Source: Octopus sinensis | Taxonomy: Eukaryota | Length of the DNA: 64,000 bases | Reading direction: 5' to 3' | NCBI RefSeq assembly: GCF_006345805.1 | Contig: NC_042998.1 | Location: 196,106,001 to 196,170,000 of the forward strand | Shown here: one piece after another, positions 1 to 64,000 of the stretch | Position numbering within the stretch: the stretch's first letter is position 1 | Layout: each line of letters begins with the position of its first letter | Program-made: the position numbers and the translations under genes | The notes under the pieces: model-generated | Seen by the model: the letters and a program-made list of their open reading frames with translations, nothing else | Database searches by the model: none | Told to the model about the DNA's origin: nothing

Positions 1-385
1 ATCATCGTTTAATGTCCGTTTTCTATGCTGGCATGGGTTGGACAGTTAGACTGAGCATTGGCAAGCCAGAAGGCCTGCACAAGGCCCCAATCTGATCTGG
101 CAAAGTTTCTACAGCTTGATGCCCTTCCTAACGCCAACCACTCCGAGAGTGTAGAGGGTGCTTTTTACATGCTACCATTGGCAGTACTACCTGACTGGCC
201 CCCGTGCCGGTGGCACGTAAAATCATCCACTACACTCTTGGACTGCTATGCATTAGGAAGGGCATCCAGCTGTAGAAGCTCTGCCAGACCAGGATTGGAG
301 CCTGGTGCAGCCATCTGGTTCACCAGCCCTCAGTCAAATCGTCCAACCCATGCTTGAATGGAAAGCGGACGTTAAACGATGATGA
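1..385. mobile_element. Inverted pair of (ATG)n-tailed short retroposons (family C)
   Basis: ttaggaagggcatccagctgtagaa...ccaacccatgc..atggaaagcggacgttaaacgatgatg on both strands. Other copies at 4485-4650, 6235-6450 and 22640-22804. Confidence 0.75.
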
Positions 386-429
386 TGATAATGTATGTAT
401 ATATATATATATGTATGTATATATATATG

Positions 430-476
<47 letters not shown>

Positions 477-596
477 GTGTGTGTGTATGCATATATATGT
501 ATCTAGGTATATATATATATATATATTATATATATATATATGTATATGTATGTAGGTATATATATATTATATATATACACACACACACACACACAC

Positions 597-645
<49 letters not shown>

Positions 646-1191
646 CCTACATACATACATGTATGTCTTCACCACCGCTTGGGAACTGTTGCTGGTGTGT
701 TGACGCCCCCCTTAACCTAGCGGTTCGGCAAAAGACACCGACAGAATAAGTACCAAAGTTTTTTCTTTGACTAAAAACAAAAACTCATCAAGGCATTGCC
801 CCAGCATGGCCGTAGTCTACTGACGGGAACGAGTAAAAGATAAAAGATAACCAAATTACATTTTCATCGATTAATTATAATGGTGTTGTTCTCGTTAGTA
901 ACTAAGACTTATCGATTAATTATTTTGCAGTTGTATATATTACTGTCAATTATTGTTGTTGTATACATTGCAATTAGTTTTTTATTGATTAAACAATATT
1001 ACTAGTTATTATTGATTAATTACTATGCAGTTATGCATATTACAATTAATTTTCATTGATTAATTATCATACAGCTGTGTATGTATATATATATATACAT
1101 ATATATACATATATATATATATATATACATATATATATTATATACATATATATATATATACATACATACATATATATACATACATATATAC

Positions 1192-1265
<74 letters not shown>

Positions 1266-1406
1266 ATATATTGTTATCGCCATATTAATATGGCAGTCTT
1301 ATAGATATAATTTCCAGTAACACTGCCGTAATCTCTTTTAGAGAGACTTAGTAATTTTAATATTTCTATTATATATATATATATACATATATATATATAC
1401 ATATAT

Positions 1407-1566
1407 AGGAGTGGCTGTGTGGTAAGTAGCTTGTCTACCAACCACATGGTCCCGGGTTCAGTCCCACTCTGTGGCACCTTGGGTAAGTGTCTTCTACTAT
1501 AGCCTCGGGCCGACCAAAGCCTTGTGAGTGGATTTGGTAGATGGATACTGAAAGAAGCCCGTCGTA

Positions 1567-1622
<56 letters not shown>

Positions 1623-1831
1623 CTTGTGTGTCTGTGTTTGTCCCCCTAGCATTGCTTGACAACCGATGCTGGTGTGTTTATGTCCCCGTCACTTAGCGGT
1701 TCGGCAAAAGAGACCGATAGAATAAGTACTGGGCTTACAAAAGAATAAGTCCCGAGGTCGAGTTGTTCGATTAAAGGCGGTGCTCCAGCATGGCCACACT
1801 CAAATGACTGAAACAAGTAAAAGAGTAAAAG
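1407..1831 (+). mobile_element. tRNA-derived SINE family B (CORE-like segment, internal (TA)n/(TG)n)
   Basis: Head ggagtggctgtgtggtaag...gggttcagtccc; caccttggg(c/t)aagtgtctt; tail actgaaacaagtaaaagagtaaaa. More than 12 copies in the window. Confidence 0.85.
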
Positions 1832-2008
1832 AGATATACATATATAATATACATATATACATATACACAACATCATATATAACATATACATATACATATA
1901 TACATATACATATATATGTACATATACATATATACATATATATATAATATATATATATATTATATATATATTATTATATATATATATATAATATATATAT
2001 AATATATA

Positions 2009-2062
<54 letters not shown>

Positions 2063-2304
2063 AATATATATATATATATATCACTGCTTTTACAACTGAT
2101 TTTTGCTATCCAAACAAATAAACAAAACTATTGTAATCAAATGATGATGATGATTACTTTATTAACCACAAATGGTTTACATTGAGAAAAACATTATGGA
2201 AAGCACAGGACAAAGCAAAGAACGTGTGTGTGTGTGTGTTGTTGCAAGCATTTTTGTGTGTAAACAAAATGTTTCAAAATCAACAATGTGTGAGCCTCAT
2301 TGTT

Positions 2305-2333
2305 GTTGATGATAATGATGGTGATGATGATGG

Positions 2334-2371
<38 letters not shown>

Positions 2372-2470
2372 GTGATGATGGTGATGATGATGATGATGAT
2401 GATGGTGATGATGATGGTGGTGATGATGATGATGGTGATGGTGGTGGTGGTGGTGGTGGTGGTGATGATG

Positions 2471-2502
<32 letters not shown>

Positions 2503-2572
2503 GATGATGATGATGGTGATGATGTGATGATGATGATGATGATGGTGATGATGATGGTGGTGATGATGATGG

Positions 2573-2603
<31 letters not shown>

Positions 2604-2614
2604 GATGATGATGA
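2305..2614. repeat. (GAT/GGT)n microsatellite
   Basis: Direct reading. Confidence 0.95.
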
Positions 2615-2617
2615 TAA

Positions 2618-2915
2618 GGAAGTGCCAAAGATAGTCTCAACTGGCAACTGGTCACACGTATTGAGAAGAGCTTCGTCGCTGAGAATTTTCTTTGCCTTTC
2701 CCTCTTTTATTTTATTTGTTTACTTTCCTGTCTTTCTTCCCCTTTTTACTCTGTCACATGACTTTGCAAATGAACAGTCTGGTGTTGTTATTTTAATGGC
2801 CTACCAATTTATTATATGGTGCATTTCTCTGCCCTAGGTGTCAGGAGGACACTCGGCAAGAAATGGAAATAATTGAAAGAAGATGGTAATGAAAATAATA
2901 ATAATAATAATAATA
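2618..2915 (+). mobile_element. R4/Dong-like LINE extreme 3' end with (TAA)n tail
   Basis: QKIVSTG..HVLRRASSL; 3' UTR ttctctgccctaggtgt...agaaatggaa shared with 3485-3760. Confidence 0.55.
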
Positions 2916-3462
2916 CAGTACCAGGCAGTGGCTCTCATGGCTGCTGATCTTAACCAATTGGAAGTGTTATCATGTACATTGTTTTGTCTTGGTATAAAAG
3001 ATGGGCCACAGCAAATATTCTGCTCAATACCACAGATTTGCTTGTCAGTTGTTTGACCTTAACCAGTTGAGCATGTCCCTTAGTGGCTGACGATATGTGC
3101 ATCTCTGATCACGAGCAGAAGTAGTGGGGGAGCATCATAGCCATGTGTTGAGAGGGATTCTTTGGGGTTTGAATAATTCACCTTTGGAAACATGGGTGGT
3201 TCTTTCAACATCCTTAAACAACCCTTATTCAGGGACCGTTTGAGCGGGACGGGCTACTCAACCTGAAGAAAATTCTAACTGGGCCCCACCTGCAAGGTCA
3301 TGTGCTGTTTATCTTGATATGAGATCACCATGTTGTGTACATATGGCTGTGATGCATGTGCCTGGTGTACCCTTACCAGACGGGTAGTCATGATGGGTAT
3401 ATTGGGCTTTGTATATTTTACCCCAGTGTCACTTTGATGGCATGCACTGCTCTCTCACTCAA
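2916..3462. repeat. ~550-bp interspersed repeat between (TAA)n tracts; partial second copy at 6966-7262
   Basis: cagtaccaggcagtggctctcatgg...ccttaaacaacccttattc nearly identical in both places. Confidence 0.75.
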
Positions 3463-3484
3463 TAATAATAATAATATTAGGAAT

Positions 3485-3760
3485 GATAAAAAAAGGTACT
3501 TACCATCCCTACAGGTAGTGCAAAAAATCGTGTTAACTGGAATGGCTCATGTACAGAGAAGAGCATTATCGCTGTGAAAACAACATCCATCCATGAATTT
3601 ATTTATCTATTAATTTTTTAAATACATATTTTACCTGTGAATTTGCGTGTGTAATCTGGGAATGCATACAATGAGCTTCTCTGCCCTAGGTGTACGGAAA
3701 ACACCCAGCGAGAAATGGAAGAAAATTTGAAGAAGGAAAAAATTATAATAATAATAATGT
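3485..3760 (+). mobile_element. R4/Dong-like LINE extreme 3' end
   Basis: LPSLQVVQKIVLTGMAHVQRRALSL* resembles the R4/Dong ORF C-terminus; flanked by (TAA)n. Confidence 0.55.
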
Positions 3761-3789
3761 GAAGGAGGAGGAAGATTGATGCAGTCTTC

Positions 3790-4230
3790 CTGATACAGAA
3801 CTTCCAAAAAGGGCCAATAAAGGAACCTCATTCGTTGATCCAGGGTTACCCTGACCATCAAAGACACAAGCCCTGCCCTAGCTGTTGCTTTCCAATCTAT
3901 AGGTGCATGCTTAGAATGGGGCCATTCATGTCAACTATTTTTGCCATAAACACTCCCCTTTTAGCACATTCACTGAGGTTGCACCCCCACCTCTAGACTC
4001 ACTTTCCTTTCCAAGTGGAACTTAAAATGATTGTTAAGGGCTTCGCTGGAGAGGAAGGTGTCTTTCCTCAATCCTTCCAGCCTCGCCCACTACTCTAAAC
4101 TTGTTTGCCATTGCTATGAAATAGAGGGACACTACCTACCCTGCCTTGTGAAAGGTGTGTGGAGTATGTTGTTATACACCGCTGGTTACAATGCGCTTTG
4201 CATTGTTTCAGCTTTTGAATGATGTCACCC
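3790..4230 (-). mobile_element. Older fragment of the same Tx1-like LINE
   Basis: Minus strand RLEGLRKDTFLSSEALNNHFKFHLERK aligns with HLKGLKTDSFLFGQALINFFKFPLKRK of the 42.5 kb copy. Confidence 0.55.
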
Positions 4231-4251
4231 CCTGTCACCCTTATTAATATC

Positions 4252-4282
<31 letters not shown>

Positions 4283-4286
4283 TATT

Positions 4287-4330
<44 letters not shown>

Positions 4331-4339
4331 TATACATTC

Positions 4340-4409
<70 letters not shown>

Positions 4410-4446
4410 ATATATATATATATACACACATACATATATATATATA

Positions 4447-4487
<41 letters not shown>

Positions 4488-5041
4488 TCATCATCATTTA
4501 GCGTCTGTTTTCCATGCTAGCATGGGTTGGACGGTTCAACTGGGGTTCTGGGAAGCCAGAAGGCTGCATCAGGCCCAGTCTGATCTGGCAGTGTTTCTAC
4601 GGTTGGATGCCCTTCCTAACGCCAACCACTCCGCGAGTGTAGTGGGTGCCTATCTATATAGATAGATAGATAGATAGATATTAATAAGGCTGAGAGCTGG
4701 CAGAAATGTTGGTGGGATTTCGTCTGCCACTACGTTCTGAGTTCAAATTCCGCCAAGGTCAACTTTGCCTTCCATCCTTTCAGGGTCGATAAATCAAGTA
4801 CCAGTTGTGTACTGGGGTCGATCTAATCGACTGGTCCCCCCCTCCTCAAAATTTCGGGCCTTGTGCCCAGAGTGAAAAGATTCGTTGCTGCATATTTGTA
4901 CATTTACTATCCAATACAACCACCTACTTATTACCCCCCTCCCCCAACCGCCCACACCCCTGTTTTTCAGTAATAAAAGTTCTTTGGAATATTATATTGA
5001 AACAATGAACTTTGTTACGGGAGCGAAACCAGAGAAGCTTA

Positions 5042-5061
5042 GTATTATTATTATTATTATG

Positions 5062-5124
<63 letters not shown>

Positions 5125-5253
5125 GTTATTGTTATTATTATTAGTATTATTATTATCATTATTATTATTATTAACATCATTATTATTATTATCATTATTA
5201 TTATCATTATTATTATTATTAACATCATTATTATTATTAGCATTATTACCACC

Positions 5254-5290
<37 letters not shown>

Positions 5291-5292
5291 TT
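5042..5292. repeat. (ATT)n/(ACC)n/(ACT)n compound microsatellite
   Basis: Direct reading. Confidence 0.95.
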
Positions 5293-5635
5293 ATGATGTC
5301 TTTAATGACCATTTGCCCTAACTAGTAATTAGACGTTTTCTGCTAATTCAATGTGGTTTCACTAAAACGAGATGTGTAATTAATTGTTCCAGTAATTGGT
5401 AACATTTAATTAACAACACCAACAACAACAACAACAGCTCTTTCACAAAAATTACTACAAACTCTAAACTGTGGACGTTGCCCTCCTTGTTTCATTGTTT
5501 AAATGTCACACACCGCAGAACACAGGGCTTTCGTTATGTTGTTATATAACAGTTTCAAGTTTTGGCACAAGGCCAGCAATTTCAGGGGAAGGGTAAATCG
5601 GTTACATTACCCCAGTATTTGACTGGTACTTATTT

Positions 5636-5780
5636 TTCAGTTCTATATTGGAGAGATGAGGAATTATGTACATTATTTACATTATGTAGATTATTTATCT
5701 GCCCACTGGCTTATGGCTTAGTGGTTAAGAGCGAAGGCTACTAACCCCAAGATTCCGAGTTCGATTCCAGGCAGTGACCT
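5636..5780 (+). mobile_element. Family A fragment (inverted tail plus tRNA head), interrupted by a family B SINE
   Basis: Head ggcttagtggttaagagcgaaggctactaaccccaagattccgagttcgattccaggcagtgacc; the expected (TAA)n resumes at about 6194. Confidence 0.65.
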
Positions 5781-6192
5781 CTTACTCTTTTACTCTTTTA
5801 CTTGTTTCAGTCATTTGACTGTGGCCATGCTGGAGCACCGCCTTTAGTCGAGCAAATCGACCCTGGGACTTATTCTTTTGTAAGCCCAGTACTTATTCTA
5901 TCGGTCTCTTTTGCCGAACCGCTAAGTAATGGGGACATAGACACACCAGCATCGGTTGTCAAGCAATGCTAGGGGGACAAACACAGACACACAAACACAC
6001 ACACACTTAAAATGTATATATATACATATATATGACAGGCTTCTTTCAGTTTCCATCTACCAAATCCACTCACAAGGCTTTGGTCGGCCCGAGGCTATAG
6101 TAGAAGACACTTGCCCAAGGTGCCACGCAGTGGGACTGAACCTGGAACCATGTGGTTGGTAAACAAGCTACTTACCACACAGCCACTCCTGC

Positions 6193-6193
<1 letters not shown>
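5780..6193 (-). mobile_element. SINE family B
   Basis: Full-length reverse-complement match to 1407-1831. Confidence 0.85.
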
Positions 6194-6235
<42 letters not shown>

Positions 6236-6454
6236 CATCATCATCATTGTTTAACGTCTGCTTTCCATGCTAGCATGGGTTGGACGATTTGACTGAGGTC
6301 TGGCAAACCAGACTCCAATCTGATCTGGCGGACTTTCTACAGCTTGATGCCCTTCCTAACACCAACCACTCTGAGAGTGTAGTGGGTGCTTTTACGGGCC
6401 ACCGGCACGAGGGCCAGTTTGGTGGTACTGGCAACAGCCGTGCTCAAAATAATA

Positions 6455-6838
6455 ATACAGTTCTATATTTAAGAGATGAGGAATTATTTACATTATTTAC
6501 ATTTGACAGATATTTGTCCTCATCTTGTTTGTTGTTAACACAATGTTTCAGCTGATATACCCTCCACCCTTCATCAGGTGTCTTGGGGAAATTTCAAACC
6601 TGGGTTCTCATTCCTAAGGTATTTTTTGATGTTGTTGTTGTTTTTATTATCATTATTATTATTATTATTATTTAGGCCTGGAATCACCTCGGAATCTTGG
6701 CTTCAGCAGCCTGCGCTCTTAACCACTATGCCATATGCCCGTGGGCATATGCATAACATACATAATGTAAATAATGGCGTAGTGGTTAAGAGCGCAGGCT
6801 ACTAACCCTAAGATTCCGAGTTCGATTCCAGGCCGTGA

Positions 6839-6845
<7 letters not shown>
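6455..6845 (-). mobile_element. tRNA-headed, hammerhead-containing short retroposon (family A) with inverted extra head
   Basis: Minus strand: tRNA-like head, (TAA)n, body with gacac-CTGATGA...GAAACATT-gtgtt (6537-6582), tail. Inverted tRNA head at 6777-6842. Confidence 0.75.
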
Positions 6846-6889
<44 letters not shown>

Positions 6890-6917
6890 TAGTAATGATG
6901 ATAATAATAGTAATAAC

Positions 6918-6964
<47 letters not shown>

Positions 6965-7460
6965 CCCTGATGCAGTACCAGGCAGTGGCTCTCATGGTTG
7001 CTGATCTTAACTGATTGGTAGTGTTATCATGTACATTGTTTTGTCTTGGTATAAAAGATGGGCTACAGCAAATATTCTGCTCAATACCACAGATTTGCTT
7101 GTCATGTCTCTTAGTGGCTGACGATATGTGCATCTCTGATCACAAGCAGAAGTAGTGGGGGAGCATCATAGCCATGTGTTGAGAGGGATTCTTTGTGGTT
7201 TGGATAATTCACCTCTGGAAACATGGGTGTTTCGTTCATCATCCTTAAACAACCCTTATTCGGGGTTGCTGTTGTGTTGAGTTGATTAAAGAGAGGGGGG
7301 AGAAACGAAATAGGGCGAGGAGGGGGGTTAAACAGGGAAGGAAAAATATAAACGTTTATACCGGAGTGAGTGAGGAGAGTCAACAGTATGTATGTGTGTG
7401 TCTGTGTGTGTGTGTATATTATATGGTGTGTGCAATATGGTTCTGTATTAATGCAAATAT

Positions 7461-7835
7461 GGAGTGGCTGTGTGGTAAGTAGCTTGCTTCCCAACCACAT
7501 GGTTCTGGGTTCAGTCCCACTGCGTGGCACCTTGGGCAAGTGTCTTCTGCCATATCCTCAGGCCGACCAATGCCTTGTGAGTGGATTTGGTAGACGGAAA
7601 CTGAAAGAAGCCCGTCATATATATGTATATATATATATGTGCGTGTATGTTTGTGTGTCTGTGTTTGTCCCCCCACCATTGCTGGTGTGTTTACGTCCCC
7701 GTCACTTAGCAGTTCGGCAAAAGAGACCGATAGAATAAGTACTGGGCTTACAAAAGAATAAGTCCCGGGGTCGAGTTGCTCGATTAAAGGCGGTGCTCCG
7801 GCATGGCCGCAGTCAACTGACTGAAACAAGTAAAA
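7461..7835 (+). mobile_element. SINE family B
   Basis: Match to 1407-1831. Confidence 0.85.
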
Positions 7836-8110
7836 AAGAGAGAAAGAGAAACCAAACATCAAATCTTCGAAGTACACACCCCTCTCTGTTCAACATATTT
7901 CTTTATCCTCCTCCTCCCCTCCTTTATTTTTTGTCCTTTCCTGTTTAATCAAAAGCAAATACACACCCATTCATACACATGTGCGCGCACACATACACAC
8001 ACACACCTATGTAAGCACAAACAAACCCACAAGCACGTACATATAGGCACACGCCTACACACACCTACACCGCATAGACACACACCCAGGTACACCTACA
8101 CACTCCGCAT

Positions 8111-8510
8111 AGGAGTGGCTGTGTGGTAAGTAGCTTGTCTACCAACCGCATGGTTCCGGGTTCAGTCCCACTGCGTGGCATCTTCGGCAAGTGTCTTCTG
8201 CTATAGCCCCGGGCCGACCAAAGCCTTGTGAGTGGATTTGGTAGATGGAAACTGAAAGAAGCCCATCGTATATATGTATATATGTATATATATATGCGTG
8301 TGTGTGTTTGTGTATCTGTGTTTGTCCCCCTAGCATTGCTTGACAACCGATGCTGGTGTGTTTATGTCCCCGTCACTTAGCGGTTCGGCACAAGAGACCA
8401 ATAGAATAAGTACTGGGCTTACAAAAGAATAAGTCCCGGGGTTGATTTGCTCGACTAAAGGCGGTGCTCCGGCATGGCCGCAGTCAAATGACTGAAACAA
8501 GTAAAAGAGT
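8111..8510 (+). mobile_element. SINE family B
   Basis: Match to 1407-1831. Confidence 0.85.
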
Positions 8511-8636
8511 ATATATATATATAGTAAAATCATGTAACAGTAAAATGTAGGAGTAAAATCATGTAGCAACACCAAATGGCGGTGCCCCAGCATGGCCACA
8601 GCTTGTGAGCTGAAACTAAATAATAAAAACAAAAAA

Positions 8637-8667
<31 letters not shown>

Positions 8668-9159
8668 CACACACATGCATGTTATAATTATATCCTTTAC
8701 CCGAAGGGTTATACTAAGCTAAAAAATCGATATTTCTAACAAGACCTACCAATCCATAACAAACGCCACAAAATGCAGACAGGTTCCGTACTGCAGATAT
8801 AAATATATTCTCGTCCAAGCTTTCAACCGGAACACCAACCAACAGGTGTCACCTTCTCCTCGTTCAACATCTCCATCACCGCCCTCATCACCTTTGTTCG
8901 TCTCCGTTGCCAGTTTTCCCTCCAATTTCCTCGCTCAACGAAATGTATTTTTATAACATTGGGAGGAGATGACGGGGGGGGGGATTCTCATGGTTGAGAT
9001 TTGCTTAATTATTAATATGTAATTATAGTGTGTTATGGTAACATACTATATGGCGGAGGGGACGACGTTAGGGACTACGTGCCTCCACCACCACCACCAC
9101 CATCACCACGCTTCATAGGAAACAAAAAAAAAATCTGTTTCTTTGTATTTATTTAATTA

Positions 9160-9295
9160 CTAGCGGTTATCGCCCGGCGTTGCTCGGGTTTGTTTCGACC
9201 CTTTAGAATTGGATTTTTGAAAAGTAAAAATTTTGCATTATGTAGCTTTTTATTCTCTTTAAGTGAACATTTTTCTGGTTGAAATACACCGAAAA
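9160..9295 (-). mobile_element. Helitron 3' end fragment
   Basis: ctagcggttatcgcccggcgttgctcggg, i.e. hairpin plus CTAG terminus. Confidence 0.65.
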
Positions 9296-9332
9296 AGATA
9301 CCGATAGAATAAGTAGTAGACTTACAAAGAGT

Positions 9333-9508
9333 GATACAGTCCTATATTTAGGAGATGAAGAATTATTTACATTATTTACATTCGACGGATATTTGTCCTC
9401 ATCTTGTTTGTTGTTAACACAACATTTCGGCTGATATACCCTCCAGCCTTCTTCAGGTGTCCTGGGGAAATTTCGAACCTGGGTTCTCATTCCTAAGGTA
9501 TTTTTCAA

Positions 9509-9543
<35 letters not shown>

Positions 9544-9672
9544 TCACTGCCTGGAATCGAACTCAGAATCTCGGGGTTAGTAGCCCGTGCTCTTAACCAC
9601 TAAGCCATATGCCCGTGGGACAAATATCCATCAAATATAAATAATATAAATAATATAAATAATATAAATAAT
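9333..9672 (-). mobile_element. Family A tRNA-head + hammerhead retroposon, complete unit with inverted tail copy
   Basis: Head 9538-9618 with A/B boxes; hammerhead gacac-CTGAAGA-a-ggctg..cagcc-GAAATGTT-gtgtt at 9416-9461; inverted tail fragment from 9619. Confidence 0.78.
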
Positions 9673-10176
9673 TTACAAAGAATAAGTCCTGGTGTCGATT
9701 TCTTCAACTAAAGGAACAAACGAAAGATTCACACACAAGACATGTTCTTTCCTCGTCAGTAATCGGCCAAAATCATAATGTCACACCTTTAACGATAAGG
9801 TTGTTCATTTTGGTGGCATCAACAAGCAAAATGCTGCAGGAAAGAAATGAGAGAATATAAAGAATGGTGAAGAAAACAAACAAAACATGTGTAGTTGGTA
9901 ACAGATATAGAATATCCAAGTCAAATAAAGGCCACATGGCTCTGAGACAGCATGGAGAACTTCAGTATAAAATTGATATGGAAAATAATTTTGTTTAATT
10001 TAGAAAAATAATAAGACATATTTATGGTAAATATGCAAATGAGGAATTTGTTTTCTTGAATTTTTATTTTAAGGTAATAAATATTTTTAGTTTGAAAAAT
10101 TAATATTCATTATTTCATTGGTTTTTATAAACACAATGAAATTTAATGGAAGTTAAACTATAATTATTGTTATTGC

Positions 10177-10508
10177 GGAGATGTACTTGCATAGCGAGTG
10201 ACCTGATCTGAGATCGTGTGCTGGTACGAAAACAATTGCAGCGTGGAAGGTGTTTGTAAGCCATATAAGAAACACACAAAAACTGTTAGACTTACTTCAA
10301 CATTTAAATTTAATTTGCCAAAATATTTTCGCCGCTTTGAAACCGAGACCTGTTCACTGAATTCTGCAGCATGGAATTTTCTCAGTGAACAGGTCGCAGT
10401 CTTAAAGCGACGAAAATATTTTGACAAATTAAATTTAAATGTTGAAGTGAATCTAACGGTTTTTGTGTGTTTTTAAATGGCTTATAAACACCTTCCACGC
10501 TGCAATTT
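10177..10508. mobile_element. Fold-back short element with two G3-C8 minimal hammerhead folds (family G)
   Basis: Arms about 10235-10360 and 10382-10507; tca-GTGAACA-g-gtcgc..gcgac-GAAA-ATAT-TT-tgacaaa at 10378-10428. Confidence 0.7.
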
Positions 10509-10650
10509 TATATATATATTGTATGTATGTTCTATTTCTTGATACTACCAATAGTGAAAAAAGATATCCGTTATATGACGGCCAACTCTGTAGTTATTAA
10601 AATTACAAGTCGATAGGCTGTGATTTGAGGGTAATTTTGCTCCTATTTCT

Positions 10651-10883
10651 TATTTCTTTATTGCCCACAAGGGGCTAAACATAGAAGGGACAAACAAGGA
10701 CAGACAAAGGGATTAAGTCGATTACATCAACCCCAGTGCTTAACTGGTACTTAATTTATCGACCTTGAAAGGATGAAAGGCAAAGTCGACCTCGGCAGAA
10801 TTTGAACTCAGAACGTAACTGCAGACGAAATACCGCTAAGCATTTCGCCCGGCATGCTAACGTTTCTGCCAGCTCGCCGCCTT
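10651..10883 (-). mobile_element. tRNA-derived SINE family M
   Basis: aggcggcgagctggcagaaacgttagc...gagttcaaattc...gcctttcatcctttc..ggtcgataaattaagtaccag...gccccttgtggg. Confidence 0.85.
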
Positions 10884-10924
10884 AATTTGCTCCTATTTCT
10901 ACCATGTTGTACGATCGTCTTGTG

Positions 10925-11123
10925 CAGTGGTTCCCAACCATTTTTCACCTATGGACACCTTTCTGTTTTAAAAAATTCTATTATATTTTTGTAATTAAAT
11001 ATCATTAAGAATTGGGTCAAAAATTGTTAAAATATTTTATGCATGGTTGACGTGTAACCAATTTATTGTACACCAATTTTAACAACAAAATCGTATTTGG
11101 ACCCCAGGTGGGGGGAACCGCTG
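10925..11123. mobile_element. hAT-type MITE; related copy at 27110-27369
   Basis: TIR cagtggttcccaacc / ggggggaaccgctg; AT-rich interior shared between copies; TSD not recognisable. Confidence 0.55.
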
Positions 11124-11734
11124 GTGCAAGTCTCCTTCCTTGACTCGGTGGAGCAACGATGTAGAAACTTTGTTCAGAACTCGATAGGTGACATGAAACT
11201 CGCTGTAAAGTTGATAGGTGACTTGGGTCCTTGATAAAGCTGACAGCTTTTCAGGTCGATACCTGACATTCGCCTATCTTTATTGAACGCCGCCGCATTG
11301 CACGCTGTGATGCAACGGAGGCCATGATCACAACGTCTGTGTTAAAGTTTACATAACATGGTAGACAAATTAGACACACCTATATACACATACCTGCTCG
11401 CACAAGCATATAATTATATCTGCATGCATTATGTACATGTGTGTATATACGTATGCGTACTTGTGTGTGTGTGTGTCTGTGTATGAAGCGAGTGGGATTC
11501 TCTCATTTGCCATTTAATTTGCGATAAAATAAAAATTAAAAAATGTATTTGGTAATAATTAGATTTGTATGAAACAGCGGGTGGGGAAGGAAGTCCACCC
11601 GACGTTATCAGTACCGTATCTTCTGATTACGTGTGTGTATATGTCAGTATGTGTGTTGTGTGTGTATTTATATGCCTTTCTCTGTGTGTGTTTGTGTGTG
11701 CCCTTTTATTATTATTACTATTATTTTCCCCCAC

Positions 11735-12005
11735 TTGTTCCAGTTATTAGATTGCGGCCTTTAAGAATTTTTAGTCGATGACTTTTGCCGAATCGCTAGG
11801 TTATGGGGATGTAAAGACACCATCACTGGTTGTCAAGCTGTAGTGGGGGAACAAACGAAGATACAAAGACACACACACACACACATACGTTTATATATAC
11901 GACGGGCTTCTTTCAGTTTCCGTCTACCAAATCCATTCACAAGGCTTTGGTCGGCCCGAGGGTATAGTAGTTGGACTGAACCCGGAACCATGTGGTCGGG
12001 AAGCA
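11735..12005 (-). mobile_element. SINE family B, degenerate
   Basis: Partial reverse-complement match. Confidence 0.7.
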
Positions 12006-12063
12006 AATCTATCAATAATGCCTGCCCCTTTAATGTGTGTTTGTGTGTGTGTGCATGCGTGTA

Positions 12064-12102
<39 letters not shown>

Positions 12103-12275
12103 CTGTTTGTATCTGTGTATGCAAACGAATGTTTCTATCGATTTTCTTTTTCTCTTTGTGGATCCTAGAAATATTGCTGACCTGCTAAATTGGATCATCA
12201 CACAGCTTTCTCTCTCTCTCTCTCTCTTCCTCTCTTCCTCCCTTTCTCTCTTCTCTCTTTTCACAAACACACACA

Positions 12276-12321
<46 letters not shown>

Positions 12322-12601
12322 AAACTCTGGTCTCTAAGTGTCTCAATAGGCGTCAACTTGTGAATATCGATCATCTCACATTAACAAAGTGGTTCTGTTG
12401 TTGTTATTCGTTTTGTTTAGATTATTAATCTATCAAAGTCGTACGACAGCTGCCCCTGAGCAGGAGGGGGAGGAGGAGGAGGGAGAGGAGGAGAGCATTC
12501 ATATATAGCAACATGTGTGTGTGTGTTTGTAAATATATCGTTAGCGATTTGTGACGGGATGTTGACAGCCTTTGGTTTAAAACAATAGTATTATTTAAAC
12601 T

Positions 12602-13080
12602 CTTCTATGTTTTTGAGACGAGGAATTATGTACATTATTTGCAATGGATGCTTAGATGCCCTCATCTTGTTTGTTGTTACCACAACATTTCGGCTGATGT
12701 ACTCTCCAGCCTTCATCAGGTGTTCTGATAGGATTTCAAACCCAACCCTTTATTAGACTAACGGGGTACTCTGTTCTCATTTCTAAGGTATTCTATTTAC
12801 TGATGTTATTTTTTGAAGATATTATGCCCATAGACATATAGTGTAGTAAATAAGAGCTACTAACACTCGGATTCTGGGTTCAAACCCAAGCAGGGAAGTG
12901 GAAAATAATATCTACATAAAAAATAGAATCTGCAAAAAAGAATACCTTAAGGATGAGAACAGGGTATCCCATTAGTGAAATAAAGGGTTGGGTTTGAAAT
13001 TCCACCAGGACACCTGATGAAGGCTGGAGAGTACATCAGACGAAATGTTGTGGTAATAACAAATAAGATGAGGGCATCCA
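12602..13080. mobile_element. Diverged family A unit: inverted body, degenerate tRNA head, body; two hammerheads
   Basis: About 12657-12790 is the reverse complement of about 12940-13080. CTGATGA...GAAA cores at 12679-12724 (-) and 13009-13054 (+). Confidence 0.72.
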
Positions 13081-13159
13081 TTGACTCCCTTTTGACTCAT
13101 TTTTTAATTTCTGCCAATTAAATCGAAAAAATATATTTATGTTTTGGAATTTATTTTTC

Positions 13160-13525
13160 TAGTAGTATGCTTCCAAACCACATGGTTCTGGGATCAATCC
13201 CACTGGGACAAGTGTTTTCTACCATAGCCTCTGGACCAAACTAAAGCCCTGTTAGTGGATTTGGTAGATGGAAACTGAAAGAAGCCTATATACGTGTGTG
13301 TATGTGTGTGTGTCTTTGTGTCTGTGTTTGTACCCCGCCCTTGTTTTACAACCAATGCTGGTTTGTTTACATCCTGTAACTTAATGTTTCAATGAAAGAA
13401 ATTGATAGATTAAGTACCAGACTTTAAAAAGAAAAAAGTTCTGGGGTTGATTCATTTGACTAAAATACTTCAAGGCAGTGCCCCAGCATGGCCACAGTTT
13501 AGTAACTGAAACAAATAAAAGATGA
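13160..13525 (+). mobile_element. SINE family B, diverged
   Basis: gtggatttggtagatggaaactgaaagaagcc plus tail. Confidence 0.7.
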
Positions 13526-13574
13526 AAAATGTGTGTGTGTGTGTATGTTGTATTAGCTGTATTATATCTATATT

Positions 13575-13803
13575 TTTTTTTTTACTACCCACAAGGGGCT
13601 AAACACAGAGAGTACAAACAAGGACAGACAGACAGATTAAAGTCGATTATATTGACCCCAGTGCGTAACTGGTACTTATTTAATCGACCCTGAAAGGATG
13701 AAAGGTAAAGTCGACCTCGGCGGAATTTGAACTCATAACGTAGCGGCAGACGAAATACAGCTACACATTTCGCCCGGCGTGCTAACGTTTCTGCCAGCTT
13801 GCC
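13575..13803 (-). mobile_element. SINE family M
   Basis: Match to 10651-10883. Confidence 0.85.
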
Positions 13804-14641
13804 TGTATTATATCATAAAATAAAATGCGTGTCTCATATCCAGTTACCTATTAGTAGTGCTAGATTTAGATGAAAAGAGGCCCTGGGCCTCTCTTCATTT
13901 ATGAGGCACCTCTCAAAAGATTTCACAATGTCAAAGGCATTATAACATCTTGGTCAGAGCCCCCTCCTTCTTCTCTGATTTTCCGGCCTGCTAACACTAC
14001 ATATAGCAATCCTACCTTGCCCACTGCACCTCTTCCTTTCTAATCAATAGCTTTAACAAACCTCACCCAACACGTCACCATTAGTCAAGGATTCGGTTTT
14101 AGCTGAGATCCTCTTCAAAGTTCTTCTCGGTGAATTATAGTTTGGAAACAAAAGCAAAACAGAAAATTGAGTTTCCCACGGTTTAAAAAGCAGGTTTCAG
14201 GGCGAACATTAACTCGTATTGTTTAGTACAAAGCTAAGTTAAGTAATCTCATTGTATTAACGACAGTATTTACAATTTAACTTATAAGAGGTGGGGGTTA
14301 AAAGGGGATGGGTAGAAGTAATACAAGATCTCCCACGGAGCTCATTTCTAGTTAACGGATGGCTTATGTAAACTAACGGCTAAGCATGGACTTAAGCGGT
14401 TTTGTTTAATTAGAGAGAAATCATTGTTGCTTCATTAATTTTCTTCTTCATTGGACTGATCTCGGGGGGGGGGGGTGTAACGACAATAAATCTCCTTTGC
14501 CCCCTTTTTCTTCAGAAATGGAAGGCTGAACGTCAGCGACACCAGACCCTGACTGTCCAGGTGGAGACGGGGCTGCAGGAGGATCATGTGTACTGCCACA
14601 CCCACTTTGACTAGTTTTATGTATATATATATATATACGTA

Positions 14642-14683
<42 letters not shown>

Positions 14684-14692
14684 ATATATATA

Positions 14693-14741
<49 letters not shown>

Positions 14742-14748
14742 CATATAC

Positions 14749-14827
<79 letters not shown>

Positions 14828-15447
14828 TGATAGATAGATAGATATATATACATACATATATATATATGTATATATACACACACATGTATATATGTATGTA
14901 TATATTATGCATACATATATGCACACACACACATATGTATATATCCATGTGTATACACTTATGTGTATATTCCTTTATTAGTTTCAATCAGTGAACCTTG
15001 CTAAGATTTCCTTTGAGAGATTAGTCAATCATATCGACCTGGGTGTGTGTGTGTGTGTGCGTGTGTGTTTGTGTGTGTGTGTGCGTGTGTGTGTGCGTGT
15101 GTGTGTGTTTTATAGGTGATGGAACAAAGCCATGGTTTACCCATTAATTTGTATACCATATTGTCTGTATCTCCTTTATTTAAGACAGTAAAGTACATCA
15201 CACACACACACACACACACACGTACACCTAACTCTGTATACACACATTTTCATTTTATGTATTCATTGGTTCCGGCTCTCTGCCACAATGATTTATTTTT
15301 CAGAAAACAAAACAAACCTAAGATTAAATTCCCCACAGTTGATACCCAGATTTCAGCAATCTGGTGAGATCAAGTTTGCCCTCCACCCTCCCAAAGTCAG
15401 CTGAGAGTGGTTGGCTGGTTTCGTTACTTGAGTAAAGGACAGGAGGA

Positions 15448-15800
15448 GGCGCAATGGCCCAGTGGTTAGGGCAGCAGACTCGCGGTCGTAGGATCGCGCT
15501 TTCGATTCCCAGACCGGGCGTTGTGAGTGTTTATTGAGCGAAAACACCTAAAGCTCCACGAGGCTCCGGCAGGGGATGGTGGTGATCCCTGTTGTACTCT
15601 TTCACCACAACTTTCTCTCGCTCTTACTTCCTGTTTATGTTCTACCTGTATTTCAAAGGGCCGGCCTTGTCACTCTCTGTGTCATGCTGAATATCCCCGA
15701 GAACTACGTTAAGGGTACGCGTGTCTGTGGAGTGCTCAGCCACTTACACGTTAATTTCACGAGCAGGCTGTTCCGTTGATCATAACCGACGGAGTGCTTC
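15448..15800 (+). mobile_element. tRNA-derived SINE family D
   Basis: Head ggcgcaatggcccagtggttagggcagcagactcgcggtcgtaggatcgcgctttcgattccc; body shared with 21658-22385. Confidence 0.8.
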
Positions 15801-16032
15801 CATCCATGATTCTTGGCCTCTCTCTTTGGCTGCTCTTCACATTCTGGGCTCAAATTCCATTTTGGTGCCAATAGCTGGAGCTATTCACTTGACTGTGGGT
15901 CCACTTTTGACCAACCTGCAATCAACCAGCTTAGACAGGTTGTTGATGAGGCAGGAACAGAGTCACTGAGCAGGCATAAGATGGATTAGTTTGAGGTAGT
16001 TGGGTTTAATGGCTGAATGGGGTTGTCATGAA

Positions 16033-16375
16033 TCATCATCATCATCGTTTAACGTCCGCTTTCCATGCTAGCATGGGTTGGACGATTTGACTGAGGACTG
16101 GCAAACCAGATGGCTGCGCCAGGCTCCAATCTTGTTCTGGCAGAGTTTCTACAGCTGGATGCTCTTCCTACGCCAACCACTCCAAGTGTGTAGTGGGTGC
16201 TTTTAAAGTGCCACCAGCAGGAGGGCCAGTCCGGCAGTACTGGAAACGGCCACACTAGAAAATGGTGTTTTTTACGTGCCACCTTCATGGGAGTCAGTCC
16301 AGCAGCACTGGCAATGACCTCGCTCGAATGTTTTGTTCACGTGCCACCAGAACAAGTGCCAGTGAGGCGATGCTG
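16033..16375 (-). mobile_element. Family C retroposon
   Basis: (CAT)n then gtttaacgtccgctttccatgctagcatgggttggacg. Confidence 0.75.
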
Positions 16376-16656
16376 ACATACAAGGAAATCATACAAGGAA
16401 ATATTGGTTATGTAGTGACTGTAAACATATTTGATGTAGGGAGCATCGAAATGATTTATAAAAATAATTGTAAAGTCGTGGAAGAGGGAAGTAACTCCAG
16501 TCATGTTCAAGTCTTATTAAACCTCCTCAACAAGGCACAAATTTTCCTCTGTACTTGCTGATGTTGCGATTTGATAATCACCAAGAAGACACACAAGAGT
16601 AGGTGTGAGAATATTCAACCTTTAGTTTACAGTGTTAATCTCAAGTGGTGGTGGCC

Positions 16657-16690
<34 letters not shown>

Positions 16691-16723
16691 CAGCAGCAGC
16701 AGCAGCAGCAGAAGTAGTAATAT

Positions 16724-16759
<36 letters not shown>

Positions 16760-16815
16760 AGTAGTAGTAGCAGCAGAAGTAGTAGTAGTAGTAGTGTAGT
16801 AGTAGTAGTAGTAGT

Positions 16816-16846
<31 letters not shown>

Positions 16847-16873
16847 TAGTAGTAGTAGTAGTAGTAGTAGTAA

Positions 16874-16908
<35 letters not shown>
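16657..16908. repeat. (TAG/CAG)n microsatellite
   Basis: Direct reading. Confidence 0.95.
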
Positions 16909-17169
16909 ATTAGGAAGTTTGAGTCAGTCAACCTGTCCACTCCCACAAATACGTATTATTTCGTGAAATATGCACTAAATGACACACACACACACAACAC
17001 ACAACACGTACACACACACACATACACACACACACATACACACACACACACACAACACACACAACACATACACACACATAACACATTGCTATCTTCATCT
17101 CTCCCCCCCTCACCCCTCACCCCACCCCCCATAGATAGTATCCTTATCTCACTGATGTTACAAACATTG

Positions 17170-17525
17170 TTACTCTTTTACTTGTTTCAGTCGTTTGACT
17201 GCGGCCATGCTGGAGCACTGCCCTTTAGTCAGACAAATCGACCCCCACCCCTCCCCAGAACTCATTCTTTGTTAAACCTGGTACTTATTCCGTCAGTCTC
17301 TTTTGACGAACCTCTGAGTTACGCAGCAATGTAAACAAACCAACACCGGTTGTCAAGCGATAGTGGGGGGGGACAAACACAGACACACAAACACATATTT
17401 TGTGTGCATATATACAACGGGCTTCTTTCAGTTTCCGCCTACCAAATCCACTGACAAGGCTTTGGTCGACCTGAGGCTATAGTAGAAGACACTTGCCCAA
17501 GGTGCCACGCAGCGGGACTGAACCA
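17170..17525 (-). mobile_element. SINE family B
   Basis: Reverse-complement match lacking part of the head. Confidence 0.75.
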
Positions 17526-19207
17526 TGAGGAGCCGTGCCAAAGCAGGCATTGAAACTCCCTGCAGTTCTTTGGTTCATTGGATCCTGTTGAACAGTGCAA
17601 CCCATGCCAGCATGGAAGATGGGCATTAAATGCTGCTGCTGATGATGATGATGATGATGAGTATGAAGTTGGTAGTGGTGGTGGGGGGGTCGGGGTCAGA
17701 GAGAAGTAGTAAGGGAAAGAGAAGATAAGCCACAGAGGATTTCCTTGTTCTGTTCGACAAAACTAATTTCCAGTCAGATAATAACCATAATCTCCAGGAG
17801 TTAATCCGCCCATATTTCCTGGCGAGATTAACTCCAACAAAGCTAGCTGCAGAATATTAATCTCGATCATGAAACTCGAATTTCTTACATTCTCTCACAA
17901 TGTCTTCTTATGTGAGAATGACATGGGATGTCTCCTCTCAATCTTCTCTCTTTCAGTGATGGCTCGTGTATACCCCACTGTAGAACTGCAGTGTCCCCTA
18001 TTTCCACTCGATATTATCGATGACATTCAATATAATGAGTCCTTTTTCCTTTAATTCTTTCTTTATACTCATACGTTATATAATCCTTAAGCTTAATGCC
18101 AGTAGCTGTCCCCTAGTTTATGAAAAAAATACAAAAATCCTTGTATAGAACTGTGCACTTCACAGTTCCAGTGACGCGGTGTTTAGCTGTTGTGCGCATG
18201 CTCAAAAGTCCGAGATAGGAAGCTTCATGCTAGGGAGAAAGAGCACTGTCGTTCACTCAGTGCTGGGGGAAAGATAGTGTTCCTTTTTGACTCCATGTAT
18301 GTTGTGCTTAAAAACGTGTTTATATTCTTGAATGTGATAAAGTGTAGAATTAAATTATTATCCTGCTTCCAGCTTCAGTGTTACTGCCAGGATTATTTTG
18401 TGATTTAGGGGGGATTTTTGAAAACCAAGGTGGAAGTAGCACCCCCACTAATTTTATCTACGAGACACCACTGCCTCTGGCATACATCTATTTGTTATGA
18501 GAAAATACATCACAGATGTTAACTTCTCAGAGATGCCATCTGCATGGAAAACTATAGTTAAACTAGTGTTAACAGTGTTAATGAAGTCACTAGAAAAAGA
18601 AAGACCTGTCTAATTATTAGTAATTATGTAATGAGGAAAAGACAGCAAAAAGATTTTGATTAAGTGTGTTATATATCATCATCATCATCATCATCATCAT
18701 TATCAAGTGTTTTAAATCCAGGTTTTGTCCCCGTTAACAGGGGTGGCCAGATCTACCTCGATGCCATAGCAACCAAGGTAGGCAGGTGAAGCCCACCCTA
18801 ACCTTTGGGTTGGTTGGTACCCATTCTCCTTTGCTACCATGAGGCCTTTTTGGAACTGGATTGATTTTCTACGGGGAGCATGCCCTTGCTTACCCCCCCA
18901 ACCTCAGTTTCTAGACACGAGTGGTCCCAAGACCAAGGCCTCAACCACGATTTTTAAGAAATGCGGTGGACAACTATCTCAGGAAGGCGGGGAACGCTAC
19001 TCCCTGAGACCCCTTTCAGACCCCCACTACCTATATAGTAGATTAATATTCTATGCTATTGTTTGGGGAAAGAAGCAGGGTATGTCTTCTCTGAGGAGGG
19101 ATCAACAAACTGTGAAACAGTTCTTCTGAGGCCTCTTTCACTCTCTCTCTCTCTCTCTCTCTGTCTGTCTGTCTGTCTCTCTCTCTCTGTCTCTCTCTCT
19201 CTCTCTT

Positions 19208-19238
<31 letters not shown>

Positions 19239-19761
19239 ATCTATCTCTTCTGCATATTAATAGTATAAAAATAATGTGTTTGGTTAACCAATGCCTTAAT
19301 CATTTTCTATGAGTGTGTTGTATTTTACACACACATACGCACACACACACACACACACACAATACCAGACATTCCTAATAAAGAATGACACAGTAGCAAT
19401 CAATGACACACTTTGGCTGTTCCATAACCTTGACTTCTCCCTCACAACAGGAATCTCGTTAAAGAATTTTTTTTTAATTTTAATTCAAAGGTAATAAAAA
19501 AAGGAAAAGTGTTTTTAACGATCAATAAATTCTGTTTTATGGGGAGTAAAGTTCCTGCAGAACTAAATAAGCAAACCCAAAGCGCAAATGGATGCATACA
19601 GGGGAAGATGGGGGGCCCAGAGATGATGATGATGATTCTAACAACTTGCCACATGGAGTTTGTCTAAAAGTGGTTTCAAATTTTTGACACTATTCCGGGG
19701 GTGGGGTGGGGGAGTAAGACAATTACATCAACCCCCAGTACTCAACCGGTACTTATTTTTA

Positions 19762-19995
19762 AGGCGGCGAGCTGGCAGAAACGTTAGCACGCCGGGCGAA
19801 ATGCTTAGCGGTATTTCGTCTGCGTTACGTTGTGAGTTCGAATTCCGCCGATCTCGACTTTGCCTTTCATCCTTTCGGGGTCGATAAATTAAGTACCAGT
19901 TACGCACTGGGGTCGATGTAATCGACTTAATCCGTTTGTCTGTCCTTGTTTGTCCTCTCTGTGTTTAGCCCCTTGTGGGTAATATAAGAAATAGG
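19762..19995 (+). mobile_element. SINE family M
   Basis: Full-length match. Confidence 0.85.
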
Positions 19996-20145
19996 TACTT
20001 ATTTTTATTGATCCCAAAAGGACAAATGCAGAAAAGTCAAAGTCAACCCTGGTGGCATCTGGACTCAGAACATATAAAAATGGGACAAAATGCTGCATAG
20101 AAATTTGGTCGACGTGGCAACGATTTTTCCAGCTTTCCACCTTGA

Positions 20146-20391
20146 CCCATTCGTGCCGAAGTTTTTCTAGTGAGTGAAATTGCTTGCAAATTCACAGAAA
20201 CTATTAATTTGACCTAAATAATAAATGAAAAAAAATTTCATTGAAATGCGTTTGATACAGACTTCATACGTGTTAAGAACCTGTTTCATTCTTTGATACA
20301 GATCATACACAAATCACAATTTGTATCAAGTATTTGTTTTACACCCTTACAAATTAAGGGTCAGTTTAAACGGACGATCAGCATGAATGGG
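20146..20391. mobile_element. piggyBac-type MITE
   Basis: TIR cccattcgtgccga / tcagcatgaatggg; flanks ttga and ttaa. Confidence 0.55.
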
Positions 20392-20416
20392 TTAAGTTTG
20401 TTTAATATTGCTAAAC

Positions 20417-21345
20417 GGAGTGGCTGTGTGGTAAGTAGCTTGCTTACCAACCACATGGTTCCGGGTTCAATCCCACTGCATGGCACCTTGGATAATTGTC
20501 TTCTACTATAGCCTCGGGCCAACCAAAGCCTTGTGAGTGGATTTGGTAGACGGAAACTGAAAGAAGCCTGTTGTATATATGTATATGTATATATATGTAT
20601 ATATATATATATGTTATATGTATATATATATATGTATATGTATATATATATATATGTTATATGTATATATATATATGTATATGTATATATATATATATGT
20701 ATATATATAACGTTGGCGTTAGAAAACACTACCAGATCTGACTGGCCTGGTGCAGCCTTCGGGCTTCCCAGACCCCAGTTGAACCATCCAACCCATGCTA
20801 GCATGGAAAGCGGACGTTAAATGATGATGATGATGATGATGATGATGATATATATATATATGTATGTGTGTGTGTATGTGTCTATATATAAAAAAAAACA
20901 TGATTTTCCTTGACCGTTGCCAGTACTGCCTGAGTGGCCTTCATGCCAGTGGCACGTAAAAGCACCCACTACACTCTCAGAGTGTTTGGCATTAGGAAGG
21001 GCATCCAGCTGTAGAAGCTCTGCCAAATCAAGATTGGAGCCTGGTGCAGATATCTGGTTCGCCAAACTCAGTCAAATTGTCCAACCCATGCTAGCATGGA
21101 AAGCGGACGTTAAACGATGATAATGATGATGATATATGTGTCTGTGTTTGTCCCCCCAACATCACCTGACAACCGATGCTGGTGTGTTTACGTCCCCGTA
21201 ACTTAGCGGTTCGGCAAAAGAGACTGATAGAATAAATACTAGGCTTACAAAGAATAAGTCCTGGGATCAATTTGCTCGACTAAAGGCGGTGCTCCAGCAT
21301 GGCCGTAGTCAAACGACTGAAACAAGTAAAAGGGTATAAAAGAGT
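20417..21345 (+). mobile_element. SINE family B split by two family C insertions in its microsatellite
   Basis: Head 20417-20575, tail 21135-21345; family C copies at 20712-20848 and 20915-21133. Confidence 0.75.
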
Positions 21346-21657
21346 CTATGACAGAATGGATCTCAGGACACAGCCGAGAATATACAAAGCATTAAAATAA
21401 TGCAAGAGACAGGGTAACACATGTAAGTATCTGGTGCCAAGGTTGAGATTTTGGAACAGGTTTATTCTTGCTTTGCTAATTGCAGGAATATAGGACACAT
21501 CACTTTGATTCCTGCACAGTGACTTGCTGGCTGTTTTCCAACTTAATACCCTTCTACCCATTGCATGCGTGTATCTGTGTGTCTACGCACACATACACAT
21601 CATAAAGAAGAATGGGGAATTCTATATCTTCAAAACTTGTTTATTACAGTATTGTGT

Positions 21658-22385
21658 AGGCGCAATGGCCCAGTGGTTAGAGCAGCGGACTTGTGGTTGT
21701 AGGATCGTGGTTTCACCTCCCAGACCAGGCATTGTGAATATTTATTGAACGAAAACACCTAAATCTCCATGACGCTCCGACAGGGGTGGGTTGGCGAATC
21801 CTGCTGTACTCTTTCACCACAACTTTCTCTCATCCTTTCTTCCTGTTTCTCTTGTACCCGTATTTCAAAGGGGCCAGCCTTGTCACACTCTATGTCATGC
21901 TAAATCTCCCCTGAGAACTACGTTAAGGGTCTCTGGAGTGCTCAACCACTTGCATGTTAATTTCATAAGCTGGCTGTTCTGCTGATTGGATCAACCAGAA
22001 TCCTTGTCATTGTAACCGACAGAGTGCTCCTTTCATGGAGTCATAGGATCGCGGTTTCGATTCCCAGACCGGGCGTTGTGAGTGTTTATTGAGGGAAAAC
22101 ACCCAAAGCTCCACGAGGCTCCAGCAGAGGGTGGTGGAAAACCCTACTGTATTTCTTTCACCGCAACTTCCTCTCACTCTTTCTTCCTGTTTCTGTTGTA
22201 CCTGTATTTCAAAGGGGCCAGCCTTGTCACACACTGTGTCACACTGAATCTCACCCGAGAACTACATTCAGGGTACACGTGTCTGTGGAGTACTCAGCCA
22301 CTTGCACGTTAATTTCACGAGCAGGCTGTTCCGTTGATCGGATCAACTGGAACCCTCGTTGTCGTAACTGACAGAGTGCTCCTTT
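21658..22385 (+). mobile_element. Two tandem family D SINEs
   Basis: Copies at 21658-22032 and 22037-22385. Confidence 0.8.
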
Positions 22386-22803
22386 AACAAGAACTGGTCA
22401 CTTCAAATGTTCTGATTTTTGCGTTACACAGAGAGGATTATCAACATCACACACACACACATACGTCATTTGTCTTCTATCTTTTACTTGTTTTAGTCAT
22501 TAAAACTATGGCCATGCTGGGGCACCACCTTTTTTGCTTAACCACTAAGTTATAGGGACATAAACACACCAACAGCAGTTCTGAAGCACTTGTAGGGGAC
22601 AAACAGACACAAAGACACACATCGATATGCATGCATATATCATCATCATCATCATCATCGTTTAACGTCCGCTTTCCATGCTAGCATGGGTTGGATGGTT
22701 CAACTGGGGTCTGAAGCCAGAAGGCTGCATCAGGCCCAGTCTGATCTGGCAGTGTTTCTACAGCTGGATGCCCTTCCTAACGCCAACCACTCCGTGAGTG
22801 TAG

Positions 22804-22834
<31 letters not shown>

Positions 22835-23204
22835 CAGAAAGAAGCCTGTCATATATATATATGACAGGCTTCTTTCAGTTTTTATGTACCATATCCACCC
22901 ACAAGACTTTGGTTCGCCCGTGGCTGTAGTAAAGATACTCGCCCAGGTTATCATGCAGTGGGACTGAACCCAGAACCATGTGGTTGGGAAGCAAGCTTCT
23001 TGGCACATTGCCATGCCTGCTGTTATGTATACATATATAGACACCTGAAATATATAAAGTTACTCAATATGCACATACCCAGATACCAACACATGCATAC
23101 ACACACAAAGAGGGGCACAGAATATATATGCATACATATATATCACCCCAGATAAGCAGTATGTGCATTCTACACAGTTATATATATATATATTATATAT
23201 ATAT

Positions 23205-23580
23205 ACTCTTTTACTCTTTTACTTGTTTCAGTCATTTGACTGCAGCCATGCTGGAGCACCGCCTTTAGTCGAGCAACTCGAACCCGGGACTTATTCTTTT
23301 GTAAGCCTAGTACTTATTCTATCGGTTTCTTTTGCCGAACCGCTAAGTGACGGGGACGTAAACACACCAGACATACAAACACACACACATACACATACAT
23401 ATATATACATATATACGACAGGCTTCTTTCAGTTTCCGTCTACCAAATCCACTCACAAGGCATTGATCGGCCTGGGGCTATAGTAGAAGACACTTGCCCA
23501 AGGTGCCACGCAGTGGGACTGAACCCGGAACCATGTGGCTGGTTAGCAACCTACTTACCACACAGCCACTCCTGCGCCTA
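23205..23580 (-). mobile_element. SINE family B
   Basis: Reverse-complement match. Confidence 0.85.
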
Positions 23581-23584
23581 TATA

Positions 23585-23940
23585 TATATTAGAAGAAATG
23601 AGGTACTTAGAAGTACGGATGGTTTATATTTACAGATATTTATTTGTATATTACATTTTTTATATATATATCATATCACTTAGATCATTAGCGCTTTCTC
23701 CCATTCTAGTGGGGTTTCAAATCAAAATAAGTTCCTGTGTGGGGAATTTTAATCATTTTATAGAGTTTCGTAGTGGTGGGGAGGAATATAAGACAGTACT
23801 GTCTTATATAAGTGATATGATATATATATAAAAAATGTAATATACAAATAAATATCTGTAAATATAAACCATCCGTACTTCTAAGTACCTCATTTCTTCT
23901 AATATATAAAACCTGTACATCATCTCCAAACCTTCCAATA
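23585..23940. mobile_element. Fold-back short element in (TA)n with degenerate hammerhead-like fold (family U)
   Basis: About 23585-23682 is inverted at about 23808-23908, with a ~30-nt extension on the right arm only; homologous to 39477-39772. Confidence 0.65.
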
Positions 23941-24572
23941 TATATATATATATATATATATCATGATGATGATGATGATATATATATAAATAACTGTTTT
24001 ATATATATATATAACCATCTCACCTACACACCCAAACAAAGTACTCCCCTCCACTCCAACGCACACACACACACACACAACCAGGCAACTACCTATACAT
24101 TCACAGATGCTTAGCAAGTCATTGACATATGCACACGCATACACAGAAATCCACATCCATCTTACCTCAAAGTCACGCGCACACACACACACAAATACAA
24201 GCACACACACCCCGCCACATGCCTACCCCGGTAATCCACCCAGACTGCTGGATGGGTTGCTAACACTGCTGTTGCAAACTGTGGTATGTTAGCTATGTAT
24301 AGGCTTGATGGTGCAGCAACACCACTGCTGCTGCTGCCACCACCATCATACCATCCACGCTAGCGCCACAAGGACACCACTGCTGGACTGCCACATTGGG
24401 GTCAACGACTTGCTGGATTTGCTAAACACAAACCATTGAGAGAAACCCATTGTGTGTGTGTGTGTAATATATATAAAAGGCAATGCTCCAACATGGCCAC
24501 AGTCAAATAATTGAAACAAGTAAAAGATATATATGAATGTATATATATATGTGTGTATATATATATATGTAT

Positions 24573-24604
<32 letters not shown>

Positions 24605-24757
24605 CCGGAATAAACACATAAATGTGAAACAGGTGGAAAAAAGAGTACTCAAATACCAGAGGTAGAGTAATATGCTTTATTTAAAGCAGCAGAAAATTCT
24701 ACAAAACCATTTCTGCTGCTTTTAAATAAAGTATATATATATATGTATGTGTGTGTA

Positions 24758-25830
24758 TCATCATCGTCGTTTAACGTCCACTTTCCATGCTGGCATGGCT
24801 TGGACGGTTTGACTGAGGTCTGGCGAATCAGATGGCTGCACTAGGCTCCAATCTGATCTGGCAGAGTTTCTACAGCTGGATGCCCTTCCTAACGCCAACC
24901 ACTCCATGAGTGTAGTGGGTGTTTTTTTACATGCCACCAGCACAGGTGCCAGGGAAGGCTGGGAACGGCCACGATCAGTTGATGCTTTTTACTTGCCTCA
25001 AGCATGGAAGCCAGTCAAAGCGGCGCTGGCATCGGCCATGTTCGGATGGTGCTTTTTACGTGCCACCAGCACAGGTATCACAACTACAATTTCCATTTGA
25101 TCTTTTGTTGTACTTGACTCAATAGGTTTCCTGAAGCACAGCAGGTCGCCCTACGATCCAAGGTAAGCACAGTAGGCCGTCCTGCAATCCGAGGCACTTT
25201 GGATGGGCTGGGGCTTCTATGCGAAGCTAGAGCAGGAAACAGCCATGAATGTTATTTGTCGGGTCTTCGCAGTCACAGCATAAAACATTTAACTCTTTAA
25301 AACTAAAACAGTCATTTAAGTTACCTATTCATGAATGTATGGAATTAAGGATTTGTTATTTTTAGTTGCATATAGGCACAGGTGTGGCTGTGTGGTAAGA
25401 TGCTTGCTTCTCAACCAAATGGTTCTGAGTTCAGTTCCAGTGCATGGCACCTTGGACTGACCAATCCTTGTGAGTGAATTTGGTAGATGAGGACTGAAGG
25501 ACCCCTGTCATATTGTCATATCATCATCATCTTCATCATCATCATCATCGTTTAACGTCCACCTTCCATGCTGGCATGGGTTGGATGGTTTCACAAGAGC
25601 TGGGCAGACAGAAGCCTGCACCAGACTTCTGTGACTGTTTTGGCAGGATTTTTACAGCTGGATGCCCTTTCTAACACCAACCATTCAGCAGAGTGGACTT
25701 AGTGCTTTTTAGGTGGAACAAGCACAGGCAGGGTCAGTTTTGGCAAAGTTTTTACAGCTGGGTGCCCTTCCAAATGCCAACCATTTTACAATGTGGACTG
25801 GGTGCTTTTAAGTGGCACCTGCACTGACAG
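24758..25830 (-). mobile_element. Family C copies (24758-25280, 25523-25830) around a family B head
   Basis: Same diagnostic motifs as other family C copies. Confidence 0.65.
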
Positions 25831-26199
25831 GGTCACCAAGTACCTTGCAAGCCAAAAATAATTTCAAGAGGGGAGCGGGGCATACAAAATATAAAATATG
25901 GGGATTTAGTTCACAGGTGATCTAAATGATTAGGTTCGCTAGGTAAGTGCTGTAATGGATTACTAGGGCTCCAAGGTTATAGCTGAGACAGTAGATATGG
26001 AGCCTTCACTACGTGTAAGCACAAATTCTTCTGCACTTTTAAATTCTTTCGTAAATCTAAATGTAAGTCCCCCCCCACGAATAACACCCACATACAAACC
26101 TCCTGGATCATTAACACATACCCCCTCTATATCTCTTCTATCAACCTTACCTCATCACTCTATGTATGCACAACAAGAGATTAATAGAATAAGTAAAAG

Positions 26200-26525
26200 G
26201 GAGCATTTTGTTGGTTACGACGACAAGGGTCCCAGTTGATCTGATCAACGGAACAGCCTGCTCGTGAAATTAACGTGCAAGTGGCTGAGCAATTCACAGA
26301 CACATGTACCCTTAACGTAGTTCTCAGGGAGATTCAGCATGACACAGAATGTGACAAGGCCGGCCCTTTGAAATACAGGTACTACTCATTTTTGCCGGCT
26401 GAGTGGACTGGATCAACGGGAAATAAAGTGTCTTGCTCAAGGACACAAAGCATCACAGGGAATTGAACTGACGACCTTACAATCGTGAGCCGAATGCCCT
26501 AACCACTAAGCCATGTGCCTTCACT
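26200..26525 (-). mobile_element. SINE sharing the family D 3' half
   Basis: Reverse complement of cacgttaatttcacgagcaggctgttccgttgatc; tRNA-like head near 26460-26520. Confidence 0.7.
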
Positions 26526-27641
26526 AGAATAAGTACCACCCTTATAAAAACCAGGTACAAATGTTCTTCAAGGCAGTGCCCCAGGATGGTTTCCATTTAA
26601 GAACTGATTCAAGTGAAAGAAAAGAAATGAATTTTAGTGCATTTGTAATTCACCCCCTGATGCTGAAAGAAGCTCTTAACCCCCTCTGTTTGATAAACAC
26701 TTTGTTGAATAAGGGTTTTAGAATCAAGGATAGCACATCACCAGGTTATCATGGAGTTTGCAGTCCCATGGAGGTTTGATGAAATCTCAAGTGGAGTGGC
26801 ACAAAGTGTGGAGTAGAGTGCTATGAATTCTTGAGCGTGGCACTAAATGACTTCCACTTGTACATTGTCTTGTTGCATCAATTTAGGGTCCTGTGTTCAA
26901 ATCCTGCTGTGGTCAACATTGTCTTTCATCTTCCCAACATCAACAAATTAACTAGCTTTGTTGTTGTTGTTGATGTTTAATTACAGGTCAGTCCTGATTG
27001 AGATTAACATATCTATCACCAAGTGTGTTCTAACCATGGCCATCACTTCTGTTTGTATATCAAAGTCTTCATCGTCCAGTGTATTATTCCAATGTTAAAA
27101 ACTGTAGGGCAGTTGGTTCTCAACCATTGTTTACATATGGACCCCTTTGGTTCCTATTTTTACCCTACTGGACCCTCATAACCATTTGATGTTAAAAAAA
27201 AATCCTTTTATATTATTGTACCTAAATATTATTAGAAATTGTATTTAAAAAATCGTTGAAATATTTTGTGTATTGTTAGAAGTATAAGAAGTTTATTGCA
27301 CATAAATTTCAACTGCAAAATCTTTTGAGGACCCCCAAAGGTCATATGAACCCTGGTTCAGAATCACTGATGTGGGTGTGACTTGGTTGTTGTTTCTGAT
27401 TCATTGATCTGCTTAGCCATTGTCTGTTGAGGTTCCAATCATTCTCCACACACCCCTTCCTCCACCCAATACTCCTCCTCCTCCTCTTCCTCCTGTTGTA
27501 CACATTCGTGATGTTATGCCAAAGTGAGAAATCAGTGACACATACCATATATACGTATGTATATATATATATATATATATATGTTTGTGTGTGTGTGTGT
27601 GATGTATGTATGTAGACATATATATATATATATATGTATGT

Positions 27642-27706
27642 ATAGCTCAGCTGGAAGTGTTAGACTGAAAATGTAAAGGTCCCTGGTTCAATCCTCAGTT
27701 TCGGCA
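27642..27706 (+). pseudogene. tRNA-Phe(GAA) pseudogene, 5'-truncated
   Basis: atagctcagctggaagtgttagactgaaaatgtaaaggtccctggttcaatcctcagtttcggca matches eukaryotic tRNA-Phe but lacks the 5' acceptor strand. Confidence 0.7.
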
Positions 27707-27765
27707 TCCGGTGGTTGGCACATTTCTTAACCTACAACAAAAACAAAAAAAAACGAAATGGCTTG

Positions 27766-27798
<33 letters not shown>

Positions 27799-27939
27799 GT
27801 TTGTATACACACATGCATACATATATAAATTTAAATAATAAGGGTGAAAAATTGAATGTTAATTTGATTAATATCAATTGAAAACCAGTGGCCTAGCATA
27901 ATGAAAAATCTGAAGATTCAGAAAAAATATATTACATAC

Positions 27940-28137
27940 ATATAAGAGGGATTACCACTAAGTGGACATCCATTATGCTAGAAGTAGACCCCCTATGGTC
28001 TAACCACTAAGAAAAGATTGTTCTCAAGAAAATTCAGCAAACTCCAGAACAATCTTTTCTTGAAAACAATCTTTTCTTAGTGGTAAGACTACTTCTAGCA
28101 TAATGGATATCCACTTAGTGGTCATCTCTCTTATGTG
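27940..28137. repeat. Imperfect ~90-bp inverted repeat
   Basis: accactaagtggacatccattatgctagaagtag versus ctacttctagcataatggatatccacttagtggt. Confidence 0.7.
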
Positions 28138-28441
28138 TACATATATATACACACACACATCTTTTATCTTTTACTTGTTTCAGTCATTTAGAGTGTGGCC
28201 ATACTGGGGCACCACCTTGAAGAATTTTTCGTTTAATGAATCTGATGGGTTACTCTATACTTCTATTTGCTTAAACAATAATATTATCGACAGTAACTTC
28301 GAAGTTTTGGCTAGCTAAGACATCTTCGGGCTACAAGTACATGCAACCCAATGAATGTTAGAGAGAGAGAGAGAGAGAGAGATTATATTCATACACACAC
28401 ATATATGTATGTATATATGTATATAAATAATACATAAATGC

Positions 28442-28498
<57 letters not shown>

Positions 28499-28967
28499 GG
28501 ACATTCTACATTTACAAACATACGACACACACACACACACCTTCTCTCTCCACACACACACATACATATGTGTATACAATGTGTGCTTGTGTGTGTGTAT
28601 GCCATGTACATATGTACACAGGTAACACATCACGTTTCCTTCCTTGCCCACCCACCCTCACCCCCTTTCAACATTCATTCATCCTGTCAACTGTCAATAA
28701 CACGCACGCACACACACACACACACTACATTACCAGCAACCTTACACACACAAACACACACACACGTACACGCATTACCACATATATCCACACAAAACAA
28801 TAATCTACCCTTAATACTTTAACAATTGTAATAAATGTCATCGCATTTGTATGTCTGTCCGTGCATCTATCTCCCCCCTCTTCTCTCATACACTCACACA
28901 CAGATGCGTATAATGTATGTGTGCATATACATGCATATATATATGTGTGTGTGTGTGCGTGAATATA

Positions 28968-29035
<68 letters not shown>

Positions 29036-29950
29036 GTATGTATATATGTATATTCGTTGGTCTCTTGCCAGGAGCCAACTAGCTACAATTATCAGCTATT
29101 TAACGCTCTCTATATCTCTCTCTCTCTATCTATCTATCTCTCCTTCTTTCTCTCTCTATCTCTCTATCTATCTCTATCTCCCTCCAGCCGAGCTAAATAA
29201 ACTCGTGCACACAAAAGCTTTGTGGCTTTGTCGACATGTGTATAAAAGAGAGTCAGAAAGAAAGAGAGGAAAGTATGCATGAGAGAGAGAGAGAGTGAGA
29301 GAGCGACGGGGGAAAGAGAGAGCGCAAGAGCGCGCAAGAGAGAGAGAGAGAGGGGGGGTGAGCATTACGTGATAAAATCCCAGAATATTTGCTGAAACGA
29401 AATGGTGCCAAGTTAGGAACACAAGAAAATGTAAACATTAACAGCAAATTCATACATGCCCCGACAACAACAACAACAATAACAACAACCACCAAAAGTA
29501 TTAAAAAAAATAAATGAAAAATAAAAAAGCAAAAAATGAATATTCTTTTCCCCCTTTTTTCCTTCTCTTTCTTTCTTCCTCTAAAATAAACGCCATTTCC
29601 ATTCGAATATCGATCAATAATCGGACTGAAAAACCGATTTATTGATTGTCTATCGATGCCCGCTGACATATTTCAAAGTAGACTCGAGGCACATATGCTC
29701 AGAGCAGCATTTTAAAGCGAAAAAACGGAGCTGACGATGGCGGGGTGGGAAGGATAGGACCAGGCTAATAAAACCGACGATTCTCGGCTCTTCATGTCAA
29801 ATATTCATTGTGTTACAAACAGAACAATTAAATTTAATTATTGGGATGTTTAAGGGCGGCAGCGGCGGGTGGCGTGTGGTGAAGCCGGGGGTAGAATTGT
29901 TAGTATGTCGGACAATTAGCTTAGCGGAGTTCAAATACTGCTGAGGTCGA

Positions 29951-29988
<38 letters not shown>

Positions 29989-30011
29989 CCTTTCATCCTT
30001 TCTGGGTCTCT

Positions 30012-31336
30012 TTCACTCTTTTACTTGTTTCGGTCATTTGACTGCGGCCATGCTAGAGCACCGCCATTAGTCGAGCAAATCGACCCCAGGACTTATTCTT
30101 TGTAAGCCTAGTACTTATTCTATGGGTCTCTTTTGCCGAACCGCTAAGTAACGGGGACGTAAACACACCAGCATCGGTTGTCAAGCAATGCAAGGGGGAC
30201 AAACACAGACACACAAACACATACACATACATATATATACATATATATACGACAGGCTTCTTTCAGTTTCCGTCTACCAAATCCACTCACAAGGCATTGG
30301 TCGGCCCGAGGCTATAGTAGAAGACACTTGCCCAAGATGCCACGCAGTGGGACTGAACCCGGAACCATGTGGTTGGTTAGCAAGCTACTTACCACACAGC
30401 CACTCCTGCGCCTATATATATATATATTTGTCTTTCATCCTTTCTGGGTCTCTTTTACTCTTTTACTTGTTTCAGTCATTTGACTGCGGCCATGCTGGAG
30501 CACTGCCATTAGTCGAGCAAATCGACCCCAGGACTTATTCTTTGTAAGCCTAGTACTTATTCTATGGGTCTCTTTTGCCGAACCACTAGGTTACGGGGTC
30601 GTAAACACACCAGCATCGGTTCTCAAATGATGTGGGGGGGGGGCAAACACACACATATATACATACATATATACGACGGGCTTCTTTCAGTTTCCGTCTG
30701 CCAAACTCACTCGGTCGGCCCGAGGCTCGGTATTTTTTTTACGAAATTTTTGGGGAGGGAGCCAGTCGATTAGATTGACTTCAGTACGCAACTGGTACTT
30801 AATTTATCGACCCCGAATGGATGAAATGCAAAGTCGACCTCGGTGGAATTTGAACTCAGAACGTAAAGACAGACCGCTAAGGAATTCGTCCGGTGTGCTA
30901 ACGTTTCTGCCAGCTCGCTGCCTTTCTGAGTCGGTAATATTAGTACCAGTTGAGCACTAACCCCGTCCCCTAAAAATTTTCAGGCCTGGTTCCTATACTC
31001 TTTTACTTGTTTCAGTCATTTGACTGCGGCCATGCTGGGGCACCGCTTTTTAGTCGAGCACATCGACCCCAGGACTTATTCTTTGTAAGCCTAGTACTTA
31101 TTCTATCGGTCTCTTTTGCCGAGCCGCTAAGTTACGGGGACGTAAACACACCAGCATCGGTTGTCAAGCGATGTTGGGTGGGGGGGACAAACACAGACAT
31201 ACAAGCATATATACATATATACGACGAGCTTCTTTCGGTTTCCGTCTACCAAATCCACTCCCAAGGCTTTGGTTGGCCCGTGGCTATAGTAGAAGACACT
31301 TGCCCAAGGTGCCACGCAGTGGGGCTGAACCCGGAA
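30012..31336 (-). mobile_element. Cluster of three family B SINEs (30012-30413, 30451-30725, 30997-31336) and a family M copy
   Basis: Repeated ctcttttacttgtttc(a/g)gtcatttgactgcggccatgct starts. Confidence 0.8.
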
Positions 31337-31937
31337 CTGCTCCTATAGTAGAAAGAATTATTAAAGCGGTGAACTGATTGAATCGTTGGCGTGTCGGATT
31401 AAATGCTTAGCGACATTTCTTCCGGCTCATAACATTTAAATGCCCTCGAGGTCGACTTTGCCTGTCATCCGTTCAGGATCGATGTAATCGATTTTTCCAC
31501 TTCCCTAAAATTGCAGGCCTTGTGCCAAAATTTGAAACAATTATTTACATTGTTATTGTATTTCTAATGATTTCGGGTAATTTTAAAACCATTTAATTAG
31601 TATTTTATTTTATTTCCTTTTATTTAAATAAAATCTGAAAATATAAACACAAATAGGCGCAGGGGTGGCTGTGTGGTAAGTAGCTTGCTTACCAACCACA
31701 TGGTTCCGGGTTCAGTCCCACTGCATGGCACCTTGGGCAAGTGTCTTCTGCTATAGCCCCGGGCCGACCAATGCCTTGTGAGTGGATTTGGTAGACGGAA
31801 ACTGAAAGAAGCCTGTCGTATATATGTATATATATATATATATATATATAAGAAAATAGTAAGTGTGAAAAGACGACAGAAGGCTTAAATGTTAAAAAAT
31901 ATATATATTTGTGTCAAAATGTCTGGAGAATATTGGA

Positions 31938-31981
<44 letters not shown>

Positions 31982-32019
31982 CCTCCTTTCCTTAAAATGA
32001 CATAATTTTAAAATTTTTA

Positions 32020-32058
32020 AAGAAATTACCGGTTTCGCGTGTAGCTTTTCAATTTCTT
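32020..32058 (-). ncRNA. Mirror copy of the PLE minimal hammerhead
   Basis: Reverse complement aagaaa-TTGAAAA-gctacacgc-GAAACCGGTA-atttctt, one T shorter than the right-arm copy. Confidence 0.65.
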
Positions 32059-32195
32059 GTGACGTTATGTTTATATTGCATGGACTTATCGTTGTTTTTA
32101 TTTCCAGGAGATTTCTAAATAAGGGGAGGTAGTGAGTGATTTTTTCCGGTGTAGGGGAGATATCGCTTAAAAATTTTTTTTTTCCATTTCCTTGT

Positions 32196-34179
32196 TAATT
32201 TCTCTGTGTCAGTATGTTCGGATGGTTGAGTCTGGGTTTGTACTTTTCAATGAAGAATGTTTCCTTGTTCAGTCTCATTTGTGTTGATGATCCGAAAGCA
32301 CATTGGTAAAATGGGAAGATTAAAAATTGTGGCAGTAGTTGCTTTGCGCATTTCTCAATGTGCTCACTAAAAGTATCATTCTATATTCTGGGAATGCAAT
32401 CTGTTGTCGATGCAGTGTGCATCTGCGCCTGAGTGATAGTCCCGTGGAACCCACGTAGTCTTGGTGGCAGCCCGAGCATTAATAACACATAAATTATGTT
32501 TTCAGAGGCACAAGTAAAGTTAGATTTGATCTTAAATTTCTGTCCCTCTTTAAAGAAGAATTCTGATCCTTCCAATAGGTTAGGACATGTTGCACAGTTC
32601 GATCTACCACATTTTTTTACTTTTGCATCCGTAATTTTAGAAGACAATTTTGCCTTTGTGAGTATCTTTTTAAGTGATTTAGGCTTGTTTGTAGCTTTTA
32701 ATGATTTGGTGTATGTTTAGAATTTCCTTTAATTTTGGGTTTTTATGAAGTATTGGTAAATTCTGGGTGATGATGGTGAAGGCTTCTTTGTTTCTGGGGT
32801 TGTATGAATATGTAAGGTAGTATTTTCGGGGAAGGTGTGTTGTTGTGTTGAACTTTTCTTAAAGTTTCTATGTTGATTTCTGTTGCACGTCTGATCCCAT
32901 CCTCTATGAGTTGAGCTGGGTAATGTCTGTCAATTAGGGTGTTTTTGAGTTCTTGCAGTCTAAAGTTCCTGGTATTTTTTTCTGACACTATTGTGCATAT
33001 CCTTCTTGCAAGGTTGAAGGGGATGTTTGTTTTAGTGTGTCTTGGGTGGCATGAATTAAAAAGAAGGTATTGTTTGGCGTCTGTGGCTTTGTAAAAAATG
33101 TCTGTTCTATTTAAGGTTAATTTTTTTAATTAGTATATCCAAGAACGGGAGCTCCTTTTGGTTGTATTCCATTGTGAACTGTATATTTGGGTTTATGCTG
33201 TTCAATAGGTTTTTAAATTTTAGGAGTTTATCTATTTTTCATTCCAGAGAATGAAACAATCGTCTAGGAATCGTTTCCAATTCTCTTTTATGTATTGAGA
33301 GAGGGAGTTTCCAAAGATTGATAGAGATTCCTGGTAAATGATTATTTCCATGTATCCCATTGTTAAGTTCGCAATGACTGGTGCTGCCCTTGTACCATAG
33401 CAATTCCGGATTTTTGACGGTAAAATGTATTGTCAAACATGAAGTGGTTATTGTGTAGGATGAATTCAATTGATTTAGTAATGAATTCCTTACTGATCCT
33501 TTTTGGTATTTCTTCCGGAAATTGGTCTAACCAGAATTGTATTGCCTCCAGTCCGTAATTATGAGGTATACTGGTATACAAGTTGACTACATCAAATGAA
33601 ACCAGGATTGTTTCTTCCTTGGTTTTTTTTGGAAGGTGGTTTAACATATCTAAGTCATCTCTGATATGGCTATCGATATGTTTAAGGAAGGGTTTCAAGA
33701 GGATGTCCATAAGTAGACTTAGTCTGTGTGTTTCACAGGTTGGGCCAGCTACAATGGGTCGTAGTTTTAGGTCCCCCGGATTAGTGTGTGTATGTATGTC
33801 TTTGGTGATTTTTAATGGTTTCATTTATAATTTGACTTTTATGAATTTTTGGCAGACCATAGAAAAGGCTAGGTTTGCATTTAAAGTTTGTTAGGAAATC
33901 AATCTCTTTGGTTGTCAGTTCCTTTTCATGGGTTTTAATTAGTGAAGATAGAGTTTTCATTATTTTTTGTGGGGTGTAGTTGGTAATTTTTTCATAATGT
34001 AGGTCTTCATCAAGCAAGGAAATTACAAGATTTCTGTAGTATGATGTATCCATTATTACAACTGCATTTCCCTTGTCCGCTTCCTTAATGGTTATATCTT
34101 CATCATTTTGGAGTTCTATCAGTTCTTTCCATTGTGTATTGTTAAAATTTGGGTTAGCTTTCTGTTCGGCTTTCTGTTC
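32196..34179 (-). pseudogene. PLE RT + GIY-YIG, longer 5'-truncated copy, frameshifted
   Basis: ORF fragments with IKEADKGNAVVIMD, FYGLPKIHK, LRPIVAG, SFDVVNLYTSIP and CGRSNCATC; mirror image of the right arm. Confidence 0.92.
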
Positions 34180-35574
34180 TTGATGTAGTCAACTTGTATA
34201 CCAGTATACCTCATAATTACGGACTGGAGGCAATACAATTCTGGTTAGACCAATTTCCGGAAGAAATACCAAAAAGGATCAGTAAGGAATTCATTACTAA
34301 ATCAATTGAATTCATCCTACACAAACCACTTCATGTTTGACAATACATTTTACCGTCAAAATCGGAATTGCTATGGGTACAAGGGCAGCACCAGTCATTG
34401 CGAACTTAACAATGGGAACATGGAAATAATCATTTACCAGGAATCTCTATCAATCTTGGAAACTCCCTCTCTCAATACATAAAGAGAATTGGAAACGATT
34501 CCTAGACGATTGTTTCATTCTCTGGAATAAAACATAGATAAACTCCTAAAATTTAAAAACCTATTGAACAGCATAAACCCAAATATACAGTTCACAATGG
34601 AATACAACCAAAAGGAGCTCCCGTTCTTGGATATACTAATTAAAAAAATTAACCTTAAAATAGAAACAGACATTTTTTACAAAGCCACAGACGCCAAACA
34701 ATACCTTCTTTTTAATTCATGCCACCCAAGACACACTAAAACAAACATCCCCTTCAACCTTGCAAGAAGGATATGCGCAATAGTGTCAGAACAAAATACC
34801 AGGAACTTTAGACTGCAAGAACTCAAAAACACCCTAATTGACAGACATTACCCAGCTCAACTCATAGAGGATGGGATCAGACGTGCAACAGAAATCAACA
34901 TAGAAACTTTAAGAAAAGTTCCACACACAACACACCTTCCCCGAAAATACTACCTACATATCTACATACAACCCCAGAAACAAAGAAGCCTTCACCATCA
35001 TCACCCAGAATTACCAATACTTCATAAAAACCCAAAATTAAAGGAAATTCTAAACATACACCAAATCATTAAAAGCTACAAACAGCCTAAATCACTTAAA
35101 AAGATACTCACAAAGGCAAAATTGTCTTCTAAAATTACGGATGCAAAAGTAAAAAAATGTGGTAGATCGAACTGTGCAACATGTCCTAACCTATTGGAAG
35201 GATCAGAATTCTTCTTTAAAGAGGGACAGAAATTTAAGATCAAATCTAACTTTACTTGTGCCTCTGAAAACATAATTTATGTTATTAAATGCTCGGGCTG
35301 CCACCAAGACTACGTGGGTTCCACGGGACTATCACTCAGGCGCAGATGCACACTGCATCGACAACAGATTGCATTCCCAGAATATAGAATGATACCTTTT
35401 AGTGAGCACATTGAGAAATGCGCAAAGCAACTACTGCCACAATTTTTAATCTTCCCATTTTACCAATGTGCTTTCGGATCATCAACACAAATGAGACTGA
35501 ACAAGGAAACATTCTTCATTGAAAAGTACAAACCCAGACTCAACCATCCGAACATACTGACACAGAGAAATTAA
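34180..35574 (+). pseudogene. PLE reverse transcriptase (C-terminal part) plus GIY-YIG endonuclease, 5'-truncated and frameshifted
   Basis: DVVNLYTSIPH, SGIAMGTRAAP, RFLDD (34499-34510), LPFLDILI, TDIFYKATD, SCHPRHTK, linker CGRSNCATC, NIIYVIKCSGC..YVGST GIY-YIG motif; stop at 35574. Confidence 0.92.
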
Positions 35575-35709
35575 CAAGGAAATGGAAAAAAAATTTTTAA
35601 GCGATTATCTCCCCTACACCGGAAAAAATCACTCACTACCTCCCCTTATTTAGAAATCTCCTGGAAATAAAAACAACGATAAGTCCATGCAATATAAACA
35701 TAACGTCAC

Positions 35710-35749
35710 AAGAAATTTGAAAAGCTACACGCGAAACCGGTAATTTCTT
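35710..35749 (+). ncRNA. Minimal type I hammerhead ribozyme in the PLE 3' region (U3-A8 core variant)
   Basis: aagaaat-TTGAAAA-gc tacac gc-GAAA-CCGG-TA-atttctt: 7-bp stem I, 2-bp stem II, palindromic CCGG in place of stem III. Confidence 0.75.
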
Positions 35750-35947
35750 TAAAAATTTTAAAATTATGTCATTTTAAGGAAAGGAGAAAAAAAAAAAAAA
35801 AAAAAATTTTTCCAATATTCTCCAGACATTTTGACACAAATATATATTTTTTAACATTTAAGCCTTCTGTCGTCTTTTCACACTTTACTATTTTCTTATA
35901 TATTCACCCACGTGCTTTACCAAAAACTTTCTTATCTATATATATAT

Positions 35948-36001
<54 letters not shown>

Positions 36002-36252
36002 GTGTGTGTATGTGTGTGTATATGTTTGTGTGTCTGTGTTTGTCCCTCTAGCATTGCTTGACAACCGATGCTGGTGTGTTTACGTCCCCGTCACTTAGCG
36101 GTTCGGCAAAAGAGACCGATAGAATAAGTACTGGGCTTACAAAGAATAAGTCCCGGGATCGATTTGCTCCAGCATGGCCGCAGGCAAATGACTGAAACAA
36201 GTAAAAGAGTAAACAACATCGCCGAACGTTAATTTATAGAAATTATTTTTAA

Positions 36253-36287
36253 TGAGAGAAGGAAAGAGAGAGAGAGAAAGATAGACA

Positions 36288-36329
<42 letters not shown>

Positions 36330-36455
36330 GACAGAAAGACGGAGCAAGTGAACGAGACAAAGAGAGAGTGAGCAAGACGGAGAGAGAGAGAAAAAGAACG
36401 AGAGAAAGAGAGAGAGAGAGAGAAAAAGAACGAGAGAAAGAGAGAGAGAGAGATA
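36253..36455. repeat. (GA)n-rich tract
   Basis: Direct reading. Confidence 0.9.
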
Positions 36456-37012
36456 GACTGGCAGGCTGACAGGCAGTCAGAAAGAGTGAAGCAGAGAGAG
36501 AGGGGGAGTCGGACTTGATTTATTCTCTCTTGAGACAGTTTCCCAAAGGAACTCTGAAATAATTAAAGAAAATTTCAAGACATCGTTTCGTTAATTCTTT
36601 CTTATTTCCTCGTTTTCCATTTGAAGGAGGAAATCTTTGTCACGTGATTAGTGTGACCTTTGGGAAAGAGAGAGAGGCACGGAAGGATTTCTAGATCTTA
36701 AACCTACGACGGGGGGGAATAGACGGTGGTGGTGGTGATGATTGATGTTGACGTGGTGACGAGATGGTGGTGGTGGTGTTGATGATGTTACCCATGGTGC
36801 TGGTAGTGGTGGTTGTGATGGTGGTAGTGTAGTGGTTGCGGTGGTAGACGGGTGGTAGACGGGTGGTATTAGAAATACTATCGACAGTTTGTGATAGAGT
36901 TTCATTGGTTCAGTTTTTATCAAAGAGTCTTCGAGATGTCGTCAAATTATTTCATGAATTCTGAAAACAGGAAGACAATTATTGGACCATTTCCTTCTCT
37001 TGCACTCCCTCA

Positions 37013-37436
37013 CAGGGGCCGAATTAAGACTCATAGCGGCCCTAAGCACTTAAAAGACTTTTGGTGCCCCACATATTAATGTAATTCAAAAATGTAAACA
37101 ATAATAAACCATAAAATACATTTTATTTTTCAAAATGAAACAACACTAATAATGAGATGGAAAATGATGTTTATTTTTCCTTACTTTCACGTTATTTATA
37201 TTTGAAAAATTGGCTCCTACATTTTTTAATTGCAAAGTGTTTGATCAGATCCTCATTATGCCACCATAAATTCTACAAAATTATATTTCCGACCATACAA
37301 ACCACTTCGAATATTATTTTAGTAAGTTTAAAGTGATTTCTTTTGTGCCGTAAACCATTTCCCATTTCTGTGGTGCCCTCCTTCCCTCGATGTCCTAAGC
37401 ACGAGTTCATTTGGTTTAATGGTTAACCCAGCGTTG
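37013..37436. mobile_element. Possible hAT-type MITE
   Basis: caggggccgaattaa ... ttaacccagcgttg degenerate TIR; internal ggtgccc and cctaagcac repeats. Confidence 0.35.
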
Positions 37437-38099
37437 ATCGCTCGCAGTCCACAAAAAATGGCTACTGTTGGAATTCTGACAAAATTAACCACAGAATTAC
37501 TGTCTTCACAATTACTAATAATGATTTCTAATTCCATCCATGGGAAGGTCGTGGAGTTAGAGTCCTCAGGCACTTCCTCCATAGGTTCCTATCAAAAGCA
37601 ACCGTCATTACACTTTACGGGTGGATTCCCATGCGTGACCAACCATGACCATGGGTATTATCCAATCATTTCGTTTTTGGTCTTCCTCTGGGTCTGGCTC
37701 AGTTTGAAGAATTCGTCCTTTGATTCTTTCCTAAGACATTCTAATCACATGTCCATGGTACTGGCGTTGTGACGCCCAGATGCAGAGAAATAGCGGTTCG
37801 ACCCGAAGAGACTCCCTCATCTCTGAGTTAAGTAACATATCGAGTAACACTATTCCAGAGACCCTTAGAAGGAACCCCCATTTTGCTGCATGTATTAGTG
37901 GTGGGGATTGGGAACTGGAATATCTATAATCTTACTATAGAAATATTAAAATTTCTAAGTCTCTCTAAAGGAGACTACGGCAGCGGTACTGGAAATTAAC
38001 AGTTATCGCCAAGCTAATATGGCAGTCCATAAATATACGACTAAAGCTGCCGTTGATTAGCTCCAAGAGGCTATTGCCTCTGGCTAGCTATATGACATA

Positions 38100-38331
38100 A
38101 GGCGGCGAGCTGGCAGAAACGTTAGCACGCCGGGCGAAATGCTTTGCGGTATTTCGTCTGCCGCTACGTTCTGGGTTCAAATTCCGCCGAGGTCGACTTT
38201 GCCTTTCATCCTTTCGGGGTCGATTAAATGAGTACCAGTTACGCACTGGGGTCGATGTAAACTACTTACTCCGTTTGTCTGTCCTTGCTTGTCCCTTCTG
38301 TGTGTAGCCCCTTGTGGGTAGTAAAGAAATA
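38100..38331 (+). mobile_element. SINE family M
   Basis: Full-length match. Confidence 0.85.
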
Positions 38332-39153
38332 TATATGACACACGAACCTGTGTCCATTATAACCTTCGAACAGGGGAGGTCAGCCGCTTCTCCTTGCTGG
38401 TCTGGCAGCTGCAGACATGTTTCAGGGTATTTGCCCTTTATCAATGCAGAGTATTTTATTTTATCGAACTGACGAAAAAGCTTCTTGCAAAATCTATTAG
38501 AAATAGTAGCAGCCAGTTCGATTAATTGTTGATTCGAGTAGCTGTTATTTCGATCAATTGTTTCTATTTTCGTTTTGCTGTTTTCGATACATTGGCGCCC
38601 AAAGTGTCATTGGTATACGGCAAGTTGAAGGGGACGGAGTGGCCAAGGTGGTAGAGCGCCGGACTCAAATGTGTTTGTGTAGTTCACAGCTTACGTATAT
38701 TCTGACGTCATATTGTACCGTAGTTGATCTTTTTTTATCCTCTTGAGGATAAAATTATATACTGGGATGATTCATCGTCACAATACCTTTACCCGTTTTT
38801 ATATCTGTGGCCTTGTTCCGGCGTGAGAAACTTCTATAAATAAATTACACTTTAATAGAAGTTGGTTAGTGTTTGGAGTGAGGGTAACATGTTTTTATAG
38901 ATCAGCATGAAAGAAATGTGTGTGGAAGGGGAAGGTTGGTGAAATTGCACAAATGGAACGAGGGAAACGAGAGACAGACAATTGAACAAACGTGAGAGGT
39001 TCATTACATCGAGTGGACGAGAATTGAAAAGGCGGTGGACGAAATGTAAAAACAGTTTTGTACAATGAAATTGGACGTTGAAGAACGGAAGGCTCAGACT
39101 GATGTTTAGGGTGAATCCATTATCTAAATAGAATAAGCCAGAAACGAGCAGAG

Positions 39154-39220
<67 letters not shown>

Positions 39221-39235
39221 TTATATATATATATA

Positions 39236-39445
39236 CCGGAGTAAACACATAAATGTGAAACAAGGTGGAAAAAAGAGTACTCAAATACCAGTGGTAGAGT
39301 AATATACTTTATTTAAAGCAGCAGAAAATTCAACAAAACCTGTTACTCTGAGTTTCTCGTTGCCGCAAAAACTGTCCGATGACGGCAACGGAAACTCAGA
39401 GTAACAGGTTTTGTTGAATTTTCTGCTGCTTTAAATAAAGTATAT
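39236..39445. mobile_element. Fold-back short element in (TA)n (family P); related copies at 24605-24733 and near 40748-40792
   Basis: Inverted arms tttatttaaagcagcagaaaattcaacaaaacctgttactctgagtttc and its complement; near-identical start at 24605. Confidence 0.65.
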
Positions 39446-39476
39446 ATATATTATATATATATATATAATATACACA

Positions 39477-39772
39477 ACAGATATTTATTTGTATATTACG
39501 TGTTTTTTATACACATATAACTTATATCATATATCATATATTAGCGCTTTCGTCCATTCTGGTGGATTTTTCAAATGGAGCTTAGTCCATTTGAAAAATC
39601 CACCAGAATGGACGAAAGCGCTATTATATATGTATATGATATAAGTTATATGATGTATAAAAAACACGTAATATACAAATAAATATCTGTAAATATAAAA
39701 TCATCCGAATTTCTGAGTACCTCATTTCTTCTAATATAAAATACCTGTACATCATCTCCCAACTTTCTAATA
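39477..39772. mobile_element. Family U fold-back element
   Basis: Palindrome centred near 39582; TTGAAAA-a-tcca ccagaa tgga-c-GAAA-GCGC-TA at 39591-39623. Confidence 0.65.
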
Positions 39773-39774
39773 TA

Positions 39775-40161
39775 TCTTTATATATAAAAGTGAGGTTGTG
39801 TGCTGTCTGTCTCCTACGATTTAGATTCGTAACTACTCCCACAATTTGCGGTGCAGTTTAACCAAAACGGGTATCTCATAGTCGCGATTCATATCAAGCC
39901 CTTCTGGGTATTAGCGCGCGTCTACGATGAGTCTTACGATTTAAAAAAAATTTACCATCAATTTTTCCCATTTTTAATGCATTTTGGCATATATAAGGAA
40001 GTAACTCTAAAAATTTATTATAAATCTCAGAACTAAACAGCTACAGTAACACCCCCCTTGTGGTTAGCCATATTGAGATGGCTATTATACTTTACATCTC
40101 TCTAAACTGCTTATATAGTTATTTCCCTTACAAACCCGAGCACGCCGGGCGATACTGCTAG
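39775..40161 (+). mobile_element. Non-autonomous Helitron
   Basis: 5' A|TCTTTATATATAAA, subterminal GC hairpin cccgagcacgccggg, 3' CTAG|T, no TSD. Confidence 0.85.
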
Positions 40162-40179
40162 TATAATATATATAAAACC

Positions 40180-40378
40180 ACGAAATTTTGTCAGTGAACA
40201 GGTCGCGTTCCCAAAGCGACGAAAATATTTTGGCAAACTAAATTTAATGTTGAAGTGAATCTAACGGGGTTTTTTTTTTGTGTTTCTTAAATGGCTTATA
40301 AACACTCCACGCTGCAATTGTTTTTGTTTAGGCACACAATCTCAGATCAAGTCATTTACTATTCAAATACATCTCCGT
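40180..40378 (+). mobile_element. Family G single arm with minimal hammerhead fold, inside (TA)n
   Basis: tttgtca-GTGAACA-g-gtcgc..gcgac-GAAA-ATAT-TT-tggcaaa at 40187-40237; the remainder matches 10177-10508. Confidence 0.7.
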
Positions 40379-40383
40379 ATATA

Positions 40384-40427
<44 letters not shown>

Positions 40428-40429
<2 letters not shown>

Positions 40430-40728
40430 TTTATATATAAAAGTGAAGTTGTGTGAGTGTCTGTCTCCTACGATTTAGATTCCTAACTACTCCCACATTT
40501 TGCGGTGCAGTTTAACCAAAAGCGGGTATCTTATAGTCGTTATTCATATCGAGCCCTTCTGGGTATTAGCGCGCGTCTACGATGAGTCTATTATTTAAAA
40601 AATAATTTACCATAATTTTTCCCCATTTTTAATGCATTTTTGCTATTATATAAGGGAAGTAACTCTCTAAAAATGCTTATATTGTTATTTCCCTTACAAA
40701 CCCGAGCAACGCCGGGCGATTCTGCTAG
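40428..40728 (+). mobile_element. Non-autonomous Helitron
   Basis: Same termini as 39775-40161; internal deletion derivative. Confidence 0.85.
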
Positions 40729-40842
40729 TATATAAATATATATATTTTTTATTTAAAAGCAGCAGAAATATAACAAAAGCCGTTCGTCGGGCGTGCGTGC
40801 GTGTGTACGTATATATGTGACACACACACACGCACGCACACG

Positions 40843-40908
<66 letters not shown>

Positions 40909-41354
40909 TATGAGAAAAACTTGGGAAAAGATTTTTGAAGTCACAGCTTCAATCAGTGACTGTCCTTTCTGGAGAAACCAACCCGAAAAGTAAAACAGAA
41001 GATGACCCCCCCCCCCCCCAGCAATGTCTGTGAGTCTGTGAGACAACGTCAGCTCTTCTTATATTTTAATTTCTTTCGCCGAAGAAAACAAAGCAACTCA
41101 ATATTTCTTTTTTCCTCTTCATCTTTTTTTTCTTTTAAACGAAATGTATTGTCTTTCACACAACATGAATATTTATAGCGTATTTAACCTATATCTCCAT
41201 ATCTCTTGTCAAGAGATACGAATGAAAGAGAGCGGTAACATTTCAAAATAGACGCACATATTTTATCTGCACTGTCAACTTAAAACCAGATATATATATA
41301 ATCTCGTGAGGTGTGCCTGAGAAAATTACTCAAAAACATAATCATGATTATAGT

Positions 41355-42150
41355 TCCATTATTTACAATTGACGGATATTTGTCCTCATCTTGTTTGTTG
41401 TTAACACAATGTTTCAGCTGATATACCCTCCAGCCTTCATCAAGTGTCTTGGGTAAATTTCGAACCTGGGTTTTCATTCCTAAGGCATCAACTTTTTCAA
41501 GTTTCACTTGAAAAGGAAGATGAGGTTAGAGAGGAGAGTGCTGTCCGATAGCAAGTTTTCTGAAAGGTGGGTGAATTGTGCGAGGATGGCCAGTATAAAT
41601 GGACCAATTCTCAGGTTTCGCCTGTGATTGAAAAAGGTTTTATAGAAGGAGAAAGGGGCTCTCTACCCCGCTTTTGACTAGGCTCCCGTTGGCTTTTATG
41701 GGGTTTTTTCCACCAGGAACCTTCCGTAACGCCTCCCCCTATTGGAAGTTTTTCGTTGTTATATTATTTGATTGTTACACTGTTTTTACACGATTTTTTC
41801 AAAAACGGACAAAACCCTTTGTAACCTTTCGTCCTGTTTTGTCCCTTTATGTTTCCTAATCATGTGTGTCAGCCCTTGTGGCCAATAAAAAGAATTAATT
41901 ATTATTATTATTATTCAGGTCACTGCCTGGAATCGAACTCGGAATCTTGGGGTTAGTAGCCCTCGCTCGTAACCACTACGCCATATGCCTGTGGGCAATT
42001 ATGGAGTGAATATTTTTTTAGGGCTTCTAAACCTAATATTTTCCTATCCTTCCTTAGTATGCTATTCATATCTGCATTCCGTCTGCTTAGGAGGTTGTTA
42101 TATCCATCAAATGTAAATAATGTACATAATTCCTCATCTCTTAAATATAG
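41355..42150 (-). mobile_element. Family A unit split by a LINE 3' fragment
   Basis: Body with mutated core (TTGATGA) at 41403-41448; head 41915-41996; inverted tail 42100-42150; interrupted by 41487-41915. Confidence 0.7.
41487..41915 (+). mobile_element. Shorter 3' fragment of the same LINE family
   Basis: catcaactttttcaagtttc.cttgaaaaggaag shared with the copy near 42593; same tail. Confidence 0.7.
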
Positions 42151-42151
42151 C

Positions 42152-42978
42152 GTTCTGCAGAGGGCTTGTGGGAGGAAAATGCGATGACATTCTCCGGGAA
42201 ACCGAGGGCGTCGATGAGGATCAACTAACCGGTCTATTTCGGAGAACTTCCAGAAATCCCTTACTTCGCAGTGCTACTGAGGGGCGCTGCCTGTTCGGGT
42301 TAAACTTTACAAGCACGAAAGTGCCGTCAGCCAGAACGATGAAACCGTTTTGCACGCCCTAGTCCAGTGCCCGAGTATTGCTGACCTGTGGGTTTGTGTC
42401 GAACACCTGCTGTCGCGTGCAAGGACGGATCCGGATATCAGCTGAATCCATTGTGAAGATTGCCCCGCCGCCCTCTTTTGGCCAGGAGGGACAGGCAATT
42501 TTTATTTGTCTAGTGGCTGTAGCGAAAGAGGTAGTATGGTGGACCCATTTGAAAGGGCTAAAGACAGACAGTTTCCTCTTTGGCCAAGCCCTCATCAACT
42601 TTTTCAAGTTTCCCTTGAAAAGGAAGTTGACGGTGAAGAGGGAAGTGTTGCCTTGGTAAGTTTGTTGAAAGGTGGGGGAATGTTGGAAAGGACCAGTGTG
42701 AAGGGACCAATTCTGAGCTTGCACCTGTAAAAAGGGAATCAAAGGAGAAGGTCTATTGCCCTGTTGTTCAGGCACCCGTAGCTTTTGTGGGGTTTTCCAA
42801 GAGGACCTTAAAGCGCCTCCTTTCTTGGAAGTTTTAATTTGTTCAATTTTTATTGTTATTACATTGTGTACACGCGGAAAACCCATTGTATCGTCCTGTT
42901 TTTCTGTCTTTTATGTTGTATATCATTTCATGTTTTTGCATGTGAGCCCTTGTGGCTAATAAAAGATTATTATTATTA
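42152..42978 (+). mobile_element. L1/Tx1-type LINE 3' fragment (ORF2 C-terminal zinc-knuckle region plus 3' UTR)
   Basis: Translates ...GALPVRVKL...ETVLHALVQCPSIADLW...AKEVVWW; ends gcccttgtggctaataaaag(att)n. Confidence 0.7.
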
Positions 42979-43014
42979 TGGTGGTGGTGGTGGTGGTGAT
43001 GGTGATGGTGATGG

Positions 43015-43050
<36 letters not shown>

Positions 43051-43057
43051 CGACGAT

Positions 43058-43992
43058 GGCGGCGGCGACGGCCTAGCAGAATTGTTAGCGCGCTGGACAA
43101 AATGCTTAGCTGTGTTTCGTCTGCCGCTACGCTTTGAGTTCAAATTCCGCTGAGGTCGACTTTGCCTTTCGGGGTCGATATAATCGACTTAATCCCTTTG
43201 TCTCTCCTTGTTTGTCCCCTCTGTGTTTAGCCCCTTGTGGATAGTAAAGAAATAGGCATTTCGTCTGCCGCTACGTTCTGAGTTCAAATTCCGCCGAGGT
43301 CGACGTTGCCTTTCATCCTTTCGGAGTCGATAAATTAAGTACCAGTTATGCACTGGGGTCGATATAATCGACTTAATCCGTTTGTCTCTCCTTGTTTGTC
43401 CCCTCTGTGTTTAGCCCCTTGTGGGTAGTAAAGAAATAGGTATTTCGTCTGCCGTTACGTTGTGAGTTCAAATTCCGCCGAGGTCGACTTTGCCTTTCAT
43501 CCTTTCGGGGTCGATAAATTAAGTACCAGTTACGCACTGGGGTCGATGTAATCGACTTAATCCGTATGTCTGTCCTTGTTCGTCCCCTCTGTGTTTAGTC
43601 CCTTGTGGGTAGTAAAGAAATAGGTATTTCGTCTGCCGTTACGTTCTGAGTTCAAATTCCGCCGAGGTCGACTTTGCCTTTCATCCTTTCGGGGTCGATA
43701 AATTAAGTACCAGTTACGCACTGGTGTCGATATAATCGACTTAATCCGTTTATCTGTCCTTGTTTGTCCCCTCTGTGTTTAGTCCCTTGTGGGTAGTAAA
43801 GAAATAGGTATTTCGTCTGCCGTTACGTTCTGAGTTCAAATTCCGCCGAGGTCGACTTTGCCTTTCATCCTTTCGGGGTCGATAAATTAAGTACCAGTTA
43901 CGCACTGGGGTCGATGTAATCGACTTAATCCGTCTGTCTGTCCTTGTTTGTCCCCTCTGTGTTTAGCCCCTTGTGGGTAGTAAAGAAATAGG
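43058..43992 (+). repeat. Head-to-tail array of five family M SINE bodies, 184-bp period
   Basis: gtaaagaaatagg recurs at 43244, 43428, 43612, 43796 and 43980; a single head near 43058. Confidence 0.92.
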
Positions 43993-44107
43993 TGCATACG
44001 GACGAAATCCCGCTAAGCAATTTTGCCCGCTTGCCGCCTTACTTAATACAGAAATATTCCAGGATATCTTGGAATATAGCAGTGTTCCATTACATCCTTT
44101 GATACCC

Positions 44108-44164
<57 letters not shown>

Positions 44165-44172
44165 CCTACTCA

Positions 44173-44539
44173 TCTCTCTATATATAAACGGCAGTTTGTC
44201 TGTGTGTGTGTCTGTTAGGTTGTACCGTCACCCTGACCACGGCTTTCAACCGATTCTGATGAAACTTGACACACACATAGCCCAATGTCATAATTCAAAA
44301 CTAACGCAGCGAAAATTTTGAAAATTTCCCCCAGTTCTGAAAAAAATCGATAAATTCGATATGGGGTCGAGAATCAGAAACACAAACCACAGACTGTCTA
44401 GGGGATGCAACTCCACCTTTTTAACTCTCAAACAAAAATTTAGCATAATTTTTTTTCCATTTTTTTGGCTATAACTCTCTAAAAATGCTTTATAGTTATT
44501 TCCCTTACAAACCCGAGCAACGCCGGGCGATACTGCTAG
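44173..44539 (+). mobile_element. Non-autonomous Helitron with a different 5' half
   Basis: A|TCTCTCTATATATAAA...cccgagcaacgccgggcgatactgCTAG|T. Confidence 0.82.
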
Positions 44540-44828
44540 TCTATCGATAAAATAAATAACAATTGGAGACTGGGGTCGATGTAATCGACTTACCACACAT
44601 TACCCCGAAACTGTTGGCCTCGTACCAACATTTGAATCCAATCTTTCTGTTTTGAGTATGGTAAAACACTTAGACATGCTAGGGTATTAGATTAAACGTT
44701 GGAATACTGCTGTGGTAACCAGGTTGGATCTGTTTAATTCCCGTTGAGGCAGCTAATATATAATTTCAATGCCCGATTCCACTGAACCCTATCGTATTTA
44801 GAAAGTATAGGAATATATAGATATATAT

Positions 44829-44872
<44 letters not shown>

Positions 44873-45061
44873 CTATAATTGGCTGGGTTGCTAGCAGTTT
44901 AATAGATAGTGCATAGTTTTAGATGGAAATAGCGTGTAAATATAGGAAGGTATATAGAGACAGATCGATGTATATAATCACAGATAAATCGATAAATTGA
45001 CACATAGATGATTGATAGACAGATAAATACATCGACGGATAGTATATAGATGCCTAACATT

Positions 45062-45073
45062 TAGATAGATAGG

Positions 45074-45151
<78 letters not shown>

Positions 45152-45276
45152 GTAGGTAGGTAGGTTGGTTGATAGATAGGTAGATAGGTTGATAGATAGG
45201 TAGATAGATAGATGGATAGATGAGTAGGTAGATAGATGGATAGACAGGTAGATAGATAGATGGATAGATGAGTAGG

Positions 45277-45324
<48 letters not shown>

Positions 45325-45396
45325 CAGGTAAGTTGATAGATAGGTAGGTAGGTAGGTTGATAGATAGGTAGATAGATAGATGGATAGATGAGTAGG

Positions 45397-45457
<61 letters not shown>

Positions 45458-45476
45458 GGATGGATGGATGAGTAGG

Positions 45477-45512
<36 letters not shown>

Positions 45513-45600
45513 CAGATAGGTAGGTAGGTAGATAGATAGATAGATAGATAGATATATAGTTAGGTAGGTAGATGGGTAGATAGATAGATATTATATAGAT
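45062..45600. repeat. (GATA)n/(GGTA)n tract
   Basis: Direct reading. Confidence 0.95.
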
Positions 45601-46526
45601 GGATATATTGGTTGAAATTAGTTACACCCTTAAGCACCATCTGTTCTGTTTTAGCCTTAATTCTCCAGACATTACTCCAACAGTATCTATATTTATTCAG
45701 CTTCACCGAACTCTCCTCCATAACACAATTCCTTCATCTCTCCCACTCTCATCAGTCCCCCACCCCCACCCCCCGCTCTCTACTTCGTGCTCCACAATAA
45801 TGTGTTGCTTCCCCCCATCGGAATTCAATCTCCAATCCATGTTTCCCTTCCGCAGCCTTTCTGCCTCCCCCGCACAAACCCCCCCCTCCTCCCCCTCGAA
45901 GCTTACGTCACCGACCGACCGTTGCTATGGGTTACTCAGCTCAACCCATTAGAACGCTGCTCGCTTCGTTGGCAATTGCTATAGAAGCTCGTCACGGTTC
46001 GCTTCAGAACACTCTCGTGCGATGGCGGCTGGCGCTGGAGTGAAAAAAATAACAATCAAATAACAATAACGGAATAAAATAAAACCCGGAGCGATAATCG
46101 AGTAATTTCCGCCTGTAAAAGACTGCAAATGTTTCACTTTAAGACTTAAAACTTGTGGAATTAGTCAACTTTTAGTTAAGCCCTTTGCAAATGTTCATTG
46201 TTAATATTCATTTCATTTCATAAAGAAAGTTTATGGCTGTTGGGATTTTCACCTGCAAAGTGATCCAAGGAAAAGGAAAACGATGCTATTATTTTCCGTG
46301 ATGTTTGCTTCTCGTAAATTCTCTCTCAACACTCGAACGCACACATACAAACTGTGTCTCAAGCGCTGCTTCTTTCACAGCCTGTTGTACGAATTAGACA
46401 TGCGATATTTCATGTCACGATTGAAACCAGAGAATTTCAATCGATGTGCCGCCGCAGCTTACTACTGTGGTGCCGCCGATTATAATGAATTTAGATCGAT
46501 GTGCCACATCTTACTATTATGGAAGC

Positions 46527-46891
46527 GTCGTCTGCCGCTACGTTCTGAGTTCAAATTCCGCCGAGGTCGACTTTGCCTTTCATCCTTTCGGGGGTCGATA
46601 AATTAAGTACCAGTTACGCACTGGAGTCGATATAATCGACTTAATCCGTTTGTCTGACCTTTTTTGTCTTCTCTGTGTTTAGCCCCTTGTGGGTAGTAAA
46701 GGAATAGGTATTTCGTTTGTTTTTTACGTTCTGAGTTCAAATTCCGCCGAGGTCGACTTTGCCTTTCGTCCTTTCGGGGTCGATAAATTAAGTACCAGTT
46801 ACGCACTGGAGTCGATATAATCGACTTAATCCGTTTGTCTGTCTTTGTTTGTCCTCTCTGTGTTTAGCCCTCTTGTGGGTAGTAAAGAAAC
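46527..46891 (+). mobile_element. Family M tandem dimer
   Basis: Two ~184-bp bodies with the same aataggtatttcgt junction as the 43 kb array. Confidence 0.85.
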
Positions 46892-48206
46892 AGATAATAG
46901 TGTGTCACAGTTTACTGCAGTGGTGCCGCCGACATTAGTGGATTTTCATCAGTGTGTGCCATGGCTTACTACTGCGATGTCGCCCATAATAATGAATTGA
47001 GGTGCCGCGATTGTGTAAAAGATTTGAAATCCAAACATCAGACATTATATTCGCAGAGCAGAGATGTTGCGATGTTCATGCTGTATGTAAAATCACAAGA
47101 TTCGATTCGAGAGTTGAAATCAGTTCATGACAGAAACACCGAATCAATAAACTTTTTGATCTTAGAATTTATGGTGCAAAGGTGTATGTATGACTTTGTG
47201 TGTGTATGTGTGTGTGATACAGTGGGTTTTTTTTATATATATAAGTAGATGTGTCATTGTATCGTCATCGCTGAATTTGTAGTCTTTTAATCCGTTGAAT
47301 CTTTTTGGTTTGATTAGTACTTCTATGGCGTTCCTAAATTCACTTTGATCATTCTGGTCTTTGATCTTGCTGATTTTAATGGAATCGATACAAATAAAAA
47401 TAATGATAATAATAATAGCAATCGGTGTTCTATTTAATACCCGTTTCTGACACATGCTCACGTGCACTGGCTTCATACACCGACAGTTCTATGTCACCGT
47501 GGTCTGGTCTGTAAGTCTTTTAGCATAAATTTGGTTTACTTTTCACAATTTCTCGGTCCATTTATAAAGTCACTATTCTTCTTTTAAAGGTGGGGGAGGA
47601 CACTAAAAACTAAAAATGTACTATTTTTATTTGGTATTTGTGGGCGAAGAGCATCTTTTGAACCGAGCTAATTGAAAGAAGTCTTTGAGACATTTTTTCC
47701 GTTTAAAATTTTAAAATATCTGTTTAATGGAAACTTTTCAAGCCTTCATTTTTGTCATTTTATACATACACACACACACACACACGAAACACGCTGGAGT
47801 TGAACTAGGGACAGCTGATGAAGGGGATTTTTCCTTGTGTAGTTTGTCTTGTACTCTGGTTTTTTTTTCGTTTAGGTCCGTTTCCACGTTTGTTTTTACG
47901 TTTTCGTTTCTCGTTGAGTTCTACGTCTATTTGTGGTGTCCTGTACTCACGTATATATATATTTATATATGCATGTATATATACATGTAGATGTAGGTAC
48001 GTACATATATGTATGTATGTATGCATATATTTTATTTATTACACTATTGTATGACTGAGCGCCCTCGCGTTATTCGATTCGTTTTCGTTTCGTTTCGTTT
48101 CATCTCCTCCAAGTAAGTTTTGTTATATATATATTTGTCTTACCTAAAATTCAAGTTTCCCTCTCACTGTTATATACAATCGAGTTAAAAATGTAAACTG
48201 TCCTGA

Positions 48207-48580
48207 CGCAGGCATGTCTGCGTGGTAAGAAGCTTGTCTCGTAACCATATGGTTCCGGGTTCAGTCCCACTGCGTGGCACATTGGGCAAGTGTTTTCTGC
48301 TATAGTCTCGGGCCGACCAAAGCTTTGTGAGTGGATTTGGTAGACAGGAACTGAAAGAAGACGATCGTGTGTGTGTGTATATGTTCCTCACCCACCCCAG
48401 CTTGACGGGGAGTGTTGGTGTGTTTACGTTCCCGTAACTTAGCGGTTCTACAAAAGATACCGATAGAATAAGTACCAGGCTTTAAAAAAACATTAGGCCG
48501 ATTCGTTCGAGTAAAAATTCTTCAATGTGGTGCTCCAGCATGGTCACAGTCTAATGACTGAAACAAGTGAAAGATAAAAG
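48207..48580 (+). mobile_element. SINE family B, diverged
   Basis: Match to family B. Confidence 0.75.
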
Positions 48581-48637
48581 ACTGTCTTTGATGCCATTTG
48601 AAAGTGGTTTCGATTCTCACTTAGGTCGCCGTGTTAA

Positions 48638-49168
48638 CCCATTAACTGCCAAATTTTTTAATGCATATTTTTTGGCTTTGCCTGGTGTCTGAGGAGTTCA
48701 AATAATAATATAGTATTTAAATTTTCTTCATGTGTGAATTATTTTGGAAATTCTGATAAATTTTTCGAAAAGTCCCAAATGGGGATCGCTGAAAAAAAGC
48801 ATATTTATCCCTTTCTATTCAATTGTAATAATAAACATTTTAGTTTGTTTTTAAACTATGGTTTCGAATGCGAATGTGTATGAAATATCAATGAATGATA
48901 AAGATGGGAAATGCAAAAAAAAAAAAAAAGAAAGAAAAAGGTTTTCAAAACAGTCAATATTTTTGTGGTTCAAAAATTGTGATTTATGACATAAAATGTC
49001 CTCTGGAATTAGCCAGAGCTAATAATGACAAACTTTAATTACTAAATATTGTTAAACACACCTCTGCAGATGCAATGGACATAAGTAATCCCCTTTAAAT
49101 ACAACGAACAACCGGCAGTGAGACTGTTTGTAGGAGATCCCTAAATGGGGCTCATGGCAGGCAATGGA
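48638..49168. mobile_element. piggyBac-type MITE
   Basis: TTAA-cccattaactgcc ... ggcaggcaatgga-TTAA. Confidence 0.55.
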
Positions 49169-50372
49169 TTAATTTCTGCTCCTCTGAAATATTGAAACTT
49201 GTGTCTTTGGCTTAGGTCCGTCATGACCCTACTGGGACTCATAGCACCGGAACTTAACCCGGTTTCCTTAGTGTGTAAGTGAAGTAGATTATAAAATTCC
49301 CCACCTCCTGGAGAGGACGCCAGTCCGTCGCAGTGTTAACTTCCCAGCTTACTGCTGGAACTCAGTTACAGCTAAGCGGAAGTGGAGCAACGTGATTTTA
49401 AAGTGTTTTGCCGTATTTCGTCCGTCTTTACGTTCATAGCTTAAATTCTGCTGGGGTCGATGAAATAAATACCAGTTGAGCACTGGGGTCGATATAGTCG
49501 ACTTCCTCAAGTTTCAGGCCTTGTGCCTCCAGTAGAAAAGATTATTATTTTTATTAATATTATTTAATTCACAGTTCGTCGTCAATATTTATGGATTTCT
49601 TTTGACTTGCTACACATTTCTTGATTTAAAATTCCGCTTTTGTTTTATTTTCCTTTTCGTTAGACTCTGGGCTGAAAACCATGTAAAACCATTGTTAATT
49701 TAAACATACCTCTAATATCTTCATCTTGAAACGTGATAAGAATATTTTTACAGTACGTTTAATTCACACAGACGAGATGTTGCAAACCCGACAACTTAAA
49801 ACCGAAATCTGGGGGTGATTAATCACGCAGCTTAAAAGTTCAACATTGTAGCCAAGTGGTTATAGTGTTTGGCTCGCGACCATAAGGTCGTGGGTTCAAA
49901 TTCTAGGCCGGGCCGTGTTCTGTGTCACTTTATTTCACTTTGCGCCAGTCTATTCCAGTGGAAACAAGTAACAGCTAGTTGCTTGTGCAGCTTTCTCTCT
50001 CTTTCCAGTTGCCACACCCTGAATGTGATAGCCGGATCAAACATAACCGAGGCCCAAGAAGGGGTGCAGGTTTCTGGCAGCCACATTAACATATGCGGCA
50101 GTTAGCGAAAGCGTGGTTCAGGCGACCAAAGCCGTACTGGCTGGCTGCGTGTGAATTATAGTTTCTGTAATGGAAAAAATAATTGTTTCTTAAATTGGGG
50201 AGGCAACCACAAATTATTGTTTTTAAAGAGAAAAGAAAATGTGAAGTCGTACTCATTCCTTTCTTAAGAGCTTTAACTGTTTAATAACAGCGAAGGGGTT
50301 TTCTGTGAAAAAGTTGCGCAGCTAAGGGGACGAAGGGGTGGCGCTTTTGGGTCTGCTATATAAGCCTGTATA

Positions 50373-50585
50373 AGGCGGCGAGCTGGCAGAATCGTTAGAG
50401 CGCCGGGCGAAACGCTTAGCGGTATTTCGTCTGCCGCTACGTTCTGAGTTCAAATTCCGCCGAGGTCGACTTTGCCTTTCATACTTTCGTGGTCGATAAA
50501 ATAAGTACCAGCTGAATACTGGGGCCAATGTAATCGACTTAATCCCTTTGTCTGTCTTTAGCCCCTTGTGGGCAACAAAGAAATA
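50373..50585 (+). mobile_element. SINE family M with target-site duplication
   Basis: Flanked by tatataagcctgtata on both sides. Confidence 0.85.
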
Positions 50586-51302
50586 TATATAAGCCTGTAT
50601 AGAGGGCGAGAAGGGGGCGTGGGAGAAAACTCAAGGGCTTCCCGTGGGAGCATATACTCAAGCAACGCCAATACAATGAAAATATAAATATAAAACAAAA
50701 TAAGGCCCCCACATTTTTAGGTGGGTGCAGTCATTTTAACCTACCCAGGGGATTTAAACTCAGAGCGTAAAAGGACTAACTAAACACCACAAGGTATTTA
50801 TTCCGTTGTGCAAGGTTTCTCACTTTGCGAAAGAAATATATATGGCTGACATGACCTTCAAAATAGACTCCTGCTATCTTTAAAGAAACACATTAAATAG
50901 TGTAGTCGTAGGTACACTATGCCTGAAAAGAGGACGGTATGGTCATCATGGATAGATTGTCTTTGTTGCGGATCTGCTTCGATTTGGGGAGATTTGTGAA
51001 GTTAGTGGATAGGGTGGTGCGTTCATAATCGCAAGAGTGTGGTCTCGATTCCCGGACTGGGGAGGTGCGTTGTATTCTGGAACGAAACACTTCATTTCAC
51101 GTTGCTTTAACCGATACAGAAGGAAACGGGTGACCCTGCGATAGACTAGCGTCCCATCCAGTGGCATGTTCTGATATCGGTAACTTTTAAGCCATGGAAA
51201 CCAGTTAACTGGCCCTAAGAACCCACCCCAGGACTCGAGACAGTAATGCCCAAGATTCGACGATGATGAAGATAGACATGGGTCTGCCTGGATTAACAAA
51301 GA

Positions 51303-51756
51303 CCTTTCATTACCGTATTTCTGTTGAGATGATCTGTGTTTCTTTCAATTATTTTAAATATAACAAAGAATTTAGTAAAATAACTTTGTTATCATTAAGC
51401 TAGTGTTAGGAACATAAATTGTGACTAAGGTTTGGTGGAAGATTTTAATTCAAAACTTATGAAAACAAGACATTTGTACTCAGAGCCAGAGCTGGTTTCA
51501 GCCAGGTTGGTAATGAAAGGGTTAAGAATTGTTTCTCTATTATATATTTTAACCCTTTTGTTACCATATTTCTTTCAATTATTTTAAATATAACAAAGAA
51601 TTTAGTAAAATAACTTAGTTATCATTAAGCTAGTGTTAGGAACATAAATTGTGACTAAGGTTTGGTGGAAGATTTTAATTCAGAACTTATGAAAATAAGA
51701 CGTTTGTATTACAGAGCCAGAGGTGGTTTTAGCCAGGTTGGTATCGAAAGACTTAA
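51303..51756. mobile_element. Two adjacent ~200-bp piggyBac-type MITEs
   Basis: Copies 51303-51521 and 51553-51752 nearly identical; ttaa-cccttttgttacc and ggtaatgaaaggg-ttaa ends. Confidence 0.65.
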
Positions 51757-52052
51757 GCCTGGCTACTCAGGACAAACATTTGCTGTGAACTACAGCTACT
51801 ACAGCACTAACAACTGCAACAAATTTACTGAAAACTATTTGCAACTGTAACCTAAGTAGTGTTTGTTTGATTGTATTTCACTGTCTTCAACCAGGACGTA
51901 CGAAACAATGTGAGATGAGATCATTGAAAACAAGCTGTGTTTGTTTTTCTACTTTATTCATAGTTTATATAACAGTCTGTCTATATATATATATACTATA
52001 TAACTGTCTATATATACTAAGTAACAGTGTATATAGCATATTGTATATATCT

Positions 52053-52271
52053 ATTTCTTTACTACCCACAAAGGGCTAAACACAGAGAGGACAAACAAGG
52101 ACAGACAAAGGGATTAAGTCGATTACATCGACCCCAGAGCGTAACTGGTACTTAATTTATCGACCCCGAAAGGATGAAAGGCTAAGTCGACCTCGGCGGA
52201 ATTTGAACCCAGATGAAATACGGCTACGCATTTCGCCCGGCGTGCTAACGTTTCTGCCAGCTCGCCGCCTT
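52053..52271 (-). mobile_element. SINE family M
   Basis: Reverse-complement match. Confidence 0.85.
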
Positions 52272-52365
52272 GTGTATTGTATATATAGTGGTCTATGCAG
52301 TCTGTATAACGATGTATACTGTATAACTATATAATCTATATTGCAAGTCTATATGGTATAATTGT

Positions 52366-52655
52366 GGTGGCACATGGCCTAGTGGTTAGAGCAGCGGACT
52401 CGCGGTCGAGGTATCGCGGGTTCGAATCTCAGACCGGGCGATGCGTGCGTTTATGAGCGAAACACCTAAGCTCCACGCGGCTCCGGTAGAAAGCAATGGC
52501 GAACTTCTGCTGACTCTTTCGCCACAACTTTTCTCTCACTCTTTCCTCCTGCATCTTGCAGCTCACCGGCGTCCCGTCCAGGTGGGGAACCTCTACGCCG
52601 ACGAAACCGGGAAACCGGCCCTTATGAGCCAGGCGTGACTCGAGAAAGAACAAAC
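52366..52655 (+). mobile_element. tRNA SINE with family D-like head and a different 3' half
   Basis: tggcctagtggttagagcagcggactcgcggtcg...gggttcgaatctc. Confidence 0.7.
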
Positions 52656-53426
52656 AATATGGTATAATTATATACTTTATATAACAGTGTATGTTGTATA
52701 ACGATACATTGTGTATGAGATTGGAAAAATGTTTGGGAATTATTTATTCGCCATTACACATGTTTCATTTGTTAATAGGAGTTACAAAATTGCACATGTA
52801 GACAAACCATGTAAAGTATCTCCCGTTAGAAATTCTTCAGGCAGAGAATCAAATAATACATATACACTTCTACGACGTGTATGTTGTCTGGTTATTAAAG
52901 CCTACTTACAAAGTCTTCACAACTCGGGTATTTCCTGTTTTCATAAAGTCATTTCTAATTTTATGAATTTAAAAGGTTAAATATATATATATAAAAAAAA
53001 AAGAAAGCTCGACTCCAGTTCAATTCTTGGATCAAATAAGCCTTGTCCCTAAATTGATCACCCCTACACTCTATGGTTGACGGGGTTTGCTTTTTAATTT
53101 AGATTTTGTGCTTCGTCTTTTCAGCTATTTCCATGATGTTCGAGCATTTGGTGGTAATAAGCTGTTTAGCTCCAGTTGAAGTCTTAAAGAGTAAACAGAC
53201 TTATGATTGAAAGAATTCCAGTTGTGACCACCCCATTTGTTTATGGGTATCCAGGTCTACGTTACCTAACACATCCTTCCTTTTTTTTAAAGAAGGTATA
53301 GTGTGATTTGATAGCGATTTGGCTTCTGTTTCTTGCAGATCGAATGACCAGGTCAATACTCCATCGTTGTAGCAAGGGACCAAAACATACCGATCCTTTT
53401 CTATTTCATCTGCTTTTTATGTTCAA

Positions 53427-53820
53427 CTAGCAGTATCGCCCGGCGTTGCTCGGGTTTGTAAGGGAAATAACTATATAAGCATTTTTAGAGATGTAAAGTA
53501 TAATAGCCATCTCAATATGGCTAACCACAAAGCGGGGTGTTACTGTAGGTTTTTACGTTCTGAGATTTAATAATACATTTTTAGAGAGTTACTTCCCTTA
53601 TATAATAGCAAAAAAATGCATTACAAATGGGAAAAAATGGTGGTAAATTTTTTTTAAATCGTAGACTCATCGTAGACGCGCGCTAATACCCAGAAGGGCT
53701 CGATATGAATCACGACTATAAGATACCCGGTTTTGGTTACACTGCACCGCAAAATGTGGGAGTAGTTAGGAATCTAAATCGTAGGAGACAGACACACAAC
53801 TTTAGTTTTATATATAAAGA
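53427..53820 (-). mobile_element. Non-autonomous Helitron
   Basis: Reverse complement of 39775-40161, inserted at an A|T site. Confidence 0.85.
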
Positions 53821-53949
53821 TAATGCTGGGGAGAGATACTGCTGGGGTAGGTGGAAACGGTACGTTTTCGGCGGCAAGCTGGGTTTGAACCCTGGTTTTT
53901 CATTTTAACTGGAAACAATTTATTTAAGAACAGAATTTTAATCATTTAT

Positions 53950-54225
53950 TAGTTGAGTCTAACAATTGCAGATGTCGTTTATTATTGGTCTCCCTCGTCG
54001 CTTCAACGGTTGCACGGTGTTCTCCGTTCGCTTCGTGAAGGAATTCAGATCTAGCTACGGACGATGTAACAGTGGTCTCCACTATTTTGGCGGGTATATT
54101 GGACCCAGCTCTACATTGGTTTTTTTTTTTGTCTCCTCCAAGGTGTTGATCCTGGTTGTTACAAAGTCGAGGGTGGCTTGGTAGCAGGAGCCTCTCCACT
54201 GAGCTCTATTCAATGCATCCATGTC
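53950..54225 (-). mobile_element. Possible degenerate RTE-type LINE ORF C-terminus
   Basis: ALNRAQWRGSCYQATLDFVTTRINTLEETKKK resembles the A.DR..WR...FE..R....KR pattern of RTE C-termini. Confidence 0.35.
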
Positions 54226-54299
54226 TAAAGAAAATAAAACCTTCATTGCATATTGTCTATAATCGTTATTATTGTTATTAATAGGGGGAAAATACGTAG

Positions 54300-54900
54300 G
54301 GAGGCGAGATGACAGAATCGTTAGAATGGCGGGCGAAATGCTTAGCAGCATTTCGTCTGCCATTACCTTCTGAGTTCAAATTCCGCCGAGGTCGACTTTG
54401 CCTTTCATCCTTTCAGGGTCGATTAAATAAGTACCAGTTACGCACTGGGGTCGATGTAATCCACTTAATCTGTTTGTCTGTCCTTGTTTGTCCTCTCTGT
54501 GTTTAGCCCCTTGTGGGTAGTAAAGAAATAGGTATTTCGTCTGCCGTTACGTTCTGAGTTCAAATTCCGCCAAGGTCGACTTTGCCTTTCATCCTTTCAG
54601 GGTCGATTAAATAAGTACCAGTTACGCACTGGGGTCGATGTAATCGACTTAATCCGTCTGTCTGTCCTTGTTTGTCCCCTCTGTGTGCAGCCCCTGGTGG
54701 GCAGTAAAGAAATAAGAATCGTTAGAACGGCGGGCGAAATGCTTAGCGGCATTTCGTTCGTCTTTACGTTATGAATGCAAATGCCGCCAGGGTTGGCATT
54801 GCCTTTTATCCATTCCGAGATCGATGAAATTGGTACCAGTTGTGCACTGGCGTTAATGCAATTGGATTATTCCATTGCTGGCCTTGTGTCAAAATTTGAA
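54300..54900 (+). mobile_element. Family M dimer followed by an older related SINE
   Basis: Two bodies up to 54715, then a degenerate copy. Confidence 0.8.
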
Positions 54901-55699
54901 ACCATTATCATTTGACTTTCTGTAAATTCCTACAAAATATTCGACCCTCCTCCCCTTATCGTTACAATTATTATTTTTGTTAACCAAAAGAAGAAACGGT
55001 TGAGGAAGAAATGCATTTCTTGATAAATGTTGTCGCTTCTCTCTCTCTCTCTCTTCTTCCATATATTTCTTATTCTCAGTTTTATATAAAAATATGATAA
55101 AAGCCAACTGGTTTATTTATTCCTCTTCAAACATTGCATATGGCTGTTTCCACATCTCAGTTGCAGTTAGCTTGGTAAGCAAGTTGTATTTATTTATTTT
55201 TAAATTAATCATTTTACCTTCTGTCTGTCTCTCTCTTTCTCTCTTTCTGTTTGCTCGTAGTCTTGTCCGTCTCCCACGAAATTCTTTTTCTCATTCAGTC
55301 CAGAAAAACAAAATAACAATAATAGCTGAATAAATATAAAAATTAAAAAAAACGAAAGTCGAAACAACTTTTAAGCAGAAGTCCTACTCGTCCTGCAACT
55401 CCAAGCGCATTCCTTACTACACTGTGGCAATGAACTGACAACATACCTATCCTCTCTCTCTGTCTCTCTCTTTTCCCCCTCTTCATCAACTGATGGCCTG
55501 GAATTATATATAAACCCCTTATTTAAAATATCAGGAATATGGAAAGCTCTCTCATTCTTCAATCGATCGATCATTCTTCAACTGAATCAATCAATCAATC
55601 AATCTAGCTGTGCAACAACTTTCAACATCGATATCCTAATTTTTAATTGTAGTAGTAAGCTAGAAAGAGAGATACAATGTGGTGACATCTTAAAGTGTC

Positions 55700-55900
55700 A
55701 CTTTGTCAAAGTTGACCACCTGTGATTCGGTTCCGCCGCCGTCGCCGCTCCTATCGATCTGATGACGTGCTACCACGTGACTGCCGTTCGGCGCCTGGAT
55801 TGGTCTTTCGCTGCGAAGCTACGATTTTTTTTCGCCTTCGTGTCGCACTTGCAAGTGCGTGTTTTTTTGCACAAACATCTGCTGGCAGCTCTGGGAATAC
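55700..55900 (+). promoter_or_regulatory. CpG-rich candidate promoter with CRE-like TGACGTG and E-box CACGTG
   Basis: Repeat-free GC/CpG-rich patch upstream of the giant ORF; tgacgtgctaccacgtga near 55762-55780. Confidence 0.4.
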
Positions 55901-56165
55901 ATTTCACCGAATGCAACCGACTGGATTCCTTCTACGCGCACAGATCTTACAGGAAAAAAAACCGGGAGGAAAAGAGAGAATTGAATTCTTATACTGACAC
56001 ACACGGTCTCATCATCAGTAAAATAGATGCTACACTGCTGGTACAGGCGGAGGCAAGGAGTCTGCCTCCCTGTTGCCAAACGCTTATTTTCATTCGGAAA
56101 TATAACATATTTTACTCATTTAAAAAGCTTCACTCATGATTCCAGAGGATTACCTTTCTGTGAAC

Positions 56166-56202
56166 ATGGATATTTTACGGACGGCTAGGAGGCACAAAGA
56201 AG
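56166..56202 (+). CDS. Candidate short first coding exon MDILRTARRHKE(G), phase-1 donor
   Basis: AACATGG start context, 12 codons, then AAG|GTAATG donor followed by AT-rich intron-like sequence. Confidence 0.4.
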
Positions 56203-56940
56203 GTAATGGCTATATATTTAAATTATAAAACAACAATGTTGTGGAATTTACACAAGTTGATGTCTAATGTTGGTAAATAACACCAAATGCATCCCCCTGC
56301 ATATTGCTACACGGCGGACTCGATTCTCTCGTAGCACAATATTTCACTGAAACACAAATGACAGCTAAACATTTCTTTATATTCTACGACTACAAACAAA
56401 GGTCACCCTTCATTCACTTTGATTGTTCTCCATCATAAAAATTCCTCGCTAATCTATGAAACACCTTAATATTCCTGCTGAATAACCATTCCTGTTATTT
56501 TGTCAATACTGAAAAAAAAAGTGGAAAAACCAAAAAAATAGCAAGAAAAAGAAAAAAAAGTTTCTGCGCAACTGGCAAAGTTGGGTGTGTTTGCATATGT
56601 AAAAAAAAACGAAAAAAAGAAATAAAAATTGTAATCAATATGTATTATCTTTCCTCTGTCCTCTACACACCTCTGTAGCCCTAAACCTGTCCTTGTGGCT
56701 TGACTACCACAGTATGTATGTCATTGTAAATATATTTATAACTCGCTTTCTCATCACAAACGACGTGGACAGCTGTTACATGCGGCAGGTCGGCTCTCTC
56801 TCTTCGGATCTATACAACTGATTGATTTTTATTCATGGATTACATTTTGGATTAAATCAACTGTTTATCTAAAAACTATTTAAAACTGCCGTTTTCTTTC
56901 TTTATTTCTTCTCCGATGTTCTTTCAATGACTCTCAAACG

Positions 56941-59900
56941 ATGAATGCGTCAGGCGGAGTCCCAGCTATGGACGGAGCGTTCGAACGGTTTATCACGGCC
57001 GCCATCGCTACCATCATTACTATCATGTTTTCTTGGAGACTCTTAACCGATGTCAACGAGTACGACTCCACCATTCCCATCATTTCCCCTCCACCGCCCA
57101 GACTGAAGCATCTCACAGAAGACAACCGGGAAACAGATGATAGTAATGATTACGATAACTTTTCAGACGCTGACGACGAAGCTGAAATCGAACCCGCGAC
57201 CTGCCAATTCAGAACCTTTGCTTTTGCAATGCCAGCGAGCCGCCAACATTCCGATCACAGCATTCCAGGTGTAACCAGTCATTCTAACATTCCGAGTGCA
57301 GCAGAGATGAGCAACGTTCGTTATCATTCCACAAACAGAGCTGACGACTGTTATCAAACGATGGCGATACCCAGAACGACAGACATACCTGGCGGATGTG
57401 CGGAGCAGGAGATAAGTTATCAACCTGTCGAGCCATTAGGCCTGAAGGCAAATAACACAGCAGTAGCAGCAACTGGTAGTAGTAGTAGTAGTAGTTGTAA
57501 TAATACAGTTACTGCTGCTGCTTCTAGTACAGACATTAAAGTAGGCAGCACGGTAAGAAGCCACCCTATTGTAGCTAAGAGAGAGACAGGTAAAACTGTT
57601 TTTACGTTGAGTTCCGCCTCGCCGCTCCAACAAGTTGTATCACCCCCTCCGCTGGAAGGTGTTCACACCAGACCAAGGCTGCCCTCACTTCAGCTCGGCG
57701 GCAATTCTCCTCCGCAAAACCTCCTCGCTTCTGACGACTCGCTAATGACGACCACACCGAGACGTTCGTCTCACACTTCTATCGAAGCACCAACAACAAC
57801 ACCACCATGTCTTTCTTCTTCTTCTACATCGACAAACGTAAGTCGTTCTTCTTTAACTCAAACGTCGAGTCGTGGATCTCAGGTGAAGCGACCACCTCCG
57901 CCATTGCCGCCTCGACGACCTCAAGGTAGCGGCGGTGGCGGTGGTGATGTTACACACACCACTATTAACAACAACAACAATAACTATGATAATATTTCTT
58001 CTACTACTACCTCTATTGCTAGTCCAAATGACCGTAATACTAATGCTACCAACACACACACATCGACTGGCGATCAAACTAAAAAACCTGCCGCCGCTCC
58101 TATATTAGGAAGACGAGCCATGGCGAACAACAATAAAAATAATGTTGCTAACAAAAACGAAAGCTGTCAGTCCACAAGTAGCAGCAATAATAGTAGTAGA
58201 GGCAGCAGCAGTAGTGGTAGTAGTACCAGTGGTAGTACCAGCAGTCTTGTGTGTAACCGTGAGTTTCGAAATATTGTCGACGACGATGACTTCAAACAAA
58301 TGGTACCCAGCCGTGAAATGAATTTCTTTCGTCCAAGGCATCGATATTGCCCTCCGCCGCCCTCGCCGTCCAATGTCCACTACTACGATATCGATTCCGA
58401 CTCAGACAGCGACTCCGAAGTTTTCTATTTCAACGGTCTGGAACCGATCGAGGAAGAAGACTCAGACGATCTATCCTCCGACAGCGATCGATGCGAGGAG
58501 TACGAAGTGAAAGGAAGCTACCCACCCTCCGTCATTCACCACGACTACCACGACGACGACAACAACAATTTTCACACCTTCAACAGAAGCAGCAGCGGCA
58601 GCCTCGGCAGCAGCTACAAGCAACCCAGTTCGTTTAGTCTTACAGGTGTTCCAGCACGTGGCAATGCAGGTCTGTTATTTTCATCTCACCCTGGTGACGC
58701 TGCTGCTACTACTACCATCAACAATCGAACGGCATCGTTGCTGTCTGCCAGCAGCAGTCATCATCATAATAATAATATTAGTAGTAGTAGCAACAGCACC
58801 AGCATCAGCAGCTCGCCTCGCCAGCATGGCAGAAGTTTTACGACTGAAAACAAAAACAGTGAAGCTGCTAAGATTTGCGAGGGAAGTTCTGTGGATACGT
58901 CCTTCACGTCCCCTTATGTGTCGAGCAGCGATGAACCGACGGAGAGAGAAGAGCCGGAGGAGAAAGGCAAAGAAACAAGGCCATACAGTGTAGTAGAGGA
59001 ATGTGACCAACCCAGGTACGAGGATGACGACACGAGTCGAGATAATAACAATGTCACCTACACACACGCTACAGCGACTGTTGAACAGGCACCCATTATA
59101 TGTCCACCTAAGCAATTGTTTAATGTGCTGCCGTCCTCCACTTCGTCGTTTTCTCTATCAAACACTCATTCAACGTCAGTATTAACGCCGCCAGAACCAC
59201 CACCGCCGCCGCCGCCAACAACAATAACAATAACAACAACAGCTACAGTTGATAATGTGATATCTACTAATAACATTCCAGTCCAACATATGTATAGAGG
59301 TAATAACAATGGAGATACGATAAGCTATACATCGAAAGTTTGTGCAGAGGAACAGTCGGGTTTTGTTACGATGCCTCCTCCTCCTCCAAGTTCTGACCAC
59401 TACCAACAACAACAACAGCAGCAAGAGTCTCGTGCCAGTGGTTTTGGTCAGGTGGACAATATCGATTCAACAAGCAAACAAACGACAGTTCGGTCGACGG
59501 AGGAACTGAGCAACTCGTTGAAGAAATCCTCGGTGACCGCTCGACCCCTCAGCCAGACCATCGGCGATTTAAGTGACACGTCACGTGATTTGACCACTTA
59601 CAATGAAAATGCACTTTTGACTTTCACAACGTCCACGAACGAACGTTCACAGCGAATCAAGGACGATTCCGTAAACCCTGCACAGACTCCTCAAAAGTCT
59701 CGGGAGCGATCTTATTCCGATGGCGATGTCAACCCAGATGAAGAAACCTGCAGCAGTCCATCTGAAAGTACTCATGGTCTTATGCTCGATATCCGAGCTA
59801 ACGCTACAACGAAAGAGGAAACCGAGTCGTATGGAGATGAATTCCTAATCATGGGGAAAAATAATCTACAGAATTTCCAGACTCCTTCACCGGATGTATA

Positions 59901-62900
59901 CTGTTCCAACCAATCCAACTGGCCCATCCAGCTCTACTTTGATGCTACCAAATCCAATGCTGCCGAGAATCCACCTCGTGGTTTTACGTTTTCCTACTCG
60001 GAGCCGGGCGAAACGGCCTACAAAGCTCGTAGTTATTACGTCGAGAACTACGACAACAACAGCAACACTTTGAACAACAACAATGTTCACCATGAATATG
60101 ATGACCGTCGGAATATGTCAGAGCTTAATGAGAATAATAATTTATCTGCAGATGATCTAACGTTTACTCCACCAAGGGACTATGTCGATAACCCAGTGAG
60201 ATTTGCTTCTGATGATATTAATGTCTTTACAGCTAGCAAGCTTGACAATGGCCCAGTGATAATTACAAGGGCCTTGTCGATGACGGAGGCTGAACCAAGT
60301 AGACAACCTGACAACTACACCAGTCTTGAACAGCAAAACAGATATCTGTCAAATTATAAGGAACCAGAGAGTATGGAAACTACATCATCTCGAGTACAGC
60401 ATGGAGAAGGGAACCAACCACGAAGGACTTACAGCGAACAGGAAGCCGTGGAGAATGTTTTACAGTACGATGGATTAACCGAGAAGGATTTATATATTAA
60501 CAAGTATTCGGATTACGTTCAGAGTGATTACGTTACCCTTGTTACTTTGGAAAAATCATACCCTGACATTTTAAAAAAAGGGAGTTTCATTGAAAATAGC
60601 CAGGATATAAATTCCAATGATTACGTTAGGGAGGAGAGTATGGAAGACAGTGTGTTTCCTGACGTGGTAAAAAAAGATACATACCCCGTCAGCTCCTCAC
60701 ATCAGGGTACTGTCGATCATGCACATGTATTGACTTTTCCTGATGTGTTAAACAAAGGAATCGTTGAAAAAACAGAGGATGTGATTTCTGAGGATTTTAC
60801 CGTATTAGAGTGTAAAGAGAAACGACCATTTCCTGATATTGTTGATGGACAAGCTTACCATGTTAATGAGCACGCAGGTTATGGTCAGAATTATTCTGTA
60901 ATGCAGGAAGCGGCAGAAAAAACAGGTTTTCCTGATATAGTAAATAGAGAAGAATTCCATTTGGACAGACATTTACAAGAGACTCAGCAGGGTTACACAA
61001 TGGAAAGTAAATTACTTGTTCATCAAGAACCAAAGGAAGATATAATTAAAAATGAAATTCCTGTTGACTATAGCAGTCGATTGGATACAAAAGAGAAACC
61101 TAGTTCTGATTCAACGAGAAATTCTTCATACGTATCACACGTAGAAATGGGGGCTGTTTTGAAACCCCCATCTTTGATAAAAAATGAGAATCTGGTTCCT
61201 GATACATATTCTTTAACTACAAGTGTTGATCCTGTAAGAAAGGTAACTGTATCACCTGAAAGTCTGTCCAGTTCTGAATTAGGATTAAAAACTGAACCAG
61301 CAGCCAGTGAAGAACTTGTTTCTAGTATGGACTCTGAAGTAGAATTTGAAGTGTTCAAAAGCGAATGTTTAGCCCATTCCGAGGATTATAGCAGTTTATT
61401 ATCCCTTGAAAAGTTGGATGAGTCAGGTAACATGTACCCCAGTCAACACGAGATGTCTTCAAATAAAGCTGACAGTGAGAATTATGAGGGCAGCCTGTCT
61501 CTCGAAGAATACGACGAACTTGCAGACCTCGTTAGTGACCAGCTTAGTCCACCTCTAACATCAGCCCTTCACAGACCATTGACAGTTAACACACACATAG
61601 GTGGCAGTCGTCAAGTTCCTTTAGTCCGACGGAAAATTAATGCTGTGCGGAAACGATATTTTGGCAGCGAAAACAACGTCTCCGATTTGGTTGAGGATGA
61701 AAATTCTGTGAGCAACCGATTTGCTCGATATCGCAAAACTTCTCTGAGGGCCTTGAAACGACGAGATGCTGCTAAGCGTCTCTCTTTACACAATGACCCG
61801 GAGGCAATACACGCTTCAAGGATTAGGCCAAGCAAAAGTCTGAGCCACATCAGTCAACTCTATTTACGCAGTGAACCTGTATGTAAGTACCCCCGTCCAC
61901 CTTTCCATGAAATACACCCAGACTGTATATTGTCACCTGGCAATGCGGATAACCTTGAAGAATCTATTCAAGCTGCATCCATTGATAATCTCGAGTCCTG
62001 TTTGTCCCAATACGATTCCTTTTGTTCTTTGGTGGAGACGGACATAGACACAGGGGAAACAACTGAGAGACGGTTCAGTTTTGATAGTGAAGCTTTTGAA
62101 ATTCCTTTCTCTTTTCAGCAATCCTATTTCGGCAAGTCAACGAGTCTAATGGATCTACGCTCAGAACAGCAACAGGTAAGGCGGTCGACCGGCAAAAGCC
62201 GGTTTGCTGACCGAAATGTACCAAAATCAAAGAGCATGCAGACACTTGAAACAAATCTTGACGATGATGATGATGAAGATGACCTTCTAGGTGAGTCAAG
62301 TTTTAGGCGAGTACCGTCCATTCATGAGCTGAGAGTGTCACGTTCTTTACAAAAATTAAATGTTCCGGCTTGGTACAAGAATTCAAGTGTGTCTCGCAGT
62401 GGTAGTTGCATTCTAAACAGAGACAATGACTCCATGAAATCCTTTGATTGGAGATTCAACGCAAGTCTTACTTCATCTCCAGCCAGCAGCATCATTAGCC
62501 ACCAAGCACCCGTTGTCATAAAAACACGTGTCACACCCAGCTATACTCGTTCATATTCTGCACCTCTGAAGACCCCTAAATTAGTGCTGCCTCCAAAGCC
62601 GGCTAATGTTCGACTACCAAGCGATCAATTCAGAAACCAAGAAAAGCCAAAAGGTTTGATGCCAATTCCAATAGTGCCCTTCTTAAAGATCCGGGAAATG
62701 TTTGAGAAGAAGAGTCAAGAGAACAACTCCCAACCGACTTTTCCCGCTCCAGTCAGTCCCGTTTCTAAAACTCCTGTGAAAAATTCAAAACCAGAACCAC
62801 CAAAACGGATAACTCCAGTGAAACCCGATTCAATATCGCAAAGTAAAAAGTCTCCTGTCTCACCTGGATTTTCTCCGGCTCTACGGATCGACGAAGCTAT

Positions 62901-64000
62901 TGAAGAAACGAATGAAGAAGAAGAACTCATGGAAGACGCTGTAGATGCTGTCAGTTATAGTTATACCTCGACACAACCTAATGTAACACCTGTCAAATAT
63001 GAAATTGCAAACGTCAGTGCTCCCGGACCTGTAACGCTTTCTACTGCTCCACCATTGACTAACGGTAATTCAACACATGTTCCAGAAGGCCGTCATGTAT
63101 ACTTCAATAACAGCCCTATAGTTGAGACCTGTGCGGAAGTGTCGAATCATGAAGTCCACGAACAGTACCATACTGTTGACCAGGCAGCACCAATCATCCG
63201 TCGACCTGTAGCCCGACGACCAGTTGAAGCAGACATACAACAGCAGCAACAACAACAACTACAACAGCAACAGGATGAGCCATCAGCTAAAGCAACACTG
63301 TCAGAATCCAAAGCGCCATCTGAGACCGAGACGACGCAAGACGATTCGGAGAGTAAAGAGAAAAGCCGAAAGGTTGTGAAAGTATCCGAACGAGTTCAAA
63401 TGTACGACCAGGCATCATCGAGCAAGGAGCCAGAGAAAAATAAGGCAAGCAAAGAAAAAGATTGGAAACCGAAAATATTCAGTTTCCGGGATAATAAAGT
63501 TGCTAAGAGCCAACCCAAGCAAACACCCCCACAACCACCGCCTCCAAAAGCCAAGCTCCCAGTGCCGTTCTTCCGAAACAGAAAAGGTAAGGGTGATATT
63601 AATGTATCCACTTCCCTTTCTCCTAACCCCGTAACAACATCCTCCTCTGCCACCCCTAATTCTAGTCATTTGCATGTAAACAATTTGTCTCTGACAAATG
63701 TTAGTCGTGACCCCAACATTACAAATACAACTAGTGAAAATTCTAAAAGTAGTATCTCTAACACCCATTACAATACTAATAGCAGCACTGTCCTTAATAA
63801 AAGTGATGAAAGTAGTAGATGTAGAGCCCTTAATATGTATGATAAAACTAATAGCAGTAGTGCCCTTAATACATATAAGAAAAATAATACTAGTGCCCTT
63901 AACACACATTGCATTAATGGTTGTTCCCATACTAACAACTCACCCCTAATTATAAACAAAAATATATGTAGCTCTGAAAATGACCCTTTCTTTGAATTCT
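56941..64000 (+). CDS. Giant uninterrupted ORF (at least 2353 codons, open at window end); large low-complexity, likely disordered uncharacterized protein, probably a giant exon
   Basis: Hand translation of frame +1 from ATG 56941 (MNASGGVPAMDGAFERFITAAIATIITIMFSWRLL...) finds no stop to 64000. In-frame TAA upstream at 56881. S/T/N/P/E/D/Q-rich, only trinucleotide repeats, no SINE insertions. Candidate donor AAG|GTAAGG at 63586/63587. Confidence 0.9.
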   Translation, partial: MNASGGVPAMDGAFERFITAAIATIITIMFSWRLLTDVNEYDSTIPIISPPPPRLKHLTEDNRETDDSNDYDNFSDADDEAEIEPATCQFRTFAFAMPASRQHSDHSIPGVTSHSNIPSAAEMSNVRYHSTNRADDCYQTMAIPRTTDIPGGCAEQEISYQPVEPLGLKANNTAVAATGSSSSSSCNNTVTAAASSTDIKVGSTVRSHPIVAKRETGKTVFTLSSASPLQQVVSPPPLEGVHTRPRLPSLQLGGNSPPQNLLASDDSLMTTTPRRSSHTSIEAPTTTPPCLSSSSTSTNVSRSSLTQTSSRGSQVKRPPPPLPPRRPQGSGGGGGDVTHTTINNNNNNYDNISSTTTSIASPNDRNTNATNTHTSTGDQTKKPAAAPILGRRAMANNNKNNVANKNESCQSTSSSNNSSRGSSSSGSSTSGSTSSLVCNREFRNIVDDDDFKQMVPSREMNFFRPRHRYCPPPPSPSNVHYYDIDSDSDSDSEVFYFNGLEPIEEEDSDDLSSDSDRCEEYEVKGSYPPSVIHHDYHDDDNNNFHTFNRSSSGSLGSSYKQPSSFSLTGVPARGNAGLLFSSHPGDAAATTTINNRTASLLSASSSHHHNNNISSSSNSTSISSSPRQHGRSFTTENKNSEAAKICEGSSVDTSFTSPYVSSSDEPTEREEPEEKGKETRPYSVVEECDQPRYEDDDTSRDNNNVTYTHATATVEQAPIICPPKQLFNVLPSSTSSFSLSNTHSTSVLTPPEPPPPPPPTTITITTTATVDNVISTNNIPVQHMYRGNNNGDTISYTSKVCAEEQSGFVTMPPPPPSSDHYQQQQQQQESRASGFGQVDNIDSTSKQTTVRSTEELSNSLKKSSVTARPLSQTIGDLSDTSRDLTTYNENALLTFTTSTNERSQRIKDDSVNPAQTPQKSRERSYSDGDVNPDEETCSSPSESTHGLMLDIRANATTKEETESYGDEFLIMGKNNLQNFQTPSPDVYCSNQSNWPIQLYFDATKSNAAENPPRGFTFSYSEPGETAYKARSYYVENYDNNSNTLNNNNVHHEYDDRRNMSELNENNNLSADDLTFTPPRDYVDNPVRFASDDINVFTASKLDNGPVIITRALSMTEAEPSRQPDNYTSLEQQNRYLSNYKEPESMETTSSRVQHGEGNQPRRTYSEQEAVENVLQYDGLTEKDLYINKYSDYVQSDYVTLVTLEKSYPDILKKGSFIENSQDINSNDYVREESMEDSVFPDVVKKDTYPVSSSHQGTVDHAHVLTFPDVLNKGIVEKTEDVISEDFTVLECKEKRPFPDIVDGQAYHVNEHAGYGQNYSVMQEAAEKTGFPDIVNREEFHLDRHLQETQQGYTMESKLLVHQEPKEDIIKNEIPVDYSSRLDTKEKPSSDSTRNSSYVSHVEMGAVLKPPSLIKNENLVPDTYSLTTSVDPVRKVTVSPESLSSSELGLKTEPAASEELVSSMDSEVEFEVFKSECLAHSEDYSSLLSLEKLDESGNMYPSQHEMSSNKADSENYEGSLSLEEYDELADLVSDQLSPPLTSALHRPLTVNTHIGGSRQVPLVRRKINAVRKRYFGSENNVSDLVEDENSVSNRFARYRKTSLRALKRRDAAKRLSLHNDPEAIHASRIRPSKSLSHISQLYLRSEPVCKYPRPPFHEIHPDCILSPGNADNLEESIQAASIDNLESCLSQYDSFCSLVETDIDTGETTERRFSFDSEAFEIPFSFQQSYFGKSTSLMDLRSEQQQVRRSTGKSRFADRNVPKSKSMQTLETNLDDDDDEDDLLGESSFRRVPSIHELRVSRSLQKLNVPAWYKNSSVSRSGSCILNRDNDSMKSFDWRFNASLTSSPASSIISHQAPVVIKTRVTPSYTRSYSAPLKTPKLVLPPKPANVRLPSDQFRNQEKPKGLMPIPIVPFLKIREMFEKKSQENNSQPTFPAPVSPVSKTPVKNSKPEPPKRITPVKPDSISQSKKSPVSPGFSPALRIDEAIEETNEEEELMEDAVDAVSYSYTSTQPNVTPVKYEIANVSAPGPVTLSTAPPLTNGNSTHVPEGRHVYFNNSPIVETCAEVSNHEVHEQYHTVDQAAPIIRRPVARRPVEADIQQQQQQQLQQQQDEPSAKATLSESKAPSETETTQDDSESKEKSRKVVKVSERVQMYDQASSSKEPEKNKASKEKDWKPKIFSFRDNKVAKSQPKQTPPQPPPPKAKLPVPFFRNRKGKGDINVSTSLSPNPVTTSSSATPNSSHLHVNNLSLTNVSRDPNITNTTSENSKSSISNTHYNTNSSTVLNKSDESSRCRALNMYDKTNSSSALNTYKKNNTSALNTHCINGCSHTNNSPLIINKNICSSENDPFFEF

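Follow-up and report, generated by a model that had tools for sequence, protein, structure and literature searches.

Minimal hammerhead motifs with all four Watson-Crick 3-8 pairs in Penelope-like elements and short pLTR-type copies of an octopus genome

The closest described counterparts of the motifs analyzed here are the minimal hammerheads (min-HHRs) located within pLTRs of metazoan Penelope-like elements (PLEs; Cervera and de la Pena, 2014, PMC4209133), a survey whose account includes natural U3-A8 cores in the Cercyon elements of Schistosoma (about 1,300 matches) and, in its Fig. S3, a single U3.G8 core. Hammerheads of the minimal kind in PLEs have already been published, as has natural U3-A8 in these elements. 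Natural covariation from C3-G8 to U3-A8, together with a two-pair stem II, is described by Perreault et al. (2011, PMC3088659). In the Poseidon PLE of the anole, the pLTR hammerhead was reported to cut only with protein, an engineered C3G/G8C change partly restored cleavage in vitro, and hammerhead mutants did not impair PLE insertion in vitro (Frangieh et al., 2024, PMC11167929). Related type I hammerheads are carried by non-LTR retrozymes, short non-coding repeats thought to be mobilized by PLEs (PMC7229834; bioRxiv 10.64898/2026.07.22.740005). It has been suggested in the literature that PLE hammerheads are passengers, and published descriptors fix the core as cuganga.

Here we analyzed a window of 64,000 nucleotides from Octopus sinensis (NC_042998.1), in which an initial annotation had described minimal hammerheads with three different 3-8 pairs (Table 1). 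A descriptor allowing any letters at positions 3 and 8 recovered three window motifs with a Watson-Crick 3-8 pair and a stem I paired at 6 or 7 of its 7 positions, whereas 100 local dinucleotide shuffles passed through the same stem I filter gave a mean of 0.03 Watson-Crick matches (maximum 1). The excess over shuffled sequence held with this filter but not without it, when 7 window matches stood against 3.1 in shuffles, a difference that was not significant. An Rfam scan of the window (138 matches at E up to 5) contained no hammerhead family, and evenly spaced stretches of the genome, 1.0 Mb in all, yielded only 18 matches in a strict single-copy scan, a count without a shuffled control.

Table 1. 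Hammerhead motifs and PLE features of the window (positions of the 64,000-nucleotide stretch).
Feature	Positions	Strand	Details
Family A hammerhead, C3-G8, decayed palindrome	6537..6582	-	core 6577
Family A hammerhead, C3-G8, decayed palindrome	9416..9461	-	core 9456
Family G, G3-C8, decayed copy	10314..10364	-	core 10357; stem I 3/7, stem II 3 bp
Family G hammerhead, GUGAACA	10378..10428	+	core 10385, predicted cut after 10421
Family A hammerhead, C3-G8, decayed palindrome	12679..12724	-	core 12719
Family A hammerhead, C3-G8, decayed palindrome	13009..13054	+	core 13014
Family U2, sister of U	23579..23799	-	stem II pair U-A -> C-G
Second PLE hammerhead copy, inverted arm	32020..32059	-	one U lost, stem I out of register
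Reverse transcriptase fragment, inverted arm of same PLE insertion	33363..33824	-	RVT_1 E 0.03
PLE ORF, C-terminal part, 5'-truncated	34531..35574	+	GIY-YIG E 0.018
PLE hammerhead, U3-A8, in 3' pLTR	35710..35749	+	core 35717, predicted cut after 35742
Family H hammerhead, UUGAUAA	38409..38449	-	core 38444, 4-bp stem II, CAUG, GUC site
Inverted partner of family U copy	39477..39576	-	core 39574
Family U copy, deviant U3-A8	39589..39781	+	core 39591, GCGC palindrome
Family G hammerhead	40187..40237	+	core 40194; stem I of 7 bp; cut predicted after 40230
Family A copy, decayed core U3.G8 (UUGAUGA)	41403..41448	-	core 41443

The motifs of the PLE (35717), family G (10385 and 40194) and family A are built like minimal type I hammerheads. 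The min-HHR core (U4, G5, A6, A9, G12, A13, A14, A15.1, U16.1 and H17) is present in the majorities of families A, G/G2, PLE, H and U and does not vary among the 26 aligned copies of the CCGG group; the 10.1-11.1 pair closing helix II is G-C in PLE, G, A and the families X and W described below, and A-U in H; and helix I, expected to span 3-7 bp, measures 7 bp in PLE, 6-7 bp in G/G2, 6 bp in the majority of H and 5 bp in A. Stem/loop III is palindromic across the family set (CG, CCGG, GCGC, AUAU/AU and CAUG), and minimum-energy dimer folding paired the palindrome in one of the five motifs tried, that of the PLE only.

The PLE of the window is of the EN+ type, with RT followed by a C-terminal GIY-YIG endonuclease and a hammerhead in the downstream pLTR, an assignment resting on weak Pfam E-values and strong protein-atlas neighbours. 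Its ORF comprises the late RT region, a CX4CX2C linker and the GIY-YIG-type endonuclease, and the nearest atlas clusters combine HTH_animal with GIY-YIG (score 0.96-0.97); the RT fragment of the inverted arm had no match among PDB sequences. The plus-strand hammerhead consists of UUGAAAA, a 2-bp stem II (GC/GC), GAAA, CCGG, UA and a 7-bp stem I; the core, palindrome and stem I length agree with the initial annotation. A stem I of the same length had been attributed to family G, whose copies pair at 6 of 7 (10385) and 7 of 7 (40194) positions.

Among the families tested, family A alone has the literal C3-G8 of the published descriptor. Four window copies carry the annotated CUGANGA core, as CUGA(U/A)GA plus an extra A. 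The palindrome has decayed to UG/CA in all five window copies; the CG assigned to it was nevertheless right, because most copies elsewhere in the genome have CG. Family H contributes a good U3-A8 motif at 38444(-) that was absent from the initial list; one direct pair, 361 nt apart, occurred among 20 loci of this family.

At 10385(+) and 40194(+), family G showed the GUGAACA (G3-C8) core described earlier, followed by an extra G, a 5-bp stem II, GAAA, AUAU and UU, within elements at 10365-10507 and 40179-40379. The third copy, at 10357(-) in element 10173-10360, is decayed and forms an inverted pair with that at 10385. When 29 G copies were compared with 26 of the older G2, the majorities agreed at all 33 positions of the core and inner stems and differed at 32 of 134 columns (24%) downstream; the changes affect N7 and loop II, a single pair of stem I, which is compensated, and the palindrome, which a 2-nt indel leaves intact. 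Of the 29 G copies, which were picked by their 3' part, none begins where the cut is predicted and 27 extend across that site, so the RNA that was copied had been uncut or rejoined. The family bears PLE-type insertion marks, namely inverted 5'-truncated upstream copies, frequent (TA)n flanks and alternative 3' ends at two points separated by about 55 nt; an inverted 5'-truncated upstream copy and an optional 3' tail have been described for PLEs (PMC8557442). G2 copies share only about 80 nt of upstream sequence. No PLE gene in register was found within the 1.5-kb flanks of the G, G2 or H loci examined, and PLE fragments at two loci (L005 and L134) were rejected as parents of family G, being separate insertions. 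Close head-to-tail junctions of family G (within 30 nt) numbered two genome-wide, both with a (TA)n spacer, a result that led to the rejection of a circle model whose junction would be short and fixed. A G3-C8 pattern with 2-nt S-S loops was not enriched (98 matches versus 152 in the control); it supplied the lead to G2, and its commonest row was discarded as an apparent RT coding repeat that lacked stem I in all eight copies fetched.

Family U, annotated alongside the PLE as a U3-A8 hammerhead, is a deviant hammerhead-like motif: the U3-A8 core and the GCGC palindrome stand, but 10.1-11.1 is unpaired (A.C or C.C at 39591+ and 39574-; C.A in U2) and the proximal helix I of the majority is 2 bp, below the 3 bp expected. 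U3.G8 occurs in 8 of 82 family U copies, and a PLE endonuclease gene lies upstream of 3 of 19 other U2 loci (tblastn, 37-44% identity). Family U reached many copies despite its unpaired 10.1-11.1.

A genome search identified abundant A3-U8 hammerhead motifs 200-300 nt downstream of Penelope-type endonuclease genes; since A3-U8 adds to C-G, U-A and G-C, all four Watson-Crick 3-8 pairs occur in the genome. For family X, a search leaving positions 3, 7 and 8 free gave 130 matches versus none in the reversed control. Among the 100 matches listed, we counted by eye 68 A-U, 26 G-C, 3 G.U and one each of C.C, A.G and G.G, that is, a Watson-Crick pair in 94 and a non-Watson-Crick pair in 6; because subfamily copies share ancestry, the 68/26 split may reflect one or two events. 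One A-U copy shares 84.5% identity with a G-C copy across 362 nt, with the end of a PLE endonuclease upstream of both, and the commonest forms of one G-C subfamily (12 rows among the matches listed) and of an A-U subfamily differ at 3 and 8 only among the 14 free positions of the stretch matched, for which a hand count gives a chance of roughly 1 in 91. Of 6 X copies, 5 have a stem I of 5 bp or more; of 18 W copies, 13 reach 4 bp or more. The PLE endonucleases upstream of the X and W1 (A3-U8) motifs show 56-65% identity (tblastn), and the motifs found 200-300 nt behind such genes include U3-A8, A3-U8 and one G3-C8 lineage; a tree of 12 short endonuclease peptides did not resolve the order of the U-A and A-U lineages. 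The initial description of the repeat families as unrelated was not upheld, as the carriers are PLE pLTRs or short pLTR-type copies; because several adjoin homologous PLE endonuclease genes, the families are not independent inventions.

The 3-8 pair is G-C in 59 of 71 copies, U-A in 43 of 43 for the PLE and 24 of 26 for H, and C-G in 12 of 16 for A. Common 3-8 mismatches in family consensus sequences had been named as evidence against the hammerhead reading. Of 30 recurrent candidate families (1.81 Mb), 7 retain the core and the palindrome along with 4 bp or more of stem I; every one of them has a Watson-Crick 3-8 pair, three of the seven having been enriched by searches made in this analysis. 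Lowering the stem I threshold to 3 bp gives 8 of 9. The CCGG-palindrome group, represented by 26 natural copies, has 84.3% of its cells paired versus 65.3% in shuffles and a covariation score of 0.498 versus 0.169 (a value that none of 500 shuffles reached, slid controls staying at or below 0.173), statistics drawn from subfamily copies that share ancestry and are not independent. All seven stem I columns of this group contain compensated pairs, and none of the 26 aligned copies departs from G12, A13, A14, A15.1-U16.1 and a non-G at 17. Compensated change was seen at 3-8 and in stems I and II. Mismatched states do recur: two insertions carry G3.A8 and four of the loci fetched carry C3.A8 (the search pattern excluded U3), and no high-copy mismatch family with intact stems appeared in the genome searches. 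A repeated CUGAAAA...GGCC row was rejected as a hammerhead, with 0-1 stem I pairs in six of six loci. Judged from sequence, the occurrence of the 3-8 pair in all four forms likely means that a fold predicted to cut itself is kept by selection. The earlier claim of selection is supported, on stronger grounds than those first offered, as regards keeping 3-8 paired, given the compensated switch in X and the invariant G/G2 core, while its attribution to catalysis rather than to the fold is an inference. That CUGANGA searches miss such variants follows from the published descriptor, which fixes a C3-G8 core.

We consider it probable that these motifs are minimal type I hammerheads in PLE pLTRs or copies likely derived from them, with slow cutting predicted as dimers, and that selection on active master elements keeps 3 and 8 paired, whichever the letters. 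The RNA would be cut slowly, in dimers connected by way of the palindromic stem III, probably aided by the element's own protein, by analogy with the anole PLE, and the copies of families G, A and H would be pLTR-only cDNA made from uncut or religated RNA. Weighing against this reading are the 29 G copies, none of which begins at the predicted cut, the shared ancestry of subfamily copies, the recurring 3-8 mismatches, the spread of family U with its unpaired 10.1-11.1, the unimpaired insertion of anole hammerhead mutants in vitro, and the lack of a PLE gene in the G, G2 and H flanks examined. A-U and G-C could interconvert by two transitions through a G.U wobble, and C-G and U-A likewise through U.G, making wobble intermediates a plausible low-cost path for two of the 3-8 switches; a U-A to A-U switch would have no such path, because it needs two transversions.

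An unlikely though serious alternative is that the fold is kept as a structure, for PLE protein binding or for placing transcription, splicing or reverse-transcription signals, with cutting absent or irrelevant. The origin of inserted copies from uncut RNA agrees with it, as do the poor cutting of published minimal hammerheads in vitro, the retention in family U of the core and not the junction pairs, and the anole experiments, where insertion in vitro proceeded without cleavage and no reads ended at the cut site (PMC11167929). However, the 3-8 pair is described as holding residue 8 in the active site (PMC8495972), and a pure binding scaffold need not keep G12, A13, A14, A15.1-U16.1 and a non-G at 17 together, as the 26 aligned copies do.

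Quite improbable, in our view, is that the 3-8 states are founder effects, in which drifted masters and shared ancestry mimic covariation without selection on the pair. Independent events are few and some mismatch states recur, but two X subfamilies, in their commonest forms, differ at exactly the two paired positions among 14 free ones, four Watson-Crick states span several lineages with no high-copy mismatch family with intact stems, and the G/G2 core is invariant across 24% divergence. We give very little weight to the idea that family G is a short inverted-repeat element or other repeat of non-PLE origin that resembles a hammerhead by chance: its short terminal inverted match (AGAUG with CAUCU) and the lack of an in-register PLE gene within 1.5 kb of the G/G2 loci examined would fit, against which stand its PLE-type insertion marks, a fold conserved with compensation between G and G2, and a separate G3-C8 motif tied to a PLE gene.

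If selected, cleavage-competent hammerheads with all four pairs are the correct reading, PLE hammerheads would work in vivo, and PLE clades reported to be without hammerheads, such as Naiad/Chlamys elements, may carry non-CUGANGA cores. To tell a selected ribozyme from a passenger, compensated change in a tertiary pair of the core is evidence of the right type, and the natural A-U and G-C sister subfamilies of X are ready-made test constructs. Because published descriptors fix the cuganga core, ribozyme counts in animal genomes and statements on PLE clades without hammerheads may need rechecking with all four pairs.

In comparison with known systems, the octopus motifs resemble the min-HHRs of PMC4209133 as described there in being type I, with no real helix III and a palindromic 15.2-16.2 and loop 3, in the frequent extra base after A9, in their UU/UA/UC sites, in their location behind the RT-EN gene and in their many solo and inverted copies; stem II, in contrast, is often 2 bp in octopus and mostly 4-8 bp in that survey. 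The two 3' ends of family G recall the optional tail of the anole PLE, which arises from two internal reverse-transcription starts (PMC11167929), and, unlike retrozymes with their tandem arrays, family G has no head-to-tail tandem units beyond the two (TA)n-spaced junctions. G3-C8 and A3-U8 occur in none of the 56 aligned cores in Fig. S3 of PMC4209133, and the core-variation section of PMC3088659 names no natural example of either; G3-C8, engineered in the anole PLE, is natural in octopus, and A3-U8 goes unmentioned in the corresponding account of PMC11167929. No report of natural G3-C8 or A3-U8 was found in the literature compared, to which the largest survey (Lunse et al.) did not belong. 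We advance only tentatively, as a possibility somewhat short of even, that these are PLE hammerheads competent for cleavage and under active selection, that all four 3-8 pairs are represented among them, and that their G3-C8 and A3-U8 forms would be the first natural high-copy ones, with a compensated switch between sister subfamilies. What sets the octopus apart from the PLE hammerheads described in PMC4209133 is the presence of all four pairs in one genome, with a compensated A-U/G-C switch within a single family.

Our family-level census of the 3-8 pair, a tertiary contact of the hammerhead core, was carried out on two sets of sequences. The unbiased sample (the window and 100 stretches of 10 kb at even spacing; 1.06 Mb) contained seven recurrent candidate families, four of which keep the core in the majority of copies (C-G in 11 of 14 and in 10 of 11, G-C in 10 of 11, and U-A in 4 of 4); in the other three, the core fails at positions besides 3-8. 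The wider set (1.81 Mb in 315 of the sequences, duplicates removed), which is biased in that families G and H and the Penelope-like element (PLE) were enriched by searches made in this analysis, yielded 30 recurrent families; 14 of these keep the core, and seven of the 14 also retain a palindrome together with 4 bp or more in stem I. The initial annotation had proposed that the 3-8 pair covaries under selection for catalysis; the pair is Watson-Crick in the consensus of all seven, and a single exception appears at a stem I cut-off of 3 bp (8/9 families).

Hammerhead and repeat features of the window (plain positions, strand in brackets) and of fetched genome loci (L-numbers)
Feature	Location	Description
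Window PLE	about 31850-35900	5'-truncated, inverted arrangement; RT fragment and C-terminal frame
Minimal hammerheads, PLE and family G	35717, 10385, 40194	6-7 of 7 stem I pairs
Further descriptor matches	32052(-), 10357(-), 38444(-)	
Family H	38409-38449(-); L191-L210	U3-A8 hammerhead, GUC site
Families U and U2	23579-23799(-); L213-L235	splice-acceptor-like pyrimidine run with CAG end about 14 nt before core
Tandem arrays	43171-43993, 46539-46887, 54350-54714	184-185-bp unit of abundant interspersed repeat; no hammerhead found there by scans
Long inverted repeat	39320-39440	beside family U; matched none of the families here
W1, W2	G000:C1 loci L370-L384, L405	A3-U8 minimal hammerheads, stem II 2-3 bp, CCGG palindrome
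X	G000:C1 loci L385-L389, L409	A3-U8 minimal hammerheads, stem II 2-3 bp, CCGG palindrome
G3-C8 sister subfamilies of X	L398/L413 and 26 listed X-search matches	separate from family G
Further recurrent C3-G8 families	L133, L144, L189, L404	
Further recurrent U3-A8 families	L100, L134, L116, L205, L207	L100/L134 near PLE gene with long microsatellite-like 3' region
G3.A8 insertions	L396/L418, L397/L419	sister subfamily of window PLE, perfect 7-bp stem I
C3.A8	L400-L403	

Within the window, a descriptor with positions 3 and 8 free, composed after the initial description was known, recovered the minimal hammerheads described for the PLE and family G. Matches with as many stem I pairs averaged 0.03 (maximum 1) over 100 local dinucleotide shuffles, an excess that depends on the stem I filter; with the filter off, the window shows no excess (7 versus 3.1). 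An Rfam search of the window returned no hammerhead match. The match at 38444 is the motif of family H, which had been overlooked; no PLE gene was noticed near the family H loci, and a direct repeat 361 nt apart at L199 indicates that this family may be retrozyme-like. Family A occurs at five places in the window, and the CG palindrome attributed to it, decayed in all five, is indeed present in most copies of the unbiased sample. Family U had been described as a U3-A8 minimal hammerhead and is a deviant hammerhead-like motif: a compensated stem II change in its sister U2 indicates that a fold is kept in this lineage, but family U does not fit the strict descriptor, 10.1-11.1 is unpaired (A.C or C.C in genome copies), and proximal helix I has only 2 bp. 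U and U2 may also have a distal helix I that pairs across an internal loop.

The window (G000:C2:196106001-196170000) lies in a 2.7-Gb, microsatellite-rich animal genome. The RT fragment of its PLE matches RVT_1 (E 0.03), and the 347-aa C-terminal frame has a weak GIY-YIG match (E 0.018), its nearest atlas clusters carrying HTH_animal and GIY-YIG. This family is young, as the 3' end of the element is 97-100% identical in its forty best genome matches.

A genome pattern excluding U3 gave 2,057 matches versus 543 in a reversed control; read by eye, 53 of the 100 listed first, which all lie on contig C1, have A3-U8 cores. Copies fetched from these matches fall into families W1, W2, and X, which are absent from the window. 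Of 18 W1/W2 copies, 13 have a stem I of 4 bp or more, compensated variants included, and five of six X copies have one of 5 bp or more. In five of ten fetched upstream stretches, namely those of two copies of X, one of W1, the relative of X with G3-C8, and a sister of the window PLE, the end of a PLE endonuclease gene lies 200-300 nt ahead of the motif, so U3-A8, A3-U8, and G3-C8 all occupy the position of the end repeat (pLTR) in related CCGG-palindrome PLEs.

A search for family X with positions 3, 7, and 8 free gave 130 matches versus 0 in the control; the 100 listed, read by eye, comprise 68 A-U, 26 G-C, 3 G.U, 1 C.C, 1 A.G, and 1 G.G. As copies share ancestry, the Fisher value for this family overstates the case, and the real evidence for a compensated 3-8 switch is that one G-C subfamily, in its commonest form, departs from an A-U subfamily over the matched stretch only at 3 and 8. 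Among 26 natural copies hand-chosen from the CCGG-palindrome group, the covariation score of the named structure was 0.498 versus 0.169 shuffled (slid, at most 0.173), while neither pairs changed on both sides (82/500) nor further pair types (237/500) exceeded shuffles. Family G has an extra G and an AU palindrome, whereas the G-C branch of X has no extra base and CCGG; G3-C8 therefore probably arose at least twice.

The unit of family G (matches of 50 nt or more at 12 per Mb, by extrapolation on the order of ten thousand copies or more) is non-coding, measures about 200 nt, and starts about 23 nt before the core. An inverted truncated copy often lies upstream, (TA)n often adjoins, and there are two alternative 3' ends, separated by about 55 nt; these are marks of PLE insertion (PMC8557442; available text of PMC11167929). 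No PLE gene in register with G or its older subfamily G2 was found at the loci examined. A comparison of 29 G with 26 G2 copies shows a different majority letter in 32 of the 134 downstream columns but in not one of the 33 positions of the core and inner stems (chance at the downstream rate about 1 in 10,000, hand estimate). Within the motif, the changes are at N7 and in loop II, with one additional pair in stem II; in stem I, where a U-A pair is exchanged for G-C and the outermost pair is lost; and in the palindrome, which is AU or AUAU (indel resolved by eye). In some G2 copies, a TATA-like stretch lies about 30 nt upstream of the shared 5' end, which suggests that this end could be a transcription start. 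Of 29 G copies selected through their 3' part (three with indels read by eye), 27 extend across the predicted cut site and not one begins there; the copied RNA was therefore uncut or rejoined. The core was matched in 20, with G-C in 18.

Our best reading is that the pLTR hammerhead would be slow, dimer-dependent, and probably protein-dependent, with selection acting on a few master elements while dispersed copies decay. Residue 8 reportedly works through its 2'-OH, and its pairing with residue 3 is reported to keep it in place (PMC8495972, available text), leaving the letters at 3 and 8 free to vary as long as the two stay paired. Roles proposed for cleavage are tandem-transcript processing or circle formation (PMC4209133, available text). 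Several results run contrary, the uncut or rejoined RNA of family G among them: 8 of the 82 family U copies carry U3.G8, a state with published natural precedent (PMC4209133); G3.A8 and C3.A8 were ascertained through the U3-excluding pattern, their counts being no measure of frequency, and at one of the two G3.A8 insertions the inverted partner, in L419, reads U3-A8. Minimum-energy dimer folding paired through the palindrome in one of five motifs.

The window and genome motifs are real; their class, minimal PLE hammerheads, is known, as is one variant. In the literature searched, from which most subscription papers are missing (among them Lunse et al., reportedly a survey of about 150,000 PLE-linked hammerhead variants), neither G3-C8 nor A3-U8 is reported for a natural hammerhead. 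Minimal PLE hammerheads and natural U3-A8 are described in the available text of PMC4209133 and PMC3088659, and G3-C8 as an engineered variant in that of PMC11167929, PMC8495972, and PMC3884650; neither G3-C8 nor A3-U8 is among the 56 cores in Fig. S3 of PMC4209133. As natural forms in high copy number, both appear to be unreported. The Drosophila virilis Penelope hammerhead resembles U and U2 in having a 2-bp helix I, its own lying beside an intron end (PMC4209133, available text), and for an anole PLE, as for family G, the copied RNA is likewise reported to be uncut or rejoined (PMC11167929, available text).

What the first reader, a model, noticed from the sequence alone, without database searches (positions are those of the whole stretch)
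31850..35936. 4-kb Penelope/Neptune palindrome: two 5'-truncated copies head-to-head with ~1.7-kb arms
Seen: arms 31850-33595 and 34180-35897 are near-identical inverted copies around a 584-bp spacer. Both 3' ends point outward, and only the right arm has a ~34-nt extension (35903-35936). The junction falls at RT motif (F)DVVNLY. Known: PLEs often show inverted ends with a short one-sided tail; Neptune-type PLEs have a Cys-rich linker before a C-terminal GIY-YIG. Inference: a recent insertion primed from both target strands or formed by fold-back. It would give long dsRNA if read through, a potential ADAR or small-RNA substrate.
Basis: partly seen in the sequence, partly recalled or inferred. 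Interest (0 to 1): 0.7.

Follow-up and report, generated by a model that had tools for sequence, protein, structure and literature searches.

The report
Ordinary head-to-head Penelope insertion in octopus
Two cut-off copies of a Penelope-type jumping gene sit head to head inside a short repeat of an octopus genome, likely from one recent insertion, which is the ordinary, already described way these elements are found and not a new kind of structure.

Summary
The structure is real and ordinary. Arms 31844/50-33595 and 34180-35903 match at 1709 of 1762 columns. The 584-bp 'spacer' is the longer copy's own upstream RT sequence plus a 13-nt junction insert. The 4.09-kb unit sits in the (AT)n core of a SINE whose halves stay collinear. 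The host is an Octopus. Inverted 5'-truncated copies, a 30-40-nt one-sided tail and (TA)n targets are all in print (PMC8557442, PMC3846280, PMC11167929), and short versions lie elsewhere in this window. The tail is on the shorter arm, which excludes simple fold-back and favours priming from both target strands; no contig shown bridged the centre, so an assembly artefact is unlikely but not closed. Read-through, dsRNA and editing are untested. The scan found the same architecture before on other DNA (e1-7856734).

The parts
31660..31818 (+). 5' half of the host SINE that was hit by the insertion
   Evidence: matches 14 other copies in the window; in 11 of the 14 the 3' half follows after only 18-60 nt
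31819..31849 (.). left part of the SINE's (AT)n core, the target; 31844-31849 could be element or target
31850..34166 (-). left, longer 5'-truncated PLE copy (2317 nt), no tail; frame broken by indels
33596..34166 (-). the 'spacer': the left copy's own upstream RT region (DKG at 34077, RPIVAGP at 33761)
   Evidence: joint 33596/34180 on opposite strands in 4 of 4 runs, table 5
34167..34179 (.). junction insert, likely templated: 34169-34179 repeats 34157-34167 (11 nt, period 12)
   Evidence: only exact direct repeat of 9 nt or more at period 5-25 in 33596-35700; table 8: X14 record 16 fits to 34166 and runs on 450 letters beyond
34180..35936 (+). right, shorter 5'-truncated PLE copy (1757 nt) with tail; starts in FDVVNLY
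35158..35184 (+). CX4CxxC linker motif (CGRSNCATC) between RT thumb and endonuclease
   Evidence: CX2-5CxxC pattern in 101 of 102 relatives
35278..35409 (+). GIY-YIG endonuclease core with CxxC between the two motifs and two histidines (CCHH); ORF stops at 35574
   Evidence: Pfam GIY-YIG E 0.018, below the curated cut-off
35710..35749 (+). predicted minimal hammerhead ribozyme, U3-A8 core variant, 7-bp stem I, 2-bp stem II, palindromic ACCGGT in place of stem III
   Evidence: (0 hits in 60 shuffled windows); loose ends at 35711 and 35755 in X10 and X14; Rfam did not detect it
32020..32058 (-). same hammerhead motif on the left arm, one T shorter in stem I
35897..35903 (+). element-encoded TATATAT at the inner (tail-less) 3' end
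   Evidence: X14 loose end behind 35903 runs into (AT)n (table 7)
35904..35936 (+). one-sided tail, 33 nt in the window (about 35 in public contigs)
   Evidence: tables 4 and 7
35937..36024 (.). right part of the SINE's (AT)n/(GT)n core
36025..36215 (+). 3' half of the host SINE, collinear with the 5' half

Best explanation
This is a pair of 5'-truncated copies of a Neptune/Nematis-type Penelope-like retroelement lying head to head inside the (AT)n core of a SINE, likely made in one recent insertion in which both target strands were nicked and each primed reverse transcription. Shown: the anatomy, the target, the domains, the family's presence in public runs, and variants shared by both arms that are rare in the family. 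Inferred: the GIY-YIG endonuclease nicked top and bottom strands of the (AT)n tract; one nick primed at the outer start site (giving the tailed 1757-nt copy), the other at the inner site about 35 nt upstream, where the element's own TATATAT could pair with the target (giving the tail-less 2317-nt copy); two RNA templates from one source copy (or one tandem transcript) were used; both cDNAs stopped early; their free 3' ends were joined by an end-joining step that left an 11-nt templated duplication, and the gaps were filled. Both copies lack the ORF's 5' end and any upstream promoter repeat, so the locus is a dead product. Confidence that it is a real PLE inverted insertion of the known kind: about 0.92; the figure below is for the two-strand priming mechanism.
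For: Geometry and identity. Spacer is element sequence. SINE halves collinear around the 4087-nt insert; 11 of 14 other copies have an 18-60-nt core. Both arms share letters that are rare in the family: C at 34220 (T in 153288 of 153345 depth units in X1, 161916 of 162024 in X2), C at 35874, A at 35106, so one source. The tail is on the arm that lacks the spacer, so that arm is not a fold-back copy of the other (sequence logic). Both 3' end types occur in other copies: tail letters at 35923 in 11 contigs each of X1 and X2, and a loose end into (AT)n behind 35903 in one X14 contig. The only short direct repeat in 2.1 kb of element body is at the junction. In vitro, a Poseidon PLE protein cleaves and extends both strands of AT-rich DNA and starts at two adjacent sites whose interval is the tail (PMC11167929, parts 1-2 read). 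Templated insertions as an end-joining scar: recalled knowledge, search listing only.
Against: No listed contig bridges 34179/34180, and 8818 pieces were not shown; the junction search found at most 2 of 10 words in any run. The in vitro work is on the Penelope/Poseidon clade, reports initiation not homologous to the cut DNA, and does not reconstitute inverted products. PMC3846280 (Discussion) reads head-to-head junctions as self-priming on an antisense template. One short sister insertion in this window (about 24605-24742) has the tail on the arm that owns the spacer, which fold-back allows. A hairpin followed by an asymmetric central deletion gives the same end state. That 34167 is the first non-element base rests on one contig whose further letters I could not see.
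Confidence: 0.6

Rival explanations
1. Self-priming hairpin, then loss of the centre: one cDNA primed from the right flank (with tail) ran 2.3 kb, folded back and copied itself to the inner TATATAT, which annealed to the left (AT)n end; the perfect palindrome later lost 571 nt from one arm, the repair leaving the 11-nt duplication. Self-priming on an antisense template (PMC3846280) is a variant.
For: Explains the shared rare variants, the tail-less end at an element-encoded TATATAT and the junction scar. Several short inserts in the window have near-zero spacers (39477-39690, 10234-10507). Instability of perfect palindromes is recalled knowledge.
Against: Needs a second event in a very young locus (5 substitutions in 1714 aligned bases). 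No palindrome is left at the junction. Two-strand extension and two start sites are shown in vitro.
Confidence: 0.25
2. Assembly artefact: a fold-back chimeric long read, or misjoined repeat copies, created the second arm.
For: Arm differences are mostly 1-2-nt indels (24 events against 5 substitutions); 9 of the 9 indel rows shown within the right arm are letters that public contigs and the left arm have and the right arm lacks (table 4), which looks like a thin long-read consensus. No contig shown bridges the centre.
Against: A fold-back read would run on into the mirror image of the left flank; instead the right arm continues into a tail absent from the left arm and then into the SINE's missing 3' half. 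Arms end at the element's two natural 3' ends. The errors are independent on the two arms. Short versions with the same layout occur in the window.
Confidence: 0.06
3. Two independent insertions in opposite orientation in the same (AT)n tract, followed by a deletion between them and perhaps gene conversion.
For: The family is abundant in two organisms' DNA runs (4802 and 3831 contigs laid) and (AT)n tracts are reused targets in this window.
Against: The arms share variants that are rare in the family; one tailed and one tail-less end is the published signature of a single unit.
Confidence: 0.05
4. The palindrome is kept as a functional source of long dsRNA (ADAR or small-RNA substrate).
For: A 270-nt piece of the arms gives a predicted duplex of -486 kcal/mol, so a read-through RNA would pair. 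Cephalopods edit heavily (recalled).
Against: No host exon was found across the locus; the one host CDS found starts 21 kb downstream at 56941 with its own first methionine. The locus is young, with no sign of conservation. Pairing capacity is a by-product of any such insertion.
Confidence: 0.04

Closest known systems
Canonical C-terminal EN+ Penelope-like elements of the Neptune and Nematis clades (Craig et al. 2021, PMC8557442; passages and Introduction read)
   Same: RT then CX2-5CxxC linker then GIY-YIG with CCHH; DKG motif; 5' truncation; adjacent inverted 5'-truncated copy; 30-40-nt tail at one end; (TA)n target hiding any duplication; hammerhead near the 3' end.
   Different: No full-length copy or direct pLTR here; the inverted arms are 1.75 kb, longer than the roughly 200-bp pLTRs described for Adineta. 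Clade not resolved by phylogeny.
Adineta vaga Penelope inverted insertions (Arkhipova et al. 2013, PMC3846280; passages and Discussion read)
   Same: Head-to-head arrangement called the most frequent; 31-bp tail on one inverted end; 5'-truncated members flanked by inverted repeats.
   Different: Penelope/Poseidon clade without the cysteine linker; palindromes at the inverted junction and 8-10-bp TSDs, against an asymmetric centre with a direct 11-nt duplication and a microsatellite target here.
Poseidon of Anolis carolinensis in vitro (Frangieh et al. 2024, PMC11167929; parts 1-2 of 4 read)
   Same: Cleaves and extends both strands of AT-rich DNA; two start sites whose interval is the tail; hammerhead in the terminal repeat.
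   Different: Other clade; start sites reported as not homologous to the cut DNA, whereas here the inner end carries 7 nt of TATATAT matching the target; C3-G8 core there, U3-A8 here.
Minimal PLE hammerheads (Cervera and de la Pena 2014, PMC4209133; parts 1-2 of 4 read)
   Same: U3-A8 covariant core (reported for Cercyon of Schistosoma), palindromic stem III region predicted to need a dimer, pairs of motifs on opposite strands 100-700 bp apart attributed to truncated PLEs.
   Different: Stem II is only 2 bp here against 7-8 bp in Schistosoma; activity untested.
L1 twin priming (recalled, no call)
   Same: Both target strands prime cDNA; junction joined by end joining.
   Different: L1 inversions cover non-overlapping parts of one RNA; here both arms contain the same 3' 1.75 kb.

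Membership tests
Penelope-like elements, endonuclease-bearing | One ORF with PLE-type RT (DKG motif, RT core) followed by a GIY-YIG domain | tested here: met
   DKG at 34077, RFLDD at 33273 (- strand), GIY-YIG core at 35278; collinear with 659-772-aa relatives bearing RVT_1 and GIY-YIG. Direct Pfam hits on the fragments are weak, below cut-off.
Penelope-like elements, endonuclease-bearing | CCHH motif with two cysteines between GIY and YIG | tested here: met
   YVIKCSGCHQDYVG, HRQQ, SEH; C254, C257, H276, H293 invariant in 15 aligned sequences
Penelope-like elements, endonuclease-bearing | RT groups with PLEs, sister to telomerase RT, in a tree with labelled references | not testable with these tools
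   No labelled PLE references: relatives are unnamed, four motif searches in the one held supplement of PMC8557442 found nothing, PDB profile search found no relative
Penelope-like elements, endonuclease-bearing | Tandem or inverted terminal structure with optional 30-40-nt tail | tested here: met
Penelope-like elements, endonuclease-bearing | Hammerhead motif in the 3' terminal region | tested here: met
   Pattern hit at 35710-35749; 2 hits in the real window, 0 in 60 shuffles. Rfam found none; the monomer folds no better than shuffles, z 0.01; cleavage untested.
Penelope-like elements, endonuclease-bearing | Direct pLTR ahead of a full ORF; GxKF/Y motif; 5' intron | not testable with these tools
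   Both copies are truncated before these parts; GxK[FY] is in 84 of 102 relatives
Neptune clade | CX2-5CxxC linker between RT and C-terminal EN | tested here: met
   CGRSNCATC at 35158; shared with Nematis per PMC8557442
Neptune clade | (TA)n target preference | tested here: met
   This copy sits in (AT)n; one further 3' end into (AT)n in X14. Two cases only.
Neptune clade | RT placed with Neptune and not Nematis | not testable with these tools
   No labelled references; Neptune is itself paraphyletic in PMC8557442
Penelope/Poseidon clade | No cysteine linker between RT and EN | tested here: not met
   Linker present
Naiad/Chlamys | N-terminal EN; DKA in place of DKG (Naiad) | tested here: not met
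   EN is C-terminal; DKG here and in 95 of 102 relatives, ADKA in 0
Hydra clade | DKT, CxCX5C linker, no CCHH | tested here: not met
   DKG, CX4CxxC and CCHH present; ADKT in 0 of 102 relatives

The most novel reading that the evidence does not exclude
The octopus genome is a natural experiment that settles how Penelope-like elements integrate. A tail on the shorter arm and a templated duplication at the centre would show two cDNAs primed from opposite strands and joined end to end by host repair, and in these (AT)n-targeting families the tail-less end would be set by pairing of an element-encoded TATAT run with the target (seen in 3 of 4 such families in this window), unlike the homology-free initiation reported for Poseidon.
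Probability: 0.25. Interest if true: 0.45.

Novelty: new member of a known kind. Interest (0 to 1): 0.2.

Why it matters
As a single locus it matters little: it is a dead, young insertion of a described kind, and recently active Penelope families are already reported in Octopus vulgaris (30 families, 329 insertions; PMC13282606, section read). Its use is as a clean specimen. How PLEs form inverted insertions is stated as unresolved (PMC8557442), and long arms with a readable centre, counted genome-wide, could separate two-strand priming from hairpin models. It also warns that such arms keep sequencing errors, so their ages and broken frames are overestimated.

Tried and rejected
No whole genome is held for this window, so copy number, full-length copies and a census of junctions could not be done. 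Junction search in public runs (34110-34250, 10 sampled words): 24 rows, none above 0.20, no holder on record as RNA: no evidence on the junction or on expression. Laying 4 of those 24 runs on 33596-35950: no listed piece bridges 34179/34180; contigs show presence only and 8818 pieces were not shown. Editing: A>G places were 10, 10, 10 and 11 in X1, X2, X14 and X10, with T>C 8, 8, 14 and 17 and C>T 6, 7, 7 and 17; no editing signal, and these runs are mixtures of family copies whose RNA status is a guess. Rfam on 31300-36300: 4 chance hits to (AT)n-like or unrelated families, none at gathering score. Monomer fold of the hammerhead region: z 0.01. PDB profile search: nothing relevant. Supplement of PMC8557442: 4 peptide motifs, 0 hits in the 1 file held; alignments held as figures could not be seen and may bear on the Neptune/Nematis call. 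A rule 'tail always on the shorter arm' was considered (main locus, 23583, 39302, probably 10234) and rejected: about 24605-24742 has it on the longer arm, and the 12655 case is unclear. A target-site duplication cannot be read: the core is 31 + 88 nt against 18-60 nt in intact copies, which fits duplication or slippage. No second PLE coding fragment in the window (tblastn with 102 relatives). Literature searches for a twin-priming or templated-junction model of PLE palindromes and for Penelope inverted repeats as cephalopod editing substrates showed no paper on these points in their listings; the library lacks most subscription papers, among them Arkhipova 2006, which I know only through citations.
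Full report
Observation. The inverted match is real: 31844-33595 against 35903-34180, 1709 of 1762 columns identical, 584 nt apart. A global alignment gives 5 substitutions and 24 indel events. The element occurs nowhere else in the window. Both 3' ends face outward, the right arm starts in the FDVVNLY motif, and only the right arm carries a tail, 35904-35936.

The spacer. Full-length relatives found with the right-arm ORF (102 proteins of 609 residues or more, best 69% identical) map on the - strand without a break through the spacer: P0001 residues 3-122 at 34170-33811 and 121-261 at 33815-33396. Contigs of all 4 runs laid join 33596 to 34180 on opposite strands (table 5), which is the element's natural continuity. 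So the locus is a 2317-nt copy and a 1757-nt copy joined at their 5' truncation points. One X14 contig fits to 34166 with no substitution over 515 nt and continues 450 letters elsewhere (table 8). 34169-34179 repeats 34157-34167, the only exact direct repeat of 9 nt or more at period 5-25 in 33596-35700. I infer a 13-nt junction insert with a templated duplication; the contig's further letters were not visible.

The target. The flanks are the two halves of one SINE. Of 14 other 5' halves in the window, 11 are followed by the 3' half after 18-60 nt of (AT)n/(GT)n, 2 after 252 and 566 nt, and 1 has none; here the gap is 4207. The insert thus sits in the SINE's microsatellite core, with 31 nt left and 88 nt right. 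A target duplication cannot be read.

The element. DKG, RPIVAGP, FDVVNLY, RFLDD, a CX4CxxC linker and a GIY-YIG core with CCHH are present in that order. Pfam hits on the fragments are weak (RVT_1 E 0.03, GIY-YIG E 0.018, both under cut-off); the relative P0001 passes for RVT_1. By the features listed in PMC8557442 this excludes Penelope/Poseidon, Naiad and Hydra and leaves Neptune or Nematis. I could not separate these: relatives are unnamed, the held supplement gave no motif hit, and the PDB search was blank. The pattern hits 2 places in the window and 0 in 60 shuffles; co-folding two copies pairs the palindrome between molecules; contigs of X10 and X14 have loose ends at 35711 and 35755, as if more distant families share only this stretch. 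Against: Rfam missed it, the monomer folds no better than shuffles, and cleavage is untested. U3-A8 minimal hammerheads of PLEs are in print (PMC4209133).

Host. A 7.1-kb open frame at 56884-63999 matches a protein named for Octopus vulgaris at 98.7% over 2222 columns; its cluster also holds Octopus sinensis proteins. Its CDS starts at 56941, 21 kb downstream of the palindrome; no host exon was found across the palindrome, though untranslated exons would not show.

Age and errors. 9 of the 9 indel rows shown inside the right arm are letters that public contigs and the left arm have and the right arm lacks; all 12 rows shown are letters missing from the window, and 10 rows were not shown. Most lie in runs of one base (read by eye). 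The unique 7.1-kb frame has no frameshift, which the arms' indel rate would make vanishingly unlikely (a control for assembly error, not for mutation, since that frame is under selection). I infer that most indels are long-read errors left unpolished in a repeat. With 5 substitutions in 1714 bases and the calibration used in PMC13282606 (0.09 = 25 million years), the arms parted at most about 0.4 million years ago; conversion between arms would make this too young. Both arms share letters rare in the family (34220, 35106, 35874), so they come from one source. The family is abundant in the two large runs (4802 and 3831 contigs laid, about a third at 99% or more).

Mechanism. Shown elsewhere: a Poseidon protein cuts and extends both strands of AT-rich DNA and starts at two sites whose interval is the tail (PMC11167929). 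Inferred here: a nick on each strand of the (AT)n tract primed one cDNA each, at the outer and the inner start site; both stopped early and were joined end to end, leaving the duplication. Simple fold-back is excluded by the sequence: the first strand would be the arm that owns the spacer, and its copy could not gain a tail that the first strand lacks, yet the tail is on the shorter arm. The same point, with the collinear SINE halves, argues against a fold-back read artefact, though no listed contig bridges the centre. A hairpin made from the tailed cDNA, with later loss of 571 nt from one arm, is not excluded; PMC3846280 favours self-priming. I give two-strand priming 0.6, hairpin plus deletion 0.25, artefact 0.06, independent insertions 0.05, a kept dsRNA function 0.04.

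Comparison with what is known. [quoted passage not shown] PMC3846280 calls head-to-head the most frequent arrangement. The window itself holds short versions: 23583-23937, 39236-39445, about 24605-24742 and 10176-10507 show inverted arms with a one-sided extension, and 39477-39690 and 12655-13078 carry hammerhead motifs on both arms; their PLE origin is inferred from layout and motif, as they have no coding sequence. Recently active Penelope families are reported in O. vulgaris.

What is left over. At the tail-less end the element itself reads TATATAT, and an (AT) run of 4 or more letters sits at the same place in 2 of the 3 short (AT)n families examined; no statistic was run, and these regions are AT-rich. 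If it holds genome-wide it would differ from the homology-free initiation reported for Poseidon. My searches listed no paper that tests this or the junction scar, but the library lacks most subscription journals. Papers seen: PMC8557442 (passages, Introduction, one supplement search), PMC3846280 (passages, Discussion), PMC11167929 and PMC4209133 (parts 1-2 of 4), PMC13282606 (passages, one section), PMC9977147 and 10.64898/2026.07.22.740005 (passages; not used as evidence). L1 twin priming, end-joining scars and palindrome instability are recalled.

Verdict. Observation confirmed; a new member of a known kind; interest 0.2.

Noticed in passing
window 23583-23937: Short version of the finding: 103-nt inverted arms (99%), 120-nt spacer that belongs at least partly to the tail-less arm, 29-nt one-sided tail, (AT)n at the ends; same family as 39477-39780.
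   Followed up: partly
window 39236-39445 and about 24605-24742: Two short head-to-head inserts of one family in (AT)n with a one-sided extension of about 66 nt, longer than the 30-40 nt usually reported; the extension is on the shorter arm in the first and on the longer arm in the second; decayed hammerhead-like motif in the first.
   Followed up: partly
window 39477-39780: Near-perfect 214-nt palindrome with a U3-A8 hammerhead-like motif (palindromic AGCGCT) on both arms and a one-sided extension.
   Followed up: partly
window 12603-13078; related copies at 9342, 6461, 41357, 42150, 5641: Inverted pair with C3-G8 hammerhead-like motifs on both arms and an extension of about 50 nt on one side, not in (AT)n; probably another PLE-derived family.
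   Followed up: partly
window 10176-10507 and 40184-40377: 274-nt palindrome with a one-sided extension of about 58 nt, and a single-arm copy ending in (AT)n; no hammerhead motif seen and no (AT) run at the extension-less end.
   Followed up: partly
window 38400-38452 (-): Lone U3-A8 hammerhead-like motif with 5-bp stems I and II and palindromic ACATGT, beside a copy of the 184-bp repeat.
   Followed up: no
window 56884-63999 (+): Open frame of 7.1 kb without a stop; CDS from 56941 matches an uncharacterised 2220-aa Octopus protein over one exon of 6.6 kb; a block near residues 1560-1960 is conserved across molluscs and weakly in insects; no Pfam hit in the library used.
   Followed up: partly
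window 43171-43993, 46539-46887, 54350-54714: Tandem arrays of a 184-bp unit (4.5, 1.9 and 2.0 copies, 93-96% alike) that also occurs as dispersed single copies.
   Followed up: no
window 20417-21336 and 22529-23019: Two more copies of the same SINE whose (AT)n cores are interrupted by 566- and 252-nt inserts, so this core is a reused target.
   Followed up: no
window 34220: The C shared by both arms leaves a depth remainder of about 56 in X1 and 108 in X2, where single contigs have depth near 50; those runs may hold this locus or its source, but depth is no copy number.
   Followed up: no
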